Of a DNA stretch of 64,000 nt, positions 1 through 64,000 are shown piece after piece (position 1 is the first letter of the stretch; the number at the start of each line of letters is the position of its first letter). A model generated the notes under the pieces. The model made no database searches. It was given only the letters and a program-made list of their open reading frames with translations, and was not told the DNA's origin. The DNA lies in the IMG/VR virus record IMGVR_UViG_3300050343_000199, positions 32,001 through 96,000 of that record. One strand, written 5' to 3'. This stretch comes from a virus. The position numbers were made by a program, and so were the translations under genes.

Positions 1-14
1 ATTTGTTGCATCAT
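1..14 (-). CDS. 5' fragment of next gene (MMQQ...), probable paralog of the Gly-rich protein at 27..854; runs off window
   Basis: Bases 1-14 (atttgttgcatcat) are identical to 841-854, the start of the 275-aa gene; begins 12 nt after its stop. Confidence 0.55.
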
Positions 15-26
15 GTTAATATTCCT

Positions 27-854
27 TTATTCGTATATTAAAACTACTAATCCATCTTGACCTGCAGCACCATAACCATCAATATAATCCGGATCAGTTG
101 AATCTGCTGCAATTGCCGATCCTCTTCCACCTTGACTAGAAATACTATTAGACCAAGAACCAATAATTATTCCAGATCCTCCACCAGCACCTCCGCCACT
201 AGCAGTACCAGTATCATATCCACCTCCGCCACCACCACCATAGTATCCAGCACCTCCACCGCCACCACGGTTTCCTGTAGATATACCAGAACCACCAGCA
301 TATCCACCATTAACTAAACTAGAACCATTATTCCAAGATGTTCCACTACCACCACTTACTCCTGATGGTGCAGATCCTCCGCTTCCTGCGCTTCCTCCAC
401 CACTTTGCGATGCACCACCACCATAATTTGGACCATCGCCAGATTGTCCAGAACCATTGCCGCCACCGCCACCGCCGTTACCTTTCTGACCAGATCCACC
501 GCCACCACCAGCAATCAATACAAATGATCCGTATATAGCAGATGATAATCCGCCACCTCTCCCTGATCCATAACCAGATAAATCATGTGGTTGTGTTGCA
601 GATCCATCATTTGACCCACCGACATGTATAGTAATAGTACTGCCACCTGTTACGGGTATTGTTCCCTCAACGTGACCACCAGCACCGCCAAGAACAGCAA
701 GATTTTCTCCAGTACCTGCTCCACCGGCACCCCATACTTTTATGGTAACTACAGTTGCTGATTGAGGAACAGTTTCAGTAAAAGTTCCTTTAGTTGAATA
801 TATTTCATTGGAACCTTGGTAGTTACCATATCCAACCATCATTTGTTGCATCAT
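27..854 (-). CDS. Glycine-rich (polyglycine-II-type) virion protein, probable fibre-tip adhesin
   Basis: 275 aa; beta-sandwich-like ends (VVTIKVWGAGGAG ... GQDGLVVLIYE) enclosing many GGxGGG runs; directly downstream of a fibre gene. Confidence 0.7.
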   Translation of the reverse strand: MMQQMMVGYGNYQGSNEIYSTKGTFTETVPQSATVVTIKVWGAGGAGTGENLAVLGGAGGHVEGTIPVTGGSTITIHVGGSNDGSATQPHDLSGYGSGRGGGLSSAIYGSFVLIAGGGGGSGQKGNGGGGGGNGSGQSGDGPNYGGGASQSGGGSAGSGGSAPSGVSGGSGTSWNNGSSLVNGGYAGGSGISTGNRGGGGGAGYYGGGGGGGYDTGTASGGGAGGGSGIIIGSWSNSISSQGGRGSAIAADSTDPDYIDGYGAAGQDGLVVLIYE

Positions 855-855
855 A

Positions 856-2670
856 TTAACTTAATCCAGAACCCGAAATATATGCAGTATTAGCAGCAGT
901 AAAAACAAAAGTGCATGCTCCACGTTGAGCTAAAATTCTAGTACCATTAGTACCATCAGCAGTATTATATAAAGTAAGTCCGGAACCTTCTATAATGTTT
1001 ATATCACTAGTAGTTTGATTTACTATAGTAACCATATCACCAGCAGTAAATCCAGTAGGAACAGTTATACTTTGTGATGCAGCAGACTGAACTATCATTT
1101 TACCAGCATCACCAGTAACCAATGTATAAGCACCACTCTTAACTTCAACGCCAAGTCTTCTTAGTGGACCTATTGAATCACTTATAGATCCTACTGACAA
1201 TGTATTAGTAGTAGTAGCACCTCTACCAGTTACACTATCAAGAGTGTCAATTTCATTGGCAGTATTTCTAGCACGAACAGTAATTGTTCCGACCATACCA
1301 GAGTGATTACCACATTGATAAACATAAGATCCAACAGATCCTCCATTACTTATCTGTGGTGTCCAAGATACTTGCCCTGATGTAGCACCTTGATTAGAAA
1401 CCGTTGGGTTGCTAACAGAAGTGCCACCAGAAGTATCTCTTATATAAAATGGATGATTTGTCCCACTACTTATAACAAATTGAATAGTATCTCCTTCATT
1501 GATAGTAATAGGTGCATCATCACCAGAAACGCTACCTAATCTATCATTACCATTTAAATTATATTCTGAGGTGGATGGTGCTGTTACTGCTATACTATAA
1601 ATCTGACCTGTAGATCCACTTGATTGATCAACCCATTGTACATTTCCTGCACCATCACTAGACAATACTTGTTCACTAGTTCCATTGGTAGTTGGATAAG
1701 TTAAACCACCAGCAGTCAGAGAACCAGTGATAGTTACACCAGAAGATGAAAATACTGCTCTATCAGTTAGACCATCCTGACTTGTAATTCTAACCGCAGG
1801 ACCAGAACCAAGAATTAAATTCGCGCTACCACCAGGAGCTCTTATATAAAATGTATCGGTAGAGGATGTATAAGAGATACGACCATCTTGACTTGCACCA
1901 AAATTTAATACTACATCATCAGCAACTTGAATTTGATCATTGAAATCCGTGCTTCCACCAAAAATAAGATTATTATTAGTGCTAGATCCTCTACCAGTTA
2001 CAGTGTCAAGTGTATCTACTTCTGTATATGATGTTAAATACCCAGAATTAGCATGATCACCCCAACCATATGCAGTATCCCAACTAGTTATCTTAGCAGT
2101 AGTAACACCAGCAGCATCACCAAGTGAGGTTAGATATGCTGATAAATCTGGTGGAGTATATGAAAATACTCCATTAGAATTATTGTATGTTAGTGCAGCA
2201 GTACCAACAGAGTTACTAGTAACAGATAAACTTGCTAGTGAAATACCACCACCACCGCCACCTGATCCAGTACCTGCAGGACTAGCATCTACCCATTGGG
2301 TTGAATCTCCATCATTATAATATATTTTTAAATATCCAGTATCGGATTGCCACCAAAGATCTCCATCACTAGGTGATGTAGGTGCAGTATCTGATGCTGT
2401 TACTGAAGCACCACCCCCATTTCCAAGAGAAGTTAAATATCCTGCTTGACTATGATCTCCCCAACTATATGCAGTATTCCAATTAGCAATATTTATTGAA
2501 GTGATACTACCTGCAGTAGAAGAAGTAAATATTGGGTCAGATTCATTTGTACTACTAGAAACTCCAGATCTCCAAGTAAGTCCATCCCATAACCATGTTA
2601 TGTTACCAACAGTGTGTGTATAGCTACCATCTGTTGGTTGCCCTGAGGTTGCGGGAAAATTGATTGCCAT
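856..2670 (-). CDS. Modular tail fibre protein (604 aa) with cupredoxin-like module
   Basis: Start reassigned to MAINFP (2670) because a late promoter lies at 2693-2700 and the paralog at 6510 starts identically; WDTAYGWGDH, GDLWWxSDTG, TLDTVTGRG fibre repeats; HPFYI...YQCGNHSGM. Confidence 0.8.
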   Translation of the reverse strand: MAINFPATSGQPTDGSYTHTVGNITWLWDGLTWRSGVSSSTNESDPIFTSSTAGSITSINIANWNTAYSWGDHSQAGYLTSLGNGGGASVTASDTAPTSPSDGDLWWQSDTGYLKIYYNDGDSTQWVDASPAGTGSGGGGGGISLASLSVTSNSVGTAALTYNNSNGVFSYTPPDLSAYLTSLGDAAGVTTAKITSWDTAYGWGDHANSGYLTSYTEVDTLDTVTGRGSSTNNNLIFGGSTDFNDQIQVADDVVLNFGASQDGRISYTSSTDTFYIRAPGGSANLILGSGPAVRITSQDGLTDRAVFSSSGVTITGSLTAGGLTYPTTNGTSEQVLSSDGAGNVQWVDQSSGSTGQIYSIAVTAPSTSEYNLNGNDRLGSVSGDDAPITINEGDTIQFVISSGTNHPFYIRDTSGGTSVSNPTVSNQGATSGQVSWTPQISNGGSVGSYVYQCGNHSGMVGTITVRARNTANEIDTLDSVTGRGATTTNTLSVGSISDSIGPLRRLGVEVKSGAYTLVTGDAGKMIVQSAASQSITVPTGFTAGDMVTIVNQTTSDINIIEGSGLTLYNTADGTNGTRILAQRGACTFVFTAANTAYISGSGLS

Positions 2671-2692
2671 TTCTAAAATGCTCCTTCCGTGA

Positions 2693-2700
2693 TATTTATT
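2693..2700 (-). promoter_or_regulatory. T4-type late promoter AATAAATA
   Basis: NATAAATA in intergenic gap 22 nt upstream of ATG 2670. Confidence 0.75.
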
Positions 2701-2711
2701 ATTGTTGATCC

Positions 2712-4253
2712 TTATTTGTGTGTCACGTATGGACCATATGTCCACTCAGCAGGTTTAGATGCTACACCAATTCTAATTTCAATTACACCTTGTGGTGCGG
2801 GGGAACTCTTTTCAGTTCCAGGTGGCATATAAAGATGTCCATTTGGAGCAGGAATTAAACTACGACCATAATCAGTTCCAGGTCCAGTCGCATCATTCCA
2901 ACCCGGCATATCAATTAATTCGTAACCATGTTCTGCAGGACAAGCTGCTGCAGCTGCAGTATTACTTTCTCCAAATCCAGTGTAAATTTTGAGTAGTTTA
3001 TTATTATTACCGGGAGCAGCATAAATGTTACCATCTGCTCCAATTACACAACCTACATGTCTATGATCTGTACCGTGAGTTTGATTATTAACATCAACTG
3101 TACCAATCGCTGCATTAGTTTTATCTGTATTTGATAAATTAGCAAGTACAGTTCTACCAGTTAATTGATGGAAAGTATTTGCAATAGGATCATACTTCAT
3201 AATCCATGGATATTCATCGGGTAAAATATAAATCATACCATCAGGACCCATCTCACATGCTTGTGTGAGATTAGTCATAGTAAGTGAATTCATCAAGAAC
3301 CAACTATCAGCTGAAGTTGAAGATCCGTTATCCGCATATGCTTTATGTGTGAAGTTTACAGTATCTGCAACTGGATCAATAACACCAATATACCTATGGT
3401 AGTTACCAATCATATAAATTTTTCCATCTGGTCCTAGACAAGCATCGCTGAATTTATGGCGACCAGTTCCATTGGTAGAATTCCATGGATATGAACCACC
3501 AGTATCATCAACCAAATTACCAATGTTACCAGTCGTTGCGCCAACTTGAATAGCTTCATACGTTACTGGATTGTATTTTATAACACAATCGTGGAAATCT
3601 GGAACCATATAAATGCACCCATTATTGGGAGCTACAATTCCAGTGCAGAACATAAACCCTGCTTTGGAGTTCAAACTATACGACCCTGGAGAGGAGAATA
3701 GATTATCACCAATAGTGTTCTCTGCTGTTACACTACCAAGTACTCTAGGTCCACCGGGATATGGTTGCCAGTTGGTATGGTTCAGAGGATCGTAGTGATA
3801 TAAATCGTCTCCTCTAGCAGGAACATTAACTACAGTACCATTTGGAGTTGCGACCATTGCTGAAGTTTTACTAGATGCCATATCCTGACCAGCACTGGAG
3901 TGGATATATGACTTTCTGGTATTAGGATCAATCATTAATGTAAATACTGCTCCCTGTCTTCCGCAATAAATTTTACCATTGTTAGTGACAGTACCACCTT
4001 TCCATCCATACTCATCACGATATGGTCCTCTAGTATAAGTTTCATATCCAGTTATAGCACCAGTATTAGCATCAATAATTGGTGTATTCTGAATAGGAAT
4101 TTCAGACCAAGACCCTAAAGCACTAGGAACAACGGATGGGAATGAATTATTACCAACAAAATCATCCTTATTCATATGGTATTGGTGACTGCCACCTTGC
4201 CAAGCATAAGCATAATAATGCTCGGTTCCTACTTTTTGCCTTGCGTTAGTCAT
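2712..4253 (-). CDS. Seven-bladed beta-propeller protein (Vgb/streptogramin-lyase-like repeats), probably virion-associated
   Basis: 513 aa; seven repeats of the form hhxGPDGKIYhhP (TVTNNGKIYC, VATPNGTVVNVP, VAPNNGCIYMVP, CLGPDGKIYMIG, EMGPDGMIYILP, VIGADGNIYAAP, IPAPNGHLYMPP). Confidence 0.7.
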   Translation of the reverse strand: MTNARQKVGTEHYYAYAWQGGSHQYHMNKDDFVGNNSFPSVVPSALGSWSEIPIQNTPIIDANTGAITGYETYTRGPYRDEYGWKGGTVTNNGKIYCGRQGAVFTLMIDPNTRKSYIHSSAGQDMASSKTSAMVATPNGTVVNVPARGDDLYHYDPLNHTNWQPYPGGPRVLGSVTAENTIGDNLFSSPGSYSLNSKAGFMFCTGIVAPNNGCIYMVPDFHDCVIKYNPVTYEAIQVGATTGNIGNLVDDTGGSYPWNSTNGTGRHKFSDACLGPDGKIYMIGNYHRYIGVIDPVADTVNFTHKAYADNGSSTSADSWFLMNSLTMTNLTQACEMGPDGMIYILPDEYPWIMKYDPIANTFHQLTGRTVLANLSNTDKTNAAIGTVDVNNQTHGTDHRHVGCVIGADGNIYAAPGNNNKLLKIYTGFGESNTAAAAACPAEHGYELIDMPGWNDATGPGTDYGRSLIPAPNGHLYMPPGTEKSSPAPQGVIEIRIGVASKPAEWTYGPYVTHK

Positions 4254-4272
4254 TAAAACAGTGCTTTTTCAT

Positions 4273-4280
4273 TATTTATG
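4273..4280 (-). promoter_or_regulatory. T4-type late promoter CATAAATA
   Basis: Overlaps stop of upstream gene, 19 nt before ATG 4253. Confidence 0.7.
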
Positions 4281-6510
4281 AAAGAATTCTCCAACCATAG
4301 AATGCTCCACAGAAAACAAGTTTAATTGATTGCCCATTTTTATTAACAACAAAAGGCATTCCATGCATATCTTCACCCCAATATTTACCAGTTGTATTGG
4401 TTGTTGGTAACCAATACACACTAGATCCATTTTGATCTCCAGTCCATGGAGCAGGTCCAGTTTGTTGAATTCCTTGTTCAAGGGAGGGGTAGATTACAAT
4501 CGGACAATTTGTAGCATTACCAGGATTATAATCATATGATGGATACCCAGGACTAAATGCATTCGGGAAAGTACCATCATCATTTCTATTAAGTTTTCCA
4601 GTACCAACATCCAGTATCGTAATAGTATCTCCTTCTCTGCACATATAATGGATTGGAAGAACAAGAGATCTAGGAATTAATGTGTTAACTGCGATAATAC
4701 TATTCAAGTGCTCGGCACCTAATTGTAGGTTTACACTGGCGTCGTGTTTATATAATGTTTTTCCAGCACCACCAATTCCAACCTTAGATGATTTATAAAC
4801 CATCATACCATTAGATCCACCAAAGGAAGCAATGACATAGTACAATCTTCCTGTAGCACCACTAGCGGTGACCGTTTTAAATACTAAATTCTCTAATTGT
4901 AATCCTGTTCCCGACGTATACGGTTTAACTACAATTTCTTGAATATCGTTTGTTAGAGTTGTAGTAGTTACGTAATTTCCACCATTATATCCAGGTTGCA
5001 CATTTCCATCATATCCAATAGTCAATTCATTAAAATAGTCAACATTTAGTGGATTTGTAAAAGTTAATTCAATAACTCCATTATCAATAGAACTAGCAAC
5101 ATTCAACCAAGTATCAAACCTTGCATCAAATGCCAATGATACTGGATCTGGATGATCTGGGGGATTTGCAATTGGAGGGAGATTACCTGCAGTGTCAGAA
5201 TATGCAGGCATATACTGAGGTAAATTATTCCGTGCAATATTGTGTCCGACGATGGAACTCCCGTCCCCCCAATTCAGAGGATCATCTCCAGTATCTCCAT
5301 AAGACCATTCACCTCCAATATTTGAATTTGTTACGTCAATAGTTGGTTCAGCATTTATCGGATCTTCCACATAAATGACTCCACTCATTTCAGAATGATC
5401 ACCACATTGATAATAATAAGTACCAGTAGCTGCTGGTGTCCAAGAAATACTAGCAGTTCCCTCTCCTGTAGCTGCTGGATTGCTTACACTTGCACCTCCA
5501 TCACTAACTCTGATGTATAAAGGATGAGATCCACTTAGAGCAGAAGTATCAAATGTAACTGTGTCTCCAGTATACATTTTAACGGGAACATCATTTCCAC
5601 CTACTTGGCCATATCTATCATTACCAGATAAAGTATAGTATTTGCTATATGTGGTATTAGTAGCACTAGGTACAGTAATATCAAATGTTTCTGGTGATAC
5701 TAAGACACTACTAGTACTGCTACCTCCGCCAGTTTGATCTGCTACCCAAGCATAATCAGTTCCATTCCAACTTAAGATTTCTCCGGAAGATGCACCACTA
5801 GTATTCAAATGTACATCAACACCAGCGTTGATAGTGGACTGTAGTCCACCAATAGATGCTCCACTAAAACTAATGGTACTATTTTGAAAGTCAATAGAAG
5901 TTCCTGCTGCAGTAATACTACCACCAACATCAAGACTCAAACTTTCAGCAGCAATCCTACCAGTAACATTAACACCCTGTGCGGAAGTTTCTAATCTTTT
6001 TCCGTTAGATCCATAATGCAACTCAACTGCGCCGCCATTGAGAATTGATATTCCGCCACTAGCACCACTACCTTTTAGATAAACATCATATGATGCAATA
6101 GTACTAGTATTGGGTTTAATAGTTAAACTTCCTGTTGTACCACTTACATTCCAGTCAAAGAAAACATCAGGATGTCCAGATGCATGTCCAGTTCCAAGTC
6201 CTAATCCTGTGTCATCTTTTAGTACAAGATAGTTTGTTTGAGAACCTGGATATCCAGACACACTAGCGTTGTATACAATGCCGTCGTTTGGAGTCCAATT
6301 GGTTCCATCATACGCAAAAAATTCACCAGTTGCTAAACCAGTTGTATCTACATTTCCGATCTCATTAATATCAGTTATACCACCACCGCCTTGGCCACTA
6401 ACAGAAGCATTCCAACTAACTCCGTTCCATTTATAAGTAACGTAACCAACTACGTGGGTAAAAGAACCATCAGTTGCTTGTCCCGTAGTTGATGGGAAAT
6501 TGATTGCCAT
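4276..6510 (-). CDS. Modular tail fibre protein (744 aa) with cupredoxin-like module and gp9/10-like C-terminal domain
   Basis: MAINFP N-terminus shared with 856..2670; HPLYI...YYYQCGDHSEM; C-terminal LVLP..EGDTITILD...SIKLVF..GW pattern. Confidence 0.75.
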   Translation of the reverse strand: MAINFPSTTGQATDGSFTHVVGYVTYKWNGVSWNASVSGQGGGGITDINEIGNVDTTGLATGEFFAYDGTNWTPNDGIVYNASVSGYPGSQTNYLVLKDDTGLGLGTGHASGHPDVFFDWNVSGTTGSLTIKPNTSTIASYDVYLKGSGASGGISILNGGAVELHYGSNGKRLETSAQGVNVTGRIAAESLSLDVGGSITAAGTSIDFQNSTISFSGASIGGLQSTINAGVDVHLNTSGASSGEILSWNGTDYAWVADQTGGGSSTSSVLVSPETFDITVPSATNTTYSKYYTLSGNDRYGQVGGNDVPVKMYTGDTVTFDTSALSGSHPLYIRVSDGGASVSNPAATGEGTASISWTPAATGTYYYQCGDHSEMSGVIYVEDPINAEPTIDVTNSNIGGEWSYGDTGDDPLNWGDGSSIVGHNIARNNLPQYMPAYSDTAGNLPPIANPPDHPDPVSLAFDARFDTWLNVASSIDNGVIELTFTNPLNVDYFNELTIGYDGNVQPGYNGGNYVTTTTLTNDIQEIVVKPYTSGTGLQLENLVFKTVTASGATGRLYYVIASFGGSNGMMVYKSSKVGIGGAGKTLYKHDASVNLQLGAEHLNSIIAVNTLIPRSLVLPIHYMCREGDTITILDVGTGKLNRNDDGTFPNAFSPGYPSYDYNPGNATNCPIVIYPSLEQGIQQTGPAPWTGDQNGSSVYWLPTTNTTGKYWGEDMHGMPFVVNKNGQSIKLVFCGAFYGWRILS

Positions 6511-6535
6511 TTCTAAACCAGACTATCTGCTAATC

Positions 6536-6802
6536 TTATTTATTATAATATCCACGTGGATACTGTAATCCTTTATGTGGTCTTCTTCCTCTCAAGAAAC
6601 CATGTTCAACAGAATGATCTCCTGTAGCACCATCAGAAAGATTAGTGATTAAATGATTTAGGGGGTTAGTTGCTGTACTTTGAGATCTGGAAGTTCCCGA
6701 AAATACTGTAGGTACAACATCAGTATTTGTATTTGCAATTAATTGTACAGTTGAAAATCCAGATACCACACTAGTTAGATTTGAAAAAGTAAAATCTGCC
6801 AT
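6536..6802 (-). CDS. Conserved cyanomyovirus hypothetical (probable virion) protein
   Basis: 88 aa; C-terminal GFLRGRRPxxGxxYPRGYYNK motif typical of cyanophage structural blocks; stop/start coupled to upstream gene. Confidence 0.75.
   Translation of the reverse strand: MADFTFSNLTSVVSGFSTVQLIANTNTDVVPTVFSGTSRSQSTATNPLNHLITNLSDGATGDHSVEHGFLRGRRPHKGLQYPRGYYNK
6537..6544 (-). promoter_or_regulatory. T4-type late promoter AATAAATA
   Basis: 26 nt upstream of ATG 6510, overlapping stop of the 88-aa gene. Confidence 0.7.
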
Positions 6803-9171
6803 CAGGTAGTCCTCGCTAGGAATAGCATACCTTCACTAGAATTATTAGTCACTCCATCTAAACCAGTTTGTTGCGCTGCATATGATGCTTGGATAACCTC
6901 ATAAATTTCAGATCCACTTACTGTAACTGTATCACCTGGTCTGAATTCTGTTAGTCCTGGAGTTGTTGCTACTTGTAGCAACACAAAATCATCTGGTAGA
7001 TAATATGGGCAAGGAATCATTCTTTGTGAAATTGGAATAGTTTTGATAGGCTTGTAGTAATCTGCACTAGCATCCATACTCACATTACCGTACTTATCGT
7101 ATGTACTATTTCTGTAATAGATAGCTGTTGAATTATTCGTGCCCTCTTTAATATTATTATAATAGTCGTCATACACGTAGTGGTTATAACTGCCATCCCC
7201 TCTCATATATCCATAATAAGCATTTCTTGCCTGACTATACGAGGTCACAGGTTCATTAGATGTAGCACGATATGATGAATATCCACTGGTATAACCAGGC
7301 ATGTATGTCGTTACTCTCAATCCTTGAGTAACATTAGTCAAATACGAAGTATATGCTCCCAAGAATACCTCATCTAAATCAAATACATTATTACCATATC
7401 CATCACCTACATGAAAATTAAATACAGCAAAAGGTTCAGTTTTTTCATTGATTGTTTGAGTGAATTGAATAACTGCAAAATTTGTATCTTGCGGTGCTTG
7501 AGCTCTAAAGGTTTTAATCTGCATTGGATATGCAGTTGGAGTTGAAGATGTGCTTACAGTCAAAAAATCTACACTAGTAGTGATATTAATATCTTGTCTA
7601 TCTAATCCCATGTAACCAGTGAACGCTCCCCAATCATTTGTAACAGTAATACTAGTTGAAGATGATCCTCTGTGGTTTAAAAATTCCCATCCATTGCCAC
7701 ATTGTATTTTTAAAGTCCAAGCAGTGCTGGCACTACCCTCTAGGAATAACGAGTAAAATGTATTTCCATATTTTTTAGTGGCGTCGTTTTCTACATTAAG
7801 AACAGCAAAAGCACCTACACCAGATTTTTGGTAGAAATTAGATCCACCACCTAACGTAGTTACCTTGATACTAGCAATGCCATCATATGCATTATTAGAT
7901 GTTTCTGGGGTAGTAACACCAAATCTAATATCACCAGTTGTGGCAGTACCACCAACTAGTTCTCCTGGAATTGTAAATACTTCATCATCAGTCCACCCAG
8001 ATCCAAGACTGTGGATGGTGATATTTTTTAAATGATTATCATTGTAAGCTCCTCTCCAAACTCTCAACTTAAGTTCAGATCTTCCTCCAGATGCAGGTAC
8101 AGTATATTTGTAATACGGATCTGAATTTACTTGAGATGGAAGAGATGCATTTACATTACCAGGAAGAAGATTGATTACTCCTTTTGCAGTTGCAGTAGTT
8201 TCACTACAATAGATATACTTTCTAATACCATCTTCTCCAGGTCTTCCTACAAATGATGGATTGAGAAGGGATGCAGGATAAAAAGGTTCTGATTCTGATT
8301 GTGGATATGACTGAGTGTACCAAGTTAAATTAGCACCAGGAACACAACTAACATTAATAGTATTATTTCTGTAAGATATAGAAGTCTCATTATCGGGAGT
8401 ACTTCCATATGTCGCATCATTATAAACAATCCTTTGATCATTATCAAATGAATCTACATCTCTACATACAGTAATATTTGTTGCATTTCCAGAAACATTT
8501 TCAAATTCAATATTATCACCATAGTAAATATCAATAGTCGGATTGATATAATCGGATGCCTGTTGTGCTTCTTGCTGCCAAACTACAGGAAACTGGGAAT
8601 TAGATGTTGAATGACCATCAATATCAATTGCGATACCGTTAGTTGCATTAGATGCTGATGTTGCAACTTTAAATCTATCTCTACTAACGTTAATTATATA
8701 AACTAAAGTATCAGGTGCTAAATTAGTTCCTAATGTATATTGTGCATCAGTTTCTCCCGGAAGATATCGGACAGGATCACCTGTTTTTAAACCATGACGA
8801 GCATAAATGAGCTCATCAGTGGTTAGATCAGCCATATTAGCATAGTATGGTGCATAAGTATTAATGCCAAGTTTTTTTTCAACTTTATAGTCTGTACCAA
8901 CTTCAGTAACTTTATAACTTTGAGTTTGAATACTTCCCCAGCTAATCTCACCTTGATCTGCATTATTAGCATCTCTAAGAGATGCTAAATTTCCACGTAG
9001 AGTTGTACTATTTCCATCTGGAGCCACACAAATTTGAGGAACGCCAGTTACAGTTGATCCTGCATTCAATCCTAGATTACCCAATGCAGTTTCAAGAGCA
9101 TCCATTAAATTTTGTTTTGTCCATCCAGAGTTGCCATTGTTGACATCAACAACTGATTTTAAAACTGACAT
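6802..9171 (-). CDS. Virion structural protein (789 aa)
   Basis: N-terminus VDVNNGNSGWTKQNLMDALETAL recognised from cyanomyovirus structural proteins; position in late block. Confidence 0.7.
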   Translation of the reverse strand: MSVLKSVVDVNNGNSGWTKQNLMDALETALGNLGLNAGSTVTGVPQICVAPDGNSTTLRGNLASLRDANNADQGEISWGSIQTQSYKVTEVGTDYKVEKKLGINTYAPYYANMADLTTDELIYARHGLKTGDPVRYLPGETDAQYTLGTNLAPDTLVYIINVSRDRFKVATSASNATNGIAIDIDGHSTSNSQFPVVWQQEAQQASDYINPTIDIYYGDNIEFENVSGNATNITVCRDVDSFDNDQRIVYNDATYGSTPDNETSISYRNNTINVSCVPGANLTWYTQSYPQSESEPFYPASLLNPSFVGRPGEDGIRKYIYCSETTATAKGVINLLPGNVNASLPSQVNSDPYYKYTVPASGGRSELKLRVWRGAYNDNHLKNITIHSLGSGWTDDEVFTIPGELVGGTATTGDIRFGVTTPETSNNAYDGIASIKVTTLGGGSNFYQKSGVGAFAVLNVENDATKKYGNTFYSLFLEGSASTAWTLKIQCGNGWEFLNHRGSSSTSITVTNDWGAFTGYMGLDRQDINITTSVDFLTVSTSSTPTAYPMQIKTFRAQAPQDTNFAVIQFTQTINEKTEPFAVFNFHVGDGYGNNVFDLDEVFLGAYTSYLTNVTQGLRVTTYMPGYTSGYSSYRATSNEPVTSYSQARNAYYGYMRGDGSYNHYVYDDYYNNIKEGTNNSTAIYYRNSTYDKYGNVSMDASADYYKPIKTIPISQRMIPCPYYLPDDFVLLQVATTPGLTEFRPGDTVTVSGSEIYEVIQASYAAQQTGLDGVTNNSSEGMLFLARTT

Positions 9172-9175
9172 CTAA

Positions 9176-11326
9176 TTATTCTCCGATCTGTAGTGCTGTT
9201 AGTGTTACGGTAACCGTGGATGCGGATCCACTTCTATTTGTTACTGAAAGATAAATTGTAGTTGTTCTAGGACTATCATTATTGAATCCCATAATACCAG
9301 GAGTAATTAATATAGATTCTGCTGTAGTAGTTCTTACTTCAGCAATAACACCACTACCAGGAGAAGGATCTGCTCCCTCACTTCTAGTTTGATCAGCATC
9401 TCTGGAAGCATCATCAGTATATACTCTGACCCATGCTGCAGCGTCAACTTCAATCTTAAATAATGAATACGCTTTGTAACCTGTAATATTTAGTTCTGCG
9501 GTTGCGTCATCAGCGAGTGATGATGTAGTACCTGTAAGATCTTGAATCTGTGGTACGCTAGAACCGCCTGTAGCAGTGAGAACACCTGCAGCATCAATAG
9601 ATAAACCAGAACCAATTTTAATACCACCCAGTGTTCCTGCTGCAGCGATTGGCAGTGTATAACCACCAGCAACAGCAGAGATATTTCCACTACCATCTAC
9701 TGTAATAGTAGTACCATCAGGAATTACACCACCAAGTGATGATGCTGATGCTGCTGGTAATGTATATGCAGATGGAATAGATGGTTTGTTAAGGATCTGT
9801 GCTAATCCAGAAGTAGCATCCCAATCTGATTGAACTGGAGCAATGCTATTAATCGTAACTTTTTTATTAGCACTATCCCAAGTAATATCAGTTCCATTGC
9901 TTCCCGTAAATTCAATGGTGTCATCATTATTAGCAGCATCACGCAATGTAAGAATTGCATTGTTGCTGGTTGTATTTGAACCAAGTAAATCGTAGGTAGT
10001 GCCTCCACCACCTCCACCACCAGTTACTACAGCATCAATACTATTATTATTGTCATCATATGTAAAAGTAATACCAGTATGAGTTCCATTACTGAATAAC
10101 AGTGCTGCAGCATCTTGTGCATCTTCTGTTGTATATGATCCACCACTAGCACCAGATGGTGCTCTGAAGGTGAGTGTGTTAGCATCGGTTCGTTCTACAA
10201 GTAGACCGTCAGCACCAGCAAATGTAATCTCATCAGTAGTTCCAGCATTATCAGTTAAAGTAAGTTTAGAACTTGCTGCTCCTGCCGCAGTTTCTGCAGA
10301 AATAGAATATGTAGAGTTTGCAATGTCTGCAGTCAAATCAATCTGAATCTCATCACTAGAATCGCTAATTGCTAGTCCAGTTCCTGCGACTAAAACAATT
10401 TGATCTGTAGTACCGCTAGAATCTTCAAGACGAATTATTTTTCTTGCAAGATTCTCTGCCGTAGTTCCTGTAGTAAAATCAACAACGTTAATATTATAAG
10501 TAAGTTGAGTATTACCTAGAAGTGTTGCAAAATCTGAAGATGTGGTACTATTTGTAGTTACTAATCTTTGACTGGTCCAACTTACTCCATTGGAGTAATA
10601 CATTATTCCCGTATCATCTGCATATGCAAATTTACTTTCCGAATCTGCTACTGCAGGGAATGATGCTACATCAGCATATAGAATTGATGGAGATCCTCCT
10701 CCACCGCCACCAGTAATTCCTCCTGCCGGAGATGCGTCAACCCATTGATTACTATCAGAATCTGAAAAATATACTTTTAATGTCCCACTATCACTCTTCC
10801 ACCACAAATCGCCATTAACCGGATTTGCGGGAGGTACATCTGCTGTTAATACTTTTGCACTAGTAGCGGATGCAGAGGTAGGACTAGCATCTACCCATTG
10901 ATTTGTATCCCCATCTTCATAATAAACTTTTAATACACCACTATCACTCTTCCACCAAAGTTCACCATTAGATGGATTTCCCGGTTGATTATCTGAAATT
11001 GCAATAGTGGACTTTAATAAGTACCCTGCTTGAGCATGATTACCCCACAAGAATGCACTGTCCCAGTTGGCAATTCTTAAATGCGTTACTGAATAAGCAG
11101 GAGATGCTGAAAATATAGGATCACTTTCTTGAAAAGTTGAGGTAAACTGATATGCAGAATTCCAATCACTAATATTTTGTGTAGTTACAGCCGAAGCTGC
11201 AGATGCTGTAAATATTGGATCAGTTTCCGAACCAATAGAAAGTGCGTGCAGATCAGCAGCGAGTAAGTTAATCTCTTGTCTTTGCTGTTCCAGACTAAAA
11301 GTTTTAGCTACATTCCTTAATACCAT
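9176..11326 (-). CDS. Tail fibre-like protein (716 aa)
   Basis: MVLRNVAK..SLEQQR N-terminus shared with 11364..15449; two GDLWWKSDSG repeats; TLPxAxxxxLGG fibre repeats; conserved C-terminal AAWVRVYTD...GSGVIAEV domain. Confidence 0.75.
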   Translation of the reverse strand: MVLRNVAKTFSLEQQRQEINLLAADLHALSIGSETDPIFTASAASAVTTQNISDWNSAYQFTSTFQESDPIFSASPAYSVTHLRIANWDSAFLWGNHAQAGYLLKSTIAISDNQPGNPSNGELWWKSDSGVLKVYYEDGDTNQWVDASPTSASATSAKVLTADVPPANPVNGDLWWKSDSGTLKVYFSDSDSNQWVDASPAGGITGGGGGGSPSILYADVASFPAVADSESKFAYADDTGIMYYSNGVSWTSQRLVTTNSTTSSDFATLLGNTQLTYNINVVDFTTGTTAENLARKIIRLEDSSGTTDQIVLVAGTGLAISDSSDEIQIDLTADIANSTYSISAETAAGAASSKLTLTDNAGTTDEITFAGADGLLVERTDANTLTFRAPSGASGGSYTTEDAQDAAALLFSNGTHTGITFTYDDNNNSIDAVVTGGGGGGGTTYDLLGSNTTSNNAILTLRDAANNDDTIEFTGSNGTDITWDSANKKVTINSIAPVQSDWDATSGLAQILNKPSIPSAYTLPAASASSLGGVIPDGTTITVDGSGNISAVAGGYTLPIAAAGTLGGIKIGSGLSIDAAGVLTATGGSSVPQIQDLTGTTSSLADDATAELNITGYKAYSLFKIEVDAAAWVRVYTDDASRDADQTRSEGADPSPGSGVIAEVRTTTAESILITPGIMGFNNDSPRTTTIYLSVTNRSGSASTVTVTLTALQIGE

Positions 11327-11357
11327 TGATATTACGCTACTGGGACAGTCTTTTGAT

Positions 11358-11365
11358 TATTTATC
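11358..11365 (-). promoter_or_regulatory. T4-type late promoter GATAAATA
   Basis: 31 nt upstream of ATG 11326. Confidence 0.7.
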
Positions 11366-14300
11366 ATACCTTCATAATGTATGCCAATGCATAATATGGA
11401 GGTCTATTTTCGTGTGCAGTTCCATTTCCAGTAGATCCAGTATCACCACTTCCACCATCATCAATAACTCCCGAAGCTTGATTTGTACCTGGTGAAGAAG
11501 TACCAGTTGAACCACTAGAACCTCCAGTTTCTCCTGGACCACCCTGATTAGTTTGACCACTAATAGACACATTAACTGAGTGTAAGTGAGTTGTGTCTGT
11601 TGCTGCTCCCGTATTCCTTGGGGAGTAATCACCTGTATAATTAGTTCCAAGTGCCAGACCAGAACCAGTTCCTACAGTTCCGGTAATAGCATGTGTATGA
11701 GGAACTGCTGTGTTACCAGTATTACCGGTAGCACTACCACTAAAGTTATGCCAATGATCTCCAACACTATGAGTATGATTTCCGATATTATGAGAATGAC
11801 TATCTACACTATGACCATGATTTCCGATATTATGAGTATGGGCAGAAATAGTATGAGTATGTGAAGGTAAATCTGACGTTGTTAGAACTACACTTTCACT
11901 ACCACCAGTATCTCCAGTACTGTAAGTTCCTCCAGAACCTACAATAAACATTCCTCTTAAATCTGGAGTAGCACTACTTCCAACCGTTTGACCATTACAT
12001 AATGCCCAACCAGATGGAATGCTACTTGCAGAACCAGACCACATCACAATAATTCCATTTGGAATTGATGCACCTCCACCTTGAGTCAAGGAAGTAATTT
12101 GTCCTTGACCGTTTACTACAATTTGGTCTGGATTATTATACGTACCTGCTACAACACCAGTATCTGCTAATTCTATAGTCCCACTAGATGTAATAGGACC
12201 GCCACTAATTCCTGTTCCTGTGTCTATCTGAGTAACTGTTCCACTACCACCACTACTACTTCCTCCTGCACTATCAATAGTAAATCCAGCTGAAGATACA
12301 TTACTAAATGTAATATTATTTCCAGCATTCATTACTATACTAGTAGTACCTGACGCACCACCCGAAACTGGAATGGAAAGAAAATTCAATTGAACAGATG
12401 TAGATCCTCCAATCAACTGTTGCGAATAATTATTAGTGCTGTATCCTGCTTGAGAATGATCACCCCATCCATATGCAGTATCCCATTCAGTTGCATTTGC
12501 AATTTGAGATTCATTTGCTAATGGAACCCAAGCACCTGCATGTGCAAAATATCCTTTACCAGTTCCATGTACATGAGCAAACATGCCATGATAAGATGAT
12601 GCACTCGGAAGATCTCCAGTAGTGGAGAATACGTTCGCAAAATATACTTTACCAGTTGTATTAATATCCCTAGTTGTTGTTGCACCTCTAGAAAGAACAG
12701 TATCTAGAGTATCAGATTCTGTACCTCCACTGCCACCACCACTACTACCGCCATATACTGCAGTTGGAGTCAGTAATAATCCGTTTGATTTAACACCGGA
12801 AATTGAAATATTTAAATTGGTAGTTGTAGTTGAAACTTTAAAACTACCAGCAGTCCCAGAAGTAAGAGTAACCCAACCACCAGTAGATCCTACCGCTCCA
12901 CTTACATCCGGAGTAACAGTTACACCATCTACTTCATACGTGTAATTTGCAGTATCTGCATATCTAACAAAAATTTCTACAGGACCATTAAGTATGGGGA
13001 GATTTGCACCATTAGCAGTATTATCCCATCCTATGTAATCTGCACTTGTAGTTTCTACTTTTGACCAACTAGTCAAATTTCCATCAAACATTTGATCTGA
13101 AAGGTCGCTAGAATACCATCCAGAAAATACTACACCATCTGCCCACTGATATGTTGTTCCTGAACTACTACCGCCACTAGATTGTGCTACCCATGCATAA
13201 TCAGATCCATTCCAACTTAATACATGACCATTAGTTGGAGAAGATGTTACATTTAAATGTGAGTCAACATCAGAATTTGTATATGCTGCAGGGATATTAG
13301 TTAGATCATTATAACTTCCAGAAAATAATGTGGGTTTATCAGTTAAATCATTATAGCTTCCAGAGAATGTAGAGTATCCTGAAAGGTCTGGAGGTGTATA
13401 TGAAAATAATCCTGTGGTATTATTGTATGATAAATCTGCCGTACCTACTGAAAGTATATTGACTGATAAATCATCTAGTTCAATAGGATTACCAGAACTG
13501 CCACCAGAAGCAGTTGTACAGTATATAAAACATAATGAATAATACGGAGGGAGATTTGTACCGACAGCAGATATACCTTCAGATCCGGTATTACCACTAA
13601 GACTTACATTAACACTAACATTATGACTATGACTTAGATTTGAACTATTTGTACTTCCAGTTATGCTTACATTATGTGAGTGTGATCCTGCATCAGAAGT
13701 ATCTGCACTTTTATTTCCACCACCATTACCTTGAGGATTATCTAATGCATCAGCATTACTACCACTCTGTACTGACCATGTATTAGCACCCCATCTATGA
13801 TCGTGACTTCCGGTGTTATTTGTACTACCAGAACCAGAAACATTATGAGAGTGATTACTTAATTGACTATTAGTAGTACCGTTTGAAGTACCACTACCAG
13901 ACCAAGTATGTGTATGAGATGGTAAAGCAGAATCTTTACTACCACCAGTATCTCCTACTGGATAAGTACTACCAGCACCTATAACAAATCTATCTCTTAA
14001 ATCTGGAGAATTGCCGCTGCCATCACAAAGTTGCCATCCAGTGGGAATATCAACGATAGCCCCAGACCACATCATAATAGACCCTACGGCGACATTACCG
14101 CCACCACCTGATGAACTAGATGACGTTCCGCTATTTTGGTCAGCACCTAGTTCCCATCTACTATTTGTACCATTATATTTAAGAACCGCTCCATCATTAG
14201 GAGTTCCTGAAATTAATACATCAATTAAATCATTTAATGACGAAGGGATTGTCGGTTTATTAGTTAAATCTACGTAACTTCCAGAAAATAATGTAGGTTT

Positions 14301-15449
14301 ATCAGTTAGATCATTATAACTTTCAGAAAATAATGTAGGTTTATCAGTTAGATCATTATAACTTTCTGAGAATAATGTAGGTTGATTAGTTAAATCTGTA
14401 TAACTTCCGGAAAATAATGTGGGTTGATTAGTTAAATCTGTATAACTTCCAGAAAATGTAGAGTATCCCGAAAGATCTGGAGGTGTATAGCTGAATACAC
14501 CAGTAGTATTATTATAAGTTAAAGTTGATGTACCTACCGAAAGCACATTAACTGACATATCTGATAGCGCAATACCAGTACCAGTTGAAGTCAGATCAGC
14601 AGCGGGTGACCATTCCGTACCATCCCATTTTAGTATTTGACCAATTGATGGAGATGTAGAATTTACATCAGTTAGATCTGATACTGAGAATGTAGGTTTG
14701 TCAGTTAAATCATTATAGCTTCCAGAGAATGTAGAGTATCCTGAAAGGTCTGGAGGTGTGTAACTGAATACACCACTAGTATTATCGTATATTAAACTTG
14801 CAGTGCCAGGAGATAAAGAAGTTACAGTAATATCTGTTAATGCAATTCCACCACCCGATGAAGCAACTGTTCCTGCTATCCAAGTGCTACTAGGAGCATT
14901 CCAAATAAGTGCTTGACCAGTAGTAACTCCTGTGGTATCAACATCAGTAATATCATTTAATGCAAATGCAACCGAAGTTAAATATCCAGATGTTGAGTGA
15001 TCTCCCCAACCATATGCAGTATCCCAGTTAGAAGAGTTTACTACTGCTGTATTAAGATCAGATGTTGTTGCATAACCTTGAGTAGAATGATCTCCCCATC
15101 CGTATGCTGTATCCCAATTAGTTATCTTAGTATTAGTTACATTTACTGCAGCAGAAGCACTGTATACGGGATCAGTTTCTACTGCATTATTAGTAAATGT
15201 TATTTGACCACCGGATAATCCAATTGATAAACCAGTTCCTGCAACTAATACAATATCAGCATTAATGCCATCAGAACCCGTAAGTCTAATTATTTTCCTG
15301 TCTAGTCCACTACCATCAACAGGGTTCATGGTATAAGTAGTAGGTGCTACTGCTCCCTGCGATAGAGCATGCACATCAGAAGCAAGTGCATTAATTTCTA
15401 GTCTTTGTTGTTCTAGACTAAAAGATTTAGCTACGTTTCTAAGAACCAT
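11364..15449 (-). CDS. Long tail fibre protein with two tail-collar domains and HxH-rich segments (1361 aa)
   Basis: Two collar motifs (VGSIMMWSG..IPTGWQLCDG..SPDLRDRFVIGAG; GIIVMWSG..IPSGWALCNG..TPDLRGMFIVG), each closed by PPYYxLxxI; 13 HxH motifs; FSGSYxDLTxxPT repeats. Confidence 0.85.
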   Translation of the reverse strand: MVLRNVAKSFSLEQQRLEINALASDVHALSQGAVAPTTYTMNPVDGSGLDRKIIRLTGSDGINADIVLVAGTGLSIGLSGGQITFTNNAVETDPVYSASAAVNVTNTKITNWDTAYGWGDHSTQGYATTSDLNTAVVNSSNWDTAYGWGDHSTSGYLTSVAFALNDITDVDTTGVTTGQALIWNAPSSTWIAGTVASSGGGIALTDITVTSLSPGTASLIYDNTSGVFSYTPPDLSGYSTFSGSYNDLTDKPTFSVSDLTDVNSTSPSIGQILKWDGTEWSPAADLTSTGTGIALSDMSVNVLSVGTSTLTYNNTTGVFSYTPPDLSGYSTFSGSYTDLTNQPTLFSGSYTDLTNQPTLFSESYNDLTDKPTLFSESYNDLTDKPTLFSGSYVDLTNKPTIPSSLNDLIDVLISGTPNDGAVLKYNGTNSRWELGADQNSGTSSSSSGGGGNVAVGSIMMWSGAIVDIPTGWQLCDGSGNSPDLRDRFVIGAGSTYPVGDTGGSKDSALPSHTHTWSGSGTSNGTTNSQLSNHSHNVSGSGSTNNTGSHDHRWGANTWSVQSGSNADALDNPQGNGGGNKSADTSDAGSHSHNVSITGSTNSSNLSHSHNVSVNVSLSGNTGSEGISAVGTNLPPYYSLCFIYCTTASGGSSGNPIELDDLSVNILSVGTADLSYNNTTGLFSYTPPDLSGYSTFSGSYNDLTDKPTLFSGSYNDLTNIPAAYTNSDVDSHLNVTSSPTNGHVLSWNGSDYAWVAQSSGGSSSGTTYQWADGVVFSGWYSSDLSDQMFDGNLTSWSKVETTSADYIGWDNTANGANLPILNGPVEIFVRYADTANYTYEVDGVTVTPDVSGAVGSTGGWVTLTSGTAGSFKVSTTTTNLNISISGVKSNGLLLTPTAVYGGSSGGGSGGTESDTLDTVLSRGATTTRDINTTGKVYFANVFSTTGDLPSASSYHGMFAHVHGTGKGYFAHAGAWVPLANESQIANATEWDTAYGWGDHSQAGYSTNNYSQQLIGGSTSVQLNFLSIPVSGGASGTTSIVMNAGNNITFSNVSSAGFTIDSAGGSSSGGSGTVTQIDTGTGISGGPITSSGTIELADTGVVAGTYNNPDQIVVNGQGQITSLTQGGGASIPNGIIVMWSGSASSIPSGWALCNGQTVGSSATPDLRGMFIVGSGGTYSTGDTGGSESVVLTTSDLPSHTHTISAHTHNIGNHGHSVDSHSHNIGNHTHSVGDHWHNFSGSATGNTGNTAVPHTHAITGTVGTGSGLALGTNYTGDYSPRNTGAATDTTHLHSVNVSISGQTNQGGPGETGGSSGSTGTSSPGTNQASGVIDDGGSGDTGSTGNGTAHENRPPYYALAYIMKV
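13339..13397. repeat. 59-bp perfect direct repeat, copy 1 (copy 2 at 14701..14759)
   Basis: tcagttaaatcattatagcttccagagaatgtagagtatcctgaaaggtctggaggtgt identical at both sites. Confidence 0.85.
14250..14456. repeat. Coding tandem repeat, ~5 x 42 nt (FSGSYxDLTxxPTL)
   Basis: Five consecutive 14-aa units in the translation; adjacent units near-identical in DNA. Confidence 0.9.
14701..14759. repeat. 59-bp perfect direct repeat, copy 2
   Basis: Identical to 13339..13397. Confidence 0.85.
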
Positions 15450-15648
15450 TGGACTTCAGCAACTGGTGCAGTAGGGATTTAATTTCACCGACCTCATTTT
15501 TCACATAGTCTAATTCTTGTTCCATATTACGAAACTTACTTCTAGACTTTTTATATTTTTCAAAGGAAGATCTGTCAGTATTTATGATCGCACCTGTATC
15601 AGAATCACGATACAGGTGATCTTCGTTTTTAACTTTTATGTGTTTCAT
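15439..15648 (-). CDS. Conserved T4-like cyanophage hypothetical protein (coiled coil)
   Basis: 69 aa; LYRDxxTGAIINTD motif followed by heptad E.GEIKSLL; typical position after the VrlC-like gene. Confidence 0.85.
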   Translation of the reverse strand: MKHIKVKNEDHLYRDSDTGAIINTDRSSFEKYKKSRSKFRNMEQELDYVKNEVGEIKSLLHQLLKSNGS

Positions 15649-15649
15649 T

Positions 15650-18600
15650 TTAATAAGAAGCTACTGCTCTCAAGTCTTGAACTTTAGGAACATATGCTGG
15701 ATTACTAGACTTCATTACGATCTTGATAGCGAATGAAGAAAACTCAGGGAGATCTTCAATACTATATGATAACTCTTGATATGAATCTTGTTTTTCTGAA
15801 ATACTACTAATAGAATTTTCTGAAGATGCAATTACATCTACATCAGGATTTCCAGTTTCATTGAAATATACCCATTCAATATCATCAAAATTTTCTTGAG
15901 AAGAAGATTTTTTAATTCTATAAAGAATTTTGATATTTTCAATGTCAGACACATTTACAGTAGTCTTAACATCAATTGATGTTCCCGGATTTTCAATGGC
16001 AATTTCTTTAGTTACATATTTGGCAACACTAGAACTATTTTTTGATTGAGTATCAGAAACATAATCCGTACCATTTGAATATGTAATTTTGGAAATTTCA
16101 ATGAAATTATATTCGTCATTTGGTTGATCTTGATATGATAAAATATCTCCAACTCTAAAGATGTCTTCATTTTGAGCATCAACTGAGGCATTTCTTGTAA
16201 ATGCTGCAGAGTCAATAATCTTTCCTGTGTAATCATCAGAAATTGGTTGTTTATCATTGACTACGGTTAATTTACCGGATTTCTCATTCCATAAAACAAT
16301 TTTTCCTGTAATTTTATTGTCATAAGTATCAGCAAGAACTGATGGGTTTCTTGCTGTTACATATGTTGGAGGAACAATTATATTAGGAATTTGGAATACT
16401 TCTTTAGATGCACCCGACAAAGCTACTGTAGTAGTTCCGGCAAAAGTTTGATTTGAAAAACTTAATTGTTCACCTGGAGTAAATGCATTAGTAGTTTTTA
16501 ACTTGACATATACTGTAGTACCAGTAACTTTAATAATTTCACCGGATGCATTGGTTGTTGATCCAGCAATAGTCTGATTTGGTTGAATAATTTCTGTAGT
16601 GGTATCAATTCCAGAAACAATAAAATTATATACTGGATAAAATTCTAAGATTTGATTTTTTCTTCCAAATCTATCTTCAGAACCTGTCGCATTTTCTACT
16701 TTGTTTGTAATAGTTTTGACGGTGGAACGAGATAGATCTATGATAGGTGATAGATGAGAAACAGAACTTGAAAGATCCATTTTATATGTAAGAGACCTAT
16801 CTAGATTATTAATAGTTTGATTTACTCTTGAAGCAATTAACTTCTGATTGATAAAGAATATATCTTCATTCAAAAATGTTTTTTCATAACCAGTTTGACT
16901 ATATGAAGTAAATGTATTAACGTTATCATCTACTGGAGAAACATTGGTTGTTTGTACAAAACTGGTAACTTCTGTACTTCCAAAAGATAAGAAAGGAACT
17001 ACTGCATGTAACTTTTCAAATTTTCTGTTATATGATGCTAAGATGGAATCTCCTCCACCAAAAGCATTTGACGAAGATCTACTACTAGAGAAAATGTTAT
17101 AGTAATCTATACCCGTATTATGAACTTGATATAGTCTACTATTAATTTGTGAAGCAGCAACTCCACCAACATCTAAACAATTTTTAAAGAATACATATGA
17201 TTTTTTATCGGAATCAAATCCATTATCCGGATGATTTATTTTAAGAATGAAATTATTATTCTTAAACAGAGTTGATGTAGCAGAAGTATTTGATTCTGCA
17301 TTAGATTCAACACTATTAATTTCTAATTTTTCATATCCCAAATCTTCATTTGTAAGTAATAAGGATGCGGTTCTTGAAGTATCAAATTCTGCACGGTTAA
17401 GTTTAAACTTAACATCTTCAAATAAATCTTCAACCCAATTATTAGTATTTTGAGATTTGAATAATGATCCTAAAGCAGGTTGAGTTGTTACTGTAGTACT
17501 AGTAGCAATTTCAGTTTCACCTAACTTAGACGCCCAGATAAGATAATCTGTAGAATCTGTTTCTACAACCATAGAGTATTCAGTATCTGACTCTAGATAT
17601 ACAGGATAATCAAACTTAAAGTTTGTTGGAGTAGTTGATTCAGTTACTCCATCTTCATCAATAGCAATACCCATACGAACTGCAGGACTATCAATAGTAA
17701 TAAATGACTCAATTTCAGCACCAGCATTACCAGTTCCAGTTCCACCAATAATAACTGCAGGAGGTTCGGTGTATTCTGATCCGGGAAGTACAATTTCAGT
17801 GTGGTAAACTTTACCGTCAGAAACTCTAACTGTAGCAGTTGAATTACCACCACCAGGCAATTGAGGACTTTCAATAGTTAAGATTGCAGAATCGTAATCT
17901 GACCCAGTGTTCTTAACTTTTAAGTCTGTAACTCTTCCGGAATCTTTAGTAATTTTTAAAGATGATGTTTTGTTATTTGCATTATTAGATTCCGTTATAG
18001 ATGGAACTTCTAGAAGTTCATCTGGTTTAAACAATTTACCATTGTGATTACTTAATACTAATGTATAAACTTGGTCATTAGTTAACGTAAATATTCCTGT
18101 TGTTGAAGCATTAACTGCGGTATTATTTTTGTCAAATACTTTTGAAATAGGACCAGATGCATTGGAAGAAGATCCAACTACCTTCTCATCTTTAGTTATG
18201 GTTAAGGTTTCACTAGCAAAAACTCTCAAATAAGTTTCTGGATTTAGAATTTTTTGAGTTCCGGGAATAATATTCTTTCCTGGTTTACCACTTTGAGTAT
18301 CAGTCAAATAGACTCTCAGTGGAATAGTACTACTCTTTGCAGAGAAGAATAGATCTACACTAGTTACAAATACACCACCTTCAAATCCTTCTACGTTAAA
18401 TGTTTGGGCAAGTGGATTTGGTTTGATTGGATTTTCGGTATTACTATCAGTAACTTGAATTCCTTCGTTTGATTTAAAGAATGCAGGAGTAGTTGATATA
18501 ATTGAAGATGGATTTTCTGGAAGAAGACCCGTTGCATAAAACTTAACTTCTGCGTATGAATCTACTTCATCTTTAGGTGCATCAGTAGAACTAGATGTAA

Positions 18601-21600
18601 ATCTAATAGTCTTTACTCCTGTTGAAAATCTCATTTCATCAGCATCAGTATCATATACAACTGTTTTGGTGTCACCAGTCCATGTTGCATTTTCTCTAGG
18701 TGGAAGACCAGCAGGAATTAAAATAATACCACTAGCATTACCATTTTCATCAGTCTTAACTTGACTGTTAAAAGATGATAAAGAATTTCCTGCAATACCA
18801 GTATATCTAAAATCTGGATTAATCCAACGGGAAATATCTCTACTCTCCATAAAGACTGAAATATTTGTATTTGGTTTCAGTCTACTAATGTTAAATTTAA
18901 CTGGAATACTTCTAGCAAAGAAAGATAACGAAGTTGAAATAACATTATTCCCTACGCCTTTAGTGGAAATACCTTTTCCAATTTCATTATTTTCTGGACT
19001 AATATTAGAAGAACTACCAACTGAAGCACTTGTTACTGAAGAATCTGATATGCTACTATTAACATCTGAGAATGATGCAATATTAAAGAACGACCTACTC
19101 GCACCTAACCAGTTAACTTTATACGAATTGTAGATACTTGAGAATGCATCCTTTAATTCATTTTTTGCTAAGAAAATTGAATATAGATTTGTGTTATTGT
19201 CATTTACTAATGGAGCAACACTTGTATCATACCAAGAGTCTACATTAGGTCCGACAAATGCATCACCAACGTACTGTAGGACAACAAATGGATTTGGATT
19301 AATAGTCTTTGTAGCAAAACTATTACCCAATAATTCTAATTCTGAATATGGTAATGTGACACGATCATTGTTTTTAACATAACCAGAAATAGATCTCTGG
19401 TCATCTCGCTGATTAACCTCAACTAAAGTAAAAGAATCCTCTTTTGATTGAGGTCTCATCACAGATTGCTGAGTATCAATAGAGCACTTATAATCAAGAG
19501 ATTGTAATGAACCAATTTTATGAGTTTCAAAATTATCTACGATAAACCCACTCTTAAATCTATTAACACCGGCAGCATCAATGATTTGCATATTTAATGC
19601 TTGCTGTTCTAATACACTTAATAGTGTATAATATTCAAGACGTTCAATACGCTTCTCTAACTTACCGATGTCACGCATCGTATAACGACGGTTATCAACA
19701 GGAGTAATTCTTACATCTTTACTGCTTTGTGTAAATGCAGGTACGTACATATAGTACAAAGGTACTGCATCACTAATTAAATCTGGTTTTGTTGGGTTTA
19801 GAGAAGAGTTACCTTCTTTAATAATAAACTCACCTTTTTTATTAAGGAATAATGCATCAATTCTGTCAAGATATTGAGTTTGAGTAAATGAGAATGTAAA
19901 CTCTAAATTAGAATCTGGGGCGGGAGTACTTGTAATAACTCCACCAGTTCCTGTGAAAGATCTAGTATTAGCAGCTGATAATAAAGCATTATCCTGGAAT
20001 CCAGAAATAATAGAATCGTTATCTACTTTAGGTCTATAATCAAGAACATCTTTTAATGAAATTTTACCTAACGTTGGTGAATTGAATGAAGGAATCTCTT
20101 CTGGTCCTACACCTGCTTCATGGAGGTAAGAATCAACTGTACAAAAATCTCCTCTCGTATGTTCAAAATAATCAAATGCAATTACCAACTGTCCAGATGG
20201 AGGATTAAACCCTGGTTTTAATACAATACGGGAAACGTCATAAACGGTATCTCTTTGACCATCGTCAAATGTAAATCTATTAGATACATCTATTCCACTA
20301 ACAAGATTTCCATTTCTATCAACAACAGGAGGTTCTGAAGAAGATCCTTCATAAACATATCTTAACTTGTATACATCAGCATAACTATAGATAGCAAGAC
20401 TTTCCGAGTCATAATCACTTCCTCTAAAAGGTATGATCATGTCTCCGGGAGAATCAATAATAATTCTCTTATTAACTACTGCAGTTTTTAATCTTGGTTT
20501 TGCTTTAGTTACTTCTAATGTTGCAGTTAATTTTAACGTCGGATATGCACCACCACTAGGAATTGATCCAAAATATGTTGATGCTAGATTTAGCATTACA
20601 CTACCAGAAGTTAATCCACTAGCAGAATCACTTGATGCTTTAATTATAACTTGATCTTGTGTAACATAAATGATATCACCTTCTGCAATATCAGGAGCAT
20701 CACCAGGATCCAAAACAGTAATTAAGAAATTACTTTCTGAGAATGAAACAAATCTTTGTGTTCCAAATGGGAGTTGAGCAGCAAAAGTAATTACTCCTGC
20801 GCCACCAACACCAGTAGCAACAAAATCTCTTCTTAAGAAATAAGCAATTTTTGAATCTTCGCTATCTACTACAATAGAACTTACTTGATTAGATCCAGTT
20901 TTATAAAGTAACGTTCCTTGATTGAAGTTTGAAATAGAAGGACGAACTCTAACAACACTACTATTACTTACATCTTGTGGTAAAGATCTATCAAGATAAA
21001 CTCTTGATTTTGAAACACCTTCTGGTTTTGTTGAATATTGTACAATTGATTTGATGATAGTATCTGTAGAATCTGAAAATTGAATTAAATCTCCTTGATT
21101 AACAAATTTAGTTGCATCTCCACCAAACCCATTACATTCAATATACTTTCTTCCTTTAGTACCACTAAAAGTAAAATTAGTAATAGACGTAATTTCTGCA
21201 AATTTTTCTTTATTGACCTCTACATCAGAAGTAAATTTATTAGCATTTCCTGATCCATACTCACAGAAAAATGATTTAACATTTTGTGGGGTATATGTAA
21301 CTACTGAATTTCTAACAAGAACTGGTGTAATTACAGATGCACTAGGAGTACCGCCACCGTCTCCTTGAATTACATTAATGACAGGAGGTTTTGCATATTC
21401 TTTTTTAAATAGTTCTCTGTTGGAAACAACTGCACTTACAATAGCACCACTTGCAATGTTTAAACTTACTTTGGATGAATCAAATTCAACACCATCAATT
21501 CTTAATTTTGATCCATCAACATAATTAGAACCTCTATTGTTTACAACGAAATGTGAAATTGTATTATCTTTTGCAACTCTCACTGAGTTGTTATCTTCAT

Positions 21601-23767
21601 CCCTAATAGTCTCTCCGGACATAAAGTTACCGAAAAGAGTCTTAACCATTAATGTTTTATTAGTTGTAAACTTACCATCAGATGGACCTTCTACAACTCC
21701 ATAAGCACCGCTTTCTAAACCATAAACATACTTACCAGATGAAAATCTACCATCTGCAACAATTTCTTCGTCTAATAAAATTTTAGTGAAGAACTGAGGG
21801 TCAAAATACGATAATCCAAATGTAGTATTATATACAGCATTACCGTTTGATAATCTACCTTTAGAAACTACTGAATCCGAATCTTCATTAAATCCAGATC
21901 CTCGTTCAATTAAAGTAAAATTACTTGGTTTAGCAAGACCAATTACCGGAGTGATTGTTTCATTATAATCAATAACAGTTCCAAATGGTGTAGAACCATT
22001 GATTGCATCATTTTCAGTTAAATAAACTTCCCTATAATTTGATCCTGCTGAAGTATCATACTCCAAGAAATAAGAATCTAGTAAATCTTTTCTTCCTGTA
22101 ATAGTAAGTTCTAAGAATGTTACTCCAGTACTTGAATTGACTTCAATTCTATTAACTTTTGAAAATGCTAAAGATTTTACAGAATTTACTACAGATGGTT
22201 CTCCAACATCAGTTCTTGTTTGTACAAACCATAAGGTTCCTAGAACTGATTCAAAATTAGCATCTGTTAAAGTTGAATATGTATTTGCATAGAATGTATC
22301 AATATTAATGTAAATGGTTTTAATACCAGAATTTACATCAAAAAACTGTCCTCTACGACTTAATGTTTGTTTTAAATCGTCATCTTCTTCTGTGTTGTTT
22401 AATCCAATACTACCATCATTAAAATTACTACACAGAAAAATATTAGGATATGCAGTTAGTTCTGAACCTTCTGCATTTAATGGAATCGTTCCAAATGTAT
22501 TTGTTACTTTGTAAGTAGGTAGACCTTTAGTACTGAGTCTAATATCTTCCCGATTTAAAGTTTCTCTTGCTTTACTAACATTAAGATACTTAGTTTCTTT
22601 ATTAACAATTTCATATCCTTTAATGTATGCTTTACCTGGTCCAATACTAGCAACTAGTTTTTCTTTTGCTGCTTGTAATTCTAAACCATTAACTAATCCA
22701 AATTCATCTTGACCATAAACACCTAGATTACCATTTTGCTGATAAAATTCACGGATATCTAATGAAAAATTATCAACTACATAATCTCCAGACTCATCAT
22801 AAGTTCTTCTCGCAAGAGTCTGTTCTAGTAAATTATAATCAGTTTGAGATACAATACTTTGTACAACTCCTGAACGAACTGTAAGGAGTTGGATAAAATT
22901 CTTATCTGTAATCTCAGATAAAGAATATTTTACAATGTTTAATACAATTTGAAGTCTATGTGCTCCGGGAGCAGTGTAGTTACTAGACCCAATAGAATTG
23001 TCATATAAAGATTCATCTTCTTCTGGAGTTATGATGCTTTCAACAATCTTAAATCCAATTTTTGCAGATGGTTTATTATAGTAACGATCAATAACTAATA
23101 GTTGAGTATTGTTTCTAACAAAATACCCATTGACAAAATAAATTCCTTCTTCTACTTTTATAGCAGAAGCATATCCCATAGCGGGACTTTCTAGAGATGT
23201 AACTTCCGAAGTATCAGGATTAGTTACTTCAATGCTTGTCGGAAGAACACTACCATCAGTTCCAACAACTAGTAAAGGTGTGTTGACTCCATCTACTACT
23301 TCTAGTGTTTCACCTTGTCGGAAAGTTTCTTCGTTTCCTGCATCACCACTATTAGTATAGTTTACATAGATGACATCAGAAGCAGTCTCAGACGCCGTGA
23401 ATGCCTCTATAACAGTAGCTACGACACCAGAGGTCAAACCTCTAAGAGTTTCCCCTTTGAGACCGCTAGCGTCGTATTTTTTATATATAATTTGCCCATC
23501 CTGATTTACAGGAATTTCTGAAATAGAAGACAACTTAACAAAGTTAAGTTTGGTATTTAAACCCACCTCACCAGGAATGACAAGTTCGCCTTGCTTAAAA
23601 GCGTACTTGCCAAACTGTTCAATCTGATTCTGTAGAATAGATTGTAACTGAGTTAACTCCCTTGCCTGAATAGAATATCCAGGACGGATTAAAACTTTAT
23701 AGAAATTTTTCTCTTGGTCAAAATCGTCGTAGAATGGAGCTACGTTCAGGTTAGTCTTTTGGGGCAT
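15650..23767 (-). CDS. vrlC: VrlC-like / DUF4815-family large virion structural protein (2705 aa)
   Basis: Diagnostic N-terminus MPQKTNLNVAPFYDDFD..KNFYKVL.RPG..IQARELTQLQSILQNQIE; RRTYDESGDY; RFKSGFIVDNF; follows gp8. Confidence 0.85.
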   Translation of the reverse strand: MPQKTNLNVAPFYDDFDQEKNFYKVLIRPGYSIQARELTQLQSILQNQIEQFGKYAFKQGELVIPGEVGLNTKLNFVKLSSISEIPVNQDGQIIYKKYDASGLKGETLRGLTSGVVATVIEAFTASETASDVIYVNYTNSGDAGNEETFRQGETLEVVDGVNTPLLVVGTDGSVLPTSIEVTNPDTSEVTSLESPAMGYASAIKVEEGIYFVNGYFVRNNTQLLVIDRYYNKPSAKIGFKIVESIITPEEDESLYDNSIGSSNYTAPGAHRLQIVLNIVKYSLSEITDKNFIQLLTVRSGVVQSIVSQTDYNLLEQTLARRTYDESGDYVVDNFSLDIREFYQQNGNLGVYGQDEFGLVNGLELQAAKEKLVASIGPGKAYIKGYEIVNKETKYLNVSKARETLNREDIRLSTKGLPTYKVTNTFGTIPLNAEGSELTAYPNIFLCSNFNDGSIGLNNTEEDDDLKQTLSRRGQFFDVNSGIKTIYINIDTFYANTYSTLTDANFESVLGTLWFVQTRTDVGEPSVVNSVKSLAFSKVNRIEVNSSTGVTFLELTITGRKDLLDSYFLEYDTSAGSNYREVYLTENDAINGSTPFGTVIDYNETITPVIGLAKPSNFTLIERGSGFNEDSDSVVSKGRLSNGNAVYNTTFGLSYFDPQFFTKILLDEEIVADGRFSSGKYVYGLESGAYGVVEGPSDGKFTTNKTLMVKTLFGNFMSGETIRDEDNNSVRVAKDNTISHFVVNNRGSNYVDGSKLRIDGVEFDSSKVSLNIASGAIVSAVVSNRELFKKEYAKPPVINVIQGDGGGTPSASVITPVLVRNSVVTYTPQNVKSFFCEYGSGNANKFTSDVEVNKEKFAEITSITNFTFSGTKGRKYIECNGFGGDATKFVNQGDLIQFSDSTDTIIKSIVQYSTKPEGVSKSRVYLDRSLPQDVSNSSVVRVRPSISNFNQGTLLYKTGSNQVSSIVVDSEDSKIAYFLRRDFVATGVGGAGVITFAAQLPFGTQRFVSFSESNFLITVLDPGDAPDIAEGDIIYVTQDQVIIKASSDSASGLTSGSVMLNLASTYFGSIPSGGAYPTLKLTATLEVTKAKPRLKTAVVNKRIIIDSPGDMIIPFRGSDYDSESLAIYSYADVYKLRYVYEGSSSEPPVVDRNGNLVSGIDVSNRFTFDDGQRDTVYDVSRIVLKPGFNPPSGQLVIAFDYFEHTRGDFCTVDSYLHEAGVGPEEIPSFNSPTLGKISLKDVLDYRPKVDNDSIISGFQDNALLSAANTRSFTGTGGVITSTPAPDSNLEFTFSFTQTQYLDRIDALFLNKKGEFIIKEGNSSLNPTKPDLISDAVPLYYMYVPAFTQSSKDVRITPVDNRRYTMRDIGKLEKRIERLEYYTLLSVLEQQALNMQIIDAAGVNRFKSGFIVDNFETHKIGSLQSLDYKCSIDTQQSVMRPQSKEDSFTLVEVNQRDDQRSISGYVKNNDRVTLPYSELELLGNSFATKTINPNPFVVLQYVGDAFVGPNVDSWYDTSVAPLVNDNNTNLYSIFLAKNELKDAFSSIYNSYKVNWLGASRSFFNIASFSDVNSSISDSSVTSASVGSSSNISPENNEIGKGISTKGVGNNVISTSLSFFARSIPVKFNISRLKPNTNISVFMESRDISRWINPDFRYTGIAGNSLSSFNSQVKTDENGNASGIILIPAGLPPRENATWTGDTKTVVYDTDADEMRFSTGVKTIRFTSSSTDAPKDEVDSYAEVKFYATGLLPENPSSIISTTPAFFKSNEGIQVTDSNTENPIKPNPLAQTFNVEGFEGGVFVTSVDLFFSAKSSTIPLRVYLTDTQSGKPGKNIIPGTQKILNPETYLRVFASETLTITKDEKVVGSSSNASGPISKVFDKNNTAVNASTTGIFTLTNDQVYTLVLSNHNGKLFKPDELLEVPSITESNNANNKTSSLKITKDSGRVTDLKVKNTGSDYDSAILTIESPQLPGGGNSTATVRVSDGKVYHTEIVLPGSEYTEPPAVIIGGTGTGNAGAEIESFITIDSPAVRMGIAIDEDGVTESTTPTNFKFDYPVYLESDTEYSMVVETDSTDYLIWASKLGETEIATSTTVTTQPALGSLFKSQNTNNWVEDLFEDVKFKLNRAEFDTSRTASLLLTNEDLGYEKLEINSVESNAESNTSATSTLFKNNNFILKINHPDNGFDSDKKSYVFFKNCLDVGGVAASQINSRLYQVHNTGIDYYNIFSSSRSSSNAFGGGDSILASYNRKFEKLHAVVPFLSFGSTEVTSFVQTTNVSPVDDNVNTFTSYSQTGYEKTFLNEDIFFINQKLIASRVNQTINNLDRSLTYKMDLSSSVSHLSPIIDLSRSTVKTITNKVENATGSEDRFGRKNQILEFYPVYNFIVSGIDTTTEIIQPNQTIAGSTTNASGEIIKVTGTTVYVKLKTTNAFTPGEQLSFSNQTFAGTTTVALSGASKEVFQIPNIIVPPTYVTARNPSVLADTYDNKITGKIVLWNEKSGKLTVVNDKQPISDDYTGKIIDSAAFTRNASVDAQNEDIFRVGDILSYQDQPNDEYNFIEISKITYSNGTDYVSDTQSKNSSSVAKYVTKEIAIENPGTSIDVKTTVNVSDIENIKILYRIKKSSSQENFDDIEWVYFNETGNPDVDVIASSENSISSISEKQDSYQELSYSIEDLPEFSSFAIKIVMKSSNPAYVPKVQDLRAVASY

Positions 23768-23792
23768 CTCGCACGATCTCTAAGTCAACTAA

Positions 23793-25559
23793 TCAGAATT
23801 CAATTACTAGCTTAATGTCCTCAATTTGGTCGGGAGCTCTAGTAATCTCTCTTCTATTCTCTATGTATACGATTTCTCCTGAGTTTGGTTCTAATTCAGG
23901 GGATGCAAGACCACCTGTAAATGAGATATCAGAAAGAACCGCATCCTGTGCAGTATCAACCGTTCCGGATGCTGAAGAGGTACTACCAACAACTGCATTT
24001 GATGCATTTGATTCAAATGCTAGAATTTTACCACCATCGGTGTGTAGAGATGCTGATTGATAATACTTCAAAATACCGTTTGTTGCATCCCAAGATACTA
24101 CAGTTCCTTTTGCAGTTCCTCCGGTTACAGTTTGAGTAATCATTTCATCTGCAACATAACCTGCAGTAGCACCATTTAATTTTAGTACTCTTGTACCACG
24201 AAGTGTGCTTGCAGATGCAAATGTACTAGTGCCATACTCATAAGGATCTTGAATAATACCAATACGACGGAAATCATTATCTACAGGGAAGTCTCCTTGT
24301 CCTTCATCATAGGTTAAGCGAATATTAGTCATTACACGCTTAGAAAAGAATTCATCTTCTGCGTGTGACCCATGTCCACCTTCTGGAGAAATAACTGCTT
24401 CAATTGAAGCAGTTCCTGCAAATGCACCAGCAGCTGCCGTGAGACCAGTATCGGTAAATACCGATCCAGTTTCAAGAATAATGTTACCATATGAGTAACC
24501 GGTGCCCTTCGCCTCTACTTCTGTAGATGTAATAGTTCCAGAACCATTAGTTTCAAATTTAATAATTGCTCCAGTACCATCACCCTGAACAGCAGTATAT
24601 AATGTAGCAGAAGCAGGTAATGCAGTTCCTGCATCACGAATTACTGATACATTAATAGATCCATCAACTGCAAGTGCTTCAACTGCAATTCTTGATGCAT
24701 CAGATGTAGAAGCAATAGGCATAAAGTCAGAAGAAAGGAATGAAAGAACATCACTCGTAGGAAGTGTGAACATATGCTTCCAAATGTAACCAGCAGTTGC
24801 TGCTGGTTCTGTGTAGATACCAGTACCAGCATCAAATGTACCCTGACCAGCACTTGGTTGAGATTTTGGTTCGTAGGTAGCGTTTTGTCCTGTTGGATTC
24901 GTGGGGGATTCGCCGTTATATAAACACTTAAACACTTCGTATGAAGAGTTCATTACATAGAACTTTGAATTAGATAGTGTAGAAGACCCTAGTGCAGTTT
25001 CAACGCCAATAGCTCCACCACCACCTGGTGTTGGAGAATAATTTGGACGATACATATCAAATTTTGGATTCAGCGCAAGGTTCCAGTTATAACGGGGAAC
25101 TACAAGACGAGCAAAGGGACCAGTAACTCTCTTGGCAGCAATGAGTTCTTCGTATACAGATCTTTTCTCGGAAAAATTATCCAATGGCATTGGAGGTACA
25201 TCTTCAGTACCGTATCTGTATGTACCACTCTTAGAAGTAGCACCACTAGTTGCACCAGTAATAGTAGTTCCAAATGATGGAGTTGTAGTTGCAGTCGGTA
25301 GAACGGTATTAAGTAGAAGGCTGTTAGAATATGCTGCAGCAACTACACCACTCCATCCACCGCCGCTTACAGTTTCTCCAACTTGAAATGTTCCACTTAC
25401 GTTGAAAATTTCTAAGTAAGCATCCCACCTAGAAGATCTTCCAACGAAGAAATACATTCTGGTACGCGCTGCATCTGCATCGTTCGTACCTTCTGATAAA
25501 GATTCTAGAAATTGCTTCGCATTGAAGATTCTAAATTTTTCTGAAATAATAGCTGCCAT
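23793..25559 (-). CDS. gp8: Baseplate wedge subunit gp8
   Basis: MAAIISEKFRIFNAKQFLESL; YVMNSSYEVFKCLYN; GYIWKHMFT; SGEIVYIENR..ITRAPDQIEDIKLVIEF; order gp25-gp6-gp7-gp8. Confidence 0.9.
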   Translation of the reverse strand: MAAIISEKFRIFNAKQFLESLSEGTNDADAARTRMYFFVGRSSRWDAYLEIFNVSGTFQVGETVSGGGWSGVVAAAYSNSLLLNTVLPTATTTPSFGTTITGATSGATSKSGTYRYGTEDVPPMPLDNFSEKRSVYEELIAAKRVTGPFARLVVPRYNWNLALNPKFDMYRPNYSPTPGGGGAIGVETALGSSTLSNSKFYVMNSSYEVFKCLYNGESPTNPTGQNATYEPKSQPSAGQGTFDAGTGIYTEPAATAGYIWKHMFTLPTSDVLSFLSSDFMPIASTSDASRIAVEALAVDGSINVSVIRDAGTALPASATLYTAVQGDGTGAIIKFETNGSGTITSTEVEAKGTGYSYGNIILETGSVFTDTGLTAAAGAFAGTASIEAVISPEGGHGSHAEDEFFSKRVMTNIRLTYDEGQGDFPVDNDFRRIGIIQDPYEYGTSTFASASTLRGTRVLKLNGATAGYVADEMITQTVTGGTAKGTVVSWDATNGILKYYQSASLHTDGGKILAFESNASNAVVGSTSSASGTVDTAQDAVLSDISFTGGLASPELEPNSGEIVYIENRREITRAPDQIEDIKLVIEF

Positions 25560-25595
25560 AGCACTAGTGCCTGTATAGTAAGACTGAATCCGAGT

Positions 25596-25613
25596 TATTT
25601 ATATTTATTTATA
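25596..25613 (-). promoter_or_regulatory. Three overlapping T4 late promoters (TATAAATA, AATAAATA, TATAAATA)
   Basis: tatttata at 25596-25603 and 25606-25613, tatttatt at 25602-25609, upstream of gp8. Confidence 0.85.
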
Positions 25614-28600
25614 GAGCGTTTCTTAAGTAGTCTCCTACTGTATGCAATGCGATAGGCGACCCGTCCGCGCCTCTTGTGCAGTTAATAAAACGATCTGATA
25701 ATTTAGATGTGTAGGAAATTTTTTCCCCACCAATTAAAATGGTTCCTGATGATGGGAATCTTGCAGTATTTGCGTAGACAACTTCTCCAGTAGCAATAAA
25801 TCCAGCATCACCCTGATCGGGTAGATCTGATGTATCTAATTGCGCCATATAATAGTTAATTGAAGAGTACCCTAAGTTAAATGGATACGCGGAAGAAGAA
25901 GAACCGTCAGAGATAATTTCGTATGGTTCTAGTTCAGCAAGTTGAACTTCTGATACTGGATCACCACTTGGAGCAATAATATCTCCAAGATCCATGAATA
26001 TGCTATTTTCCCAATGATTAATATTATTAAAGAATGTCAAATCAACAAGATCGGATGCCCACATTGAGAATCCAACTTCAAAATATTCAGTTACATTAAT
26101 AGATGTTGTAACTAAAATATTATCTGATACTAATTTGGGTTCAATAATAACTAAAATATCTGCATCTGCCTGTGTTGTAGGTCCTGCAATTGAAGTAGAT
26201 CCAGCAAATGGATTGAAGAATTTATATTCACGAGAGACTGTAAACAGAGGAGCAGTATCAACAATACTTTGAATAATTAGTGTAATATCAATGTATTCAT
26301 CTGTAATTGTTACAGAAGGATCTATAATAGCGACTGGTAGATCAATACCCTTAATGATATTAAAGAATGATGCTACTGCAACTGGAGAACTTTGCCCAAT
26401 TTGCGTTCCAATTCCAAGAGTATGAAAAGTATCAATTTTTCTACCAGAACTTTTGATTAAATCATAAGATCTTGCGGTAATTACTTTTGGTGATTTAGTA
26501 TATCCGGATCCTTTTTTAGTTAATACAATATCAACAATTTGACCACCAGAAACAACCACTTCAGCTCTTGCTCCACCACCTTCTTGATTTACGGAGACAA
26601 AATGTAAAATTGGAGGTGAATCATAATCATATGCAGTAGTTGGTTGAATAATACCTTCATCATATAATAATTGTAAATCTCTCCTATTCCATGTTACTTT
26701 AGAAACACTACCATTTTCTATTTCACACGTAACACTAAGACCTACACCTCGTACATTACCATTGTAGTTAGTAGTAGTTACAGAACCAAAGAAAGCATTT
26801 GATACATCTTGACCTGGATTATAATCCTTGGGATTGGTATATCTTGGTAATGCATTTATGGTTCTAAACTCTTTTTCGCCATCAATTCTAATGAGATCTT
26901 TTGCATTTAAATTAGCAAGGAGACGTTTTCTTTCGTAGAAAGACTCATCTGCACGTGGAGTTCCATACAACCAATTGCCGGAATTTCTCTGCATTCTATA
27001 ATCATTATTAGAATCTCTAATAACTTCTATAGTATCTGTAGTTTCACTCAACTCATACTCATCAGAAAAATCAGATTCTCCAGCAAAGAAGATATTGCTA
27101 GTATCTACATTTGGGTTGTTACCTGCTAATGTAATAATTAAAGTTTGACTAGTAGTTGTATAATTTTTAACATTACCAATAAACTTCTTAGTATTACCAA
27201 TTTTTTGATATGCAACTTGGAACTTATCATACGAAGTATTGAACCAAGAAATCCAATCAATAAAGTTATTTGGAGATCCTGCGTCACAAGTAATTTTAAT
27301 TTCGTTATAATAACTATTTCTTTGGAAATCAAATAATGTTACTGTTTGATCAATGTCTCTACCATACAGTAATATAATTTCAACATTGTTTTCTCTAAAG
27401 ATTTTTTTAGTAAATCTAATTGCTGGTCCCGTGATTGTGTAAGAAACACCATTACGTTGAAGGATACCATCTATGAATACATAAGCAAACTTAGGATCAT
27501 CAACAGTTTGTACTTTTTTATTTTTAGAATTTAAAATTAAGAATGGTCCACCAGAACCAGTTAAAATTCCAGATTTTTCAATTTCGCATCTAATGTAGTT
27601 ACCAACACCATGAGCAAAGAATTTTTCAACTGCTAAAGGTTCTTGGACAGTTTTTGTGTTTTCGTCCTGTCCCCAAATAGGTGGTGTGTCAAATACAACT
27701 TTATTTGGTACTGATGTTTTATCAATGGTATATGCAGGATCATGTTGTAATACACCGCTAAGTGCAATAAATAAATTTTCATTTATTTCAGTATCAACCG
27801 CAGTTCCATCTTCATAGTACAATTCAAATATTGTATTCTCTCCATTGATATAGTCTGGGTAAGATATTGTTGAAGTTTGAGGACCTGTTGTCAATGTCTC
27901 ACGTACATTTTCAAACAAAGAATCTAAAGCAGATGCTACTTCCTCACATTCTTTTAATTCACTTAAAAGTAATGGATCTGGAAGGATATTATAATTTGAA
28001 TATGAAGTGAAAGTAGTCCAATATCCTGTGGAATTTGAATTTTGTTCAACTGTATCTATTCTATTAGGTCCACCTTCCAAAATAGATTCAACAATATCAA
28101 TATAAGTTGTTATAGAACTAGCAACTTCAGCACATGCAGGTGAGGATGAATCAATACGAATACTATTATCTTTTACCGATCCCTGATTTCTCATTGCAAT
28201 AATCATTAAATCACGCAATACCTTATGAGCATAAACGGTTTCGTTAAGTTCATCTTTAATATAATTAAGATTTCCGTCAACAAAATAACTCTCTGCAAAC
28301 TCTACAATTTTTCTATTACCACCATACTTTAAACAATAATTTACTGCATCAACTAACAATCCAAGATCTCTAGAACATTTTGTGCTATAATTGGTAGATG
28401 CGAGAGAAAGATACTTTGTATTAATTGCATTGATTGTATCAGTAATCATACTGGACTTATTTTTTTCAATTAATGTTGATGCATCAAAATAAGTACCAAC
28501 ATTCAATCCACTCCAAATAAATGTCATGTCTGCATTACCAGATGGATCTGGTGTTACTGCAACTGAGTTATTACTTACTTGTATAGTTCTACCATCAATA

Positions 28601-31600
28601 ATGTCTGTAATAATAGTTCCATCTGGGAATGATCTTCCCGAACTAACTTTCATACCAATAGCAATATCATCAGTATTAGTCATTGTAACTTGATTAGTTC
28701 CTACTGTCCAAGATACTTGACGATCTGAGTAATCCCAATTTCTTGATGCTAATTTACTTAAACGTACTGCATACTCAAATGCATCAATAGTTGCTTCTAG
28801 TTCTCCCGAAATATAATTAAGTACTCCAGCATTGAAATATTTTTCAACAGCAAACAAAGTTTTTTGATTGCCACCAAATCTCAAGTCATGTTCTAATGCG
28901 TCTAATATAAGACCAATGTCACGATAACATTTTTCACTTAAATTTGTCCATGGAATTGATGTATACTTAGACTTAACATAACCTAAAGTTTCTGATTGAA
29001 TAAATCTTCTGTTTTGGTTAATCTGATTTGCAGCATCTATCCATGTACCACTACGTTGGAAAATATTTTTAATCTTTTTAAGATATTTTTGATTTAATGT
29101 ATCCGATTTAAATTGAAAATTTCTACCATAGAATAGAACCCCTGGAACTGATTGCCCATCTTTATTGGTAGGTCCCAGAGGAGGAGATGCGAAAGTAATT
29201 TTATCTCCGTTTATTGTATACGAGATTCCAGGTTCTTGTAGTATAGCATCCAAGGTAATAGTTAACGCCTGTTCATTGTATGGGTTGACTGAATTGCCAT
29301 TCACATCAACAATATTAAATACAGTTTTTCCTTGTAAATTTCCTTTGTCACCAAAGTTACCATCAAAAGATTCTGTTAAGTAAACTTCAGTAGAAGTAAT
29401 TTCCGAAGTATTAAAAGATTCCGTTGCAACAGAACCAATTCCTTTTTCAACTTTGAAGGAATCCATAAGAACAATACTCTGAGTAATATTCTTTTTGGTA
29501 CTAATAACAGAAATTTTATTTACATCAGGATTCCAAATTTGTACAATACTTGTACCAATAAATTTACTATCACTATTCATTGAAGCATTTGATGCCGATT
29601 CAATCAATACTTCGCCAAAAACTTTAAATCCTGCAGGATGAGTTGTTGACTTGATTAAAGATCTCCAACTATCAATAGAAGTTTTTGATTTAACTAAGTA
29701 TGAATAATCTTGATAATAAAAAGAATCTGTAATTCTTTGATTCTGATCACTTACTTTTCCAGAATCAGATTCAAAGTATCCTTGATTATCATAATAAGTT
29801 TTAATTTGAGGAGAAAACTCAGTATATCTAATAGTTTCTAATATTGCACTTTTGTTTCTAGCAAGACCTTTAATTAGTTTCTTCTGTCTAAAAACACCAG
29901 ATACTCTATCAACACTTAATCTACCAGATCTAAATGAAGTTATTCTTGCTCTTGCCACCTCTACATTATTAATTTCTTGAACAATAGTTTCTCCAATTGC
30001 AAAACAATTCGGATCAAAATTAGACAAAGATAAAATATAATTAGACCTAAATGTTGACGTTAAAGTATTATCTCCATGGAAAGATCCACCTACGTTAATA
30101 ACGTTAATATTTCTAGGGACTCCAATATCATCACTATTAATAAGACATTCAACACTAGACTCAGCAATTTTAACTTCTGGAGCTATAGAATATCCAAACC
30201 CAGAATTTACAACTTCAACACCAGTGATTCTACCTTGGTCTATAATTGCTTTTAATTTTGCATTTCCTTCAACCGAAACAATAGGATTAACATATCCACT
30301 TCCACCGGTTTTTACTGATACTCCAACAATTTTACCATTCTCTATAATAGATGTTGCAGTAGATTTATTGGTGGGCATAATACCCAAAACAGAAGGAACC
30401 TTCTTGTAATCATTACCAATATTAATTACGGCAATAGTATTAATTTTTCCTATTGAAAATTTTGATTTACTAGTATATTCAATTGATCCACTTCCATCAT
30501 TAGTAGCGAGTGTAGCAGTATCGTAAACAACTTTAGTTGGCGTGATATACAATGCAGACTTACTACCCTGCAATGGATCTGGAACTACTTTAATAAAAGA
30601 TCCTTCAGATTGAACATTATTTAACTTATCAAAGTAAAAATATGTCCTAAAAGAAACTTCTGACTTTGTGCTATAGTTATTTGTAGCAATACGTGGACCA
30701 AACCCAAACTTAACATCTAAGACATTGTTTCCTCTAATCGCTTCTAAAGTTTTTAGATTTAAATTTTTGCTAGGTGAAATATCAAATTCAACATCATTCA
30801 TTGATGAGTGGGAAGTATCAAAAATATAACGATAGTCTTCTTTAATTTCAATTAATTGATTTCTCACAAACAAAGTATTATCTAAAGAAAATTCAAAACA
30901 ACGAATCGGATCTTGTACAGAAATTATTCCTGCAAGTCTTTGTTCTTGATCAAAAAATACAGTACTTAGATCAATTGGAGTGATACTATTGACTGTTTGT
31001 CCATAATTGTATACAAACACAATTTTTTGTGTTCTAGAATCATATGAAAAAATACTAGCATCACCAACTGCAGTACCAGGAGAAATAACATAACCGGCAT
31101 TATAAGTTGACACAGTAGCACCATTAAAATGATTTAATGGTGTTGCTCCTCTAGCAACATTAATAGATTTTGTTGAATTGACTACTCGCGATAAAACTGT
31201 AATAACTTCATTTCCAATGCTTAATTTATCACCAGGATTAATTCCTACATTACTACTAAGATTTACAACTGTTTCTGATGAAGAAAGACCAATATGATCA
31301 ACATTAATTTGTACAGCAGGAGTATTAGTATTTGTTTTACTAAGAGCTGTATCTCCAACAGTTAAAACATCAAACAGTTCATAACCAGTACCTTTTTCGG
31401 TTATAGTAACAGATGTTACATTACCGGTAGAAGAAACAACAATATTTGCTTTTGCTCCCGATCCACTACCCCCTACTAATGCAAGGTCATTATATGTGTT
31501 AGTGGTGTAGTCTTCTCCCCCATTTAAGATACTAACTTTTCCAACACCATTGTCGTTTAAAACCCTAGTGATACCAGGGGTTTGTAGCGTTGCTTCTTGG

Positions 31601-34600
31601 TAAACTCTAGATCTTAAATAATATGTTGTTGTAGTGGATGCATCATCCGGATTGATGTCAATATCAATAATATCACTTTCAGCAATACCGTGTGCATCTG
31701 TTGTGGTTAAGATTGCTACATTATCTTTTAAATTGAAGATAATTAAATCATCACTCAGTAAATTAATTGTTATTATTTTAGAACCAGTAGTATTAATTAA
31801 ATCTGAACTTCTTAAAAATAAAGTATCAGATACAACAAAAGAACCAGTAAGAACTTTAATTTTTACGACGTTTTGTTTCGTGGTAGTTTCTAAAACCTCT
31901 CCCGATGCTACTGGAGCACTAAGACCATCAGTAAATTCTAATGTAGCTCCTTTAGTATAAGAAGAGTTTTTATCTAAAAATAGACTAATAACCTTTACAT
32001 TAGATGATAATACATCTGTACTATTAAAAGTACCACTTACATCACGTAGGGCAAATTTAGTTCCCGAAAATACATTTCCTACAATCTTACCAGTAGATCC
32101 AGTTACACTTTGAGTAATGATGTCCCCATCAAATAAGTATGCAATTGATTTTAATTCAACGAATAATGCTTTGGTGTCTTGAGATTCAATACTATCTACA
32201 GATCTTCCTTGTACAGAAGAAACCTCAGCACTTGCTCCAAATCCATCAGTATCTAAATTATCAATAATTAACTCAGATCCAACAGAAAAATTATTAGTAC
32301 TATCTAAAACAGAAACAGAACTAATACTACCTCGTTTTACATCAGTGATCTTTGCTAATGCAAATTCTCCATTCTTAGTAATATTAGATGTTCTAAGTCT
32401 TTTAGCAAATGTTGGAACATTATCTTGTGAAAGTTCAGAATTATAATTTGAATCAACTGGTAAAGAATAATAATTATCACCTAAAATATAAGGAAATACT
32501 GGATCACCTTGAGTATCAAGAGTTGCAAAGTATGCATAAGTTCCTTCTGGGTAATCTGGTGTTACACAGTATCTTCCATTATTTTGATCTAAACTACCAT
32601 ACTCAGCAATATACGTAAAATCATCAATGAATGTTCCAATAGGATATTGACTAACTAATGGACCATTAGATCTACTATTATTTCTAGTATAACTACTAGT
32701 CATTCTAGTAATCGTACTTTGAGAATCTAAAGGATCTTGATGTCCAAATGGACCATAGATTGGATTTCCGTCATAAGCAAAACCAATAATAGGTGAGTGA
32801 GTTACTCCAGTATCTCCAGACCTAATAGTAGATGGTGCTGCATAATAAGCATAACCAGAACCACGATTTATTACATAGTTATTGAAAAAATATCCATTTT
32901 CGGAATCTAAAGAAGATTGATTTTTGTAAAACTTATCTTTTCTCCATTGTCTGATAGATGCAGTTGCTTCAGATCCGGATCCTACTGCAATAATATCTAC
33001 TTGTACATTTTCTTGTGAATATAAACTACCACCATTAATTTTCTCAAATCTATCAATAGCACCTGCAGTGGTAACAACTGCACGATATACTGCAAATCTT
33101 CCTCTACCTGCAGAATCTGTAATTCTTACTTCAGGTGCAGAAGAATAATACTCACCAGCATTTTCAACTACAATACTAGTAATTTCACCATTAGTGATAA
33201 TTGCTCTTGCCTGAGCATTTCTACCTGATAATACTTCTACAGTAGGAATTGAATTATAATCTCCGGGAGTATCAACAATAACAGACTCAACTACTTGACC
33301 TGCTAATCTAGTTCTTGCTAAGTTAGAAACCCCGTCAATTAATATAAATGGTGGTTTAACGTATCCAGATCCTCGTGATGTAACTGCAATAGATTGAATA
33401 GCACCTGAATTGACTACTTCCTCATCTTTGTAACTTAGAAAAGGAATACCATTAATTGCAATACCAATATCTCTATATAATGTCTTATAAATTTCTGTAG
33501 TTTGTATTGGATTCTTTCTGATGATCTTTAGTAGTTTTTGATCTTGAGCATCCGAAGGTGGAGTTGGAATGCTATGCGAAGGAAATCCTGATGATGCAAT
33601 ATAATATCCGCTACCATCTTCAAAAATTGCAGATACATTTGAGTTAAGTCCTGCAACCGCAGCAGAACCTGCACTAAAAACCCATCTTAAATTATTTTGA
33701 GCATCATTAATTCTAATATCATTAGTTAAAAATCCAGACTCGGAAATTTCTACTGATTCTCCAGGATTTGAATATGGAGATTCAACAGAATTGTTTAGTC
33801 CATATAAAAGACCAAATACCTGTAGTTGAATATTACCAGAAGATACTTCTAGGTTATAACTAACAGTTGTTTCAGGTTGATAAGAACCATTACCGTTTCT
33901 TGTTTTAATTACAAATTGATTTACATTTTTTTCTTCAAATGTAAAAATTTCAGATCCTATTACAAAAGATCCTTTTGTCTCCCAACCCATTGTAGAAAAA
34001 ACATTTACCCTATCACCAACAGTTGTTGATGGAGATATAGGACTTGTTAATTGAGTCTTTAAAGATGAATTAAAATTTCCATTAACACTAGATTCGTTTA
34101 GAATAATATCATATAATTCTTCATTATCAAAAGTACCACTATATTTGACATTATCTACAACTGCAGATGCATAATTACCTTCTACATTTTGAGTAATCTG
34201 CTTTCCAATTAAGTCGTTTGGGTCTCCATTAAGAATTTTTACTCTTAATGCATATGATTGAATCCAGTTAGATTCCGATGACTTTAACGTAAAATCTCTT
34301 GGATATGCAACATCAGGATTCGGATCATCTTGAATTAAACATTTAAATAGAAACTTAATAGAACTATCAGTTCCTTTTGCTCTATAAAAATCGGTAATAT
34401 TTTTTAGTAAAGTTCTCTTGTCAACTCCTTCCTTCAGGTATGCTTCAGGGAAATCTGCAAGGTATTGTGCTTCAAAACTTTTAACTAAAGAATATAAAAA
34501 TAGATTACTAATATTTTGTACAGTAGACCCATTAACATGAGTATCTGCTTGTGTGGTTACAAAAGTACTACTATTATAAAGATCACCAATAGTAGTATTA

Positions 34601-34968
34601 CCACTGACACCACGACTTACTTCTAAAAATTGAGTATCTGTTCTTTCTGCATAAAAACAAATCTCATTATCAATTTTGATGTATCCACCAATCTTAGGAA
34701 ATGAAGTTGCATCAGCAACAGTAATTGTTGTGCTTAATTCACCTAAAGATCCAACAATGGTAGTTGACTCTTTAAGAATATTCGTTTCGTAAAAATCAAT
34801 ATCACGATACGATTGAAGATTCGCAATGATATCAACCGGTTGACCTTGTAATTCTAATTGCTCATAATATTTTTGTATGAACTTACTAAAAAGTTCATAC
34901 TCTTCATTAATAAAGTCCGGTAATTGTGACTCAACTAGATATGAGATTTTATTAGCAGTTTTGACCAT
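25609..34968 (-). CDS. gp7: Baseplate wedge initiator gp7 (3119 aa)
   Basis: KISYLVESQLPDFI.EEY..F..F..KYYE; K.I.DFYRAKGT..SIKFLF; SPIIGFAYDGNPIYGPFG; DSFYYQDYSY.VKS; THPAGFKVFGEV. Confidence 0.88.
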   Translation of the reverse strand: MVKTANKISYLVESQLPDFINEEYELFSKFIQKYYEQLELQGQPVDIIANLQSYRDIDFYETNILKESTTIVGSLGELSTTITVADATSFPKIGGYIKIDNEICFYAERTDTQFLEVSRGVSGNTTIGDLYNSSTFVTTQADTHVNGSTVQNISNLFLYSLVKSFEAQYLADFPEAYLKEGVDKRTLLKNITDFYRAKGTDSSIKFLFKCLIQDDPNPDVAYPRDFTLKSSESNWIQSYALRVKILNGDPNDLIGKQITQNVEGNYASAVVDNVKYSGTFDNEELYDIILNESSVNGNFNSSLKTQLTSPISPSTTVGDRVNVFSTMGWETKGSFVIGSEIFTFEEKNVNQFVIKTRNGNGSYQPETTVSYNLEVSSGNIQLQVFGLLYGLNNSVESPYSNPGESVEISESGFLTNDIRINDAQNNLRWVFSAGSAAVAGLNSNVSAIFEDGSGYYIASSGFPSHSIPTPPSDAQDQKLLKIIRKNPIQTTEIYKTLYRDIGIAINGIPFLSYKDEEVVNSGAIQSIAVTSRGSGYVKPPFILIDGVSNLARTRLAGQVVESVIVDTPGDYNSIPTVEVLSGRNAQARAIITNGEITSIVVENAGEYYSSAPEVRITDSAGRGRFAVYRAVVTTAGAIDRFEKINGGSLYSQENVQVDIIAVGSGSEATASIRQWRKDKFYKNQSSLDSENGYFFNNYVINRGSGYAYYAAPSTIRSGDTGVTHSPIIGFAYDGNPIYGPFGHQDPLDSQSTITRMTSSYTRNNSRSNGPLVSQYPIGTFIDDFTYIAEYGSLDQNNGRYCVTPDYPEGTYAYFATLDTQGDPVFPYILGDNYYSLPVDSNYNSELSQDNVPTFAKRLRTSNITKNGEFALAKITDVKRGSISSVSVLDSTNNFSVGSELIIDNLDTDGFGASAEVSSVQGRSVDSIESQDTKALFVELKSIAYLFDGDIITQSVTGSTGKIVGNVFSGTKFALRDVSGTFNSTDVLSSNVKVISLFLDKNSSYTKGATLEFTDGLSAPVASGEVLETTTKQNVVKIKVLTGSFVVSDTLFLRSSDLINTTGSKIITINLLSDDLIIFNLKDNVAILTTTDAHGIAESDIIDIDINPDDASTTTTYYLRSRVYQEATLQTPGITRVLNDNGVGKVSILNGGEDYTTNTYNDLALVGGSGSGAKANIVVSSTGNVTSVTITEKGTGYELFDVLTVGDTALSKTNTNTPAVQINVDHIGLSSSETVVNLSSNVGINPGDKLSIGNEVITVLSRVVNSTKSINVARGATPLNHFNGATVSTYNAGYVISPGTAVGDASIFSYDSRTQKIVFVYNYGQTVNSITPIDLSTVFFDQEQRLAGIISVQDPIRCFEFSLDNTLFVRNQLIEIKEDYRYIFDTSHSSMNDVEFDISPSKNLNLKTLEAIRGNNVLDVKFGFGPRIATNNYSTKSEVSFRTYFYFDKLNNVQSEGSFIKVVPDPLQGSKSALYITPTKVVYDTATLATNDGSGSIEYTSKSKFSIGKINTIAVINIGNDYKKVPSVLGIMPTNKSTATSIIENGKIVGVSVKTGGSGYVNPIVSVEGNAKLKAIIDQGRITGVEVVNSGFGYSIAPEVKIAESSVECLINSDDIGVPRNINVINVGGSFHGDNTLTSTFRSNYILSLSNFDPNCFAIGETIVQEINNVEVARARITSFRSGRLSVDRVSGVFRQKKLIKGLARNKSAILETIRYTEFSPQIKTYYDNQGYFESDSGKVSDQNQRITDSFYYQDYSYLVKSKTSIDSWRSLIKSTTHPAGFKVFGEVLIESASNASMNSDSKFIGTSIVQIWNPDVNKISVISTKKNITQSIVLMDSFKVEKGIGSVATESFNTSEITSTEVYLTESFDGNFGDKGNLQGKTVFNIVDVNGNSVNPYNEQALTITLDAILQEPGISYTINGDKITFASPPLGPTNKDGQSVPGVLFYGRNFQFKSDTLNQKYLKKIKNIFQRSGTWIDAANQINQNRRFIQSETLGYVKSKYTSIPWTNLSEKCYRDIGLILDALEHDLRFGGNQKTLFAVEKYFNAGVLNYISGELEATIDAFEYAVRLSKLASRNWDYSDRQVSWTVGTNQVTMTNTDDIAIGMKVSSGRSFPDGTIITDIIDGRTIQVSNNSVAVTPDPSGNADMTFIWSGLNVGTYFDASTLIEKNKSSMITDTINAINTKYLSLASTNYSTKCSRDLGLLVDAVNYCLKYGGNRKIVEFAESYFVDGNLNYIKDELNETVYAHKVLRDLMIIAMRNQGSVKDNSIRIDSSSPACAEVASSITTYIDIVESILEGGPNRIDTVEQNSNSTGYWTTFTSYSNYNILPDPLLLSELKECEEVASALDSLFENVRETLTTGPQTSTISYPDYINGENTIFELYYEDGTAVDTEINENLFIALSGVLQHDPAYTIDKTSVPNKVVFDTPPIWGQDENTKTVQEPLAVEKFFAHGVGNYIRCEIEKSGILTGSGGPFLILNSKNKKVQTVDDPKFAYVFIDGILQRNGVSYTITGPAIRFTKKIFRENNVEIILLYGRDIDQTVTLFDFQRNSYYNEIKITCDAGSPNNFIDWISWFNTSYDKFQVAYQKIGNTKKFIGNVKNYTTTSQTLIITLAGNNPNVDTSNIFFAGESDFSDEYELSETTDTIEVIRDSNNDYRMQRNSGNWLYGTPRADESFYERKRLLANLNAKDLIRIDGEKEFRTINALPRYTNPKDYNPGQDVSNAFFGSVTTTNYNGNVRGVGLSVTCEIENGSVSKVTWNRRDLQLLYDEGIIQPTTAYDYDSPPILHFVSVNQEGGGARAEVVVSGGQIVDIVLTKKGSGYTKSPKVITARSYDLIKSSGRKIDTFHTLGIGTQIGQSSPVAVASFFNIIKGIDLPVAIIDPSVTITDEYIDITLIIQSIVDTAPLFTVSREYKFFNPFAGSTSIAGPTTQADADILVIIEPKLVSDNILVTTSINVTEYFEVGFSMWASDLVDLTFFNNINHWENSIFMDLGDIIAPSGDPVSEVQLAELEPYEIISDGSSSSAYPFNLGYSSINYYMAQLDTSDLPDQGDAGFIATGEVVYANTARFPSSGTILIGGEKISYTSKLSDRFINCTRGADGSPIALHTVGDYLRNAL

Positions 34969-34974
34969 CTACTA

Positions 34975-36777
34975 CTACTCTTTGTATGCTACAAATGTAC
35001 TCTTTGAGATATCTACGTCTAGATATACTTCACGTTTAACTTCAACATCATTACTGGATGGTTTTACTCTCAGTTCAATACGATTGTCTGAGAATGTTCC
35101 TTTCAGAATAGTGAAGTCATACAATTTAATCTCACCTTTGACATAATCAACATCACCAACAGAATCGTTTAGGAGAATTTTATCTCCAGTTAGTGAATCT
35201 AGTCTATATAGGACGATTTTGCCATCTCTATCTTCCAAATACGATGTGTAATTGGGATGTTCAAAAACAGTCATACCAGTAGATGTTACAACTGGATTAT
35301 CACAATCTTTTAAGAATTCATTTTGATAACAAATTTCGTAAAAAGAAGATGCATTGATTTGAGCATAAAAATCTTTTCTTAACGTAATTTCTGTAATGTT
35401 AGAATTGATTGAACGATCAGAACTATCAATTACACCTATGAATTTACTATATCTAAACTTACCATTAAATTTTTCGGTACTTGATGTTTTTAAGTACTCA
35501 TTAACTCCAGTTGAAACTTTTGCTGCAACTTCAGCTGGAAGAAGATTAGTTTTAGCACCATCAAAGTAAACCTTACTATTAATTTCAACAAAAAGAATAG
35601 ATGGGTCTAAAAACACAGGTTTTACAGAAGCAACTGTATAACTCCTTAACTTATCCGTTAGTTCTTTCTTAGTTACTGAAGATAAAGAATTTGCTACAGT
35701 TGGTTTCACAGCAATGAATACTTTACCATAATCAGGTGGTACTTGATCCTCACCACCAAATACAATGATATCACTCACTGCAGGATACAAATTTCTTACA
35801 ATAGCAGAATAATCATTTGATGTTACTGCTCTATTCTGAGAACCATAGAATTTTGGTGCATTGAATTTAATCTTTTCAATACTTTCAATTGCAGATCCAC
35901 CTTGTGCATTAGAAGTTGTTACAATATTATTAACAGCAAATGGTGATGATACTTTAATATCATTCTCATCTAAGAATACACCACTAAACGTAAATGACTT
36001 TGCACCATTAGATTGTGAACCTTTTGTTAAAATATAACTTATTTCAATTACATTTCCGTCAGTTAATTTTTTGCCGAGAATGCCATCCCCAAAAAATAAC
36101 TCATATTGCTCATCATCAATTTCATTGATGAAATATACTTTATCTTCACTTCCTACTTGAAGAATATTATCTGACTTCTTATATTCTTCATAGACACTAG
36201 AACCAGCAGACTCATACACTCTAACAATTAATGTATTTAAATCTGCTGCTGAATTCTGAATTTTAAATTTTTGATCTTTTAATGATCCATCATACGTAAA
36301 TGTACTCAATACATATGATCCTTCATTTAAAAGGACATTAGAGAACGTTGCAACGTTATTGACAACCGGAACTTTAATATCTTTTAGTGTAACATAACGA
36401 TAAAGAGTTTTATCGTAATTAGTTACAAATCCAGTTCCTGCTTTCAATTTAATTGAAGCGGGTCCTGAAACTGGAAATGTAACAGAAAATCCAAGTTCTG
36501 CACTTGGTGATGTAATTGATTTGGGAGTATACCCTAATTGCTTCGCTAACGATACTACGTTGTCTCTCAGCGTTGCTGAATCTAGGAATAGTTCATTGAC
36601 TACCATATTGGCATTAAATGCCGTGTAGTACGTATTGTATGCCAATACATCTAACAACTGACTTAATGCAGAACCTTCAAAATCATAATCGGTAAAATCC
36701 GATTGTGATCTCATGTAATCTTTGAGAGTACTCTTGATTTCGGTGAAATCTAGATTGTTTAATTGAGTATATGGCAT
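34975..36777 (-). CDS. gp6: Baseplate wedge subunit gp6
   Basis: NLDFTEIK..LKDY.RSQSDFTDYDFEGS.LS.LLDVLAYNTYYTAFNANM; QNRAVTSNDY; PPDYGKVFIAVKP. Confidence 0.95.
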   Translation of the reverse strand: MPYTQLNNLDFTEIKSTLKDYMRSQSDFTDYDFEGSALSQLLDVLAYNTYYTAFNANMVVNELFLDSATLRDNVVSLAKQLGYTPKSITSPSAELGFSVTFPVSGPASIKLKAGTGFVTNYDKTLYRYVTLKDIKVPVVNNVATFSNVLLNEGSYVLSTFTYDGSLKDQKFKIQNSAADLNTLIVRVYESAGSSVYEEYKKSDNILQVGSEDKVYFINEIDDEQYELFFGDGILGKKLTDGNVIEISYILTKGSQSNGAKSFTFSGVFLDENDIKVSSPFAVNNIVTTSNAQGGSAIESIEKIKFNAPKFYGSQNRAVTSNDYSAIVRNLYPAVSDIIVFGGEDQVPPDYGKVFIAVKPTVANSLSSVTKKELTDKLRSYTVASVKPVFLDPSILFVEINSKVYFDGAKTNLLPAEVAAKVSTGVNEYLKTSSTEKFNGKFRYSKFIGVIDSSDRSINSNITEITLRKDFYAQINASSFYEICYQNEFLKDCDNPVVTSTGMTVFEHPNYTSYLEDRDGKIVLYRLDSLTGDKILLNDSVGDVDYVKGEIKLYDFTILKGTFSDNRIELRVKPSSNDVEVKREVYLDVDISKSTFVAYKE

Positions 36778-37172
36778 TATCTCGTCCTAGACAGGAAGAA
36801 CTCTATTTGAACAGGTGGGACTTCTGTTCCTCTTATCTCATACGTCATTTCAACATCTAAACCGTTATCTTCAAAGTTGGGAATACAACTAATAGATGTT
36901 ACGGCGATTCTAGGTTCGTATTTTGCTAGAGACAATTGCATATTTCGTTTAATAATACCTGCAACTGCATAGTCCAAAGGTTCAAACAAAAATGATCTAA
37001 TGTCTGAACCATAATCAGGATTAAATAAACGCTCACCCTTATTTGTAAGTACTAAATTAACAATTGCTTGTTTAATTGCAGCATTATCTTTACTGACAAC
37101 TACATCGTCAGTAACAGGGTGTTTTTTGAAAGTAATATTGACATCTCTAAACGTGAGATTAGAAGTTGCCAT
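36777..37172 (-). CDS. gp25: Baseplate wedge subunit gp25
   Basis: FRDVNITFKKHPVTDD; AIKQAIVNLVLTNKGERLFNPDYGS.I...LFEP; YEPRI. Confidence 0.95.
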   Translation of the reverse strand: MATSNLTFRDVNITFKKHPVTDDVVVSKDNAAIKQAIVNLVLTNKGERLFNPDYGSDIRSFLFEPLDYAVAGIIKRNMQLSLAKYEPRIAVTSISCIPNFEDNGLDVEMTYEIRGTEVPPVQIEFFLSRTR

Positions 37173-37194
37173 TAAGAGTATACGGAGTCAATAG

Positions 37195-37839
37195 TTATTT
37201 AGCGATATCTTCCCATGGTGGAGCTGAATCTTTAGCGAGATCTTCCCAAATTATATTCCATGAAACACTAATCCTACACTCGTCTCCATTATGTGGAGTT
37301 ACGTAATGAGGTAACCAACTTTCAAAAACTAAACCTTCACCTTCACTTGCCTTAAAATTCAAAGTTGGCATTTCAAACGTACTACCCATAGCTCCTGCTC
37401 TTGTATCAGGGAATGCAATTGATCCGGATTTTTCATCGCAAGTACTCGGCACCTTTACATAGTAAACACCACTTAGACGGAAACCAGGATGACTATGGTA
37501 GTTTGAATAACCACCTTTAGCTAGTTTTATTGCCCAAGTTTCTAGAATATATTTTTCTTCAAATAGATCACGTCCTGCAAACGCACTACATGCTCCTATA
37601 ATCATAGCATGTAACTCTTTAGACCAATCATAATCTAAATTTGTTAAATTAATATCTGAGTGCCACCCATGTCCACCTAAAGAAAATGTTTTATTATCCG
37701 GATTTTTTTTACTTTGCTCAATAACATAGTTAGCAATTTTCTTATTCATCTTCTTAAAATTAAGATTATTACAAAATGCTAGAAGTTGAGTAGGAAAAAA
37801 CTGCTTCTTATTAATTAATAAACCTGAAGTACTTGTCAT
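37195..37839 (-). CDS. 2OG-Fe(II) oxygenase superfamily protein (TIGR02466-like)
   Basis: ETWAIKL..GGYSNYHSHPG..LSGVYYV; GLVFESWLPHYVTP; RISVSWN; start moved to ATG 37839 (ATGA overlap). Confidence 0.85.
   Translation of the reverse strand: MTSTSGLLINKKQFFPTQLLAFCNNLNFKKMNKKIANYVIEQSKKNPDNKTFSLGGHGWHSDINLTNLDYDWSKELHAMIIGACSAFAGRDLFEEKYILETWAIKLAKGGYSNYHSHPGFRLSGVYYVKVPSTCDEKSGSIAFPDTRAGAMGSTFEMPTLNFKASEGEGLVFESWLPHYVTPHNGDECRISVSWNIIWEDLAKDSAPPWEDIAK
37196..37202 (-). promoter_or_regulatory. Probable late promoter variant CTAAATA
   Basis: TAAATA core 23 nt upstream of gp25 ATG. Confidence 0.55.
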
Positions 37840-38024
37840 TGACTCCAACGTTCTACAAATTTACCCATCTCACTATCTGGGTTTGGATACAACTCTTCCT
37901 TACGCTTATTCCTATTTCGTTTTGCTGCCATGTCAAGATACTTATCACTATCAGTCTCAGTGATGAGAGTCATTCCTTCATCAATAAAACTTTGACCTTT
38001 ATCAACTTTATGATGATTACCCAT
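37836..38024 (-). CDS. Conserved cyanophage hypothetical protein
   Basis: Start at MGNHHKVDKG (GGAG upstream, overlaps upstream stop); GMTLITE..S.KYL motif. Confidence 0.7.
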   Translation of the reverse strand: MGNHHKVDKGQSFIDEGMTLITETDSDKYLDMAAKRNRNKRKEELYPNPDSEMGKFVERWSQ

Positions 38025-38550
38025 TGTAGCTCCAGTGTTTGTTTGGTTGTTCCCACCAGAAGTGTAAGTCTTCTGTGTTGTCGTCATAATATTCAGATAC
38101 TAATTCGCTTTTAAATTTACTATGAATGTTTTCACACAATGAAAGAGTATGATAATTCTTGTCTGAAAACTTCTCCATCGCTTCTGTGATCCAAGTATAG
38201 TTACCCCCACGGATAACTCCCGCTTCACATAGGATAAAGTTATCCCAGTCTAATACCCAATCCGCATAATTCAATATAAAGATGTCCTTATACGGATCTA
38301 CACCTTCATCAGGAAACGGAACGTTCACTGATTCAACATGAAAGCACTCTCTGTCCATGGATAATCCGTGACAAAGGTGCTGGGTTACAATACTAGAATA
38401 ATCAGGAGAAATACAAAGCAAACATGTCTTACTAGGATGAATATCCCAATCGGACATCTTCACCTTATATATCATTTCCTGAATTAATGCCATCTCCTTA
38501 TCTTGGGAGATAAACAATAAGTCTCGGCGCTTCGGCGTTTTGAGACTCAC
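38017..38550 (-). CDS. Phosphoribosyltransferase-like protein
   Basis: 177 aa; NFILCEAGVIRGGNYT resembles a degenerate PRPP-binding loop; GTGA coupling to upstream gene. Confidence 0.5.
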   Translation of the reverse strand: MSLKTPKRRDLLFISQDKEMALIQEMIYKVKMSDWDIHPSKTCLLCISPDYSSIVTQHLCHGLSMDRECFHVESVNVPFPDEGVDPYKDIFILNYADWVLDWDNFILCEAGVIRGGNYTWITEAMEKFSDKNYHTLSLCENIHSKFKSELVSEYYDDNTEDLHFWWEQPNKHWSYNG

Positions 38551-38693
38551 TTACCCTGACCGCGATAACGCTTCTTAGCGCCATTACGACTCGTAGATGC
38601 ATACTTCGTATGCTTTCCCATACCTTGACGACTCTTCTTCGGTTTTGCTTCAATCTCTAAAGTACCCGATAGTCCTGATTTTGCTTTTGCCAT
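38547..38693 (-). CDS. Small basic conserved protein (48 aa, ...KKRYRGQGK); not in ORF track
   Basis: Hand-translated MAKAKSGLSGTLEIEAKPKKSRQGMGKHTKYASTSRNGAKKRYRGQGK*; the YRGQG C-terminus is typical of marine T4-like phages near gp25. Confidence 0.85.
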   Translation of the reverse strand: MAKAKSGLSGTLEIEAKPKKSRQGMGKHTKYASTSRNGAKKRYRGQGK

Positions 38694-38696
38694 GAA

Positions 38697-39161
38697 TTAA
38701 CTCTTAGTACCAATGATTATTGTAGGATAGATTGTTAAACCTGTCAAGGGTCTAGGATTAGGTATCCCGCCTACGGCTTGTACTGCATCGCCACTGACAG
38801 GGACTAACACCTTATCCATGTATACGCCACGTGCTGCTGGGTTCTGTACACCAGTTATACCTGTACGTACCAATGGTGGTGGTAATGGTGGAATTAGATT
38901 GTCCCACGTGCCCGGTACAGGTGCCGGAGGTAGTCCAGGGTTCACTATAATGACTGGGAGACCTGCAGGTACTTCCTTGGTGGCACCGGTACGTATTGTA
39001 GGAAGTGGTGTAGGGTAATTTGTAGCACCCTGAATAGGATATGGTGGATACTTTGAATTTGATTGCTCTGGTATAACAGAAGCTGAATCAATTGCAGATC
39101 CATCTACAATCATACCAGGTGTTATAAAATCTACGCCCGGTACTGGCGGTGTATCACTCAT
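38697..39161 (-). CDS. Pro-rich protein, probable baseplate spike-tip (PAAR/gp5.4 positional analogue)
   Basis: 154 aa, very Pro-rich; ends PTIIIGTK; occupies the slot upstream of the RGQG protein and gp25. Confidence 0.5.
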   Translation of the reverse strand: MSDTPPVPGVDFITPGMIVDGSAIDSASVIPEQSNSKYPPYPIQGATNYPTPLPTIRTGATKEVPAGLPVIIVNPGLPPAPVPGTWDNLIPPLPPPLVRTGITGVQNPAARGVYMDKVLVPVSGDAVQAVGGIPNPRPLTGLTIYPTIIIGTKS

Positions 39162-39360
39162 TCCTTAATTCCTCCACTGCTTTGTACAAATCATTCAACG
39201 TCTCCGCCAAAGTCAGATAACTCTGGGATGACGGTGGCTTGTACATTAATTGGGGGTTCTCTAAGTTGGATACCCTCTGCTCCACCATCGTCAACCTCTT
39301 GAGCAGCTCTTGGAGTTGATCGTTGAACTTCTGCGTTGTTGATTGGTTCTCTTGAGTCAT
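39154..39360 (-). CDS. Conserved hypothetical coiled-coil protein
   Basis: 68 aa; RV..LE.PQLMYKPP motif; stop overlaps next start. Confidence 0.7.
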   Translation of the reverse strand: MTQENQSTTQKFNDQLQELLKRLTMVEQRVSNLENPQLMYKPPSSQSYLTLAETLNDLYKAVEELRNE

Positions 39361-39445
39361 TATCTAATCCTGAAAATCTTTTTGCTGCTGCTCCCTCAAA
39401 TTGATCGCAGAAGGCGTCAAAGTTGTTTAGAATCTCTTCATACAC
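39191..39445 (-). CDS. Conserved acidic hypothetical protein overlapping 39154..39360 in another frame
   Basis: GTG start at 39445 with GGAG 6 nt upstream, 1 nt after the upstream stop; YEEILNNFDAFCDQFE motif. Confidence 0.65.
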   Translation of the reverse strand: MYEEILNNFDAFCDQFEGAAAKRFSGLDNDSREPINNAEVQRSTPRAAQEVDDGGAEGIQLREPPINVQATVIPELSDFGGDVE

Positions 39446-39446
39446 A

Positions 39447-39710
39447 TTACGCTCCTGCAACGTTCAACCTCCCAGATACTTCAGGGTACTTGTCCAATGG
39501 ATTCTCCCCATCAGGGAATCTCATTAACCCTTCAAGTTCAATTACTTTCGCTTCCAATCCTACAAGACGCTCCGCCATCTCTTGGATTACATCTGCCATC
39601 TTATTGATCTGTTGCTGCTGCACTGCTAACTGAAACTGGGGGTCCTTCTTCAATGGATTATTCATATCATCTAGAACAGTCTCTTCAGTGATAACGAGGT
39701 TTTCGGTCAT
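39447..39710 (-). CDS. Hypothetical coiled-coil protein, first gene of late block
   Basis: 87 aa; downstream of late promoter 39768-39775. Confidence 0.75.
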   Translation of the reverse strand: MTENLVITEETVLDDMNNPLKKDPQFQLAVQQQQINKMADVIQEMAERLVGLEAKVIELEGLMRFPDGENPLDKYPEVSGRLNVAGA

Positions 39711-39767
39711 TTTTTTGCTGGGAAATTTTTTTGGGTTTTGAGGTTTTTAAAAAACCATTTTCAAATA

Positions 39768-39775
39768 TATTTATC
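39768..39775 (-). promoter_or_regulatory. T4-type late promoter GATAAATA
   Basis: tatttatc in intergenic gap. Confidence 0.7.
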
Positions 39776-39832
39776 GGTCGCTGGGATACTTTTGTAGGTT
39801 AGGGACTTACCGGTTTTTGCTGGAAACGCCAA

Positions 39833-39852
39833 CCCCCTGCTCTTGCCGGGGG
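39833..39852 (-). terminator. GC-rich hairpin, possible terminator of early block
   Basis: CCCCC-GGC-AAGA-GCA-GGGGG just downstream of 39870 stop; U-tract weak. Confidence 0.4.
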
Positions 39853-39869
39853 CATTCTGTGGTATACTC

Positions 39870-40370
39870 TCAGACTCTGCCTGCCCTGTCTATCTTCTTT
39901 TCTCTTGCTGATCGCTTGGTCGTGTTGGTGTTTTGTCCCAAGCGTTGGAAGCATGTCACCTCATTCCATTTGGGTGCATCGTTGATGACCTTGATCAATT
40001 CAGGGCACTTGTCTGGATTGCTCAGGATGTCAGAGGGAACAGCGAACCACTCTGTGCCTTGCCCGATGTGTGCCCAGTCGTATGCCACCATGAGTGCATG
40101 AAGGTAACGCTCCATCTCATGAACGCCACCGATCGTGTCCTCTGGCATGGGGATGGTAGTCATGTCATCCACGGCGAAGTGTGCCATCATCTCTAGGTTG
40201 TCGGGGCAGGATGTCTTATGCTCAAGGGCACGTTCCATGGTGCCTTGCTTACCCTTGTATGCCAAACCGATCTTGATCTTGATCATGTCGGTTGCTGCCT
40301 CAAAGTGCTCACAGCGAGCGGCGATGATGTAGATGCCGCCGGGTTCGTTGACTCTCTTGTAACCTTGCAT
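39870..40370 (-). CDS. T5orf172/MUG113-type GIY-YIG-like protein
   Basis: GGIYII...IKIKIG...ERALEH.TSCP..LE.M...EMERYLH......GTEWF pattern. Confidence 0.7.
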   Translation of the reverse strand: MQGYKRVNEPGGIYIIAARCEHFEAATDMIKIKIGLAYKGKQGTMERALEHKTSCPDNLEMMAHFAVDDMTTIPMPEDTIGGVHEMERYLHALMVAYDWAHIGQGTEWFAVPSDILSNPDKCPELIKVINDAPKWNEVTCFQRLGQNTNTTKRSAREKKIDRAGRV

Positions 40371-40417
40371 GTGATGAAGTGGTTTTGTTTCTTGAGTAAA
40401 GTCTACAGGGTCAGGGA

Positions 40418-40591
40418 CTAATGTCTGTCGCTGATGTTCCAGTTGGTAGATTGGACAGGTTGGATGCGTCCTGCTCTCACTGCCATGCGATACTCATGCT
40501 CTGCCTGATGCTGGCGTTGGATGTTCTCCATGACCTTCTGCATCAGAGGGGAGGGGTTCTCGTTGTGGATGAAGAAACCGGTTCGTTGCAT
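40418..40591 (-). CDS. Hypothetical early protein
   Basis: Start at MQRTGFF after A-rich leader aacaaatca; -10 TATACT at 40613-18. Confidence 0.7.
   Translation of the reverse strand: MQRTGFFIHNENPSPLMQKVMENIQRQHQAEHEYRMAVRAGRIQPVQSTNWNISDRH
40436..40457. promoter_or_regulatory. Early-promoter dyad element 1
   Basis: GTTCCAGTT-ggta-GATTGGACA; 30 nt upstream of -10 TAGACT (40400-05). Confidence 0.6.
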
Positions 40592-40623
40592 TGATTTGTT
40601 TTCCATGTCCCTAGTATAGGGGA

Positions 40624-40893
40624 TTAGTTCCACCCCGTCGCCTCTGATGGGACAGTTCCGAAATTGATTGCCATCCGACGCTTTGCAGGTCGTCTCGTGG
40701 TAACATAGTTAACCCACTGCCCCACGCTACGATCACCCGCCAACAGGAATGCAAGAATGGAGCGTCGGGAAATGTTCTCGTAGCGGTACGTCGTATCGGA
40801 GTTGAACCAAAGCACCCGAATCGTTCCGGTCAGTGGGTTGACGGTCATGGAGTCAACCGATGTGGATTCGGTGAGGGTGATAGGGAAACGCAT
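40624..40893 (-). CDS. KTSC-domain-like protein
   Basis: STSVDSM.VNP.TGTI.V.W.NS..TYRYENI.......L....SVGQWVN matches KTSC pattern. Confidence 0.55.
   Translation of the reverse strand: MRFPITLTESTSVDSMTVNPLTGTIRVLWFNSDTTYRYENISRRSILAFLLAGDRSVGQWVNYVTTRRPAKRRMAINFGTVPSEATGWN
40649..40670. promoter_or_regulatory. Early-promoter dyad element 2
   Basis: GGGACAGTT-ccga-AATTGATTG; 30 nt upstream of -10 TATACT (40613-18). Confidence 0.55.
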
Positions 40894-40941
40894 GAAATGA
40901 TTTTGTGTTGTTGGTATTGTAGCACGGGGAGGGGTGACCCC

Positions 40942-41211
40942 TCAATCTTCAACGAGTTCCAGCATCATCTCAACCATCTCATCCTCATCAATGGCGGGGT
41001 CATTCCACTTAACGCCGTCTGCTGTCTCACCGAGCATCCGACCGATCTGCCCATCTGTCATGCAGCGGACGAACTTGGTCCATGGGTTCTCGCTTCCTGC
41101 GAATCTGACACATGCCCTAGCGGTGTTGTACAGGAACTCATCGTTCTGCATCCAGAGGGATGCATTCCAGGTCTCGTAGTTTGCCCAACCGTTGTAGGTG
41201 GTGTCGGTCAT
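40942..41211 (-). CDS. Conserved phage hypothetical protein (YNGWANYETWN family)
   Basis: 89 aa; YNGWANYETWNASLW motif. Confidence 0.85.
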   Translation of the reverse strand: MTDTTYNGWANYETWNASLWMQNDEFLYNTARACVRFAGSENPWTKFVRCMTDGQIGRMLGETADGVKWNDPAIDEDEMVEMMLELVED

Positions 41212-41261
41212 GTGGTTCGTTTGCTTTGTTGTTTTAATTATACAGCCCAGGGCGTCCCTGA

Positions 41262-41456
41262 CTACCCTGCTGATGACACTTGTTCATCTGTCACATACAT
41301 CCATTTCATCCACGCCTTGGTGCCTTCCTTCCATATGGTACAATCTTCTTTCCACTCCCTCGCGTATGCATAGGCGTCAGTCATGTTGGTTGCATAGTCA
41401 CACCCGTGAGGATCAAGGCGATCCCACGTCTTCGGTTGAATTGCGTACATGTTCAC
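41262..41456 (-). CDS. Hypothetical early protein
   Basis: 64 aa; coupled to upstream stop. Confidence 0.7.
   Translation of the reverse strand: MNMYAIQPKTWDRLDPHGCDYATNMTDAYAYAREWKEDCTIWKEGTKAWMKWMYVTDEQVSSAG
41273..41294. promoter_or_regulatory. Early-promoter dyad element 3
   Basis: ATGACACTT-gttc-ATCTGTCAC; 30 nt upstream of -10 TATAAT (41237-42). Confidence 0.7.
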
Positions 41457-41686
41457 AGTCCGTTCAGGTAGTCAGCGAGTGCCTCATCGTACTCTGCCTT
41501 TGTGTCAAAGGTCCGACCGTAGATGGTGCGAGGATACGTGGCATCACGACCAGCAGCAGCGACCATCTCACAGTCTGCGCGATCGTATCCCATCTCAACC
41601 AGGTTTGCCACGTAGGGGTTGTGGATGTTCATGAGCACCTCATCGGTCTCAAGGGCAATGGTGCAGGGGTCTTTGAATTTGTTCAT
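41453..41686 (-). CDS. Conserved cyanophage hypothetical protein (start 41686 or 41632)
   Basis: NPYVANLVEMGYDRADCE...RTFDTKAEYDEAL; alternative start MNIHNPY has GAGG SD. Confidence 0.75.
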   Translation of the reverse strand: MNKFKDPCTIALETDEVLMNIHNPYVANLVEMGYDRADCEMVAAAGRDATYPRTIYGRTFDTKAEYDEALADYLNGL

Positions 41687-41727
41687 GTGTCTACAATACA
41701 CGATCTGAGGTGCTGTGCCTGTTTTGT

Positions 41728-41749
41728 GTGCCACTTAGTCAATTGGTCG
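41728..41749. promoter_or_regulatory. Early-promoter dyad element 4
   Basis: GTGCCACTT-agtc-AATTGGTCG; 29 nt upstream of -10 TATTGT (41693-98). Confidence 0.7.
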
Positions 41750-41773
41750 GGTCAGCTGACTAGTTTGTGTTAC

Positions 41774-41917
41774 TTAGTTAAACTTGGCAGTAACACTAAC
41801 TACCTTAGCGTTAGGGTTACGTGCGATGGCAACTTGCTTCGCTTCTTGATAGTCACGGGCAACAACTTGTTCTTTAAATACAGTGCCTGCAACGAATAGT
41901 GTTACTTCGTGTTTCAT
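41774..41917 (-). CDS. Small conserved cyanophage protein (47 aa); not in ORF track
   Basis: Hand-translated MKHEVTLFVAGTVFKEQVVARDYQEAKQVAIARNPNAKVVSVTAKFN*; TAATG coupling. Confidence 0.85.
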   Translation of the reverse strand: MKHEVTLFVAGTVFKEQVVARDYQEAKQVAIARNPNAKVVSVTAKFN

Positions 41918-42057
41918 TAGTTGTTGATGTCGGTGAGGTCAACTCCTAGTTCTCCGTTCTCATCTTCAACGAGAACAGTTTCTATGTTTGGCACGTCAAA
42001 GATTTCACCTTGCATGTCTTGAATTTCGTCAAACATTGAATCAATTCGTGTTAACAT
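41917..42057 (-). CDS. Small acidic hypothetical protein (46 aa)
   Basis: Start moved to MLTRIDSMFDEIQDM; downstream of dyad 5 promoter. Confidence 0.65.
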   Translation of the reverse strand: MLTRIDSMFDEIQDMQGEIFDVPNIETVLVEDENGELGVDLTDINN

Positions 42058-42098
42058 ACGTAGTATGACAGATGATTGATTGAAAATCAAGTGGTGCT

Positions 42099-42120
42099 GT
42101 GCCAGTTTACCTAGTGTCAC
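42099..42120. promoter_or_regulatory. Early-promoter dyad element 5
   Basis: GTGCCAGTT-tacc-TAGTGTCAC; 31 nt upstream of -10 CATACT (42062-67); -35-like TTGATT at 42085-90. Confidence 0.75.
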
Positions 42121-42137
42121 AATTGATCTCCAATATA

Positions 42138-42254
42138 CTATGATTGTGTTGTATAATCAATGTCTGCATCAAACATACAACTATCATCGTAGTTTGTGTC
42201 ACTATCTTCCTCTAACTGATCGTTGAGTTCTTGATACATTTCTTCTACAGTCAT
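42138..42254 (-). CDS. Small acidic hypothetical protein (38 aa); not in ORF track
   Basis: Hand-translated MTVEEMYQELNDQLEEDSDTNYDDSCMFDADIDYTTQS*. Confidence 0.5.
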   Translation of the reverse strand: MTVEEMYQELNDQLEEDSDTNYDDSCMFDADIDYTTQS

Positions 42255-42408
42255 AGTAACACTTACTATAGTATGGTAATAGTTATACTAGTTTAATAGA
42301 TTTTATTACCTTTTTACCGACAATCCATAAAAACCATGGGAATAGTTCATCATTACAACTAGTCGGTATTAGTGGCATTTAATTAAATTGTTAAAAGTAC
42401 AAAATACG

Positions 42409-42448
42409 AAAAACCTCGGAAACCGCAAAAGTTGCAATTCCCGAGTTT
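42409..42448 (-). terminator. Probable intrinsic terminator
   Basis: Transcript AAAACUCGGGAA-uuGCAAcuuUUGCgg-UUUCCGAGGUUUU followed by U-rich run, right after stop 42455. Confidence 0.65.
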
Positions 42449-42454
42449 TGTTAA

Positions 42455-42781
42455 TTATGCAAATTCAACAAACTCGTAACCGTTGGAGAAGTCGTGAGTT
42501 ACCTTATTGTCCCTGATGTACCATGCAAAGTCCTTCTGAAATACACCGTCAGTGTATGCGTTGCAGAACTCGTTGATGATAGCGTTGAGACGTGATTTGG
42601 TGGTATTAGACTGCCATCCACCGTCAAAGATACGCACGAATGCTTCACCTACCTCAGCAATCTTGTTACCATGCAAACGTACCGTAGACACACCGTCCTC
42701 AGTCACGACACTGGTATTAGCACGAGACCAATTAGAGTTGTTCTTGATAGCAGTGTTCATCAAGGATTCAATCTTACGCAT
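42455..42781 (-). CDS. Conserved marine phage hypothetical protein
   Basis: 108 aa; MRKIE..MN.AI....NW...NT.V....V.LHGN.IA......DGGWQSNTTKSRLNA motif. Confidence 0.85.
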   Translation of the reverse strand: MRKIESLMNTAIKNNSNWSRANTSVVTEDGVSTVRLHGNKIAEVGEAFVRIFDGGWQSNTTKSRLNAIINEFCNAYTDGVFQKDFAWYIRDNKVTHDFSNGYEFVEFA

Positions 42782-42822
42782 GTGATGTTAGTTAGTGTGG
42801 TGAGTATGAAAGAAAGAGGAGA

Positions 42823-42981
42823 TCAACCGTTGGCAAACTCTAGGATGCTGCTGATCTGCTCAATAACTTTATCCGACAACTCAAGACCCTGTGACTCAAT
42901 GAAGTCGCAGCACATCTCAAGATCGGGTGACATTTCGTTGATGAATGCGTTGAGTGATGCAGCGTGAGCGAGAGTGAACAT
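42823..42981 (-). CDS. Hypothetical early protein (52 aa)
   Basis: Start moved to MFTLAHAASL, downstream of TTGCAT-17-CATACT promoter. Confidence 0.7.
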   Translation of the reverse strand: MFTLAHAASLNAFINEMSPDLEMCCDFIESQGLELSDKVIEQISSILEFANG

Positions 42982-43005
42982 GCTTGATTTGTTTGGTACT
43001 TTCAT

Positions 43006-43063
43006 AGTATGGCAGAGATGGGGTTGAAATGCAACCCCTAGTGGACGGTTCGTCAGGCGGCAC
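43006..43063 (-). promoter_or_regulatory. sigma70 promoter TTGCAT-N17-CATACT plus dyad element 6 (43042..43063)
   Basis: -10 43006-11, -35 43029-34, dyad TGGACGGTT-cgtc-AGGCGGCAC 30 nt upstream of -10. Confidence 0.7.
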
Positions 43064-43304
43064 GTAGTTCGCCTTTGACTACCACGTCTGCTGGCACCCG
43101 TGATACAGTGTAACGACGGATTTGCTGGGAGAATGGACGCCATGCCTCTACGGTCTCCATCACAATGCGATCATGCTGACGATCCATGCCCTTGTGAGTC
43201 GTACACTTGCCACACTTGCGAAAATAGATGATCGGATGCTGTGGGGACTCATGCGTATCAATCTCAATCTTATAGAATGAGTGCTTGACGACTTGGACTG
43301 TCAA
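43053..43304 (-). CDS. Conserved cyanophage hypothetical protein
   Basis: 83 aa; preceded by -10 TATTGT and GGAG. Confidence 0.8.
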   Translation of the reverse strand: MTVQVVKHSFYKIEIDTHESPQHPIIYFRKCGKCTTHKGMDRQHDRIVMETVEAWRPFSQQIRRYTVSRVPADVVVKGELRAA

Positions 43305-43364
43305 TTGCTGATTTCCTGACGACTCCTATACAATACACGATTTTGAGTCCTGTGCCGTCCTACT

Positions 43365-43386
43365 GTGCCACTTTAATAACTGTCAT
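43365..43386. promoter_or_regulatory. Early-promoter dyad element 7
   Basis: GTGCCACTT-taat-AACTGTCAT; 29 nt upstream of -10 TATTGT (43330-35). Confidence 0.8.
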
Positions 43387-43531
43387 CATAGTCATTGATT
43401 TCGCGTTTGAACTTTGCTACCTTCTTTTTAGCGGATCGTTTCACATTCTTGACATTGTATCCGAAGTCTTCAAACTCATCTCGCAATTCATCGCGATAAT
43501 CAGTATTACCGCGATAGTTCTTCTTACTCAT
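43373..43531 (-). CDS. Small charged conserved protein (52 aa); not in ORF track
   Basis: Hand-translated MSKKNYRGNTDYRDELRDEFEDFGYNVKNVKRSAKKKVAKFKREINDYDDSY*. Confidence 0.8.
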   Translation of the reverse strand: MSKKNYRGNTDYRDELRDEFEDFGYNVKNVKRSAKKKVAKFKREINDYDDSY

Positions 43532-43571
43532 CGTTCTAATTTAATCTTACTGAATAACAGTGGGTGAGTGA

Positions 43572-43808
43572 TTATTTAGATGGTACAATCAATCCTTCCT
43601 TTACACTGGAAGAGATGAATCTACCGACTGATTCTTTGTTTGTTAGTGTATTTGACAGTTTAGTATTGAATTCATCTGTATTATCACAGTTGAATGTATA
43701 TTCTTTGTCAGTATTACTATTATACACGATTTTAACTAGTTTTTCATCAATTTTAACACTACTTACCGCAGTTGATGCTAGTTCTGTGTAGATTTGCACG
43801 AGTTCCAT
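43572..43808 (-). CDS. KTSC-domain-like protein
   Basis: STAVSSVKI....VKIVYNSN..KEYTF.......F........ESVGRFI pattern. Confidence 0.55.
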   Translation of the reverse strand: MELVQIYTELASTAVSSVKIDEKLVKIVYNSNTDKEYTFNCDNTDEFNTKLSNTLTNKESVGRFISSSVKEGLIVPSK

Positions 43809-43823
43809 TAAAGATTAACGTTT

Positions 43824-43916
43824 AATAATTGGAAAAACACAAAAAACTGAGAAAATAGAAACTTTGAAAAACTCAAAAATCTCAAAAACTCAGTTTTCTC
43901 TGTTTCTCCAATTATT
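43824..43916. repeat. 28-bp imperfect inverted repeat (43824-43851 / 43889-43916) with 37-nt A-rich loop
   Basis: 25/28 identity between arms; two of the three mismatches are G-U pairs on the minus-strand transcript. Confidence 0.8.
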
Positions 43917-43949
43917 ATAAGGCACCTAGGAGGGATTCTGAGGGTTTCT

Positions 43950-43971
43950 GTGCCACTTTGAGGTCTGGCAC
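43950..43971. promoter_or_regulatory. Early-promoter dyad element 8
   Basis: GTGCCACTT-tgag-GTCTGGCAC; 30 nt upstream of -10 TATAAT (43914-19). Confidence 0.8.
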
Positions 43972-44113
43972 ATGTTTGCTGGACTTTCGGTAGGTAGCGT
44001 GCTAAGCCAGCGTCTACAGAGTACCTTCACAGCATCTTGACAGTAACTACCGAGCACCTACACTATATTAATTTAATGATTAATAAAGAGTTGGGTAGTA
44101 TCCATGAGTATCT

Positions 44114-44631
44114 TTAAGATCCCTGTTGTGGAGGGGTGCGGAGAGCATGATCAGACCATGGTTCAGATAGTCTAGGCATAATATCAGGTTGAAAGAATTC
44201 ACACCATCCTGTTACAATGTATTTGTGTCCTATGTTAGGTGTAACACCTTTATGTGGGTGTGTCCAAGATGCTGGCCATATGAGGAACCTTGTTCACAAT
44301 GTGGTGTAAAGTATCCTTGCTGATCAGTATAGTGTTGTATGTTGTAATCAGATGTTATTTGCCAGAGACCACAGTAATTAAGGAATTGGTATTCATCTTT
44401 AATTTGTTGTATTAATGTTTTAACTGCTGGTAGTATGAGTTTATTGTATGATTGATCTAATGGATCTAAGAGATTACAGTATAGATCTGTTGATATCTTA
44501 TCATATTGTGATTCAAGATTACCATCTACAGTTTCACCTGGTTTCTTTCTATTATCTTGTTTAAAATGATCAATTAATTGTGTGCAATCATCTTGTGATA
44601 GTAAGTCTTGACAAATAGTAATGAACGTCAT
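44114..44631 (-). pseudogene. 2OG-Fe(II) oxygenase with out-of-frame internal deletion
   Basis: Frame A ends ...YNIQHY...GYFTPHCEQGSS; another frame (44284..44114) encodes LIWPASWTHPHKGVTPNIGHKYIVTGW...; the intervening LVWMIYLN..GGT.F segment expected in this family is missing. Confidence 0.75.
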
Positions 44632-44843
44632 TTAAATCCTTTAGATGACGGGATATCTATCACTTCAACATGAGATAAGAATTGCTTAGGAGTTTGAAAC
44701 CATTTAAGGTAAAGGTCTTGCCAATCAGTGTATTTGTGTTGTGTATTATCCTTGTAATGTAGGATGTAATGATGTCTATCGTATGGTTCTGTTGATGTAT
44801 GGGTAAAGTATTGTGGATCAGAGGGTTGGATCAATTGTGTCAT
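44628..44843 (-). CDS. Conserved cyanophage hypothetical protein
   Basis: MTQLIQPSDPQYF..TS..PYDRHHY motif. Confidence 0.75.
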   Translation of the reverse strand: MTQLIQPSDPQYFTHTSTEPYDRHHYILHYKDNTQHKYTDWQDLYLKWFQTPKQFLSHVEVIDIPSSKGFK

Positions 44844-45057
44844 CGTATTTGGTTGCACGTTTACCTAGGTATTGTACTTCATCATAGAATCTATTGTATA
44901 CTAATAGAAGTATATGATGTTTTTTATGTGGAGAACCTTGATTATCTTTCTTTGGTCGGATGCCAAGTTCTAATGTAAAGTATTCAGGGCAGATGAAGTA
45001 TACCCAACCTTCATGATCTTTCCATCTTATTCTATCATTAATTGTTGGTTGATACAT
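44818..45057 (-). CDS. Conserved cyanophage hypothetical protein
   Basis: 79 aa; EGWVYFIC.EY.TLELG. Confidence 0.75.
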   Translation of the reverse strand: MYQPTINDRIRWKDHEGWVYFICPEYFTLELGIRPKKDNQGSPHKKHHILLLVYNRFYDEVQYLGKRATKYDDTIDPTL

Positions 45058-45063
45058 TACTTT

Positions 45064-45651
45064 TTACCAATGTTCAGGATTACTAAATGGATTAATCATA
45101 CCTTTATTCGGTATTAATGGGGGTTGTTTGATGTAATTAAAGTTAATCACAACACGACGATCTGTTGTAGTAAATGGTGTAGATGAATGTTCGTATGATG
45201 ATGGAAATTCAACCAATCTATTTGCGACTGTCTCCACCTCTAGTTCTTCATTATCAGGATCATTGAATATTGTACAACCATCACTATCATGTACATAGAA
45301 TATTGCAGTAGTACAATCAAATGTCGTATCAGTATGATATGCACGACGTTGTTGTGTACTAGTATACCAACTCAGATTAGCACGACAACGAATCATTGCA
45401 GCAATAGGTATTTGATTGATGATAGGGCGTATGTAATTATATCCTAGATTTAACATTGGTACATCAGGATATAGTTCTGGTCCTTTAGTATCAGACCAAA
45501 AGATATGCTGCATCAATGGATAGTTACCAGGTTGATTACTACCACATGTATACCATGCCATACGATTACTCATGATATACTCTTGCAATCGTTCAAACTG
45601 CTCCTGTGATAAGAAGTTATCAGTGATTACAATCTTACTTTCATCAATCAT
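45064..45651 (-). CDS. 2OG-Fe(II) oxygenase
   Basis: YHTD..FDCTTAIFYV..SDG.T.F; ANRLVEFPSSYEHSS; RRVVINFNY (HxD...H...R). Confidence 0.9.
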   Translation of the reverse strand: MIDESKIVITDNFLSQEQFERLQEYIMSNRMAWYTCGSNQPGNYPLMQHIFWSDTKGPELYPDVPMLNLGYNYIRPIINQIPIAAMIRCRANLSWYTSTQQRRAYHTDTTFDCTTAIFYVHDSDGCTIFNDPDNEELEVETVANRLVEFPSSYEHSSTPFTTTDRRVVINFNYIKQPPLIPNKGMINPFSNPEHW

Positions 45652-46199
45652 TTTTCAAAACCCTCGTAGTATCCATCCATATGTACTGTCATACCTGGAG
45701 GTGTAAGATAGAAATTACCTGCTAATATTAGTCTATCATCTACTGGACATTTGTCAACACCATGTATCACACCCATTGGTAATATAACTACGAGTCCTTC
45801 TTCTACTGGTATTTCTGTATTAGATGATGGGAGAAGGAGAGGTGAAGAGTTAGGTGGTGTTCTCACATAGTATACAAAAGAGTATTGTGTTGGGATGTGA
45901 TGATGTGGTACTGAGAAATCATCTTTTGAATACTTAGCAAACCATGTTGAGACAATAGTAAATGTATGATCTAATGTGTAATGTATGTTTTTAGAAGTAG
46001 TATGTACTACCCAATCAACAATGGTATCAATAGCAGGAGATTCTACCCACCATTCAGACATATGTTTAACACGTACTGTTGACACATTAGTTTTTTTCCA
46101 TCCAAGTGTATGTGCATCAGTATACAATTGTTTATTGATGGAAAGATCAGGGTATACAGCAGTGATTACATTGATATTTTCTTTATGTGGTATGATCAT
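45648..46199 (-). CDS. 2OG-Fe(II) oxygenase (TIGR02466-like)
   Basis: TWFAKYSK.DFSVPHHH.P..YSFVYYV; VILP..VIHGV; RLILAGN; ATGA coupling at 46199. Confidence 0.85.
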   Translation of the reverse strand: MIIPHKENINVITAVYPDLSINKQLYTDAHTLGWKKTNVSTVRVKHMSEWWVESPAIDTIVDWVVHTTSKNIHYTLDHTFTIVSTWFAKYSKDDFSVPHHHIPTQYSFVYYVRTPPNSSPLLLPSSNTEIPVEEGLVVILPMGVIHGVDKCPVDDRLILAGNFYLTPPGMTVHMDGYYEGFEK

Positions 46200-46783
46200 C
46201 GTCTGTAATGCCAATTGTAAGAGAAAGTCACCCGAGGACCAAAGATTTTAGGTGCATGATATACTCCTCTTGGAATATAGATGGCATCACCTGGATGAAG
46301 TTGATGAATTGTATCATCTTCAAACTCATATTGAATCATACCCATACATTGTATGATGAAAAGAGAATGAGGATCACGATGAGATTTAAAGACATATGAT
46401 TCAGCAATGACATTACTGTAAATGTGTAAGTTTTCAAGTTTTAAATCAAATGCTTCTTGACATATGTTAACAGTGTTAGGATCAAGAAAGTCTTGAGTAT
46501 GTGTAACGATAGTTGGTAGAATAACCTGTCTATCACCACGTATTGCTAAATCAGGGTAATCAGTTTCACCTTCATAATCAATTTGATTTTCATGTACAAG
46601 TGTATCTGGTGGTATGAGACATCTTAAGTAATCATGATTACGTTCTTGTTGCCAGAGGGGGACAATATTATCCCAAGTAATTGTTGCATGTTGAGGAAAA
46701 CGACCGCGAAAGACTTTAACTTCATCACCCCATTCAATGGTAGGATCATAGGTTGTGGGAGTAATTTCAAATTCTGCTTTCAT
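46196..46783 (-). CDS. JmjC/cupin-4-like 2OG-Fe(II) oxygenase
   Basis: LHIYSN......FKSHRDPHSLFIIQCMG; LHPGDAIYIPRGVYHAP; RVTFSY. Confidence 0.85.
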   Translation of the reverse strand: MKAEFEITPTTYDPTIEWGDEVKVFRGRFPQHATITWDNIVPLWQQERNHDYLRCLIPPDTLVHENQIDYEGETDYPDLAIRGDRQVILPTIVTHTQDFLDPNTVNICQEAFDLKLENLHIYSNVIAESYVFKSHRDPHSLFIIQCMGMIQYEFEDDTIHQLHPGDAIYIPRGVYHAPKIFGPRVTFSYNWHYRR

Positions 46784-47274
46784 TTGATATTACCTGCGAG
46801 AACAACTCTATTTGTACATTGATTGATTGGTACATAATGTTCTACATTACCAGGGAAGATGACCACTTTACCTGGAGTGGGAGTGATTTCTTTATTAGAT
46901 GTAGGGAAATATAATGATGATGATCCTTCAGGTGAATGAATAAAGTAAACAAAAGAAAATGGTACAAACTTATGATCATGACATCGTGTACTATCACCAT
47001 CATTATACTTTGCAAACCATGCTTCATACAACTGATATAGATCTACAGGTAAATCCTGATGAGTGTTGTGTAGTAATGAGATGATCCATTCATAGATCGT
47101 GTTAACATTATCTGATTTCATTGTCCAATCAGACATCATAGCACCAACATTTGTCTTATAAGACATAGGCCAATCAATGTCTTCTAATTCCTGCATGAAT
47201 CTATCATTAATAGACAGATCATGATAGGTATCAGTGATGATTTGATGTCGTTCACGGATAAAGAATCTATTCAT
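46780..47274 (-). CDS. 2OG-Fe(II) oxygenase (TIGR02466-like)
   Basis: EAWFAKYNDGDSTRCHDH..VPFSFVYF; VVIFPGNVEHYVP; RVVLAGN; start moved to MNRFF. Confidence 0.88.
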   Translation of the reverse strand: MNRFFIRERHQIITDTYHDLSINDRFMQELEDIDWPMSYKTNVGAMMSDWTMKSDNVNTIYEWIISLLHNTHQDLPVDLYQLYEAWFAKYNDGDSTRCHDHKFVPFSFVYFIHSPEGSSSLYFPTSNKEITPTPGKVVIFPGNVEHYVPINQCTNRVVLAGNIK

Positions 47275-47503
47275 TTGTTTGTGCTTTTGATTTCGTATGA
47301 TCATCACGAGACCTATTTTTAATTACAATGAATGCATCCTTATTATACTTACGATGACCTTTAGGTGATGCCCATTTCTTATTATATCCTTCTGGTTGTT
47401 CAATACCAGAAACTACAGTACCACCAACCTCAAGTACAATATCATCATGTGTGACATCCCAACCAAGAGTATGCATCATATGCCATAGTTCATCTTGAGT
47501 CAT
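47267..47503 (-). CDS. Conserved cyanophage hypothetical protein
   Basis: GWDVTHDDIV.EVGGT.V.GI...KWA..KG.RKYNKDAFIVIKNRSR. Confidence 0.85.
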   Translation of the reverse strand: MTQDELWHMMHTLGWDVTHDDIVLEVGGTVVSGIEQPEGYNKKWASPKGHRKYNKDAFIVIKNRSRDDHTKSKAQTNE

Positions 47504-47643
47504 TTGCCAACTCCATAATCAGGTGCTTGTTCTTCTAGTTTACGAATGCCATCATGTAATTTCTTCAATGCAGCACGAGTTTCAGGAGTTTCTTCATACT
47601 CCCAGATATCACCTTTCTTATTCACCATTTTCTTCTTAGTCAT
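47500..47643 (-). CDS. Small hypothetical protein (47 aa); not in ORF track
   Basis: Hand-translated MTKKKMVNKKGDIWEYEETPETRAALKKLHDGIRKLEEQAPDYGVGK*; coupled at both ends. Confidence 0.75.
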   Translation of the reverse strand: MTKKKMVNKKGDIWEYEETPETRAALKKLHDGIRKLEEQAPDYGVGK

Positions 47644-47798
47644 TAGTACTGTTCTCCATCTTTTGCTTTAGGGAAAGAATGCACAATCTCAACGATGGTT
47701 TGAACCATCTCACCTTGTGTTGCAGCAGGCATTGCAGTCACGTACAATAACCCGATGCCACATAATGTAGTTGTCAATAACCAAAAACGGTTGCTCAT
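47643..47798 (-). CDS. Small membrane/secreted protein (51 aa); not in ORF track
   Basis: Hand-translated MSNRFWLLTTTLCGIGLLYVTAMPAATQGEMVQTIVEIVHSFPKAKDGEQY*; first gene after dyad 9 promoter. Confidence 0.65.
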   Translation of the reverse strand: MSNRFWLLTTTLCGIGLLYVTAMPAATQGEMVQTIVEIVHSFPKAKDGEQY

Positions 47799-47855
47799 GA
47801 TATAGGTTGGTTACTCTGTTATTATAACACAGATCACCAGTGCTCAGGGTTGCTT

Positions 47856-47877
47856 GTGCCAGTTGTAATAGTGGTCA
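47856..47877. promoter_or_regulatory. Early-promoter dyad element 9
   Basis: GTGCCAGTT-gtaa-TAGTGGTCA; 29 nt upstream of -10 TATAAT (47821-26). Confidence 0.8.
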
Positions 47878-47878
47878 T

Positions 47879-48241
47879 CTATTGGTTGTGGTTGTAGCAT
47901 AAGCACTTATAATCTTTAATTGGATAGAGGTTATACCTCGTGACATATTTAATCACATGATCTTCACATTGAAACCAGCACTTCTTATTGTCTTCCTTAC
48001 GATTTTCTAGAAACCATGGGAACATATCCACGTAAGGAAATAGATTTAACTTACGTGAATTCTGATACCTAAACTCTGTTGCTGGTGTACTCTTGCCCTT
48101 CGCTTTCGCTGTTGTACCAGAAGTCTTGGTAGTCTTCTTGCGTGGCGTCACTGATGTTAACGCTTTGATATTCTCCTCTAGTTTTCTTTGAGTAGTTCGT
48201 GAGGATGATTTGTTCGTTGACGACTGTCCAACAGATTTCAT
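47879..48241 (-). CDS. Conserved cyanophage hypothetical protein, basic N-terminus overlapping the AbrB-like gene
   Basis: C-terminal FPWFLENRKE..KKCWFQCEDHV.KY..RY motif; start uncertain (MKSV at 48241). Confidence 0.65.
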   Translation of the reverse strand: MKSVGQSSTNKSSSRTTQRKLEENIKALTSVTPRKKTTKTSGTTAKAKGKSTPATEFRYQNSRKLNLFPYVDMFPWFLENRKEDNKKCWFQCEDHVIKYVTRYNLYPIKDYKCLCYNHNQ

Positions 48242-48353
48242 CTCCTTCTTGCCAGTTGAGTTCGTTGGTGATTTCTTCTGGGATTTCAATGTAGTAGTCC
48301 TCTGTGTCTTTGTACTGTTGTACTTTAGTGATGTACTTATTTGATGAATCCAT
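48069..48353 (-). CDS. AbrB/SpoVT-like (swapped-hairpin) DNA-binding protein
   Basis: YYIEIPEEI.NELNWQEGDEI.W......IIL matches AbrB/MazE pattern. Confidence 0.7.
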   Translation of the reverse strand: MDSSNKYITKVQQYKDTEDYYIEIPEEITNELNWQEGDEICWTVVNEQIILTNYSKKTRGEYQSVNISDATQEDYQDFWYNSESEGQEYTSNRV

Positions 48354-49041
48354 TGTTCTCTAACCATTCACGTGTCATAGGAGTTGGTTCATAATCTGAC
48401 CACATTGTTCCTGCTGCACAACTTTCAAGAGCACTCAATGTCATTCCTTCTGTCTTACCCGCCCATGTTGCTTCTTTCTCCCACGGAATTGCACCTGGTT
48501 GCAATACATATGAACGCTTCGCCATCTCTTGCCACAACATTGGTACGCTATCTTCAGGCATAATGATAGCAATCATACTATTATCAATCGTACCTGCCAT
48601 ACAATCCTGCGCTGCATGCCATCCTTCATGACGCATAACACTCATGAGTGTATTAGGACGACCCATAAATGCTTTGTTCAAGAAGAAGTTATTACTCACA
48701 GTATGATAGACACCACGATGTCCTACAGGGAAATACTTCTCATCCGCAAGATATACTCTGACACCGATTTGATTCAATGCTACAAGCATATGATTGAATT
48801 CATTGGCAACAGGATAGAAAGAATCTGTGTTGTCATACTGAGAGGAAACATCCAACAGAGAGAACACTTCAGTTACATCATCAGTACACTCCTGAAGAAG
48901 CATACATCCCATGGAATGGTTGGAATAGTAATCATCATCTGTAAGAGGATCTGCAATTGCAGGAGTGCCTACATTGGCAGCAAGTGCTACTACAGTACCA
49001 ACAACAGCATTAATCAGTTTAGTTTGAAAGGGCATAACCAT
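48337..49041 (-). CDS. Secreted HExxH (zincin-like) protein
   Basis: Signal-peptide-like N-terminus ending PAIA|DP; VMRHEGWHAAQDCM; WEKEA downstream Glu. Confidence 0.7.
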   Translation of the reverse strand: MVMPFQTKLINAVVGTVVALAANVGTPAIADPLTDDDYYSNHSMGCMLLQECTDDVTEVFSLLDVSSQYDNTDSFYPVANEFNHMLVALNQIGVRVYLADEKYFPVGHRGVYHTVSNNFFLNKAFMGRPNTLMSVMRHEGWHAAQDCMAGTIDNSMIAIIMPEDSVPMLWQEMAKRSYVLQPGAIPWEKEATWAGKTEGMTLSALESCAAGTMWSDYEPTPMTREWLENNGFIK

Positions 49042-49205
49042 GTGTCATAATCAGTTTGTTCAATTCTACCATCATTATATAAAATGTCAAGGAACTTACT
49101 CCAATACTCTTGCTTTGCAGGTATGTTACCACGTAATTCGGGATGCCATACCTTAAGCATCTTTCGGCAGATCCATACTGCCTCCTTCTTTGTTAGGTAT
49201 TCCAT
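49014..49205 (-). CDS. Hypothetical protein
   Basis: 63 aa; K..YW..FLD.L..DG.I...YD.W.CPF. Confidence 0.7.
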   Translation of the reverse strand: MEYLTKKEAVWICRKMLKVWHPELRGNIPAKQEYWSKFLDILYNDGRIEQTDYDTWLCPFKLN

Positions 49206-49350
49206 AGTTGTGAATAAAATAGAGAAAACTTTTGAGTGAACGTTTGATACTCAAACTCTTTTTAATCTCCAACCAATCTTGATACTCTTGTTCTAGAGTA
49301 TCAATCAGGGGAATCTTCGCTACAAAGGGCTTTGATTTTGTTGATGTCAT
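49153..49350 (-). CDS. Hypothetical protein
   Basis: 65 aa; EYQDWLEIK..L.IKRSLKSFLYF. Confidence 0.6.
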   Translation of the reverse strand: MTSTKSKPFVAKIPLIDTLEQEYQDWLEIKKSLSIKRSLKSFLYFIHNYGIPNKEGGSMDLPKDA

Positions 49351-49435
49351 ACAGAATCTTCTCTGCTAGCGCGTGATCTTTCTTGTTTTCCGCTTCCATG
49401 TACAATAGTATCAATTCCTTGATTTGTTCATCCAT
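49301..49435 (-). CDS. Small helical protein (44 aa); not in ORF track
   Basis: Hand-translated MDEQIKELILLYMEAENKKDHALAEKILYDINKIKALCSEDSPD*; fills gap, coupled to upstream stop. Confidence 0.6.
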   Translation of the reverse strand: MDEQIKELILLYMEAENKKDHALAEKILYDINKIKALCSEDSPD

Positions 49436-49655
49436 GTTGGAGCGATTTGTAGAGTTCTGCGAGCTCATCTTCGTTGTAAAACAAAGTTTGCTCGTTTATG
49501 TAGCCCTCTGGATCCATCCATTCAAACCACTCATCTGCAAAATGCAGTGCATCATCAACACGATCATCTGCAATTAGTTCACGAAAGCGAGTCATCATCC
49601 ATTCACAAATGTCATCGCGTTGTTCGGATATCCGAAGAGCATCAACGTTATTCAT
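49428..49655 (-). CDS. Conserved cyanophage hypothetical protein
   Basis: 75 aa; ATGA coupling. Confidence 0.75.
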   Translation of the reverse strand: MNNVDALRISEQRDDICEWMMTRFRELIADDRVDDALHFADEWFEWMDPEGYINEQTLFYNEDELAELYKSLQHG

Positions 49656-49945
49656 AGTTTGATAAGAGTCAGTTTGTTGTTGAGGTGATCGTAAGAGACA
49701 AATTTAACGTCTTTAGGCAAAGATTGCATCAATGCCTTGGTAAATTCTAGAGTGTAGTGACCATGATAACGCCAGAAGCGTCTGTATTCGTCTGTGAGGG
49801 GTTCTGCAGTGGTTGTGACAGGTACACTGTACTCACCTCTGCTATAATGCGTTGGAAGCGGTTTTAAGAGGGTCTTGATATCTGCTACAATTAATGGAGC
49901 AGCATGTTGGGGTTTCGTCTTAGTATATCGGGACAAGTAAATCAT
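49652..49945 (-). CDS. Conserved cyanophage hypothetical protein
   Basis: 97 aa; RRFWRYHG.YTLEF.KALM. Confidence 0.75.
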   Translation of the reverse strand: MIYLSRYTKTKPQHAAPLIVADIKTLLKPLPTHYSRGEYSVPVTTTAEPLTDEYRRFWRYHGHYTLEFTKALMQSLPKDVKFVSYDHLNNKLTLIKL

Positions 49946-50172
49946 TTGACGAAGACCTCCTGAAGTTGTTCTTGAGATAGTTGTTGTGCTTGTTTGAGTA
50001 GATTACACATGTGTGCAACATACTCAACATCCTCTTCATCTGGACTGAATTCATAAGAACCAGACCAATCCACACTGCCGTCATCATTAACAGCAGCACC
50101 AAACATATAACCGTCATCTTCAATGGCAAATGCATTACCATCAGCAACGAGATAGAACAGGGGAGCAGACAT
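49942..50172 (-). CDS. Hypothetical acidic protein
   Basis: 76 aa; downstream of TTGACA-17-TATACT promoter. Confidence 0.75.
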   Translation of the reverse strand: MSAPLFYLVADGNAFAIEDDGYMFGAAVNDDGSVDWSGSYEFSPDEEDVEYVAHMCNLLKQAQQLSQEQLQEVFVK

Positions 50173-50194
50173 GAGATAAGATCGGATGAACTAC

Positions 50195-50223
50195 AGTATA
50201 CTATGTATGAAGTGGGATGTCAA
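50195..50223 (-). promoter_or_regulatory. Consensus sigma70 promoter TTGACA-N17-TATACT (no clear dyad)
   Basis: tgtcaa 50218-23, agtata 50195-200. Confidence 0.8.
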
Positions 50224-50678
50224 CCGGTGTAACCAGCATTGCGATAGAGGTAACCACCGGCCCAGTCAGCGTTTTCAAGCATAAACTCACGCTCTTTGAT
50301 GATCAACATGTTGAAACGAACACCTTTGGCAGGTGCTTTAATTGATGCTGGTTTGTATACTTCACCAGTGGTCTTGTTCACGAAAGCATGAACACTACGA
50401 TTACCACCATCAGTAGTCATCATGACCTTGTGATACTTGCGTCCAGTGTCAACAGTAAACTGATACGTACCAATGTTACGCTTCAGGTCCGCAATCTTCT
50501 GCTCATGATACTCTCTGTTCACAGCAGATGCTAAGAAGAACTCTTGACGACGGATGCTTTCCTTCACAAAGTCCTGCTCAAGTGCTTGACAGAGTGCAAA
50601 TGTATGACCCAAGATCGCTTGTGCGATGTCGTTACGTGCCTCAGCAGATGCAGCGTAGTCAGCGAAGGTGGTGGTCAT
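50220..50678 (-). CDS. Conserved T4-like phage hypothetical protein
   Basis: GRKYHKV......RSVHAFV.K.TGEVYKPAS.KAPAKGVRFN motif. Confidence 0.85.
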   Translation of the reverse strand: MTTTFADYAASAEARNDIAQAILGHTFALCQALEQDFVKESIRRQEFFLASAVNREYHEQKIADLKRNIGTYQFTVDTGRKYHKVMMTTDGGNRSVHAFVNKTTGEVYKPASIKAPAKGVRFNMLIIKEREFMLENADWAGGYLYRNAGYTG

Positions 50679-50717
50679 TGGGTGGTTCCCTTTGGTATGA
50701 ATATAGTATAGGCTGGA

Positions 50718-50879
50718 TCAGAGCAGATCCAATGCCTCCTGTGACAGTTCTTCAGTCGCACACTTGCGCCAGTCTTGATTTTGTCTGGTATAGTCTGCAA
50801 AGTTGTTTACTGCATCATCATTGATCTCATCAATTTGCTCTAGAAGCCAACGATCAAGCATTACTTCAGAAATAGACAT
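50718..50879 (-). CDS. Small acidic protein (53 aa); not in ORF track
   Basis: Hand-translated MSISEVMLDRWLLEQIDEINDD...QEALDLL*; TAATG coupling. Confidence 0.7.
   Translation of the reverse strand: MSISEVMLDRWLLEQIDEINDDAVNNFADYTRQNQDWRKCATEELSQEALDLL
50741..50761. promoter_or_regulatory. Early-promoter dyad element 10
   Basis: GTGACAGTT-ctt-CAGTCGCAC; 30 nt upstream of -10 TATACT (50705-10). Confidence 0.7.
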
Positions 50880-51025
50880 TAGTTAAAATTAATAGTGATT
50901 TGTTCAAATTCAAGATGATCACAGCATGTGTCATCATCATGTAGATCAATCATGTCAGTGTCAACATGACTGAATAGTTTATCAAATAGGTCGTTAACGA
51001 ACTCTTGATTGGATTGTTGAGTCAT
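50879..51025 (-). CDS. Small acidic protein (48 aa); not in ORF track
   Basis: Hand-translated MTQQSNQEFVNDLFDKLFSHVDTDMIDLHDDDTCCDHLEFEQITINFN*. Confidence 0.7.
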   Translation of the reverse strand: MTQQSNQEFVNDLFDKLFSHVDTDMIDLHDDDTCCDHLEFEQITINFN

Positions 51026-51128
51026 AGTAGTTCATCATTTTTGAATCACGCTCTGCTAAGAATAGCAGGTAGCATGTGAGAGCAACAACGGTAAAGATAC
51101 CGCCTAGGAGATACTGAGTTACTTTCAT
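50994..51128 (-). CDS. Small single-TM membrane protein (44 aa); not in ORF track
   Basis: Hand-translated MKVTQYLLGGIFTVVALTCYLLFLAERDSKMMNYYDSTIQSRVR*. Confidence 0.7.
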   Translation of the reverse strand: MKVTQYLLGGIFTVVALTCYLLFLAERDSKMMNYYDSTIQSRVR

Positions 51129-51286
51129 TAGTTGTCTTCACCAAACATTTCGTTGAATAAGTTGCGACCATCGTAGTCTGTGTTACGCTCACGATTGGCA
51201 TATGCTTCCATGCGTTGGCGAGCAGTGTACTCATCAACGTTGTAGGGCAGGTAAAGCATGGTGCCGTTGGGGAGTTGCTTGAGCAT
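51128..51286 (-). CDS. Small hypothetical protein (52 aa); not in ORF track
   Basis: Hand-translated MLKQLPNGTMLYLPYNVDEYTARQRMEAYANRERNTDYDGRNLFNEMFGEDN*. Confidence 0.7.
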   Translation of the reverse strand: MLKQLPNGTMLYLPYNVDEYTARQRMEAYANRERNTDYDGRNLFNEMFGEDN

Positions 51287-51317
51287 GGTGTTGGTTGCTT
51301 ATGTGCTTATTATAGGG

Positions 51318-51482
51318 TCATTCCTCCACCTGAAGCGCGTACCTGTGCCACTTCTCTAAGTGGTCATACAGAAACGCATCATCAACATGCTTATGGTATA
51401 CATGGTCTTTAGGATACTTCATCATCATATCCATTACAAATTTCATTTGTTCCGCAGTGAACGGAACTCTTACAATATTCAT
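51318..51482 (-). CDS. Small hypothetical protein (54 aa); not in ORF track
   Basis: Hand-translated MNIVRVPFTAEQMKFVMDMMMKYPK...YALQVEE*; ATGA coupling. Confidence 0.65.
   Translation of the reverse strand: MNIVRVPFTAEQMKFVMDMMMKYPKDHVYHKHVDDAFLYDHLEKWHRYALQVEE
51345..51366. promoter_or_regulatory. Early-promoter dyad element 11
   Basis: GTGCCACTT-ctct-AAGTGGTCA; 30 nt upstream of -10 TATAAT (51309-14). Confidence 0.8.
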
Positions 51483-51640
51483 TCTCCTAATACGGGGATA
51501 ACATCTACAGTACTCACATTAGGATCTTCTTGAATGTTTTTTACTAAATGCAATACATCAGCATCATTGAACAATACAACAGATTGTCTACTACGATATC
51601 CTTTTTGCTTGCTTCTCCACCATTCAACACGGTATTTCAC
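51479..51640 (-). CDS. Small hypothetical protein (53 aa); not in ORF track
   Basis: Hand-translated MKYRVEWWRSKQKGYRSRQSVVLFN...VIPVLGE*; GTGA coupling. Confidence 0.7.
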   Translation of the reverse strand: MKYRVEWWRSKQKGYRSRQSVVLFNDADVLHLVKNIQEDPNVSTVDVIPVLGE

Positions 51641-51975
51641 AATGAAGATCCTCGCTGGAATTTAGTAACGTCACCAAGGGTAATATGAGCAGCATAACCA
51701 TATGATGTACTACCATCATCGTTGTATACAGGATCCTCTTGCTTGATATCTTTTCTATAGTATGCATCAGTATTAAAATCTTGATCAAGTGACATCAAGC
51801 ATCTCAACTCTTCTGCACGATTTGCTACTCTACCATGTAGATCAATCACATCCTGGATACAAGATATAATCTCTTCATACGCTTGTCGTGCTGATACTTT
51901 ATCATCGTGGAGATAATCATCAATCGCATCTTGCATACGAAATTTGCGTTGGTGCTCATAAGATCCTTCTTGCAT
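51637..51975 (-). CDS. Hypothetical protein
   Basis: Start moved to MQEGSYE (TAATG coupling); RMQDAIDDYL.D. Confidence 0.7.
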   Translation of the reverse strand: MQEGSYEHQRKFRMQDAIDDYLHDDKVSARQAYEEIISCIQDVIDLHGRVANRAEELRCLMSLDQDFNTDAYYRKDIKQEDPVYNDDGSTSYGYAAHITLGDVTKFQRGSSL

Positions 51976-52166
51976 TAGTTGAACTCCTGTTGACGACGTT
52001 GTTGTAGGTATTGAAGAATGTCTTGTCTCCACTCCATTAATTCATTGAAACATTCTTGATTGTGAGCACATGACCGAAGTCTATTGTCAGGCTTCAATAC
52101 ACTCTCGTAAAACAAACCGAATGCATCCTTACGCTTTTGCTGCTTCAAATCATAATACTCAGACAT
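51975..52166 (-). CDS. Conserved cyanophage hypothetical protein
   Basis: DAFGLFYESVLKPD..LR..AH.Q.CF.ELMEWR. Confidence 0.8.
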   Translation of the reverse strand: MSEYYDLKQQKRKDAFGLFYESVLKPDNRLRSCAHNQECFNELMEWRQDILQYLQQRRQQEFN

Positions 52167-52200
52167 AGTGCCCCTAGAACTGGTGTAATTATAGCATACT

Positions 52201-52521
52201 TTAACTTAAAAAGTTAAGTATTGATGGTCTAAATGGTTTGAGTATCTGCATAGCAGTATAAACTCTGGTATCATTTATATCTACTTCCGCACCTATTTTA
52301 TTACAGTTGATGGGGGCATGGTAAGTGTGCGTAGTGCTTCTCTTCGTTCGCTTGAACTTGATGAATCCCCAGATGGTACGAATAGGACTATCAGTAGTAT
52401 AAGCATAACTTTGAGTGTTACAAAGCCATATAGCAACCACATTACGTTTGAAATCCTGACAATCATAGTAACAGTGCTCGGGTGCTTTATGTGGAAAATC
52501 TGAGGGTAGTTCTATCATCAA
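52201..52521 (-). CDS. Conserved cyanophage hypothetical protein
   Basis: LP.DFPH.AP..Y...FKRNVVAIW; APIN..KIG.EV....TR.YTAM. Confidence 0.8.
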   Translation of the reverse strand: MMIELPSDFPHKAPEHCYYDCQDFKRNVVAIWLCNTQSYAYTTDSPIRTIWGFIKFKRTKRSTTHTYHAPINCNKIGAEVDINDTRVYTAMQILKPFRPSILNFLS

Positions 52522-52763
52522 CCCACTGCCATCGGAGCATACTCAGAGCGTGGCATCTGCTCTACGTTGTAGTTAGTTACCTCAGCACCGTTAGCGATAC
52601 GCTCTGCCCACTCATTACGTGCTGTGAGCATGGTGACAGTGCTGTAGGACTTGAGACCGTTAGCATTCCAGGTGACACGCTTCTGGAAACGCTTGACGCC
52701 CTCGTCAGCGATGAATGCTTCAGGGAAGAAGTCAACTGTGGTGACGAGTGTAGTGAGTTGCAT
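52518..52763 (-). CDS. Conserved cyanophage hypothetical protein
   Basis: 81 aa; MQLTT..T.VDFFPEAFIA. Confidence 0.75.
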   Translation of the reverse strand: MQLTTLVTTVDFFPEAFIADEGVKRFQKRVTWNANGLKSYSTVTMLTARNEWAERIANGAEVTNYNVEQMPRSEYAPMAVG

Positions 52764-52871
52764 GTTAAGGAAAGAAAGGTTTGCTAGTCCCTAGGAGACT
52801 AGCGCGTGACGTGGAAGGTCTCCCCTCCACTCATCTAATATACACGGTTATGGGATGCTGTGCTGGTTTGG

Positions 52872-52893
52872 TGGACAGTTCAGCAACTGGTTC
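52872..52893. promoter_or_regulatory. Early-promoter dyad element 12
   Basis: TGGACAGTT-cagc-AACTGGTTC; 29 nt upstream of -10 TATATT (52837-42). Confidence 0.75.
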
Positions 52894-53086
52894 ATTCAAA
52901 AACTGGTATGATTCGTTCACGCATCTCTTTCAACTGCTGTGGATCATTACCATACTCACCCATATGCATGAAAACACAATCAATGTATCGTAAATTATTA
53001 CGTTCAGCATCAAGGACAAAGGAATCACAATACCTTAAGATATCTGGAGGTACTTCTAAATTCTGATAGTCGTAATCAATAGTCAT
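52892..53086 (-). CDS. Conserved cyanophage hypothetical protein
   Basis: Start moved to MTIDYDY; LRYIDCVFMHMGEYGNDP. Confidence 0.75.
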   Translation of the reverse strand: MTIDYDYQNLEVPPDILRYCDSFVLDAERNNLRYIDCVFMHMGEYGNDPQQLKEMRERIIPVFE

Positions 53087-53678
53087 AGTTAATAAGTTTT
53101 TTGTAAAATGGATCACATATTTTGTATTGACCTTTAATGTGACTCTTACCAATAAGATCTTTATTGATATAGTGTACAGTCAATGATGGATGATCAATCC
53201 AGTCTTTATATGTCCATGATGCAGATCGTACATATTGATTGCCTCCCTCTTCACATTTCTTTCGTATTTGTGAATCAAGTTTGTGTGCTACTGCATCAAT
53301 AGTAAACTCTACAACGTAATGTAGTATGCCATGAACAAACAAACCATGAATAATAGGAAGATTGACATCAGTATCCTTGTCATATCTTGCTCTAGTATAA
53401 TCATTGAAGCACCCGCTACCATTAGTAGTCTTATTAGTGTAGTTCTTTGGTTTAATCTCTTTCTCTATGTTAGTCCCGATTTGGATTGCATCTCTGCCAA
53501 GCTTACCAGGAAGAGGGTTACATCCAGCAACACGAGCAACAATATGCTCACGCAAAGTGGAACTATTAGAGTCGTTGATGTAGACTTCATACAATTCCTC
53601 AAAAAGATCACATTCTGTTTGTGTGGGATGACCTAGTGCTCGGTCAGTTGCAAGTGAAATTAATTGCTCGGAGAACAT
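53076..53678 (-). CDS. Putative PD-(D/E)xK restriction-endonuclease-like protein
   Basis: INDSNSSTLRE...GRDA......EKEIKP catalytic-like spacing; start moved to MFSEQ downstream of its own promoter. Confidence 0.5.
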   Translation of the reverse strand: MFSEQLISLATDRALGHPTQTECDLFEELYEVYINDSNSSTLREHIVARVAGCNPLPGKLGRDAIQIGTNIEKEIKPKNYTNKTTNGSGCFNDYTRARYDKDTDVNLPIIHGLFVHGILHYVVEFTIDAVAHKLDSQIRKKCEEGGNQYVRSASWTYKDWIDHPSLTVHYINKDLIGKSHIKGQYKICDPFYKKLINYDY

Positions 53679-53700
53679 TGGATTGATGGACAACTCACAT

Positions 53701-53758
53701 AGTATGGCACATATGTTTGAGTATGTCAAGGTCACTGTGACAGTTATTAATCGTCCAC
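53701..53758 (-). promoter_or_regulatory. sigma70 promoter TTGACA-N17-CATACT plus dyad element 13 (53737..53758)
   Basis: -10 53701-06, -35 53724-29, dyad GTGACAGTT-atta-ATCGTCCAC 30 nt upstream of -10. Confidence 0.85.
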
Positions 53759-53974
53759 TGCATCAACCGACTCAATATCGCACACCGGCACTTCATGCTC
53801 ACCACCAATCATGTACCAGTGCATTAACTGTCCATGATATTCGGGATGTGCAACGTATTGTGTAGTATACTCACGTTCACCACAATACAACAACTCACTC
53901 TCAGGAATACAATGCTCTTTCAACATTGCTTGCAGTTGCATATGCTGCAATTCTACTTTTGATGGTACTTTCAT
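53747..53974 (-). CDS. Conserved cyanophage hypothetical protein
   Basis: MKVP...EL.H.QLQAML.EH.IPE.EL.Y.GEREY motif. Confidence 0.8.
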   Translation of the reverse strand: MKVPSKVELQHMQLQAMLKEHCIPESELLYCGEREYTTQYVAHPEYHGQLMHWYMIGGEHEVPVCDIESVDAVDD

Positions 53975-54722
53975 AATAATTAGTCTCAGTAAGAGATTTA
54001 ATTGTAAGATAGTTTGCTATTTTGTCTCTGAATAACTTAAGATAATGTCTAGTAGTAGGCATGAACTGATTATCTGTTGTAAGATATTCTACATCAGGAA
54101 AATCTACTGAGTATACTTTACTATAAAACTCAGGTGAGATTGGAAATTTAACAATATCTGCATTTGTAGAGAACTCAGTCTGATCTGTTATATCTCTCAA
54201 TTTTTGTCTATATGTAATATATTTTGCTTTATCAGCATCATTTAATTGAGAGTCTGGTGCTAGTGCCCAATCAGTCTCACTTAATAGAAAATTGCGGGCA
54301 AGTCTAATAGTGAGAGGTGATACTGAAGATGTTTTAGCATACATTCTAGCGAGTTCTTGATTGAACTCTTGATCTTCTAATGAATCAATCAGATAATATG
54401 ATTCAACTAATTTATCTTTTACTGCTTTACCTTCATCAGTTGAAAGTTGCTCCATTTCATAGTCAACCCATTCAAATTTAGAGGTAGAAAAATTCTTTCT
54501 ATATCTTCTACGTTTAGCATAATATGTGTCATTGGTAAACCAATTAAACAAGATCAACTTATCCTTATCACTATCCCATAAAGGATAAAGAAAAGGAAGC
54601 AGGGTATCTTTCCAATAACTCTCAGGAATTACCTTTGCCGTACCATTGTATGTAATTTCCTGATTTACCGTGTCAAGTTGTACTTGTAACACTGGTATGT
54701 CAGCCGAGTTCTGCGTTGACAT
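53901..54722 (-). CDS. Tail fibre assembly chaperone-like protein; 3' end possibly truncated/fused
   Basis: RNFLLSETDW...PDS.L......Y.TYRQKLRDI (phage tail assembly chaperone motif); last ~25 codons overlap the next gene. Confidence 0.7.
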   Translation of the reverse strand: MSTQNSADIPVLQVQLDTVNQEITYNGTAKVIPESYWKDTLLPFLYPLWDSDKDKLILFNWFTNDTYYAKRRRYRKNFSTSKFEWVDYEMEQLSTDEGKAVKDKLVESYYLIDSLEDQEFNQELARMYAKTSSVSPLTIRLARNFLLSETDWALAPDSQLNDADKAKYITYRQKLRDITDQTEFSTNADIVKFPISPEFYSKVYSVDFPDVEYLTTDNQFMPTTRHYLKLFRDKIANYLTIKSLTETNYYESTIKSRIAAYATASNVERALYS

Positions 54723-54746
54723 GTTGTTCAATTATAGTCTCCAATA

Positions 54747-54754
54747 TATTTAGA
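54747..54754 (-). promoter_or_regulatory. Probable late promoter TCTAAATA
   Basis: TAAATA core overlapping upstream stop, 24 nt before ATG 54722. Confidence 0.55.
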
Positions 54755-57700
54755 AAGCTTTGATAAGGTACTTACATAATCTGTACGGTACAAGCAGAGG
54801 AATATTAAAATCTGGATCTAATGATACGATTGGTTCAACTTTAGTAGTTGACTTCATCGTAAGTTTAGCATCACTAGCATTTAATCCAGAACTATATGTA
54901 ATTCCAGGTCCAGTTTGACCTTGTACTGTATATGTAAGACTATCAACAGCAGGTTTTGAGATAGCACCAGCAGTTGGTACAAAAATTAATTCGGTTACTT
55001 TCTCTTTCCAATAAATTACCTCAGAAATACCATAATGGTCAGTGTTATCTGCATTATCATTAGCACTATTAGCATTTGCTCGTTGCTGTTCAAATTTAAT
55101 CTTAACACCATCTTGTTTTGCTGATGCTGGTAATGCAACACTATAAGTATACCATTTTGTATTTCCTCCAGTACCATCCCACGTACTATTAATTGATGGA
55201 ACAGTTCCAATTAAAGGATCCGTTCTACTGGCGTTTGGATTGATAATAGTATCAATCAAATTCCATGTTTCAGATCCATTCAATTGATAGTAAACTTTCA
55301 GTGTTTCTTCTGGTTTATTACCACCATTTGAATCGTTTCCTCTTGCTGCTTTTATGGAAATATAATTTACTTGAGTGCAATCTGTTGGTTTAACTACAGC
55401 AAATCTCGTTTTACTAGTCTTTCCATTTACTCCACCAAATTTCAAGAATGACTCAATTTGACTAGAACTATTTGGAATTAAAGTTAAATCTGAAACTATT
55501 CCAGCATTTTGATCTACTTGTGCAGCTATAATAGTTCCAGCAGAACTACCATTTAAGACATATGCATATGGTTGTTCAGTATATCCACTACCTCCACTAG
55601 TTAGAGAAACATTATTTACTGTGCCATTTGCAGAAGTGGTACATGTAGCAGTTGCACCTGTTCCACCACCGCCTATGATCTTAACAATTGGTGTTTCAGT
55701 TGGTTTCTTGAAGTTTCCAGTAACACCACTACCATCACCGAAATCATAAACATTTACATCCCAATCATCTGCATCTGCAGATCCAGATTCAAATACATCA
55801 CCAATACTAACAGTTGTTGTTCCACCTTCCCATCCGGTAACAACTCCTAATCCAACTTTAACATATCCTGTGCCACCATTAGCAACACCACCACCAGGTG
55901 ATGATCCTCCAGATCCAACAGTGATTGCAGCAGATGCAGGATTACCTAATGCATCCCATCCAGTAACACCATTCCATACTCCAGCACCACCGCCACCACC
56001 GCCACCAGGTGTCCAATAATCATTATTATATGTTATGTTTAAAGATGCATAACCATTTCCACTAGATCCTTGAGATTGTTGAGCAGCAGTAAAATAATCG
56101 TTTCTAAGAGAACTTGTTCCTGTCATTCCTCCGCCACCACCTTGGTGACCACCGTTACCACCAGGAGCACCGCCCGGACCACCAGGAGCACCACCACCAC
56201 TACCACCAGGAGTAGTAAATCCATTACGGGCAGCACCGCCACCGCCGCCGCCTCCACCGCCGCCAACGCAACCGTAATTACCACCTTTACCACCTGATCC
56301 AGGTCCTAGTGCTTGAGATCCTTGCTGCAATCCCACAGGAGATAATCCATTCTGTCCCGGTCCACCATCGTTACCGTCAGCACCAGCACCGCCACCGCCG
56401 CCAGCACCAATTACTAACTGAGATCCTCGGTATAACAATGTGGCACCGCCGCCGCCTGCTCCACCTTTGTTACCATCACCTGTACCACCCTGCTTTCCAC
56501 TAGCACCATTAGAATTACTACCACCACTACCAGGACTATTACCACCGTTGCTACCTTTACTGCCAATACTTACTGACCAACCCTGTTGAGTAAAATTACT
56601 AAGTCCATTAGATTTTATTTCTGCATTTATTAGAACTCCTCTATGACCAGATCTGCTATTATTAGCATTACCTCCTGCACCACCAGAAAGACTAAATCTA
56701 GCTGTCAGAATACCAGCAATTCCATTTAAACCACTAAATGAACCATTACTAGTCTTAGTTTGACTATATGTGCCACTTTGTCCTGTTACTTCTTTGTTTA
56801 CACCATTAGTTCCCACACCATATGGTGTAAATCCTAATAATCCACCAATACCGCCACCATTTGGGTTATTTGGATAATCTACTTTAGGAAATCCATTATT
56901 TGCTACTCCATTTTGTCCATCAGTTCCATCTAGACCATTAAACTTACCGCCGCCTTTAAGTCCTAATTTCTGAGTTCCACCTTTATCTCCACCAGAACCA
57001 CCAGACTGTCCAGATGCTGCTCCACCCTTTTCGCCACCGTCAGCAACTAAATGTACTCCACTACCATCACCAATTTTAAGACTACTAGCAGTTCCGTTGT
57101 TTCCTGCTGAAGTTCCATTAGCACCAGAACCACCACCACCAACTACAAGATATTGTAAAGATTCTGGAGATCCTGTAACTGTACTAAAATCAATAGAATA
57201 ACTACCAGGATTAGTAAATTCCCATACATTGGTATAATTAATAATTGGAGTTCCACCAGTAACGATATTTCTACCGCCAACTACAGAATTGGATGATAAT
57301 GTGTATGATATTGGATTAGGAATAAAAGTTTGAAACTCCCAAGATCCTGCACCTTGAGCACCAGATGCTAGATATGCTTGGTCTGGACCAGCAGCAGTAT
57401 CATCTTTTAAAGTACCTGCTCCACCTGCTCCACCATATGCATCAAACGCATCATAAGTTGCAACTGTGTTATCATCGTTTGGTCTTCTAAGTAATCCATG
57501 TTTATGAGTAAAGACTTGACCAGTTGTAGGATACCATCTTTGAACTCTACCCCTACCTTCTTTATAATCTTGTAAATATCTATCTCCACTCCCCTCTCTC
57601 ACCCATTGTGTTTGACCAGGAACACTATGAAAAACACTATGACTATGCTGAAAAACTCCAGGTAATTTAGAATCCTTCATTGTAACAGTTACATCTTGAC

Positions 57701-58538
57701 TACCAATAATAGTACATCCAGTAGTCTCAACAACTGCATCATATCCGCTAGTAGTAATTCTACCCAAGGAAAAGTATTCATCTTGAGATTCTTTTGCAAA
57801 ATACCACTGACCACCAGTAATACCTACACCAAGAGACGAATTTCCAATATTTGGAGAATTATTACCAAATACTGAGTTATTACCTACAATTTTTCTTGCT
57901 TTAGTATCAGGAACTGCAAATGTACCTAAATTAGTAACTCCCCACCAATCTAAAACGTTTGCAGTAGTAATCCTAGAAATACCTCCAGTATCAGAATCAA
58001 TTCTAACTTCTGCTGTAGCACCAGATCCACCGCCACCACTTATAGTTACCGTTGGAGGATTATAAGGATCATATCCTTCACCTGCAATTAGAGTAGTAAT
58101 AGTAGTTATTTTACCTGTGTTATCGTATTGTGCAGATGCTGTTGCTTGTATTCCACCAGCAGCAGGTGCTCCTATAGTAACAGTAGGAGTACTGGTATAT
58201 CCAGCACCAAAATTTATAAGATCAATTCCTTGACTAGATCTTCCACCATATTGATTTCCAATAATAGAATACAATACAGGATAATCAGAAATCTGATACT
58301 CAGATCCATCACAATATAGATATCCTTCGTGAGTATATGCCGGATCATCTCCTGTTATATAAGCATTACCGGTTTTTTCACTTAAATTGCCATAATTTAT
58401 ATCTCCAGATTTAACATAATTATGATCAAAACTATTAGCAGTGCTTTTTAAATTAGGCACAATAGATCCGATTGGTGTAGTATCCACCAACATATCGGTC
58501 AGGAATCCCTGTCTTGCGTTTCTATAACTTTGTGACAT
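54750..58538 (-). CDS. Tail-collar fibre protein with large polyglycine region (1262 aa)
   Basis: PIGSIV...GYLYCDGSEY.I.DYP.LY.IIG..YGG...FAVPD collar; extensive GGGGAG tracts; ends PYRLCKYLIKAF. Confidence 0.8.
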   Translation of the reverse strand: MSQSYRNARQGFLTDMLVDTTPIGSIVPNLKSTANSFDHNYVKSGDINYGNLSEKTGNAYITGDDPAYTHEGYLYCDGSEYQISDYPVLYSIIGNQYGGRSSQGIDLINFGAGYTSTPTVTIGAPAAGGIQATASAQYDNTGKITTITTLIAGEGYDPYNPPTVTISGGGGSGATAEVRIDSDTGGISRITTANVLDWWGVTNLGTFAVPDTKARKIVGNNSVFGNNSPNIGNSSLGVGITGGQWYFAKESQDEYFSLGRITTSGYDAVVETTGCTIIGSQDVTVTMKDSKLPGVFQHSHSVFHSVPGQTQWVREGSGDRYLQDYKEGRGRVQRWYPTTGQVFTHKHGLLRRPNDDNTVATYDAFDAYGGAGGAGTLKDDTAAGPDQAYLASGAQGAGSWEFQTFIPNPISYTLSSNSVVGGRNIVTGGTPIINYTNVWEFTNPGSYSIDFSTVTGSPESLQYLVVGGGGSGANGTSAGNNGTASSLKIGDGSGVHLVADGGEKGGAASGQSGGSGGDKGGTQKLGLKGGGKFNGLDGTDGQNGVANNGFPKVDYPNNPNGGGIGGLLGFTPYGVGTNGVNKEVTGQSGTYSQTKTSNGSFSGLNGIAGILTARFSLSGGAGGNANNSRSGHRGVLINAEIKSNGLSNFTQQGWSVSIGSKGSNGGNSPGSGGSNSNGASGKQGGTGDGNKGGAGGGGATLLYRGSQLVIGAGGGGGAGADGNDGGPGQNGLSPVGLQQGSQALGPGSGGKGGNYGCVGGGGGGGGGGAARNGFTTPGGSGGGAPGGPGGAPGGNGGHQGGGGGMTGTSSLRNDYFTAAQQSQGSSGNGYASLNITYNNDYWTPGGGGGGGAGVWNGVTGWDALGNPASAAITVGSGGSSPGGGVANGGTGYVKVGLGVVTGWEGGTTTVSIGDVFESGSADADDWDVNVYDFGDGSGVTGNFKKPTETPIVKIIGGGGTGATATCTTSANGTVNNVSLTSGGSGYTEQPYAYVLNGSSAGTIIAAQVDQNAGIVSDLTLIPNSSSQIESFLKFGGVNGKTSKTRFAVVKPTDCTQVNYISIKAARGNDSNGGNKPEETLKVYYQLNGSETWNLIDTIINPNASRTDPLIGTVPSINSTWDGTGGNTKWYTYSVALPASAKQDGVKIKFEQQRANANSANDNADNTDHYGISEVIYWKEKVTELIFVPTAGAISKPAVDSLTYTVQGQTGPGITYSSGLNASDAKLTMKSTTKVEPIVSLDPDFNIPLLVPYRLCKYLIKAF

Positions 58539-58543
58539 TACTA

Positions 58544-59914
58544 TTAAATCTTAATTAAATATTCCATAACAATATATGGTGATGTAGCAGCATCAATAGA
58601 AACTGAGTTATCAGTTCCTATATCCATACGTGTCACCAAATTTTCAGGTGGCACTTCAATTGCATTTGTTTTAACTTTATAACTATGGTCGCCTTTATCC
58701 AAATAAATGCGATGATTATGTCTAGTTGGATCTTCTCCAGCTGTAATTGCTAAGTCAATAGTATCTAGAGTTTCATTATCAACATCGGTAATAGCAAATT
58801 GAGATTTATGTTCTTGATTAGATTGCATTGGAACAACATCATGCAAACTAACATCATTAAAATCTAATGGGACTCCAGGATATCCAGATTCATATGTAAC
58901 CGGAATGTCATTATCAAAATCATCTGCTTCATCACCACCACCACGGTATACACATATACCAAGAAGTTCCGTAAAGTTAGCATATTCTGCAGTATCATTT
59001 CCGTTAGGTGATCCTTCTGCTTTCCAACCATCAAGAGTAAATTCTTCGTTATTCAAACATCCATAAGTATATTCAGTCTGACCATATCCAAAAATACAAT
59101 ATCCATAATAAAGAGTTTCTTGTACTCCCTGATCAGTAATAGCGGAATCTTTCCACTTATCAATTGCCTTACAAACATTCTGACCACTTCCAGGTGGTTG
59201 ACCAGAATCATTATTATATCTAGTTGCATCTAACCAATCTTGAATAGGTATAGTTGATGCATTTCTACGACCAGTAGTACCACCATTTGGATTAGGTTCG
59301 TCTCCTGAAGGTTCGTTTGTTTGTAAATTTCTTGCTCGCACAGCACTATGAAAGTGCATATGTCCGGCAACTGCATTCTCTTCAACACCTTCAATCTCGG
59401 TATAATGTGTATCTCCAGCATATTCCCAAGATGGTCTTCCTCTAAGAGGAATTTCTTGACTTGGTACTGTTATAGTACCAGAATATGTAATGGTTACCGT
59501 ATCACCGATTGCAGATGTTACTTCAATTCCAATACCAGATCTACTTACTAAGTTACCCAAAGCATTTGGTAATCTAATATTATTATAGGATCCAGCATTG
59601 GCACCTGATGTTGGTTCTGGATATTTTGAACCAAGATCAGGGACCATAAATTGTGTATCAGATAAGACATCAAATACTGTCCCGTCAGGATTTCTCCTAA
59701 GATATTTACACGAATCACCTGTTCCTAAAATTGCTGCTAATGCAGGATAATCAGAGGCAAAATATTTTGTTCCATCACATTTAAGATATCCAGCAGGCAA
59801 CCTAGATTTATTAAGTGCAGTACTGGGATCACCTTGATATTCTAACGGCCAAATAATAACTTGACCTGATAAATTACCATATTTAGATCTTTCTTTGGCG
59901 TAAAATGCAGGCAT
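58544..59914 (-). CDS. Tail-collar (short tail fibre-like) protein
   Basis: LPAGYLKCDGTKY.ASDYP.LA.ILG...FMVPDLG; C-terminal SPYIVMEYLIKI. Confidence 0.8.
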   Translation of the reverse strand: MPAFYAKERSKYGNLSGQVIIWPLEYQGDPSTALNKSRLPAGYLKCDGTKYFASDYPALAAILGTGDSCKYLRRNPDGTVFDVLSDTQFMVPDLGSKYPEPTSGANAGSYNNIRLPNALGNLVSRSGIGIEVTSAIGDTVTITYSGTITVPSQEIPLRGRPSWEYAGDTHYTEIEGVEENAVAGHMHFHSAVRARNLQTNEPSGDEPNPNGGTTGRRNASTIPIQDWLDATRYNNDSGQPPGSGQNVCKAIDKWKDSAITDQGVQETLYYGYCIFGYGQTEYTYGCLNNEEFTLDGWKAEGSPNGNDTAEYANFTELLGICVYRGGGDEADDFDNDIPVTYESGYPGVPLDFNDVSLHDVVPMQSNQEHKSQFAITDVDNETLDTIDLAITAGEDPTRHNHRIYLDKGDHSYKVKTNAIEVPPENLVTRMDIGTDNSVSIDAATSPYIVMEYLIKI

Positions 59915-61602
59915 CAGTATGCTTTGATTATAAACGTCATTGTTACATTAGGTTGAGTGGTATCAACCGTAATATTTAGGGCATCTTCTAAACTATCAGC
60001 AGTTAAAGAAGATCCATCTGCATCATTTGCAGTATGAGAAGGAGGACTAGCGATAGATCCTATACCCTGAGCAATTTCAAAACTACCGTGATTATGTGCT
60101 CGGTATATTTGTTCTTTAGGATCTTTAGCAGTATTAGTTGTATTTAATGTAGTAGGATATGTGGCATATTTAAATGCTATATCAATAGTTCCACCAGATT
60201 TTGCCGGTTGACTCATAGTAATTTCATAAATTGGTGCTGCAGCAGTACCTATATTCTCAACAATTTGGACCATTGTTCCTTCACGGAAGTAATAATATTT
60301 ACTATCAACTAGAACAGGTGTCATGTACATTAAAGGAGTAATTTTATCATATTGATACCAACTTTCACCTCCAGAACTATATGAACTTTTGATATTTGTA
60401 CTAGGAGGTAGTGTAATTTTATTAGAATCTTGAGTAAGAGTTACTCCAGAGACTGTAAATACAGGAGAAGTTTCGGGGTTATCTTCTAGTCCATCACCTC
60501 TAATAGGAGCACCAGTATCATATCCAAAGAAATTTGACCTTCCTCTTAGACTCATTGGGGGTGGAAACATCCCAGTATGGCAAGGTGTTTTATGTTCATC
60601 AGTAGGAACGTAACTAAAGGTATCAGTATATCCTCGTTCAAATACAACTTGATCATATGCTAAGGCTTCATGTCCTGTTCCACCACCGTCTTGATTACGA
60701 TCAGTAGTTGCCCATTCATCTTCACCAGCAGGAATATAACCCCAATAATCTTTTCCTGAACTATCTTTTACAAATTCTTGATATCCTTCACAACGTGGAA
60801 GTGTATTTTCATGTGTTTGATCACCATAGTATGTTATATTAGTAGCACCATTGTTCCACTGAGTTGGTTCTGCTTCTTTAAGAGCACAGTTAATAGGACC
60901 TCTAGTTTCACTACACTGATTAGATGTAATGTCACCGGTCATATCAATACCCCTATCAGTACGAAATACCATAGGACCAGAAGCATTTGGGTTTACTGAT
61001 GGTATATTTTCACTATGTGAATGTGATGGTGTATGATTAATTCCTAATTTTCTATTCAATGTATGTACTGTCTCCAAAAAGTCAGGAGATCCCATAGTAA
61101 TATTATCAAATTTAAAATATAAATTTCCGGATAAATTTAACGTAAAATCAATGTCAGTTGTTGCTTGATATGTAGTGTTTATCAACGCATTTTCACCATA
61201 AGAATCAATTAGATCACCTAATTTATCTCCTTGTGTATTATATACAGAATTTAATGGGTCAGTTTGACCCATCTTATATTTGTCAAGTGTGAGATAATCT
61301 TTTTCAACATCTATCAAAACTTTAGCAGATAGATTTGGAAGTCTAAAAGTTGCATCTGTACCATAATATGGAAATTCTGGATGATTTCCCGACACATCTG
61401 TCATATCACCACCATAAGAATCACCTAAAGATGAAGCTAATAATGGATAATCAGAAGCAGTTAATGTTTGACCATTGCAAGTAATCCACCCTTTGGGGAT
61501 ATTAGATTCTAAAAATCCACTACCCCCGTCTCCTCCCCAAGGCATGATAGTGCCAACTTTGGCAGCTCTCATAGTTTTAATTGAATCGTATCTTACTGTC
61601 AT
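59914..61602 (-). CDS. Tail-collar (short tail fibre-like) protein
   Basis: VGTIMPWGG...IPKGWITCNGQ...DYPLLA..LG..YGG...FRLPNL; C-terminal QPNVTMTFIIKAY. Confidence 0.8.
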   Translation of the reverse strand: MTVRYDSIKTMRAAKVGTIMPWGGDGGSGFLESNIPKGWITCNGQTLTASDYPLLASSLGDSYGGDMTDVSGNHPEFPYYGTDATFRLPNLSAKVLIDVEKDYLTLDKYKMGQTDPLNSVYNTQGDKLGDLIDSYGENALINTTYQATTDIDFTLNLSGNLYFKFDNITMGSPDFLETVHTLNRKLGINHTPSHSHSENIPSVNPNASGPMVFRTDRGIDMTGDITSNQCSETRGPINCALKEAEPTQWNNGATNITYYGDQTHENTLPRCEGYQEFVKDSSGKDYWGYIPAGEDEWATTDRNQDGGGTGHEALAYDQVVFERGYTDTFSYVPTDEHKTPCHTGMFPPPMSLRGRSNFFGYDTGAPIRGDGLEDNPETSPVFTVSGVTLTQDSNKITLPPSTNIKSSYSSGGESWYQYDKITPLMYMTPVLVDSKYYYFREGTMVQIVENIGTAAAPIYEITMSQPAKSGGTIDIAFKYATYPTTLNTTNTAKDPKEQIYRAHNHGSFEIAQGIGSIASPPSHTANDADGSSLTADSLEDALNITVDTTQPNVTMTFIIKAY

Positions 61603-61612
61603 TGTTTTTAGA

Positions 61613-62977
61613 TCAGAGTTCCATCAACCACCAACCACGAAGAGAAGGTGGAATTGTTCTGGCATTAGAGGATCCTTCAATGTCAACAGGACCAGCATAA
61701 ACTAAACCAAAAGCAGCATTTCTAGATTGAACTACAAGTTCTCCAGAATCCCATGCCGTTGATAGTGTTTGACCAGCACCAGCACCAACTCTAGATCCAG
61801 TAGTATCACCTTGAATTGCTGTTTGAACTGCTCCATCTTTCAATGCTCTAATAATTAAACTTGTGTTATAAGTTAGATTTCCGCTAAGTTCCGTAAATCT
61901 AATCATATCGCCAGTTTGAGCATCATTTGGTAAGTACAAGACCATATTACTACCACTAGAAGTATTAACCAAGTAGTTATTATTAACTTCAAGTGGATTA
62001 TCTTGCTGTTGACCAATACCAGTGGTAGGATCAAAATCAAGATATGTATGTCTTCTACCACCATTACCTGTCCAATATTTCTCAATACCAAACGAATCAA
62101 TAGCGTTGTTTTGATAAATCTTGAAGTCTTTCGGACCATCACTACCACCAATACCTGCAGAACCCATATTATCAATATGGAATACTACATCAGATGCATT
62201 TTCAGTAATCAGTAATCTACCAGCTTGATAGAATGTTTCACCCATCTGAAGACTGCCAGTTCTTCCCTGTACACTAAATGAAGGTACAGATGAACAAATA
62301 CCGTTCATCTGGCAATCATCCCAGTAAACTCTAAAATCACCGAAGATATTAGCAGAACCCTTCAGGGTCATGCCATTAGTCTTATTGATAGGATCTTCAA
62401 TAGATCCATCTCCAGAGTGACCATCGTCATTTGCAATTGACAATACTAGAGTTTTACTATCAGAACCATACATTCTAAATGCACCACCATAGATGGTAGT
62501 ATCATCATAGACACTAAGTTCGCCACCATTATATAAGTCATAATATGGTGTTGTTGCAGTATTTGGTTCTCTAATACTCTTAGACATCTTGACTGCATAA
62601 ACTGCATCAAGAGAACCATCAACACTATCAGGAACAAAGAATTCACTACCAATCCTGACATAAGTTGGATAATCTAGTTTAGGTGAAATTAGATCTCCAT
62701 TACGAAGTCTAATCTCTAATCTAACATCGCTAGTATTCGGACTACGAGCCTTAAGGGCAGTTGCACGAGCAGATTGAGTTGCAGGAATGTCATCTAATAG
62801 AACTGTTGTTCTAGGAGCACCAACTAATTTGACAACATTTACACCTGCTTGGAATGCCTGAGCTGTCGTTCCTTCACGTCCTCTACCACCAGAATTATAA
62901 GTAGAATTACTTGATGTTGGTAGAATTAATCCACCAGTATTTGTATCTGTGCGTGGTGTATCAGTTATCTGAATCCG
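61613..62977 (-). CDS. C-terminal part of giant structural/fibre protein (gp9/10-like terminal domain), detached by a frameshift
   Basis: The 324-aa track ORF extends 130 stop-free codons upstream (IQITDTPRT...AVKMSKS) to a TAA at 62978-80; ends YLPNDAQTGDMIRF...FGLVY...GWWLMEL. Confidence 0.75.
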   Translation of the reverse strand, partial: RIQITDTPRTDTNTGGLILPTSSNSTYNSGGRGREGTTAQAFQAGVNVVKLVGAPRTTVLLDDIPATQSARATALKARSPNTSDVRLEIRLRNGDLISPKLDYPTYVRIGSEFFVPDSVDGSLDAVYAVKMSKSIREPNTATTPYYDLYNGGELSVYDDTTIYGGAFRMYGSDSKTLVLSIANDDGHSGDGSIEDPINKTNGMTLKGSANIFGDFRVYWDDCQMNGICSSVPSFSVQGRTGSLQMGETFYQAGRLLITENASDVVFHIDNMGSAGIGGSDGPKDFKIYQNNAIDSFGIEKYWTGNGGRRHTYLDFDPTTGIGQQQDNPLEVNNNYLVNTSSGSNMVLYLPNDAQTGDMIRFTELSGNLTYNTSLIIRALKDGAVQTAIQGDTTGSRVGAGAGQTLSTAWDSGELVVQSRNAAFGLVYAGPVDIEGSSNARTIPPSLRGWWLMEL

Positions 62978-63999
62978 TTAATAGTGGTTTTATTAGAATC
63001 AATGAATACATTACCAGTTACAGAATTAATTTCAAATACGGTTGATTCTGTAGAAGTATCACATCCATTCTTAACTCTAAATGATTTGGCAACTTGATCA
63101 AGTAAGGTCTTAACTTTAAATATTTCACCTGTATCATCAACACCATCACCAGAAGGAGTGCCATCATCGCGAGAAATAATAACATAGTCTCCAATACTGA
63201 TGTCTCCACCAAATTGTGCTAGGTAAATATCTTCTTCAGTTCCAGAGTTGTCAAGATTGGTGGTAATCCAAGTAGATTCAAACTGAACAGTACATTTGTA
63301 GATTGCAGCAGTATCGTTATGATCAGATCTAATTTCAGTAAATGTTCCAAATGGAAGTCTCTCAACTATAAGATAATATGGAGCAACGTTGATTCTTGGT
63401 AAAGAAACGATTTTAACAAATTCGGGATGTTTATTACCTGTAATAGCAGTATCAACTAGAAGAATATCATTCTCGGTAAAATACTGAGCATCTTCAGCAT
63501 CAACTGGTTTATTCTTAATTGGTAAGTAATACTGATTACCACTCAATGCAGAAAGAACTTGAGGTTCAACATTTGGAGTACCACCAATTGTAGTAATTTC
63601 ATTCTGGAATACTGTACCACCCCAATCACCACTACCAGAAGTATCTACAGCATTGTATCTCGCATCGGATACAGCAACTCTAGCAACTGTAATAAGATCA
63701 ACATTAGACTTGAATAGATTATTTCCGAGAATACCGCTGGTATGAGTAATCTTACTAGAACCAATTTGTCCTCTATCTGCTGTGAAAGAGTAAGATGCAA
63801 ATCCACCACACAGGGTCATATCAGAATTAAATCTAGCAGTAGAATCAACAATTAAATTGTTTCTAATTCTAGTACTTCCACCCTGACCACCGACTGTAAT
63901 ATCAGAAGCATTAGTTGCAAAATCAAGTTTTGACGTGCTAGAATTACCAGAGAAAAATTCTACAGTGCCTGCAGTAGAAGAAAGTTTAACCGTATCATC
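62965..63999 (-). CDS. Upstream part of giant structural/fibre protein; open to the window edge (5' partial), ends at frameshift
   Basis: Frame is open from 63999 (DDTVKLSSTAG...) through the track ORF; stops 4 codons after TTIN. Confidence 0.75.
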   Translation of the reverse strand, partial: DDTVKLSSTAGTVEFFSGNSSTSKLDFATNASDITVGGQGGSTRIRNNLIVDSTARFNSDMTLCGGFASYSFTADRGQIGSSKITHTSGILGNNLFKSNVDLITVARVAVSDARYNAVDTSGSGDWGGTVFQNEITTIGGTPNVEPQVLSALSGNQYYLPIKNKPVDAEDAQYFTENDILLVDTAITGNKHPEFVKIVSLPRINVAPYYLIVERLPFGTFTEIRSDHNDTAAIYKCTVQFESTWITTNLDNSGTEEDIYLAQFGGDISIGDYVIISRDDGTPSGDGVDDTGEIFKVKTLLDQVAKSFRVKNGCDTSTESTVFEINSVTGNVFIDSNKTTINGFR

Positions 64000-64000
64000 A

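Follow-up and report, generated by a model that had tools for sequence, protein, structure and literature searches.

How does a phage switch on a set of promoters, most of which lack a recognisable -35 box, that all carry the same symmetric site at a nearly constant distance upstream of the -10? The question is raised by thirteen promoters within a 64,000-nt stretch of viral DNA, hereafter the window, which covers positions 32,001 to 96,000 of the IMG/VR record IMGVR_UViG_3300050343_000199. We read them as early-class promoters of a T4-like cyanomyovirus, with the host regulator PlmA (the PMM1637 orthologue) as the candidate activator that would recruit host RNA polymerase at -10-only promoters, and we give this reading a probability of about one half. 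The anatomy of the promoters, their fixed spacing, their conservation across cyanobacterial T4-like phages, and the identity of half-site and register with the host yfr2 promoter are established below.

Inspection of the window sequence found, at all thirteen sites and always on the minus strand, a promoter-proximal half-site AASTGKCAC(A) followed after 29-31 nt by a -10 hexamer, as a sequence-only reading of this DNA had described. Each promoter appears to consist of a sigma-A-type -10 without a usable -35, plus the 22-bp two-fold site GTGMCASTT-N4-AASTGKCAC. Promoter 1 (40400-40457) has its dyad at 40436-40457, with a weak proximal half (AACTGGAAC), then 30 nt, the -10 TAGACT (40400-40405) and an ATG at 40370 (166 aa). 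At promoter 2 (40613-40670) the dyad (40649-40670; AACTGTCCC) is separated by 30 nt from TATACT (40613-40618), and the ATG falls 6 nt past the -10, making the transcript possibly leaderless. Promoter 3 (41237-41294) combines a dyad at 41273-41294 (GTGACAGAT and AAGTGTCAT) with TATAAT (41237-41242) at 30 nt and an ATG at 41211; promoter 4 (41693-41749) has its dyad at 41728-41749 (AAGTGGCAC), 29 nt, TATTGT (41693-41698) and, again, an ATG 6 nt past the -10. The dyad of promoter 5 (42062-42120) is near-perfect (42099-42120; GTGACACTA ggta AACTGGCAC) and lies 31 nt from CATACT (42062-42067); a plus-strand TATAAT also occurs 31 nt off its opposite side (about 42152-42157). Promoter 6 (43006-43063) has a degenerate dyad (43042-43063; AACCGTCCA) 30 nt from CATACT (43006-43011).

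The remaining promoters follow the same plan. In promoter 7 (43330-43386) the dyad (43365-43386; ATGACAGTT atta AAGTGGCAC) precedes TATTGT (43330-43335) by 29 nt, and in promoter 8 (43914-43971) the dyad (43950-43971; GTGCCAGAC ctca AAGTGGCAC) precedes TATAAT (43914-43919) by 30 nt. Promoter 8 heads an operon with 2OG-Fe(II) oxygenase genes; its leader is long, the first ORF beginning about 105 nt further on. Promoter 9 (47821-47877; dyad 47856-47877, AACTGGCAC) has 29 nt, TATAAT (47821-47826) and an ATG at 47798; promoter 10 (50705-50762; dyad 50741-50762, AACTGTCAC) has 30 nt, TATACT (50705-50710) and an ATG at 50678 that opens the gene for a DUF7717 protein of 152 aa; promoter 11 (51309-51366; dyad 51345-51366, AAGTGGCAC) has 30 nt, TATAAT (51309-51314) and an ATG at 51286. 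Promoter 12 (52837-52893) joins a dyad at 52872-52893 (AACTGTCCA) to TATATT (52837-52842) over 29 nt. The first promoter of the cluster, promoter 13 (53701-53758), has its dyad at 53737-53758 (AACTGTCAC) and CATACT (53701-53706) at 30 nt, together with a TTGACA -35.

The arms are always separated by exactly 4 nt, and the distal half GTGMCASTT is weaker than the proximal one, which matches AASTGKC[AC]C exactly at nine of the 13 sites; the weaker proximal halves are those at 40436, 41273, 43042 and 52872. The best -35 match reaches at most 3/6 at nine sites and 4/6 at three, with a single 6/6 match (53737; TTGACA with a 17-bp spacer). At least four dyads (40436, 40649, 43042 and 53737) lie inside the 3' end of an upstream frame or straddle it, and keep their spacing. 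The better conservation of the proximal half, the lack of a recognisable -35 at about nine promoters and the embedding in upstream frames had all been claimed before, and all stand. Chance does not account for the motif: the full dyad with up to three mismatches has eight matches in the window, where 0.61 are expected, and none of 100 shuffled sequences reached eight. Across the 192.8-kb genome the strict half-site occurs 14 times, nine of them on the minus strand between 73.7 and 85.8 kb. Four further sites of the same type, also on the minus strand, lie beyond the window at genome positions 110718, 127461, 137357 and 175982. None of the four is inside a structural block. The earlier remark that no copies were noticed in the late blocks is to be corrected by these four, which make the class larger than the window suggested.

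The same architecture is found in other phages. In an unbiased histogram over seven phage genomes, -10-like hexamers downstream of STGKCAC peak at gaps of 30 and 31 nt (37 and 22 counts, compared with about 4.5 at other gaps). Among 106 sites from seven phage genomes, picked by the proximal half and the -10 only, the distal half appears only at a spacer of N=4, with a mean match of 5.65/9 compared with about 2.5 at other offsets, and a match of at least 7/9 at 44 sites compared with 0-3. The dyad is thus a real two-fold symmetric element. A hairpin was rejected as its explanation, with variable arm positions that show no complementary correlation (CG 40, AG 37, CT 25, AT 10). The phage consensus is tgtG.CA.Tt-N4-aAcTGgCACA; past CAC only an A is conserved, and then nothing more until the -10, 30 nt further on. 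The proximal halves counted in phages are AACTGGCAC (34), AAGTGGCAC (29), AACTGTCAC (14) and AAGTGTCAC (7). Over 82 sites the first ATG lies mostly 20-29 nt past the -10, consistent with real promoters, and only nine have a -35 of 5/6 or better. Of 110 perfect dyads in IMG/VR, 78 are accompanied at 29-31 nt by a -10 matching 5/6 or better; in 70 cases it stands on one side only, and in eight there is one on each side. Divergent pairs on one dyad also occur in named phages, for example at 39300/39307 in P-HM2 and 66599/66606 in P-SSM2. The fixed phasing of 29-31 nt, together with dyads common to divergent promoters, argues for a face-specific contact with the polymerase, and a dimeric factor that recruits host RNA polymerase, as had been suggested, is the natural reading of a symmetric site.

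The present phage is a new instance of a cassette common to cyanobacterial T4-like phages. It is found in all those examined, namely Syn9, S-PM2, P-SSM2, P-HM2, P-TIM40, S-CAM4 and the freshwater phage S-CRM01, and over 120 IMG/VR contigs carry it as well, so the suspicion that other cyanomyoviruses carry similar motifs was correct and the proposal of an undescribed regulon was not. In Syn9 (44.8-53.0 kb) and P-TIM40 (48.9-55.0 kb) it lies in small-gene regions. A novel early-gene regulatory element was reportedly described in these two phages by Doron et al. in 2016 (ISME J 10:1437), and is said to be a conserved element that abounds in T4-like cyanophages and in metagenomic data. The cassette is very probably that element: both phages carry it, and its conservation and abundance in IMG/VR agree with that reported description. 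In the accessible literature we found no quotation of the sequence of the early-gene motif. Judging from position and homology, the genes downstream of the cassette are probably early in the present phage as well. The phages that carry it infect marine Synechococcus, Prochlorococcus or freshwater Synechococcus, and a variant is present in S-TIM5, an unrelated cyanomyovirus; it was looked for and not found in the pelagiphage HTVC008M, in phiM9 and in T4. The distribution of the cassette tracks the host and not phage kinship. The database record of HTVC008M files that phage under Kyanoviridae.

If transcription starts 7 nt after the -10, as predicted, the dyad spans -64 to -43 and is centred at about -53.5. 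Like the middle promoters of T4, which use a MotA box and AsiA, the cassette replaces the -35 with another element, but the MotA box is asymmetric and sits at -30, whereas the phage site is symmetric and lies further upstream. The class is therefore distinct from T4 middle promoters, as first proposed: the spacer is not conserved, and motA and asiA (PF09114, PF09010), already noted as missing from the window, are absent from the whole genome. Their absence is known for cyanomyoviruses (PMC2984593). NtcA or CRP class II promoters (GTA-N8-TAC or TGTGA-N6-TCACA at -41.5) differ in both consensus and centre, which upholds the earlier exclusion of that geometry, and a sigma-54 promoter (TGGCAC-N5-TTGC) does not fit either, with no -12 TTGC 5 nt past TGGCAC. 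The closest logic is that of the late promoters of P2 (Ogr) and P4 (Delta) and of the Mor/C promoters of Mu, which have a -10, a poor -35 and an upstream dyad centred near -55 (P2) or -43.5 (Mu), where a small bound activator contacts RNA polymerase. The phage centre is nearly theirs, but the site sequence is unrelated and the Ogr_Delta and Mor families (PF04606, PF08765) are absent from the genome at E<=1, leaving only a likeness of geometry. Moreover, those classes are late or middle, whereas the phage class is early, so its activator must already be present. A DNA-binding protein that the cell already contains at the moment of DNA entry would occupy the dyad and recruit host RNA polymerase, and these genes would fire first, without any phage-made factor.

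While the binding protein could not be identified from the window, as the sequence-only reading had said, host genomes do supply a candidate. The half-site AACTGKCAC is the same in the phage cassette and in the host element CGRE1, which is bound by the GntR regulator PMM1637 in pull-down, EMSA and GFP assays (Lambrecht et al. 2018, PMC6191309). CGRE1 lies in the yfr2 promoters of marine picocyanobacteria, with its edge 55-57 nt upstream of the yfr2 start site; PMM1637 homologues are universal in, and exclusive to, cyanobacteria, and PMM1637 was interpreted as a mediator of induction. The yfr5 promoter, which keeps one half, gave no EMSA shift, and phages are nowhere mentioned in that study (PMC6191309). 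The host site reads AACTGKCAC-N1-GTGMCAGTT, a 19-mer present in perfect form in 16 or more of 81 genomes; in WH7803 it adjoins a Cyano-1/Yfr2 RNA. When the -10 anchors the alignment, Prochlorococcus-type yfr2 promoters read GTGMCAGTT, N4, a degenerate downstream arm (TAGTTGC..), 30 nt and the -10, and the columns match those of the phage cassette. The end of GTGMCAGTT lies 42-44 nt from the -10 in these promoters and 43 nt from it in the phage, and [AC]CAGTT stands in the phage register in 15 of 29 yfr2 promoters chosen by the RNA model only. The phage GTGMCASTT arm thus matches the promoter-proximal edge of CGRE1, and the phage adds a downstream arm.

PlmA is our candidate because CGRE1, its proven site, is built of the same 9-mers. 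The protein that binds the dyad would most likely be this regulator, the only one of its family in the host; exactly one GntR gene was found in each of five host genomes, and none in the phage. If PlmA does bind, the cassette would reproduce the promoter-proximal part of the Yfr2 small-RNA promoter in symmetrised form. The wider proposal, that T4-like cyanophages and perhaps S-TIM5 hijack the host's only GntR regulator through perfected, symmetrised copies of the Yfr2 promoter, seems to us to fall just short of even odds. The two sites do differ: in CGRE1 the arms are everted, with 1-2 nt between them and the second arm upstream, forming a palindrome of 21-22 nt whose CAC ends meet at the centre, whereas the phage cassette has inverted arms, 4 nt apart, with the second arm downstream. 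For a rigid dimer, one mode of binding could not serve both arrangements. With up to two mismatches, a phage genome has 0-1 everted sites as against 2-21 inverted-N4 sites, and the perfect inverted form was not found in the host genomes searched, which have one to a few CGRE1 sites compared with 13-17 sites in the phage. Darkness does not prevent early phage genes from being expressed (PMC5082946), nor does resistance in many strains (PMC6708340), so PlmA would need constitutive activity on the phage site. We found no published link between the cassette and PlmA or any binding protein in the accessible literature. The link to PlmA is nevertheless what makes the cassette interesting, as it offers a testable candidate for switching on early phage genes. 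If it is right, immediate-early transcription would need no phage protein and would work in any picocyanobacterium. It might also be coupled to the nitrogen and light state of the host that PlmA reports, and be tuned by nitrogen, light and redox signals reaching PlmA via PII-PipX and thioredoxin.

Alternatively, the dyad could be an operator, at which PlmA or an early phage protein shuts the early class at the middle switch or in unfavourable host states, while the -10, perhaps extended, initiates alone. Many GntR-family proteins are repressors, and in marine Synechococcus only 7-8 nt separate the CGRE1 of yfr2 from the -10, so that it overlaps the -35 position, a typical location for a repressor. 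In the phage, however, the site lies above the core promoter, where binding would leave the polymerase unblocked, and the nine promoters without a usable -35 would be weak unaided. Early transcripts do fall quickly after their peak (PMC5082946), but strict phasing and dyads common to divergent promoters indicate a face-specific polymerase contact, and PMM1637 was seen as an inducer (PMC6191309). We regard an operator as rather improbable.

It could also be that no separate factor is involved and that the dyad, like an UP element, is read by the two alpha C-terminal domains or by a cyanobacteria-specific part of the host polymerase. Its distribution does follow the host phylum, and phage early promoters, those of T4 among them, typically have strong upstream elements (PMC5780444). 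UP elements, however, are A/T-rich, whereas this site contains G and C, is sharply defined and two-fold symmetric, and has an invariant 4-nt centre. In other bacteria the alpha C-terminal domains contact DNA at about -64 to -43, the very interval of the dyad, but host promoters generally lack the site, and a GntR protein has been demonstrated to bind these very 9-mers; we consider this account very improbable.

The activator may instead be a phage protein, either injected with the virion or made within minutes from a few promoters with a normal -35, which then activates the class. The exact arrangement with a -10 is essentially missing from hosts (one match in 13.6 Mb from five Synechococcus genomes), and in 151 genomes of the host family the cassette is no commoner than a control pattern, as against at least eight copies per 0.19-Mb phage genome. 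Against this, a tblastn profile for presence in all eight cyanobacterial phages and absence from HTVC008M returned only genes of photosynthesis and redox functions (psbA, psbD, hli, glutaredoxins, MazG and, judging by size, probably talC), besides a basic peptide of 48 aa and an unknown protein of 87 aa, none with a recognisable DNA-binding domain, and the genome lacks Ogr, Mor, MotA and GntR genes. A phage protein would also have to explain a variant in the unrelated S-TIM5 and none in the related pelagiphage, and would reduce the half-site match with a proven host regulator site to coincidence; on balance we think it unlikely. Promoter 13 is an example of one that could start such a cascade: it has a counterpart at 43129 in Syn9, both combine TTGACA-17-CATACT with the dyad, and it could work unaided.

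The source genome is that of a 192.8-kb T4-like Synechococcus cyanomyovirus, with the window covering its bases 32001-96000; S-CAM4 and ACG-2014j/e are closest to it, at ~85% identity and in patches only. All 13 dyad sites (GTGMCASTT-N4-AASTGKCAC) named in the sequence-only reading were found in the small-gene region (window ~40400-53758), all of them on its coding strand, the minus strand. As described, the better-conserved half is the promoter-proximal one, with the core AASTGKCAC followed by A, and a -10-like hexamer (TATAAT, TATACT, CATACT, TATTGT, TATATT or TAGACT) lies 29-31 nt past the core in 13/13. The core is exact at nine of these sites and degenerate at four. In at least four cases the dyad overlaps the upstream reading frame at its end, and -35 elements are scarce: nine promoters match at ≤3/6 positions, and the only canonical -35 belongs to promoter 13. 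This pattern is not explained by chance, because the full dyad (≤3 mismatches) matches eight times in the window against 0.61 expected, and nine of the 14 strict half-sites in the genome lie on the minus strand within one 12-kb stretch.

Most genes downstream of the 13 promoters are small ORFs without a known function; family matches point to several 2OG-Fe(II) oxygenases and one DUF7717 protein. The sequence-only reading noticed no motif in the late blocks; four more promoters of the same type lie elsewhere in the phage genome, none of them in a structural block. All four are on the minus strand and outside the window, at genome positions 110718 (a terminator-like hairpin lies within the spacer), 127461 (good -35, TTGACG), 137357 (good -35, TTGACA; upstream of an hli-like gene) and 175982 (preceding a 362-aa ORF).

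Genomes of Syn9, S-PM2, P-TIM40, P-HM2, S-CAM4 and P-SSM2 were assembled for comparison. Word enrichment of 7-mers was too noisy to define the motif. A histogram of -10-like hexamers against distance from STGKCAC gave a single peak at 30/31 nt (37 + 22 counts versus ~4.5 elsewhere). Among 106 sites picked by the proximal arm and -10 alone, ignoring the distal arm, a reverse-complement arm appeared only at the 4-nt spacer, with a mean match of 5.65/9 against ~2.5; a distal-arm match of ≥7/9 was present at N4 in 44 of the 106 and at other offsets in 0-3. The consensus reads tgtG.CA.Tt-N4-aAcTGgCACA, ~29 unconserved bases, TATAaT. A good -35 was found in only 9/82 sites, and the first ATG usually follows the -10 by 20-29 nt (82 sites). 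Terminator-like hairpins are often present in the unconserved spacer, as in P-SSM2, S-PM2 and S-CRM01. In P-HM2 (39300/39307) and P-SSM2 (66599/66606) one dyad is shared by divergent promoters with real genes behind them. The perfect dyad occurs in at least 120 IMG/VR contigs, and among the IMG/VR matches listed 78 of 110 distinct dyads are flanked at 29-31 nt, on one side or on both, by a strong -10. The dyad and its spacing are thus real and general. Variable bases in one arm show no complementary correlation with those in the other, and therefore selection is not for a hairpin; we rejected both RNA and DNA hairpins on this lack of co-variation. Perfectly palindromic dyads seem to be avoided, since the S position is mixed (one arm AAC, the other AAG) in 89/117 perfect dyads among the IMG/VR matches listed (L144-L223), compared with ~57 if the arms were independent.

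The element is also present in the freshwater cyanophage S-CRM01 (33 sites) and, as a variant, in S-TIM5 (NC_019516), an unrelated myovirus of marine Synechococcus. Six variant promoters cluster there at 163789-170947, reading ..CAGTT-N4-nASTGGCCC, then a second GGCCCTGT box, 31 nt, and TATACT or TATATT. It was not found in the pelagiphage HTVC008M (Kyanoviridae per its record), in phiM9 or in T4. Because both S-CRM01 and the unrelated S-TIM5 are positive and these three phages negative, its distribution tracks host phylum, not phage kinship. Half-sites ending in GGCCC are also seen in some CGRE1-like sites of the hosts.

Cyanomyoviruses are without alt, modA/B, motA and asiA, so that the start and timing of their transcription have been open since the first genomes and early control was unclear (PMC2984593). 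Site searches by Sullivan 2010 were limited to sigma-70, T4-late, Pho and NtcA. A family search of the whole genome found no MotA or AsiA, extending what the sequence-only reading had said of the window, and no Ogr or Mor; the MotA, Ogr and Mor promoter types were rejected. The NtcA/CRP types were rejected too, in keeping with the misfit in geometry noted earlier, as was a sigma-54 reading. Doron et al. in 2016 reportedly described a novel regulatory element controlling early-gene transcription in Syn9 and P-TIM40, which is said to be conserved among T4-like cyanophages. We take the dyad cassette very likely to be this element. The observation of the sequence-only reading is confirmed and its interpretation partly supported; the regulon that it put forward as a candidate undescribed one joins a known promoter class.

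In the cyanobacterial hosts, the GntR protein PMM1637 (PlmA) binds CGRE1, a palindrome of 21-22 nt that has its edge 55-57 nt upstream of the yfr2 TSS. Binding was established by DNA pull-down, a GFP assay and an EMSA in which R50A served as control, and PMM1637 homologues are stated to occur in every cyanobacterium and none outside (PMC6191309). In the MED4 genome CGRE1 is found nowhere else (PMC6778093). Scans for the perfect phage arrangement in 5, then 151 host-family genomes gave nothing above control because the downstream arm in the hosts is too degenerate for that pattern; alone, this null would wrongly imply that there is no host counterpart. The pattern GTTG-N3-GTGNCAC-N3-CAAC, a guess at CGRE1 based on the paper's description, matched host genomes at control level; the true site emerged only when the search was anchored to the Cyano-1/Yfr2 RNAs (RF01701) of the hosts. 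This site, AACTGKCAC-N1-GTGMCAGTT, consists of both phage 9-mers in reversed order. At least 16 of the 81 host-family genomes contain the perfect 19-mer, mostly as a single copy, while phages carry 2-21 inverted-N4 sites against 0-1 everted ones.

When the -10 boxes are aligned, yfr2 promoters of the Prochlorococcus type run H (the AACTGKCAC half-site), N1, rc(H), N4, TAGTTGC.., 30 nt, -10, such that rc(H) and a degenerate third arm occupy the exact columns of the phage dyad. In yfr2 promoters chosen by the RNA model alone, [AC]CAGTT stands in the phage-dyad register in 15/29. CGRE1 precedes the -10 by 7-8 nt in marine Synechococcus yfr2 promoters and by 42-44 nt in low-GC Prochlorococcus-type ones. 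A comparison of the two geometries (host loci L323, L324, L326 and L327 versus L319-L322, L325 and L328-L330) raises the idea that unlike CGRE1 positions may mean opposite regulatory outcomes.

On the favoured reading, a pre-existing activator would bind at about -64 to -43 and recruit RNA polymerase to -10-only promoters, and host PlmA is the leading candidate for it; from half-site identity we infer the steps of PlmA binding and activation. A single GntR gene is present in each of the five host genomes checked, and this phage has none. The main objection to PlmA is that the arms are arranged differently in the phage dyad and in CGRE1; speculatively, flexible linkers or a higher oligomeric state might let PlmA bind the phage arrangement. 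The dyad could instead be bound by a phage protein, virion-borne or immediate-early, but no DNA-binding candidate came out of a phyletic-profile search for such a factor in phage genomes. Two further rivals would have the dyad serve as an operator for shut-off or be read directly by the polymerase.

No link between PlmA and phages appears in PMC6778093 or in a 2020 PipX review, and as of 2020 the PlmA regulon was 'yet unknown' (PMC7344720). If PlmA does drive the early class, its regulon would gain its largest known site set, and the nutrient and light state of the host would be linked to early infection in the most abundant marine phototrophs. PlmA control would also be a simple explanation for the expression of early genes by broad-host-range cyanophages even in strains that resist them (PMC6708340). 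The proposed mimicry of a host site is open to a sharp and cheap experimental test that would take a single purified protein and several promoter fragments.

ORF P0001 (window 38547-38693, minus strand) encodes a very basic, Lys/Arg-rich product of 48 aa. By tblastn it is matched in 9/9 of the cyanobacterial phages in the comparison, among them the unrelated S-TIM5, and not in pelagiphage HTVC008M; Pfam gives no match. A nucleic-acid-binding or virion-internal role is conceivable for this peptide.

Promoter 5 has a near-perfect dyad, and on the plus strand a TATAAT (~42152-42157) stands 31 nt from the other arm of that dyad (window 42099-42157 in all). This may be a divergent promoter directed antisense to the small-gene cluster; no plus-strand ORF is obvious downstream of it. 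On the minus strand, an in-frame ATG follows the -10 by 6 nt at promoters 2 and 4 (window 40606 and 41686) and by 4 nt at promoter 5 (window 42057). The predicted TSS would thus fall on or beside the start codon at all three, suggesting leaderless mRNAs; across seven phages, a -10-to-ATG distance of 6 nt occurs at 5/82 sites.

Inside some spacers the half-site is partly repeated ~17 nt downstream, at about -33 to -26. The repeat reads GGCACAG at promoters 4 (window 41728-41693) and 7 (43365-43330) and GCACAG at promoter 12 (52872-52837), all on the minus strand, and in P-TIM40 (50.3-55.0 kb) it is a conserved CACTACCG. It may be a lineage-specific stand-in for the -35.
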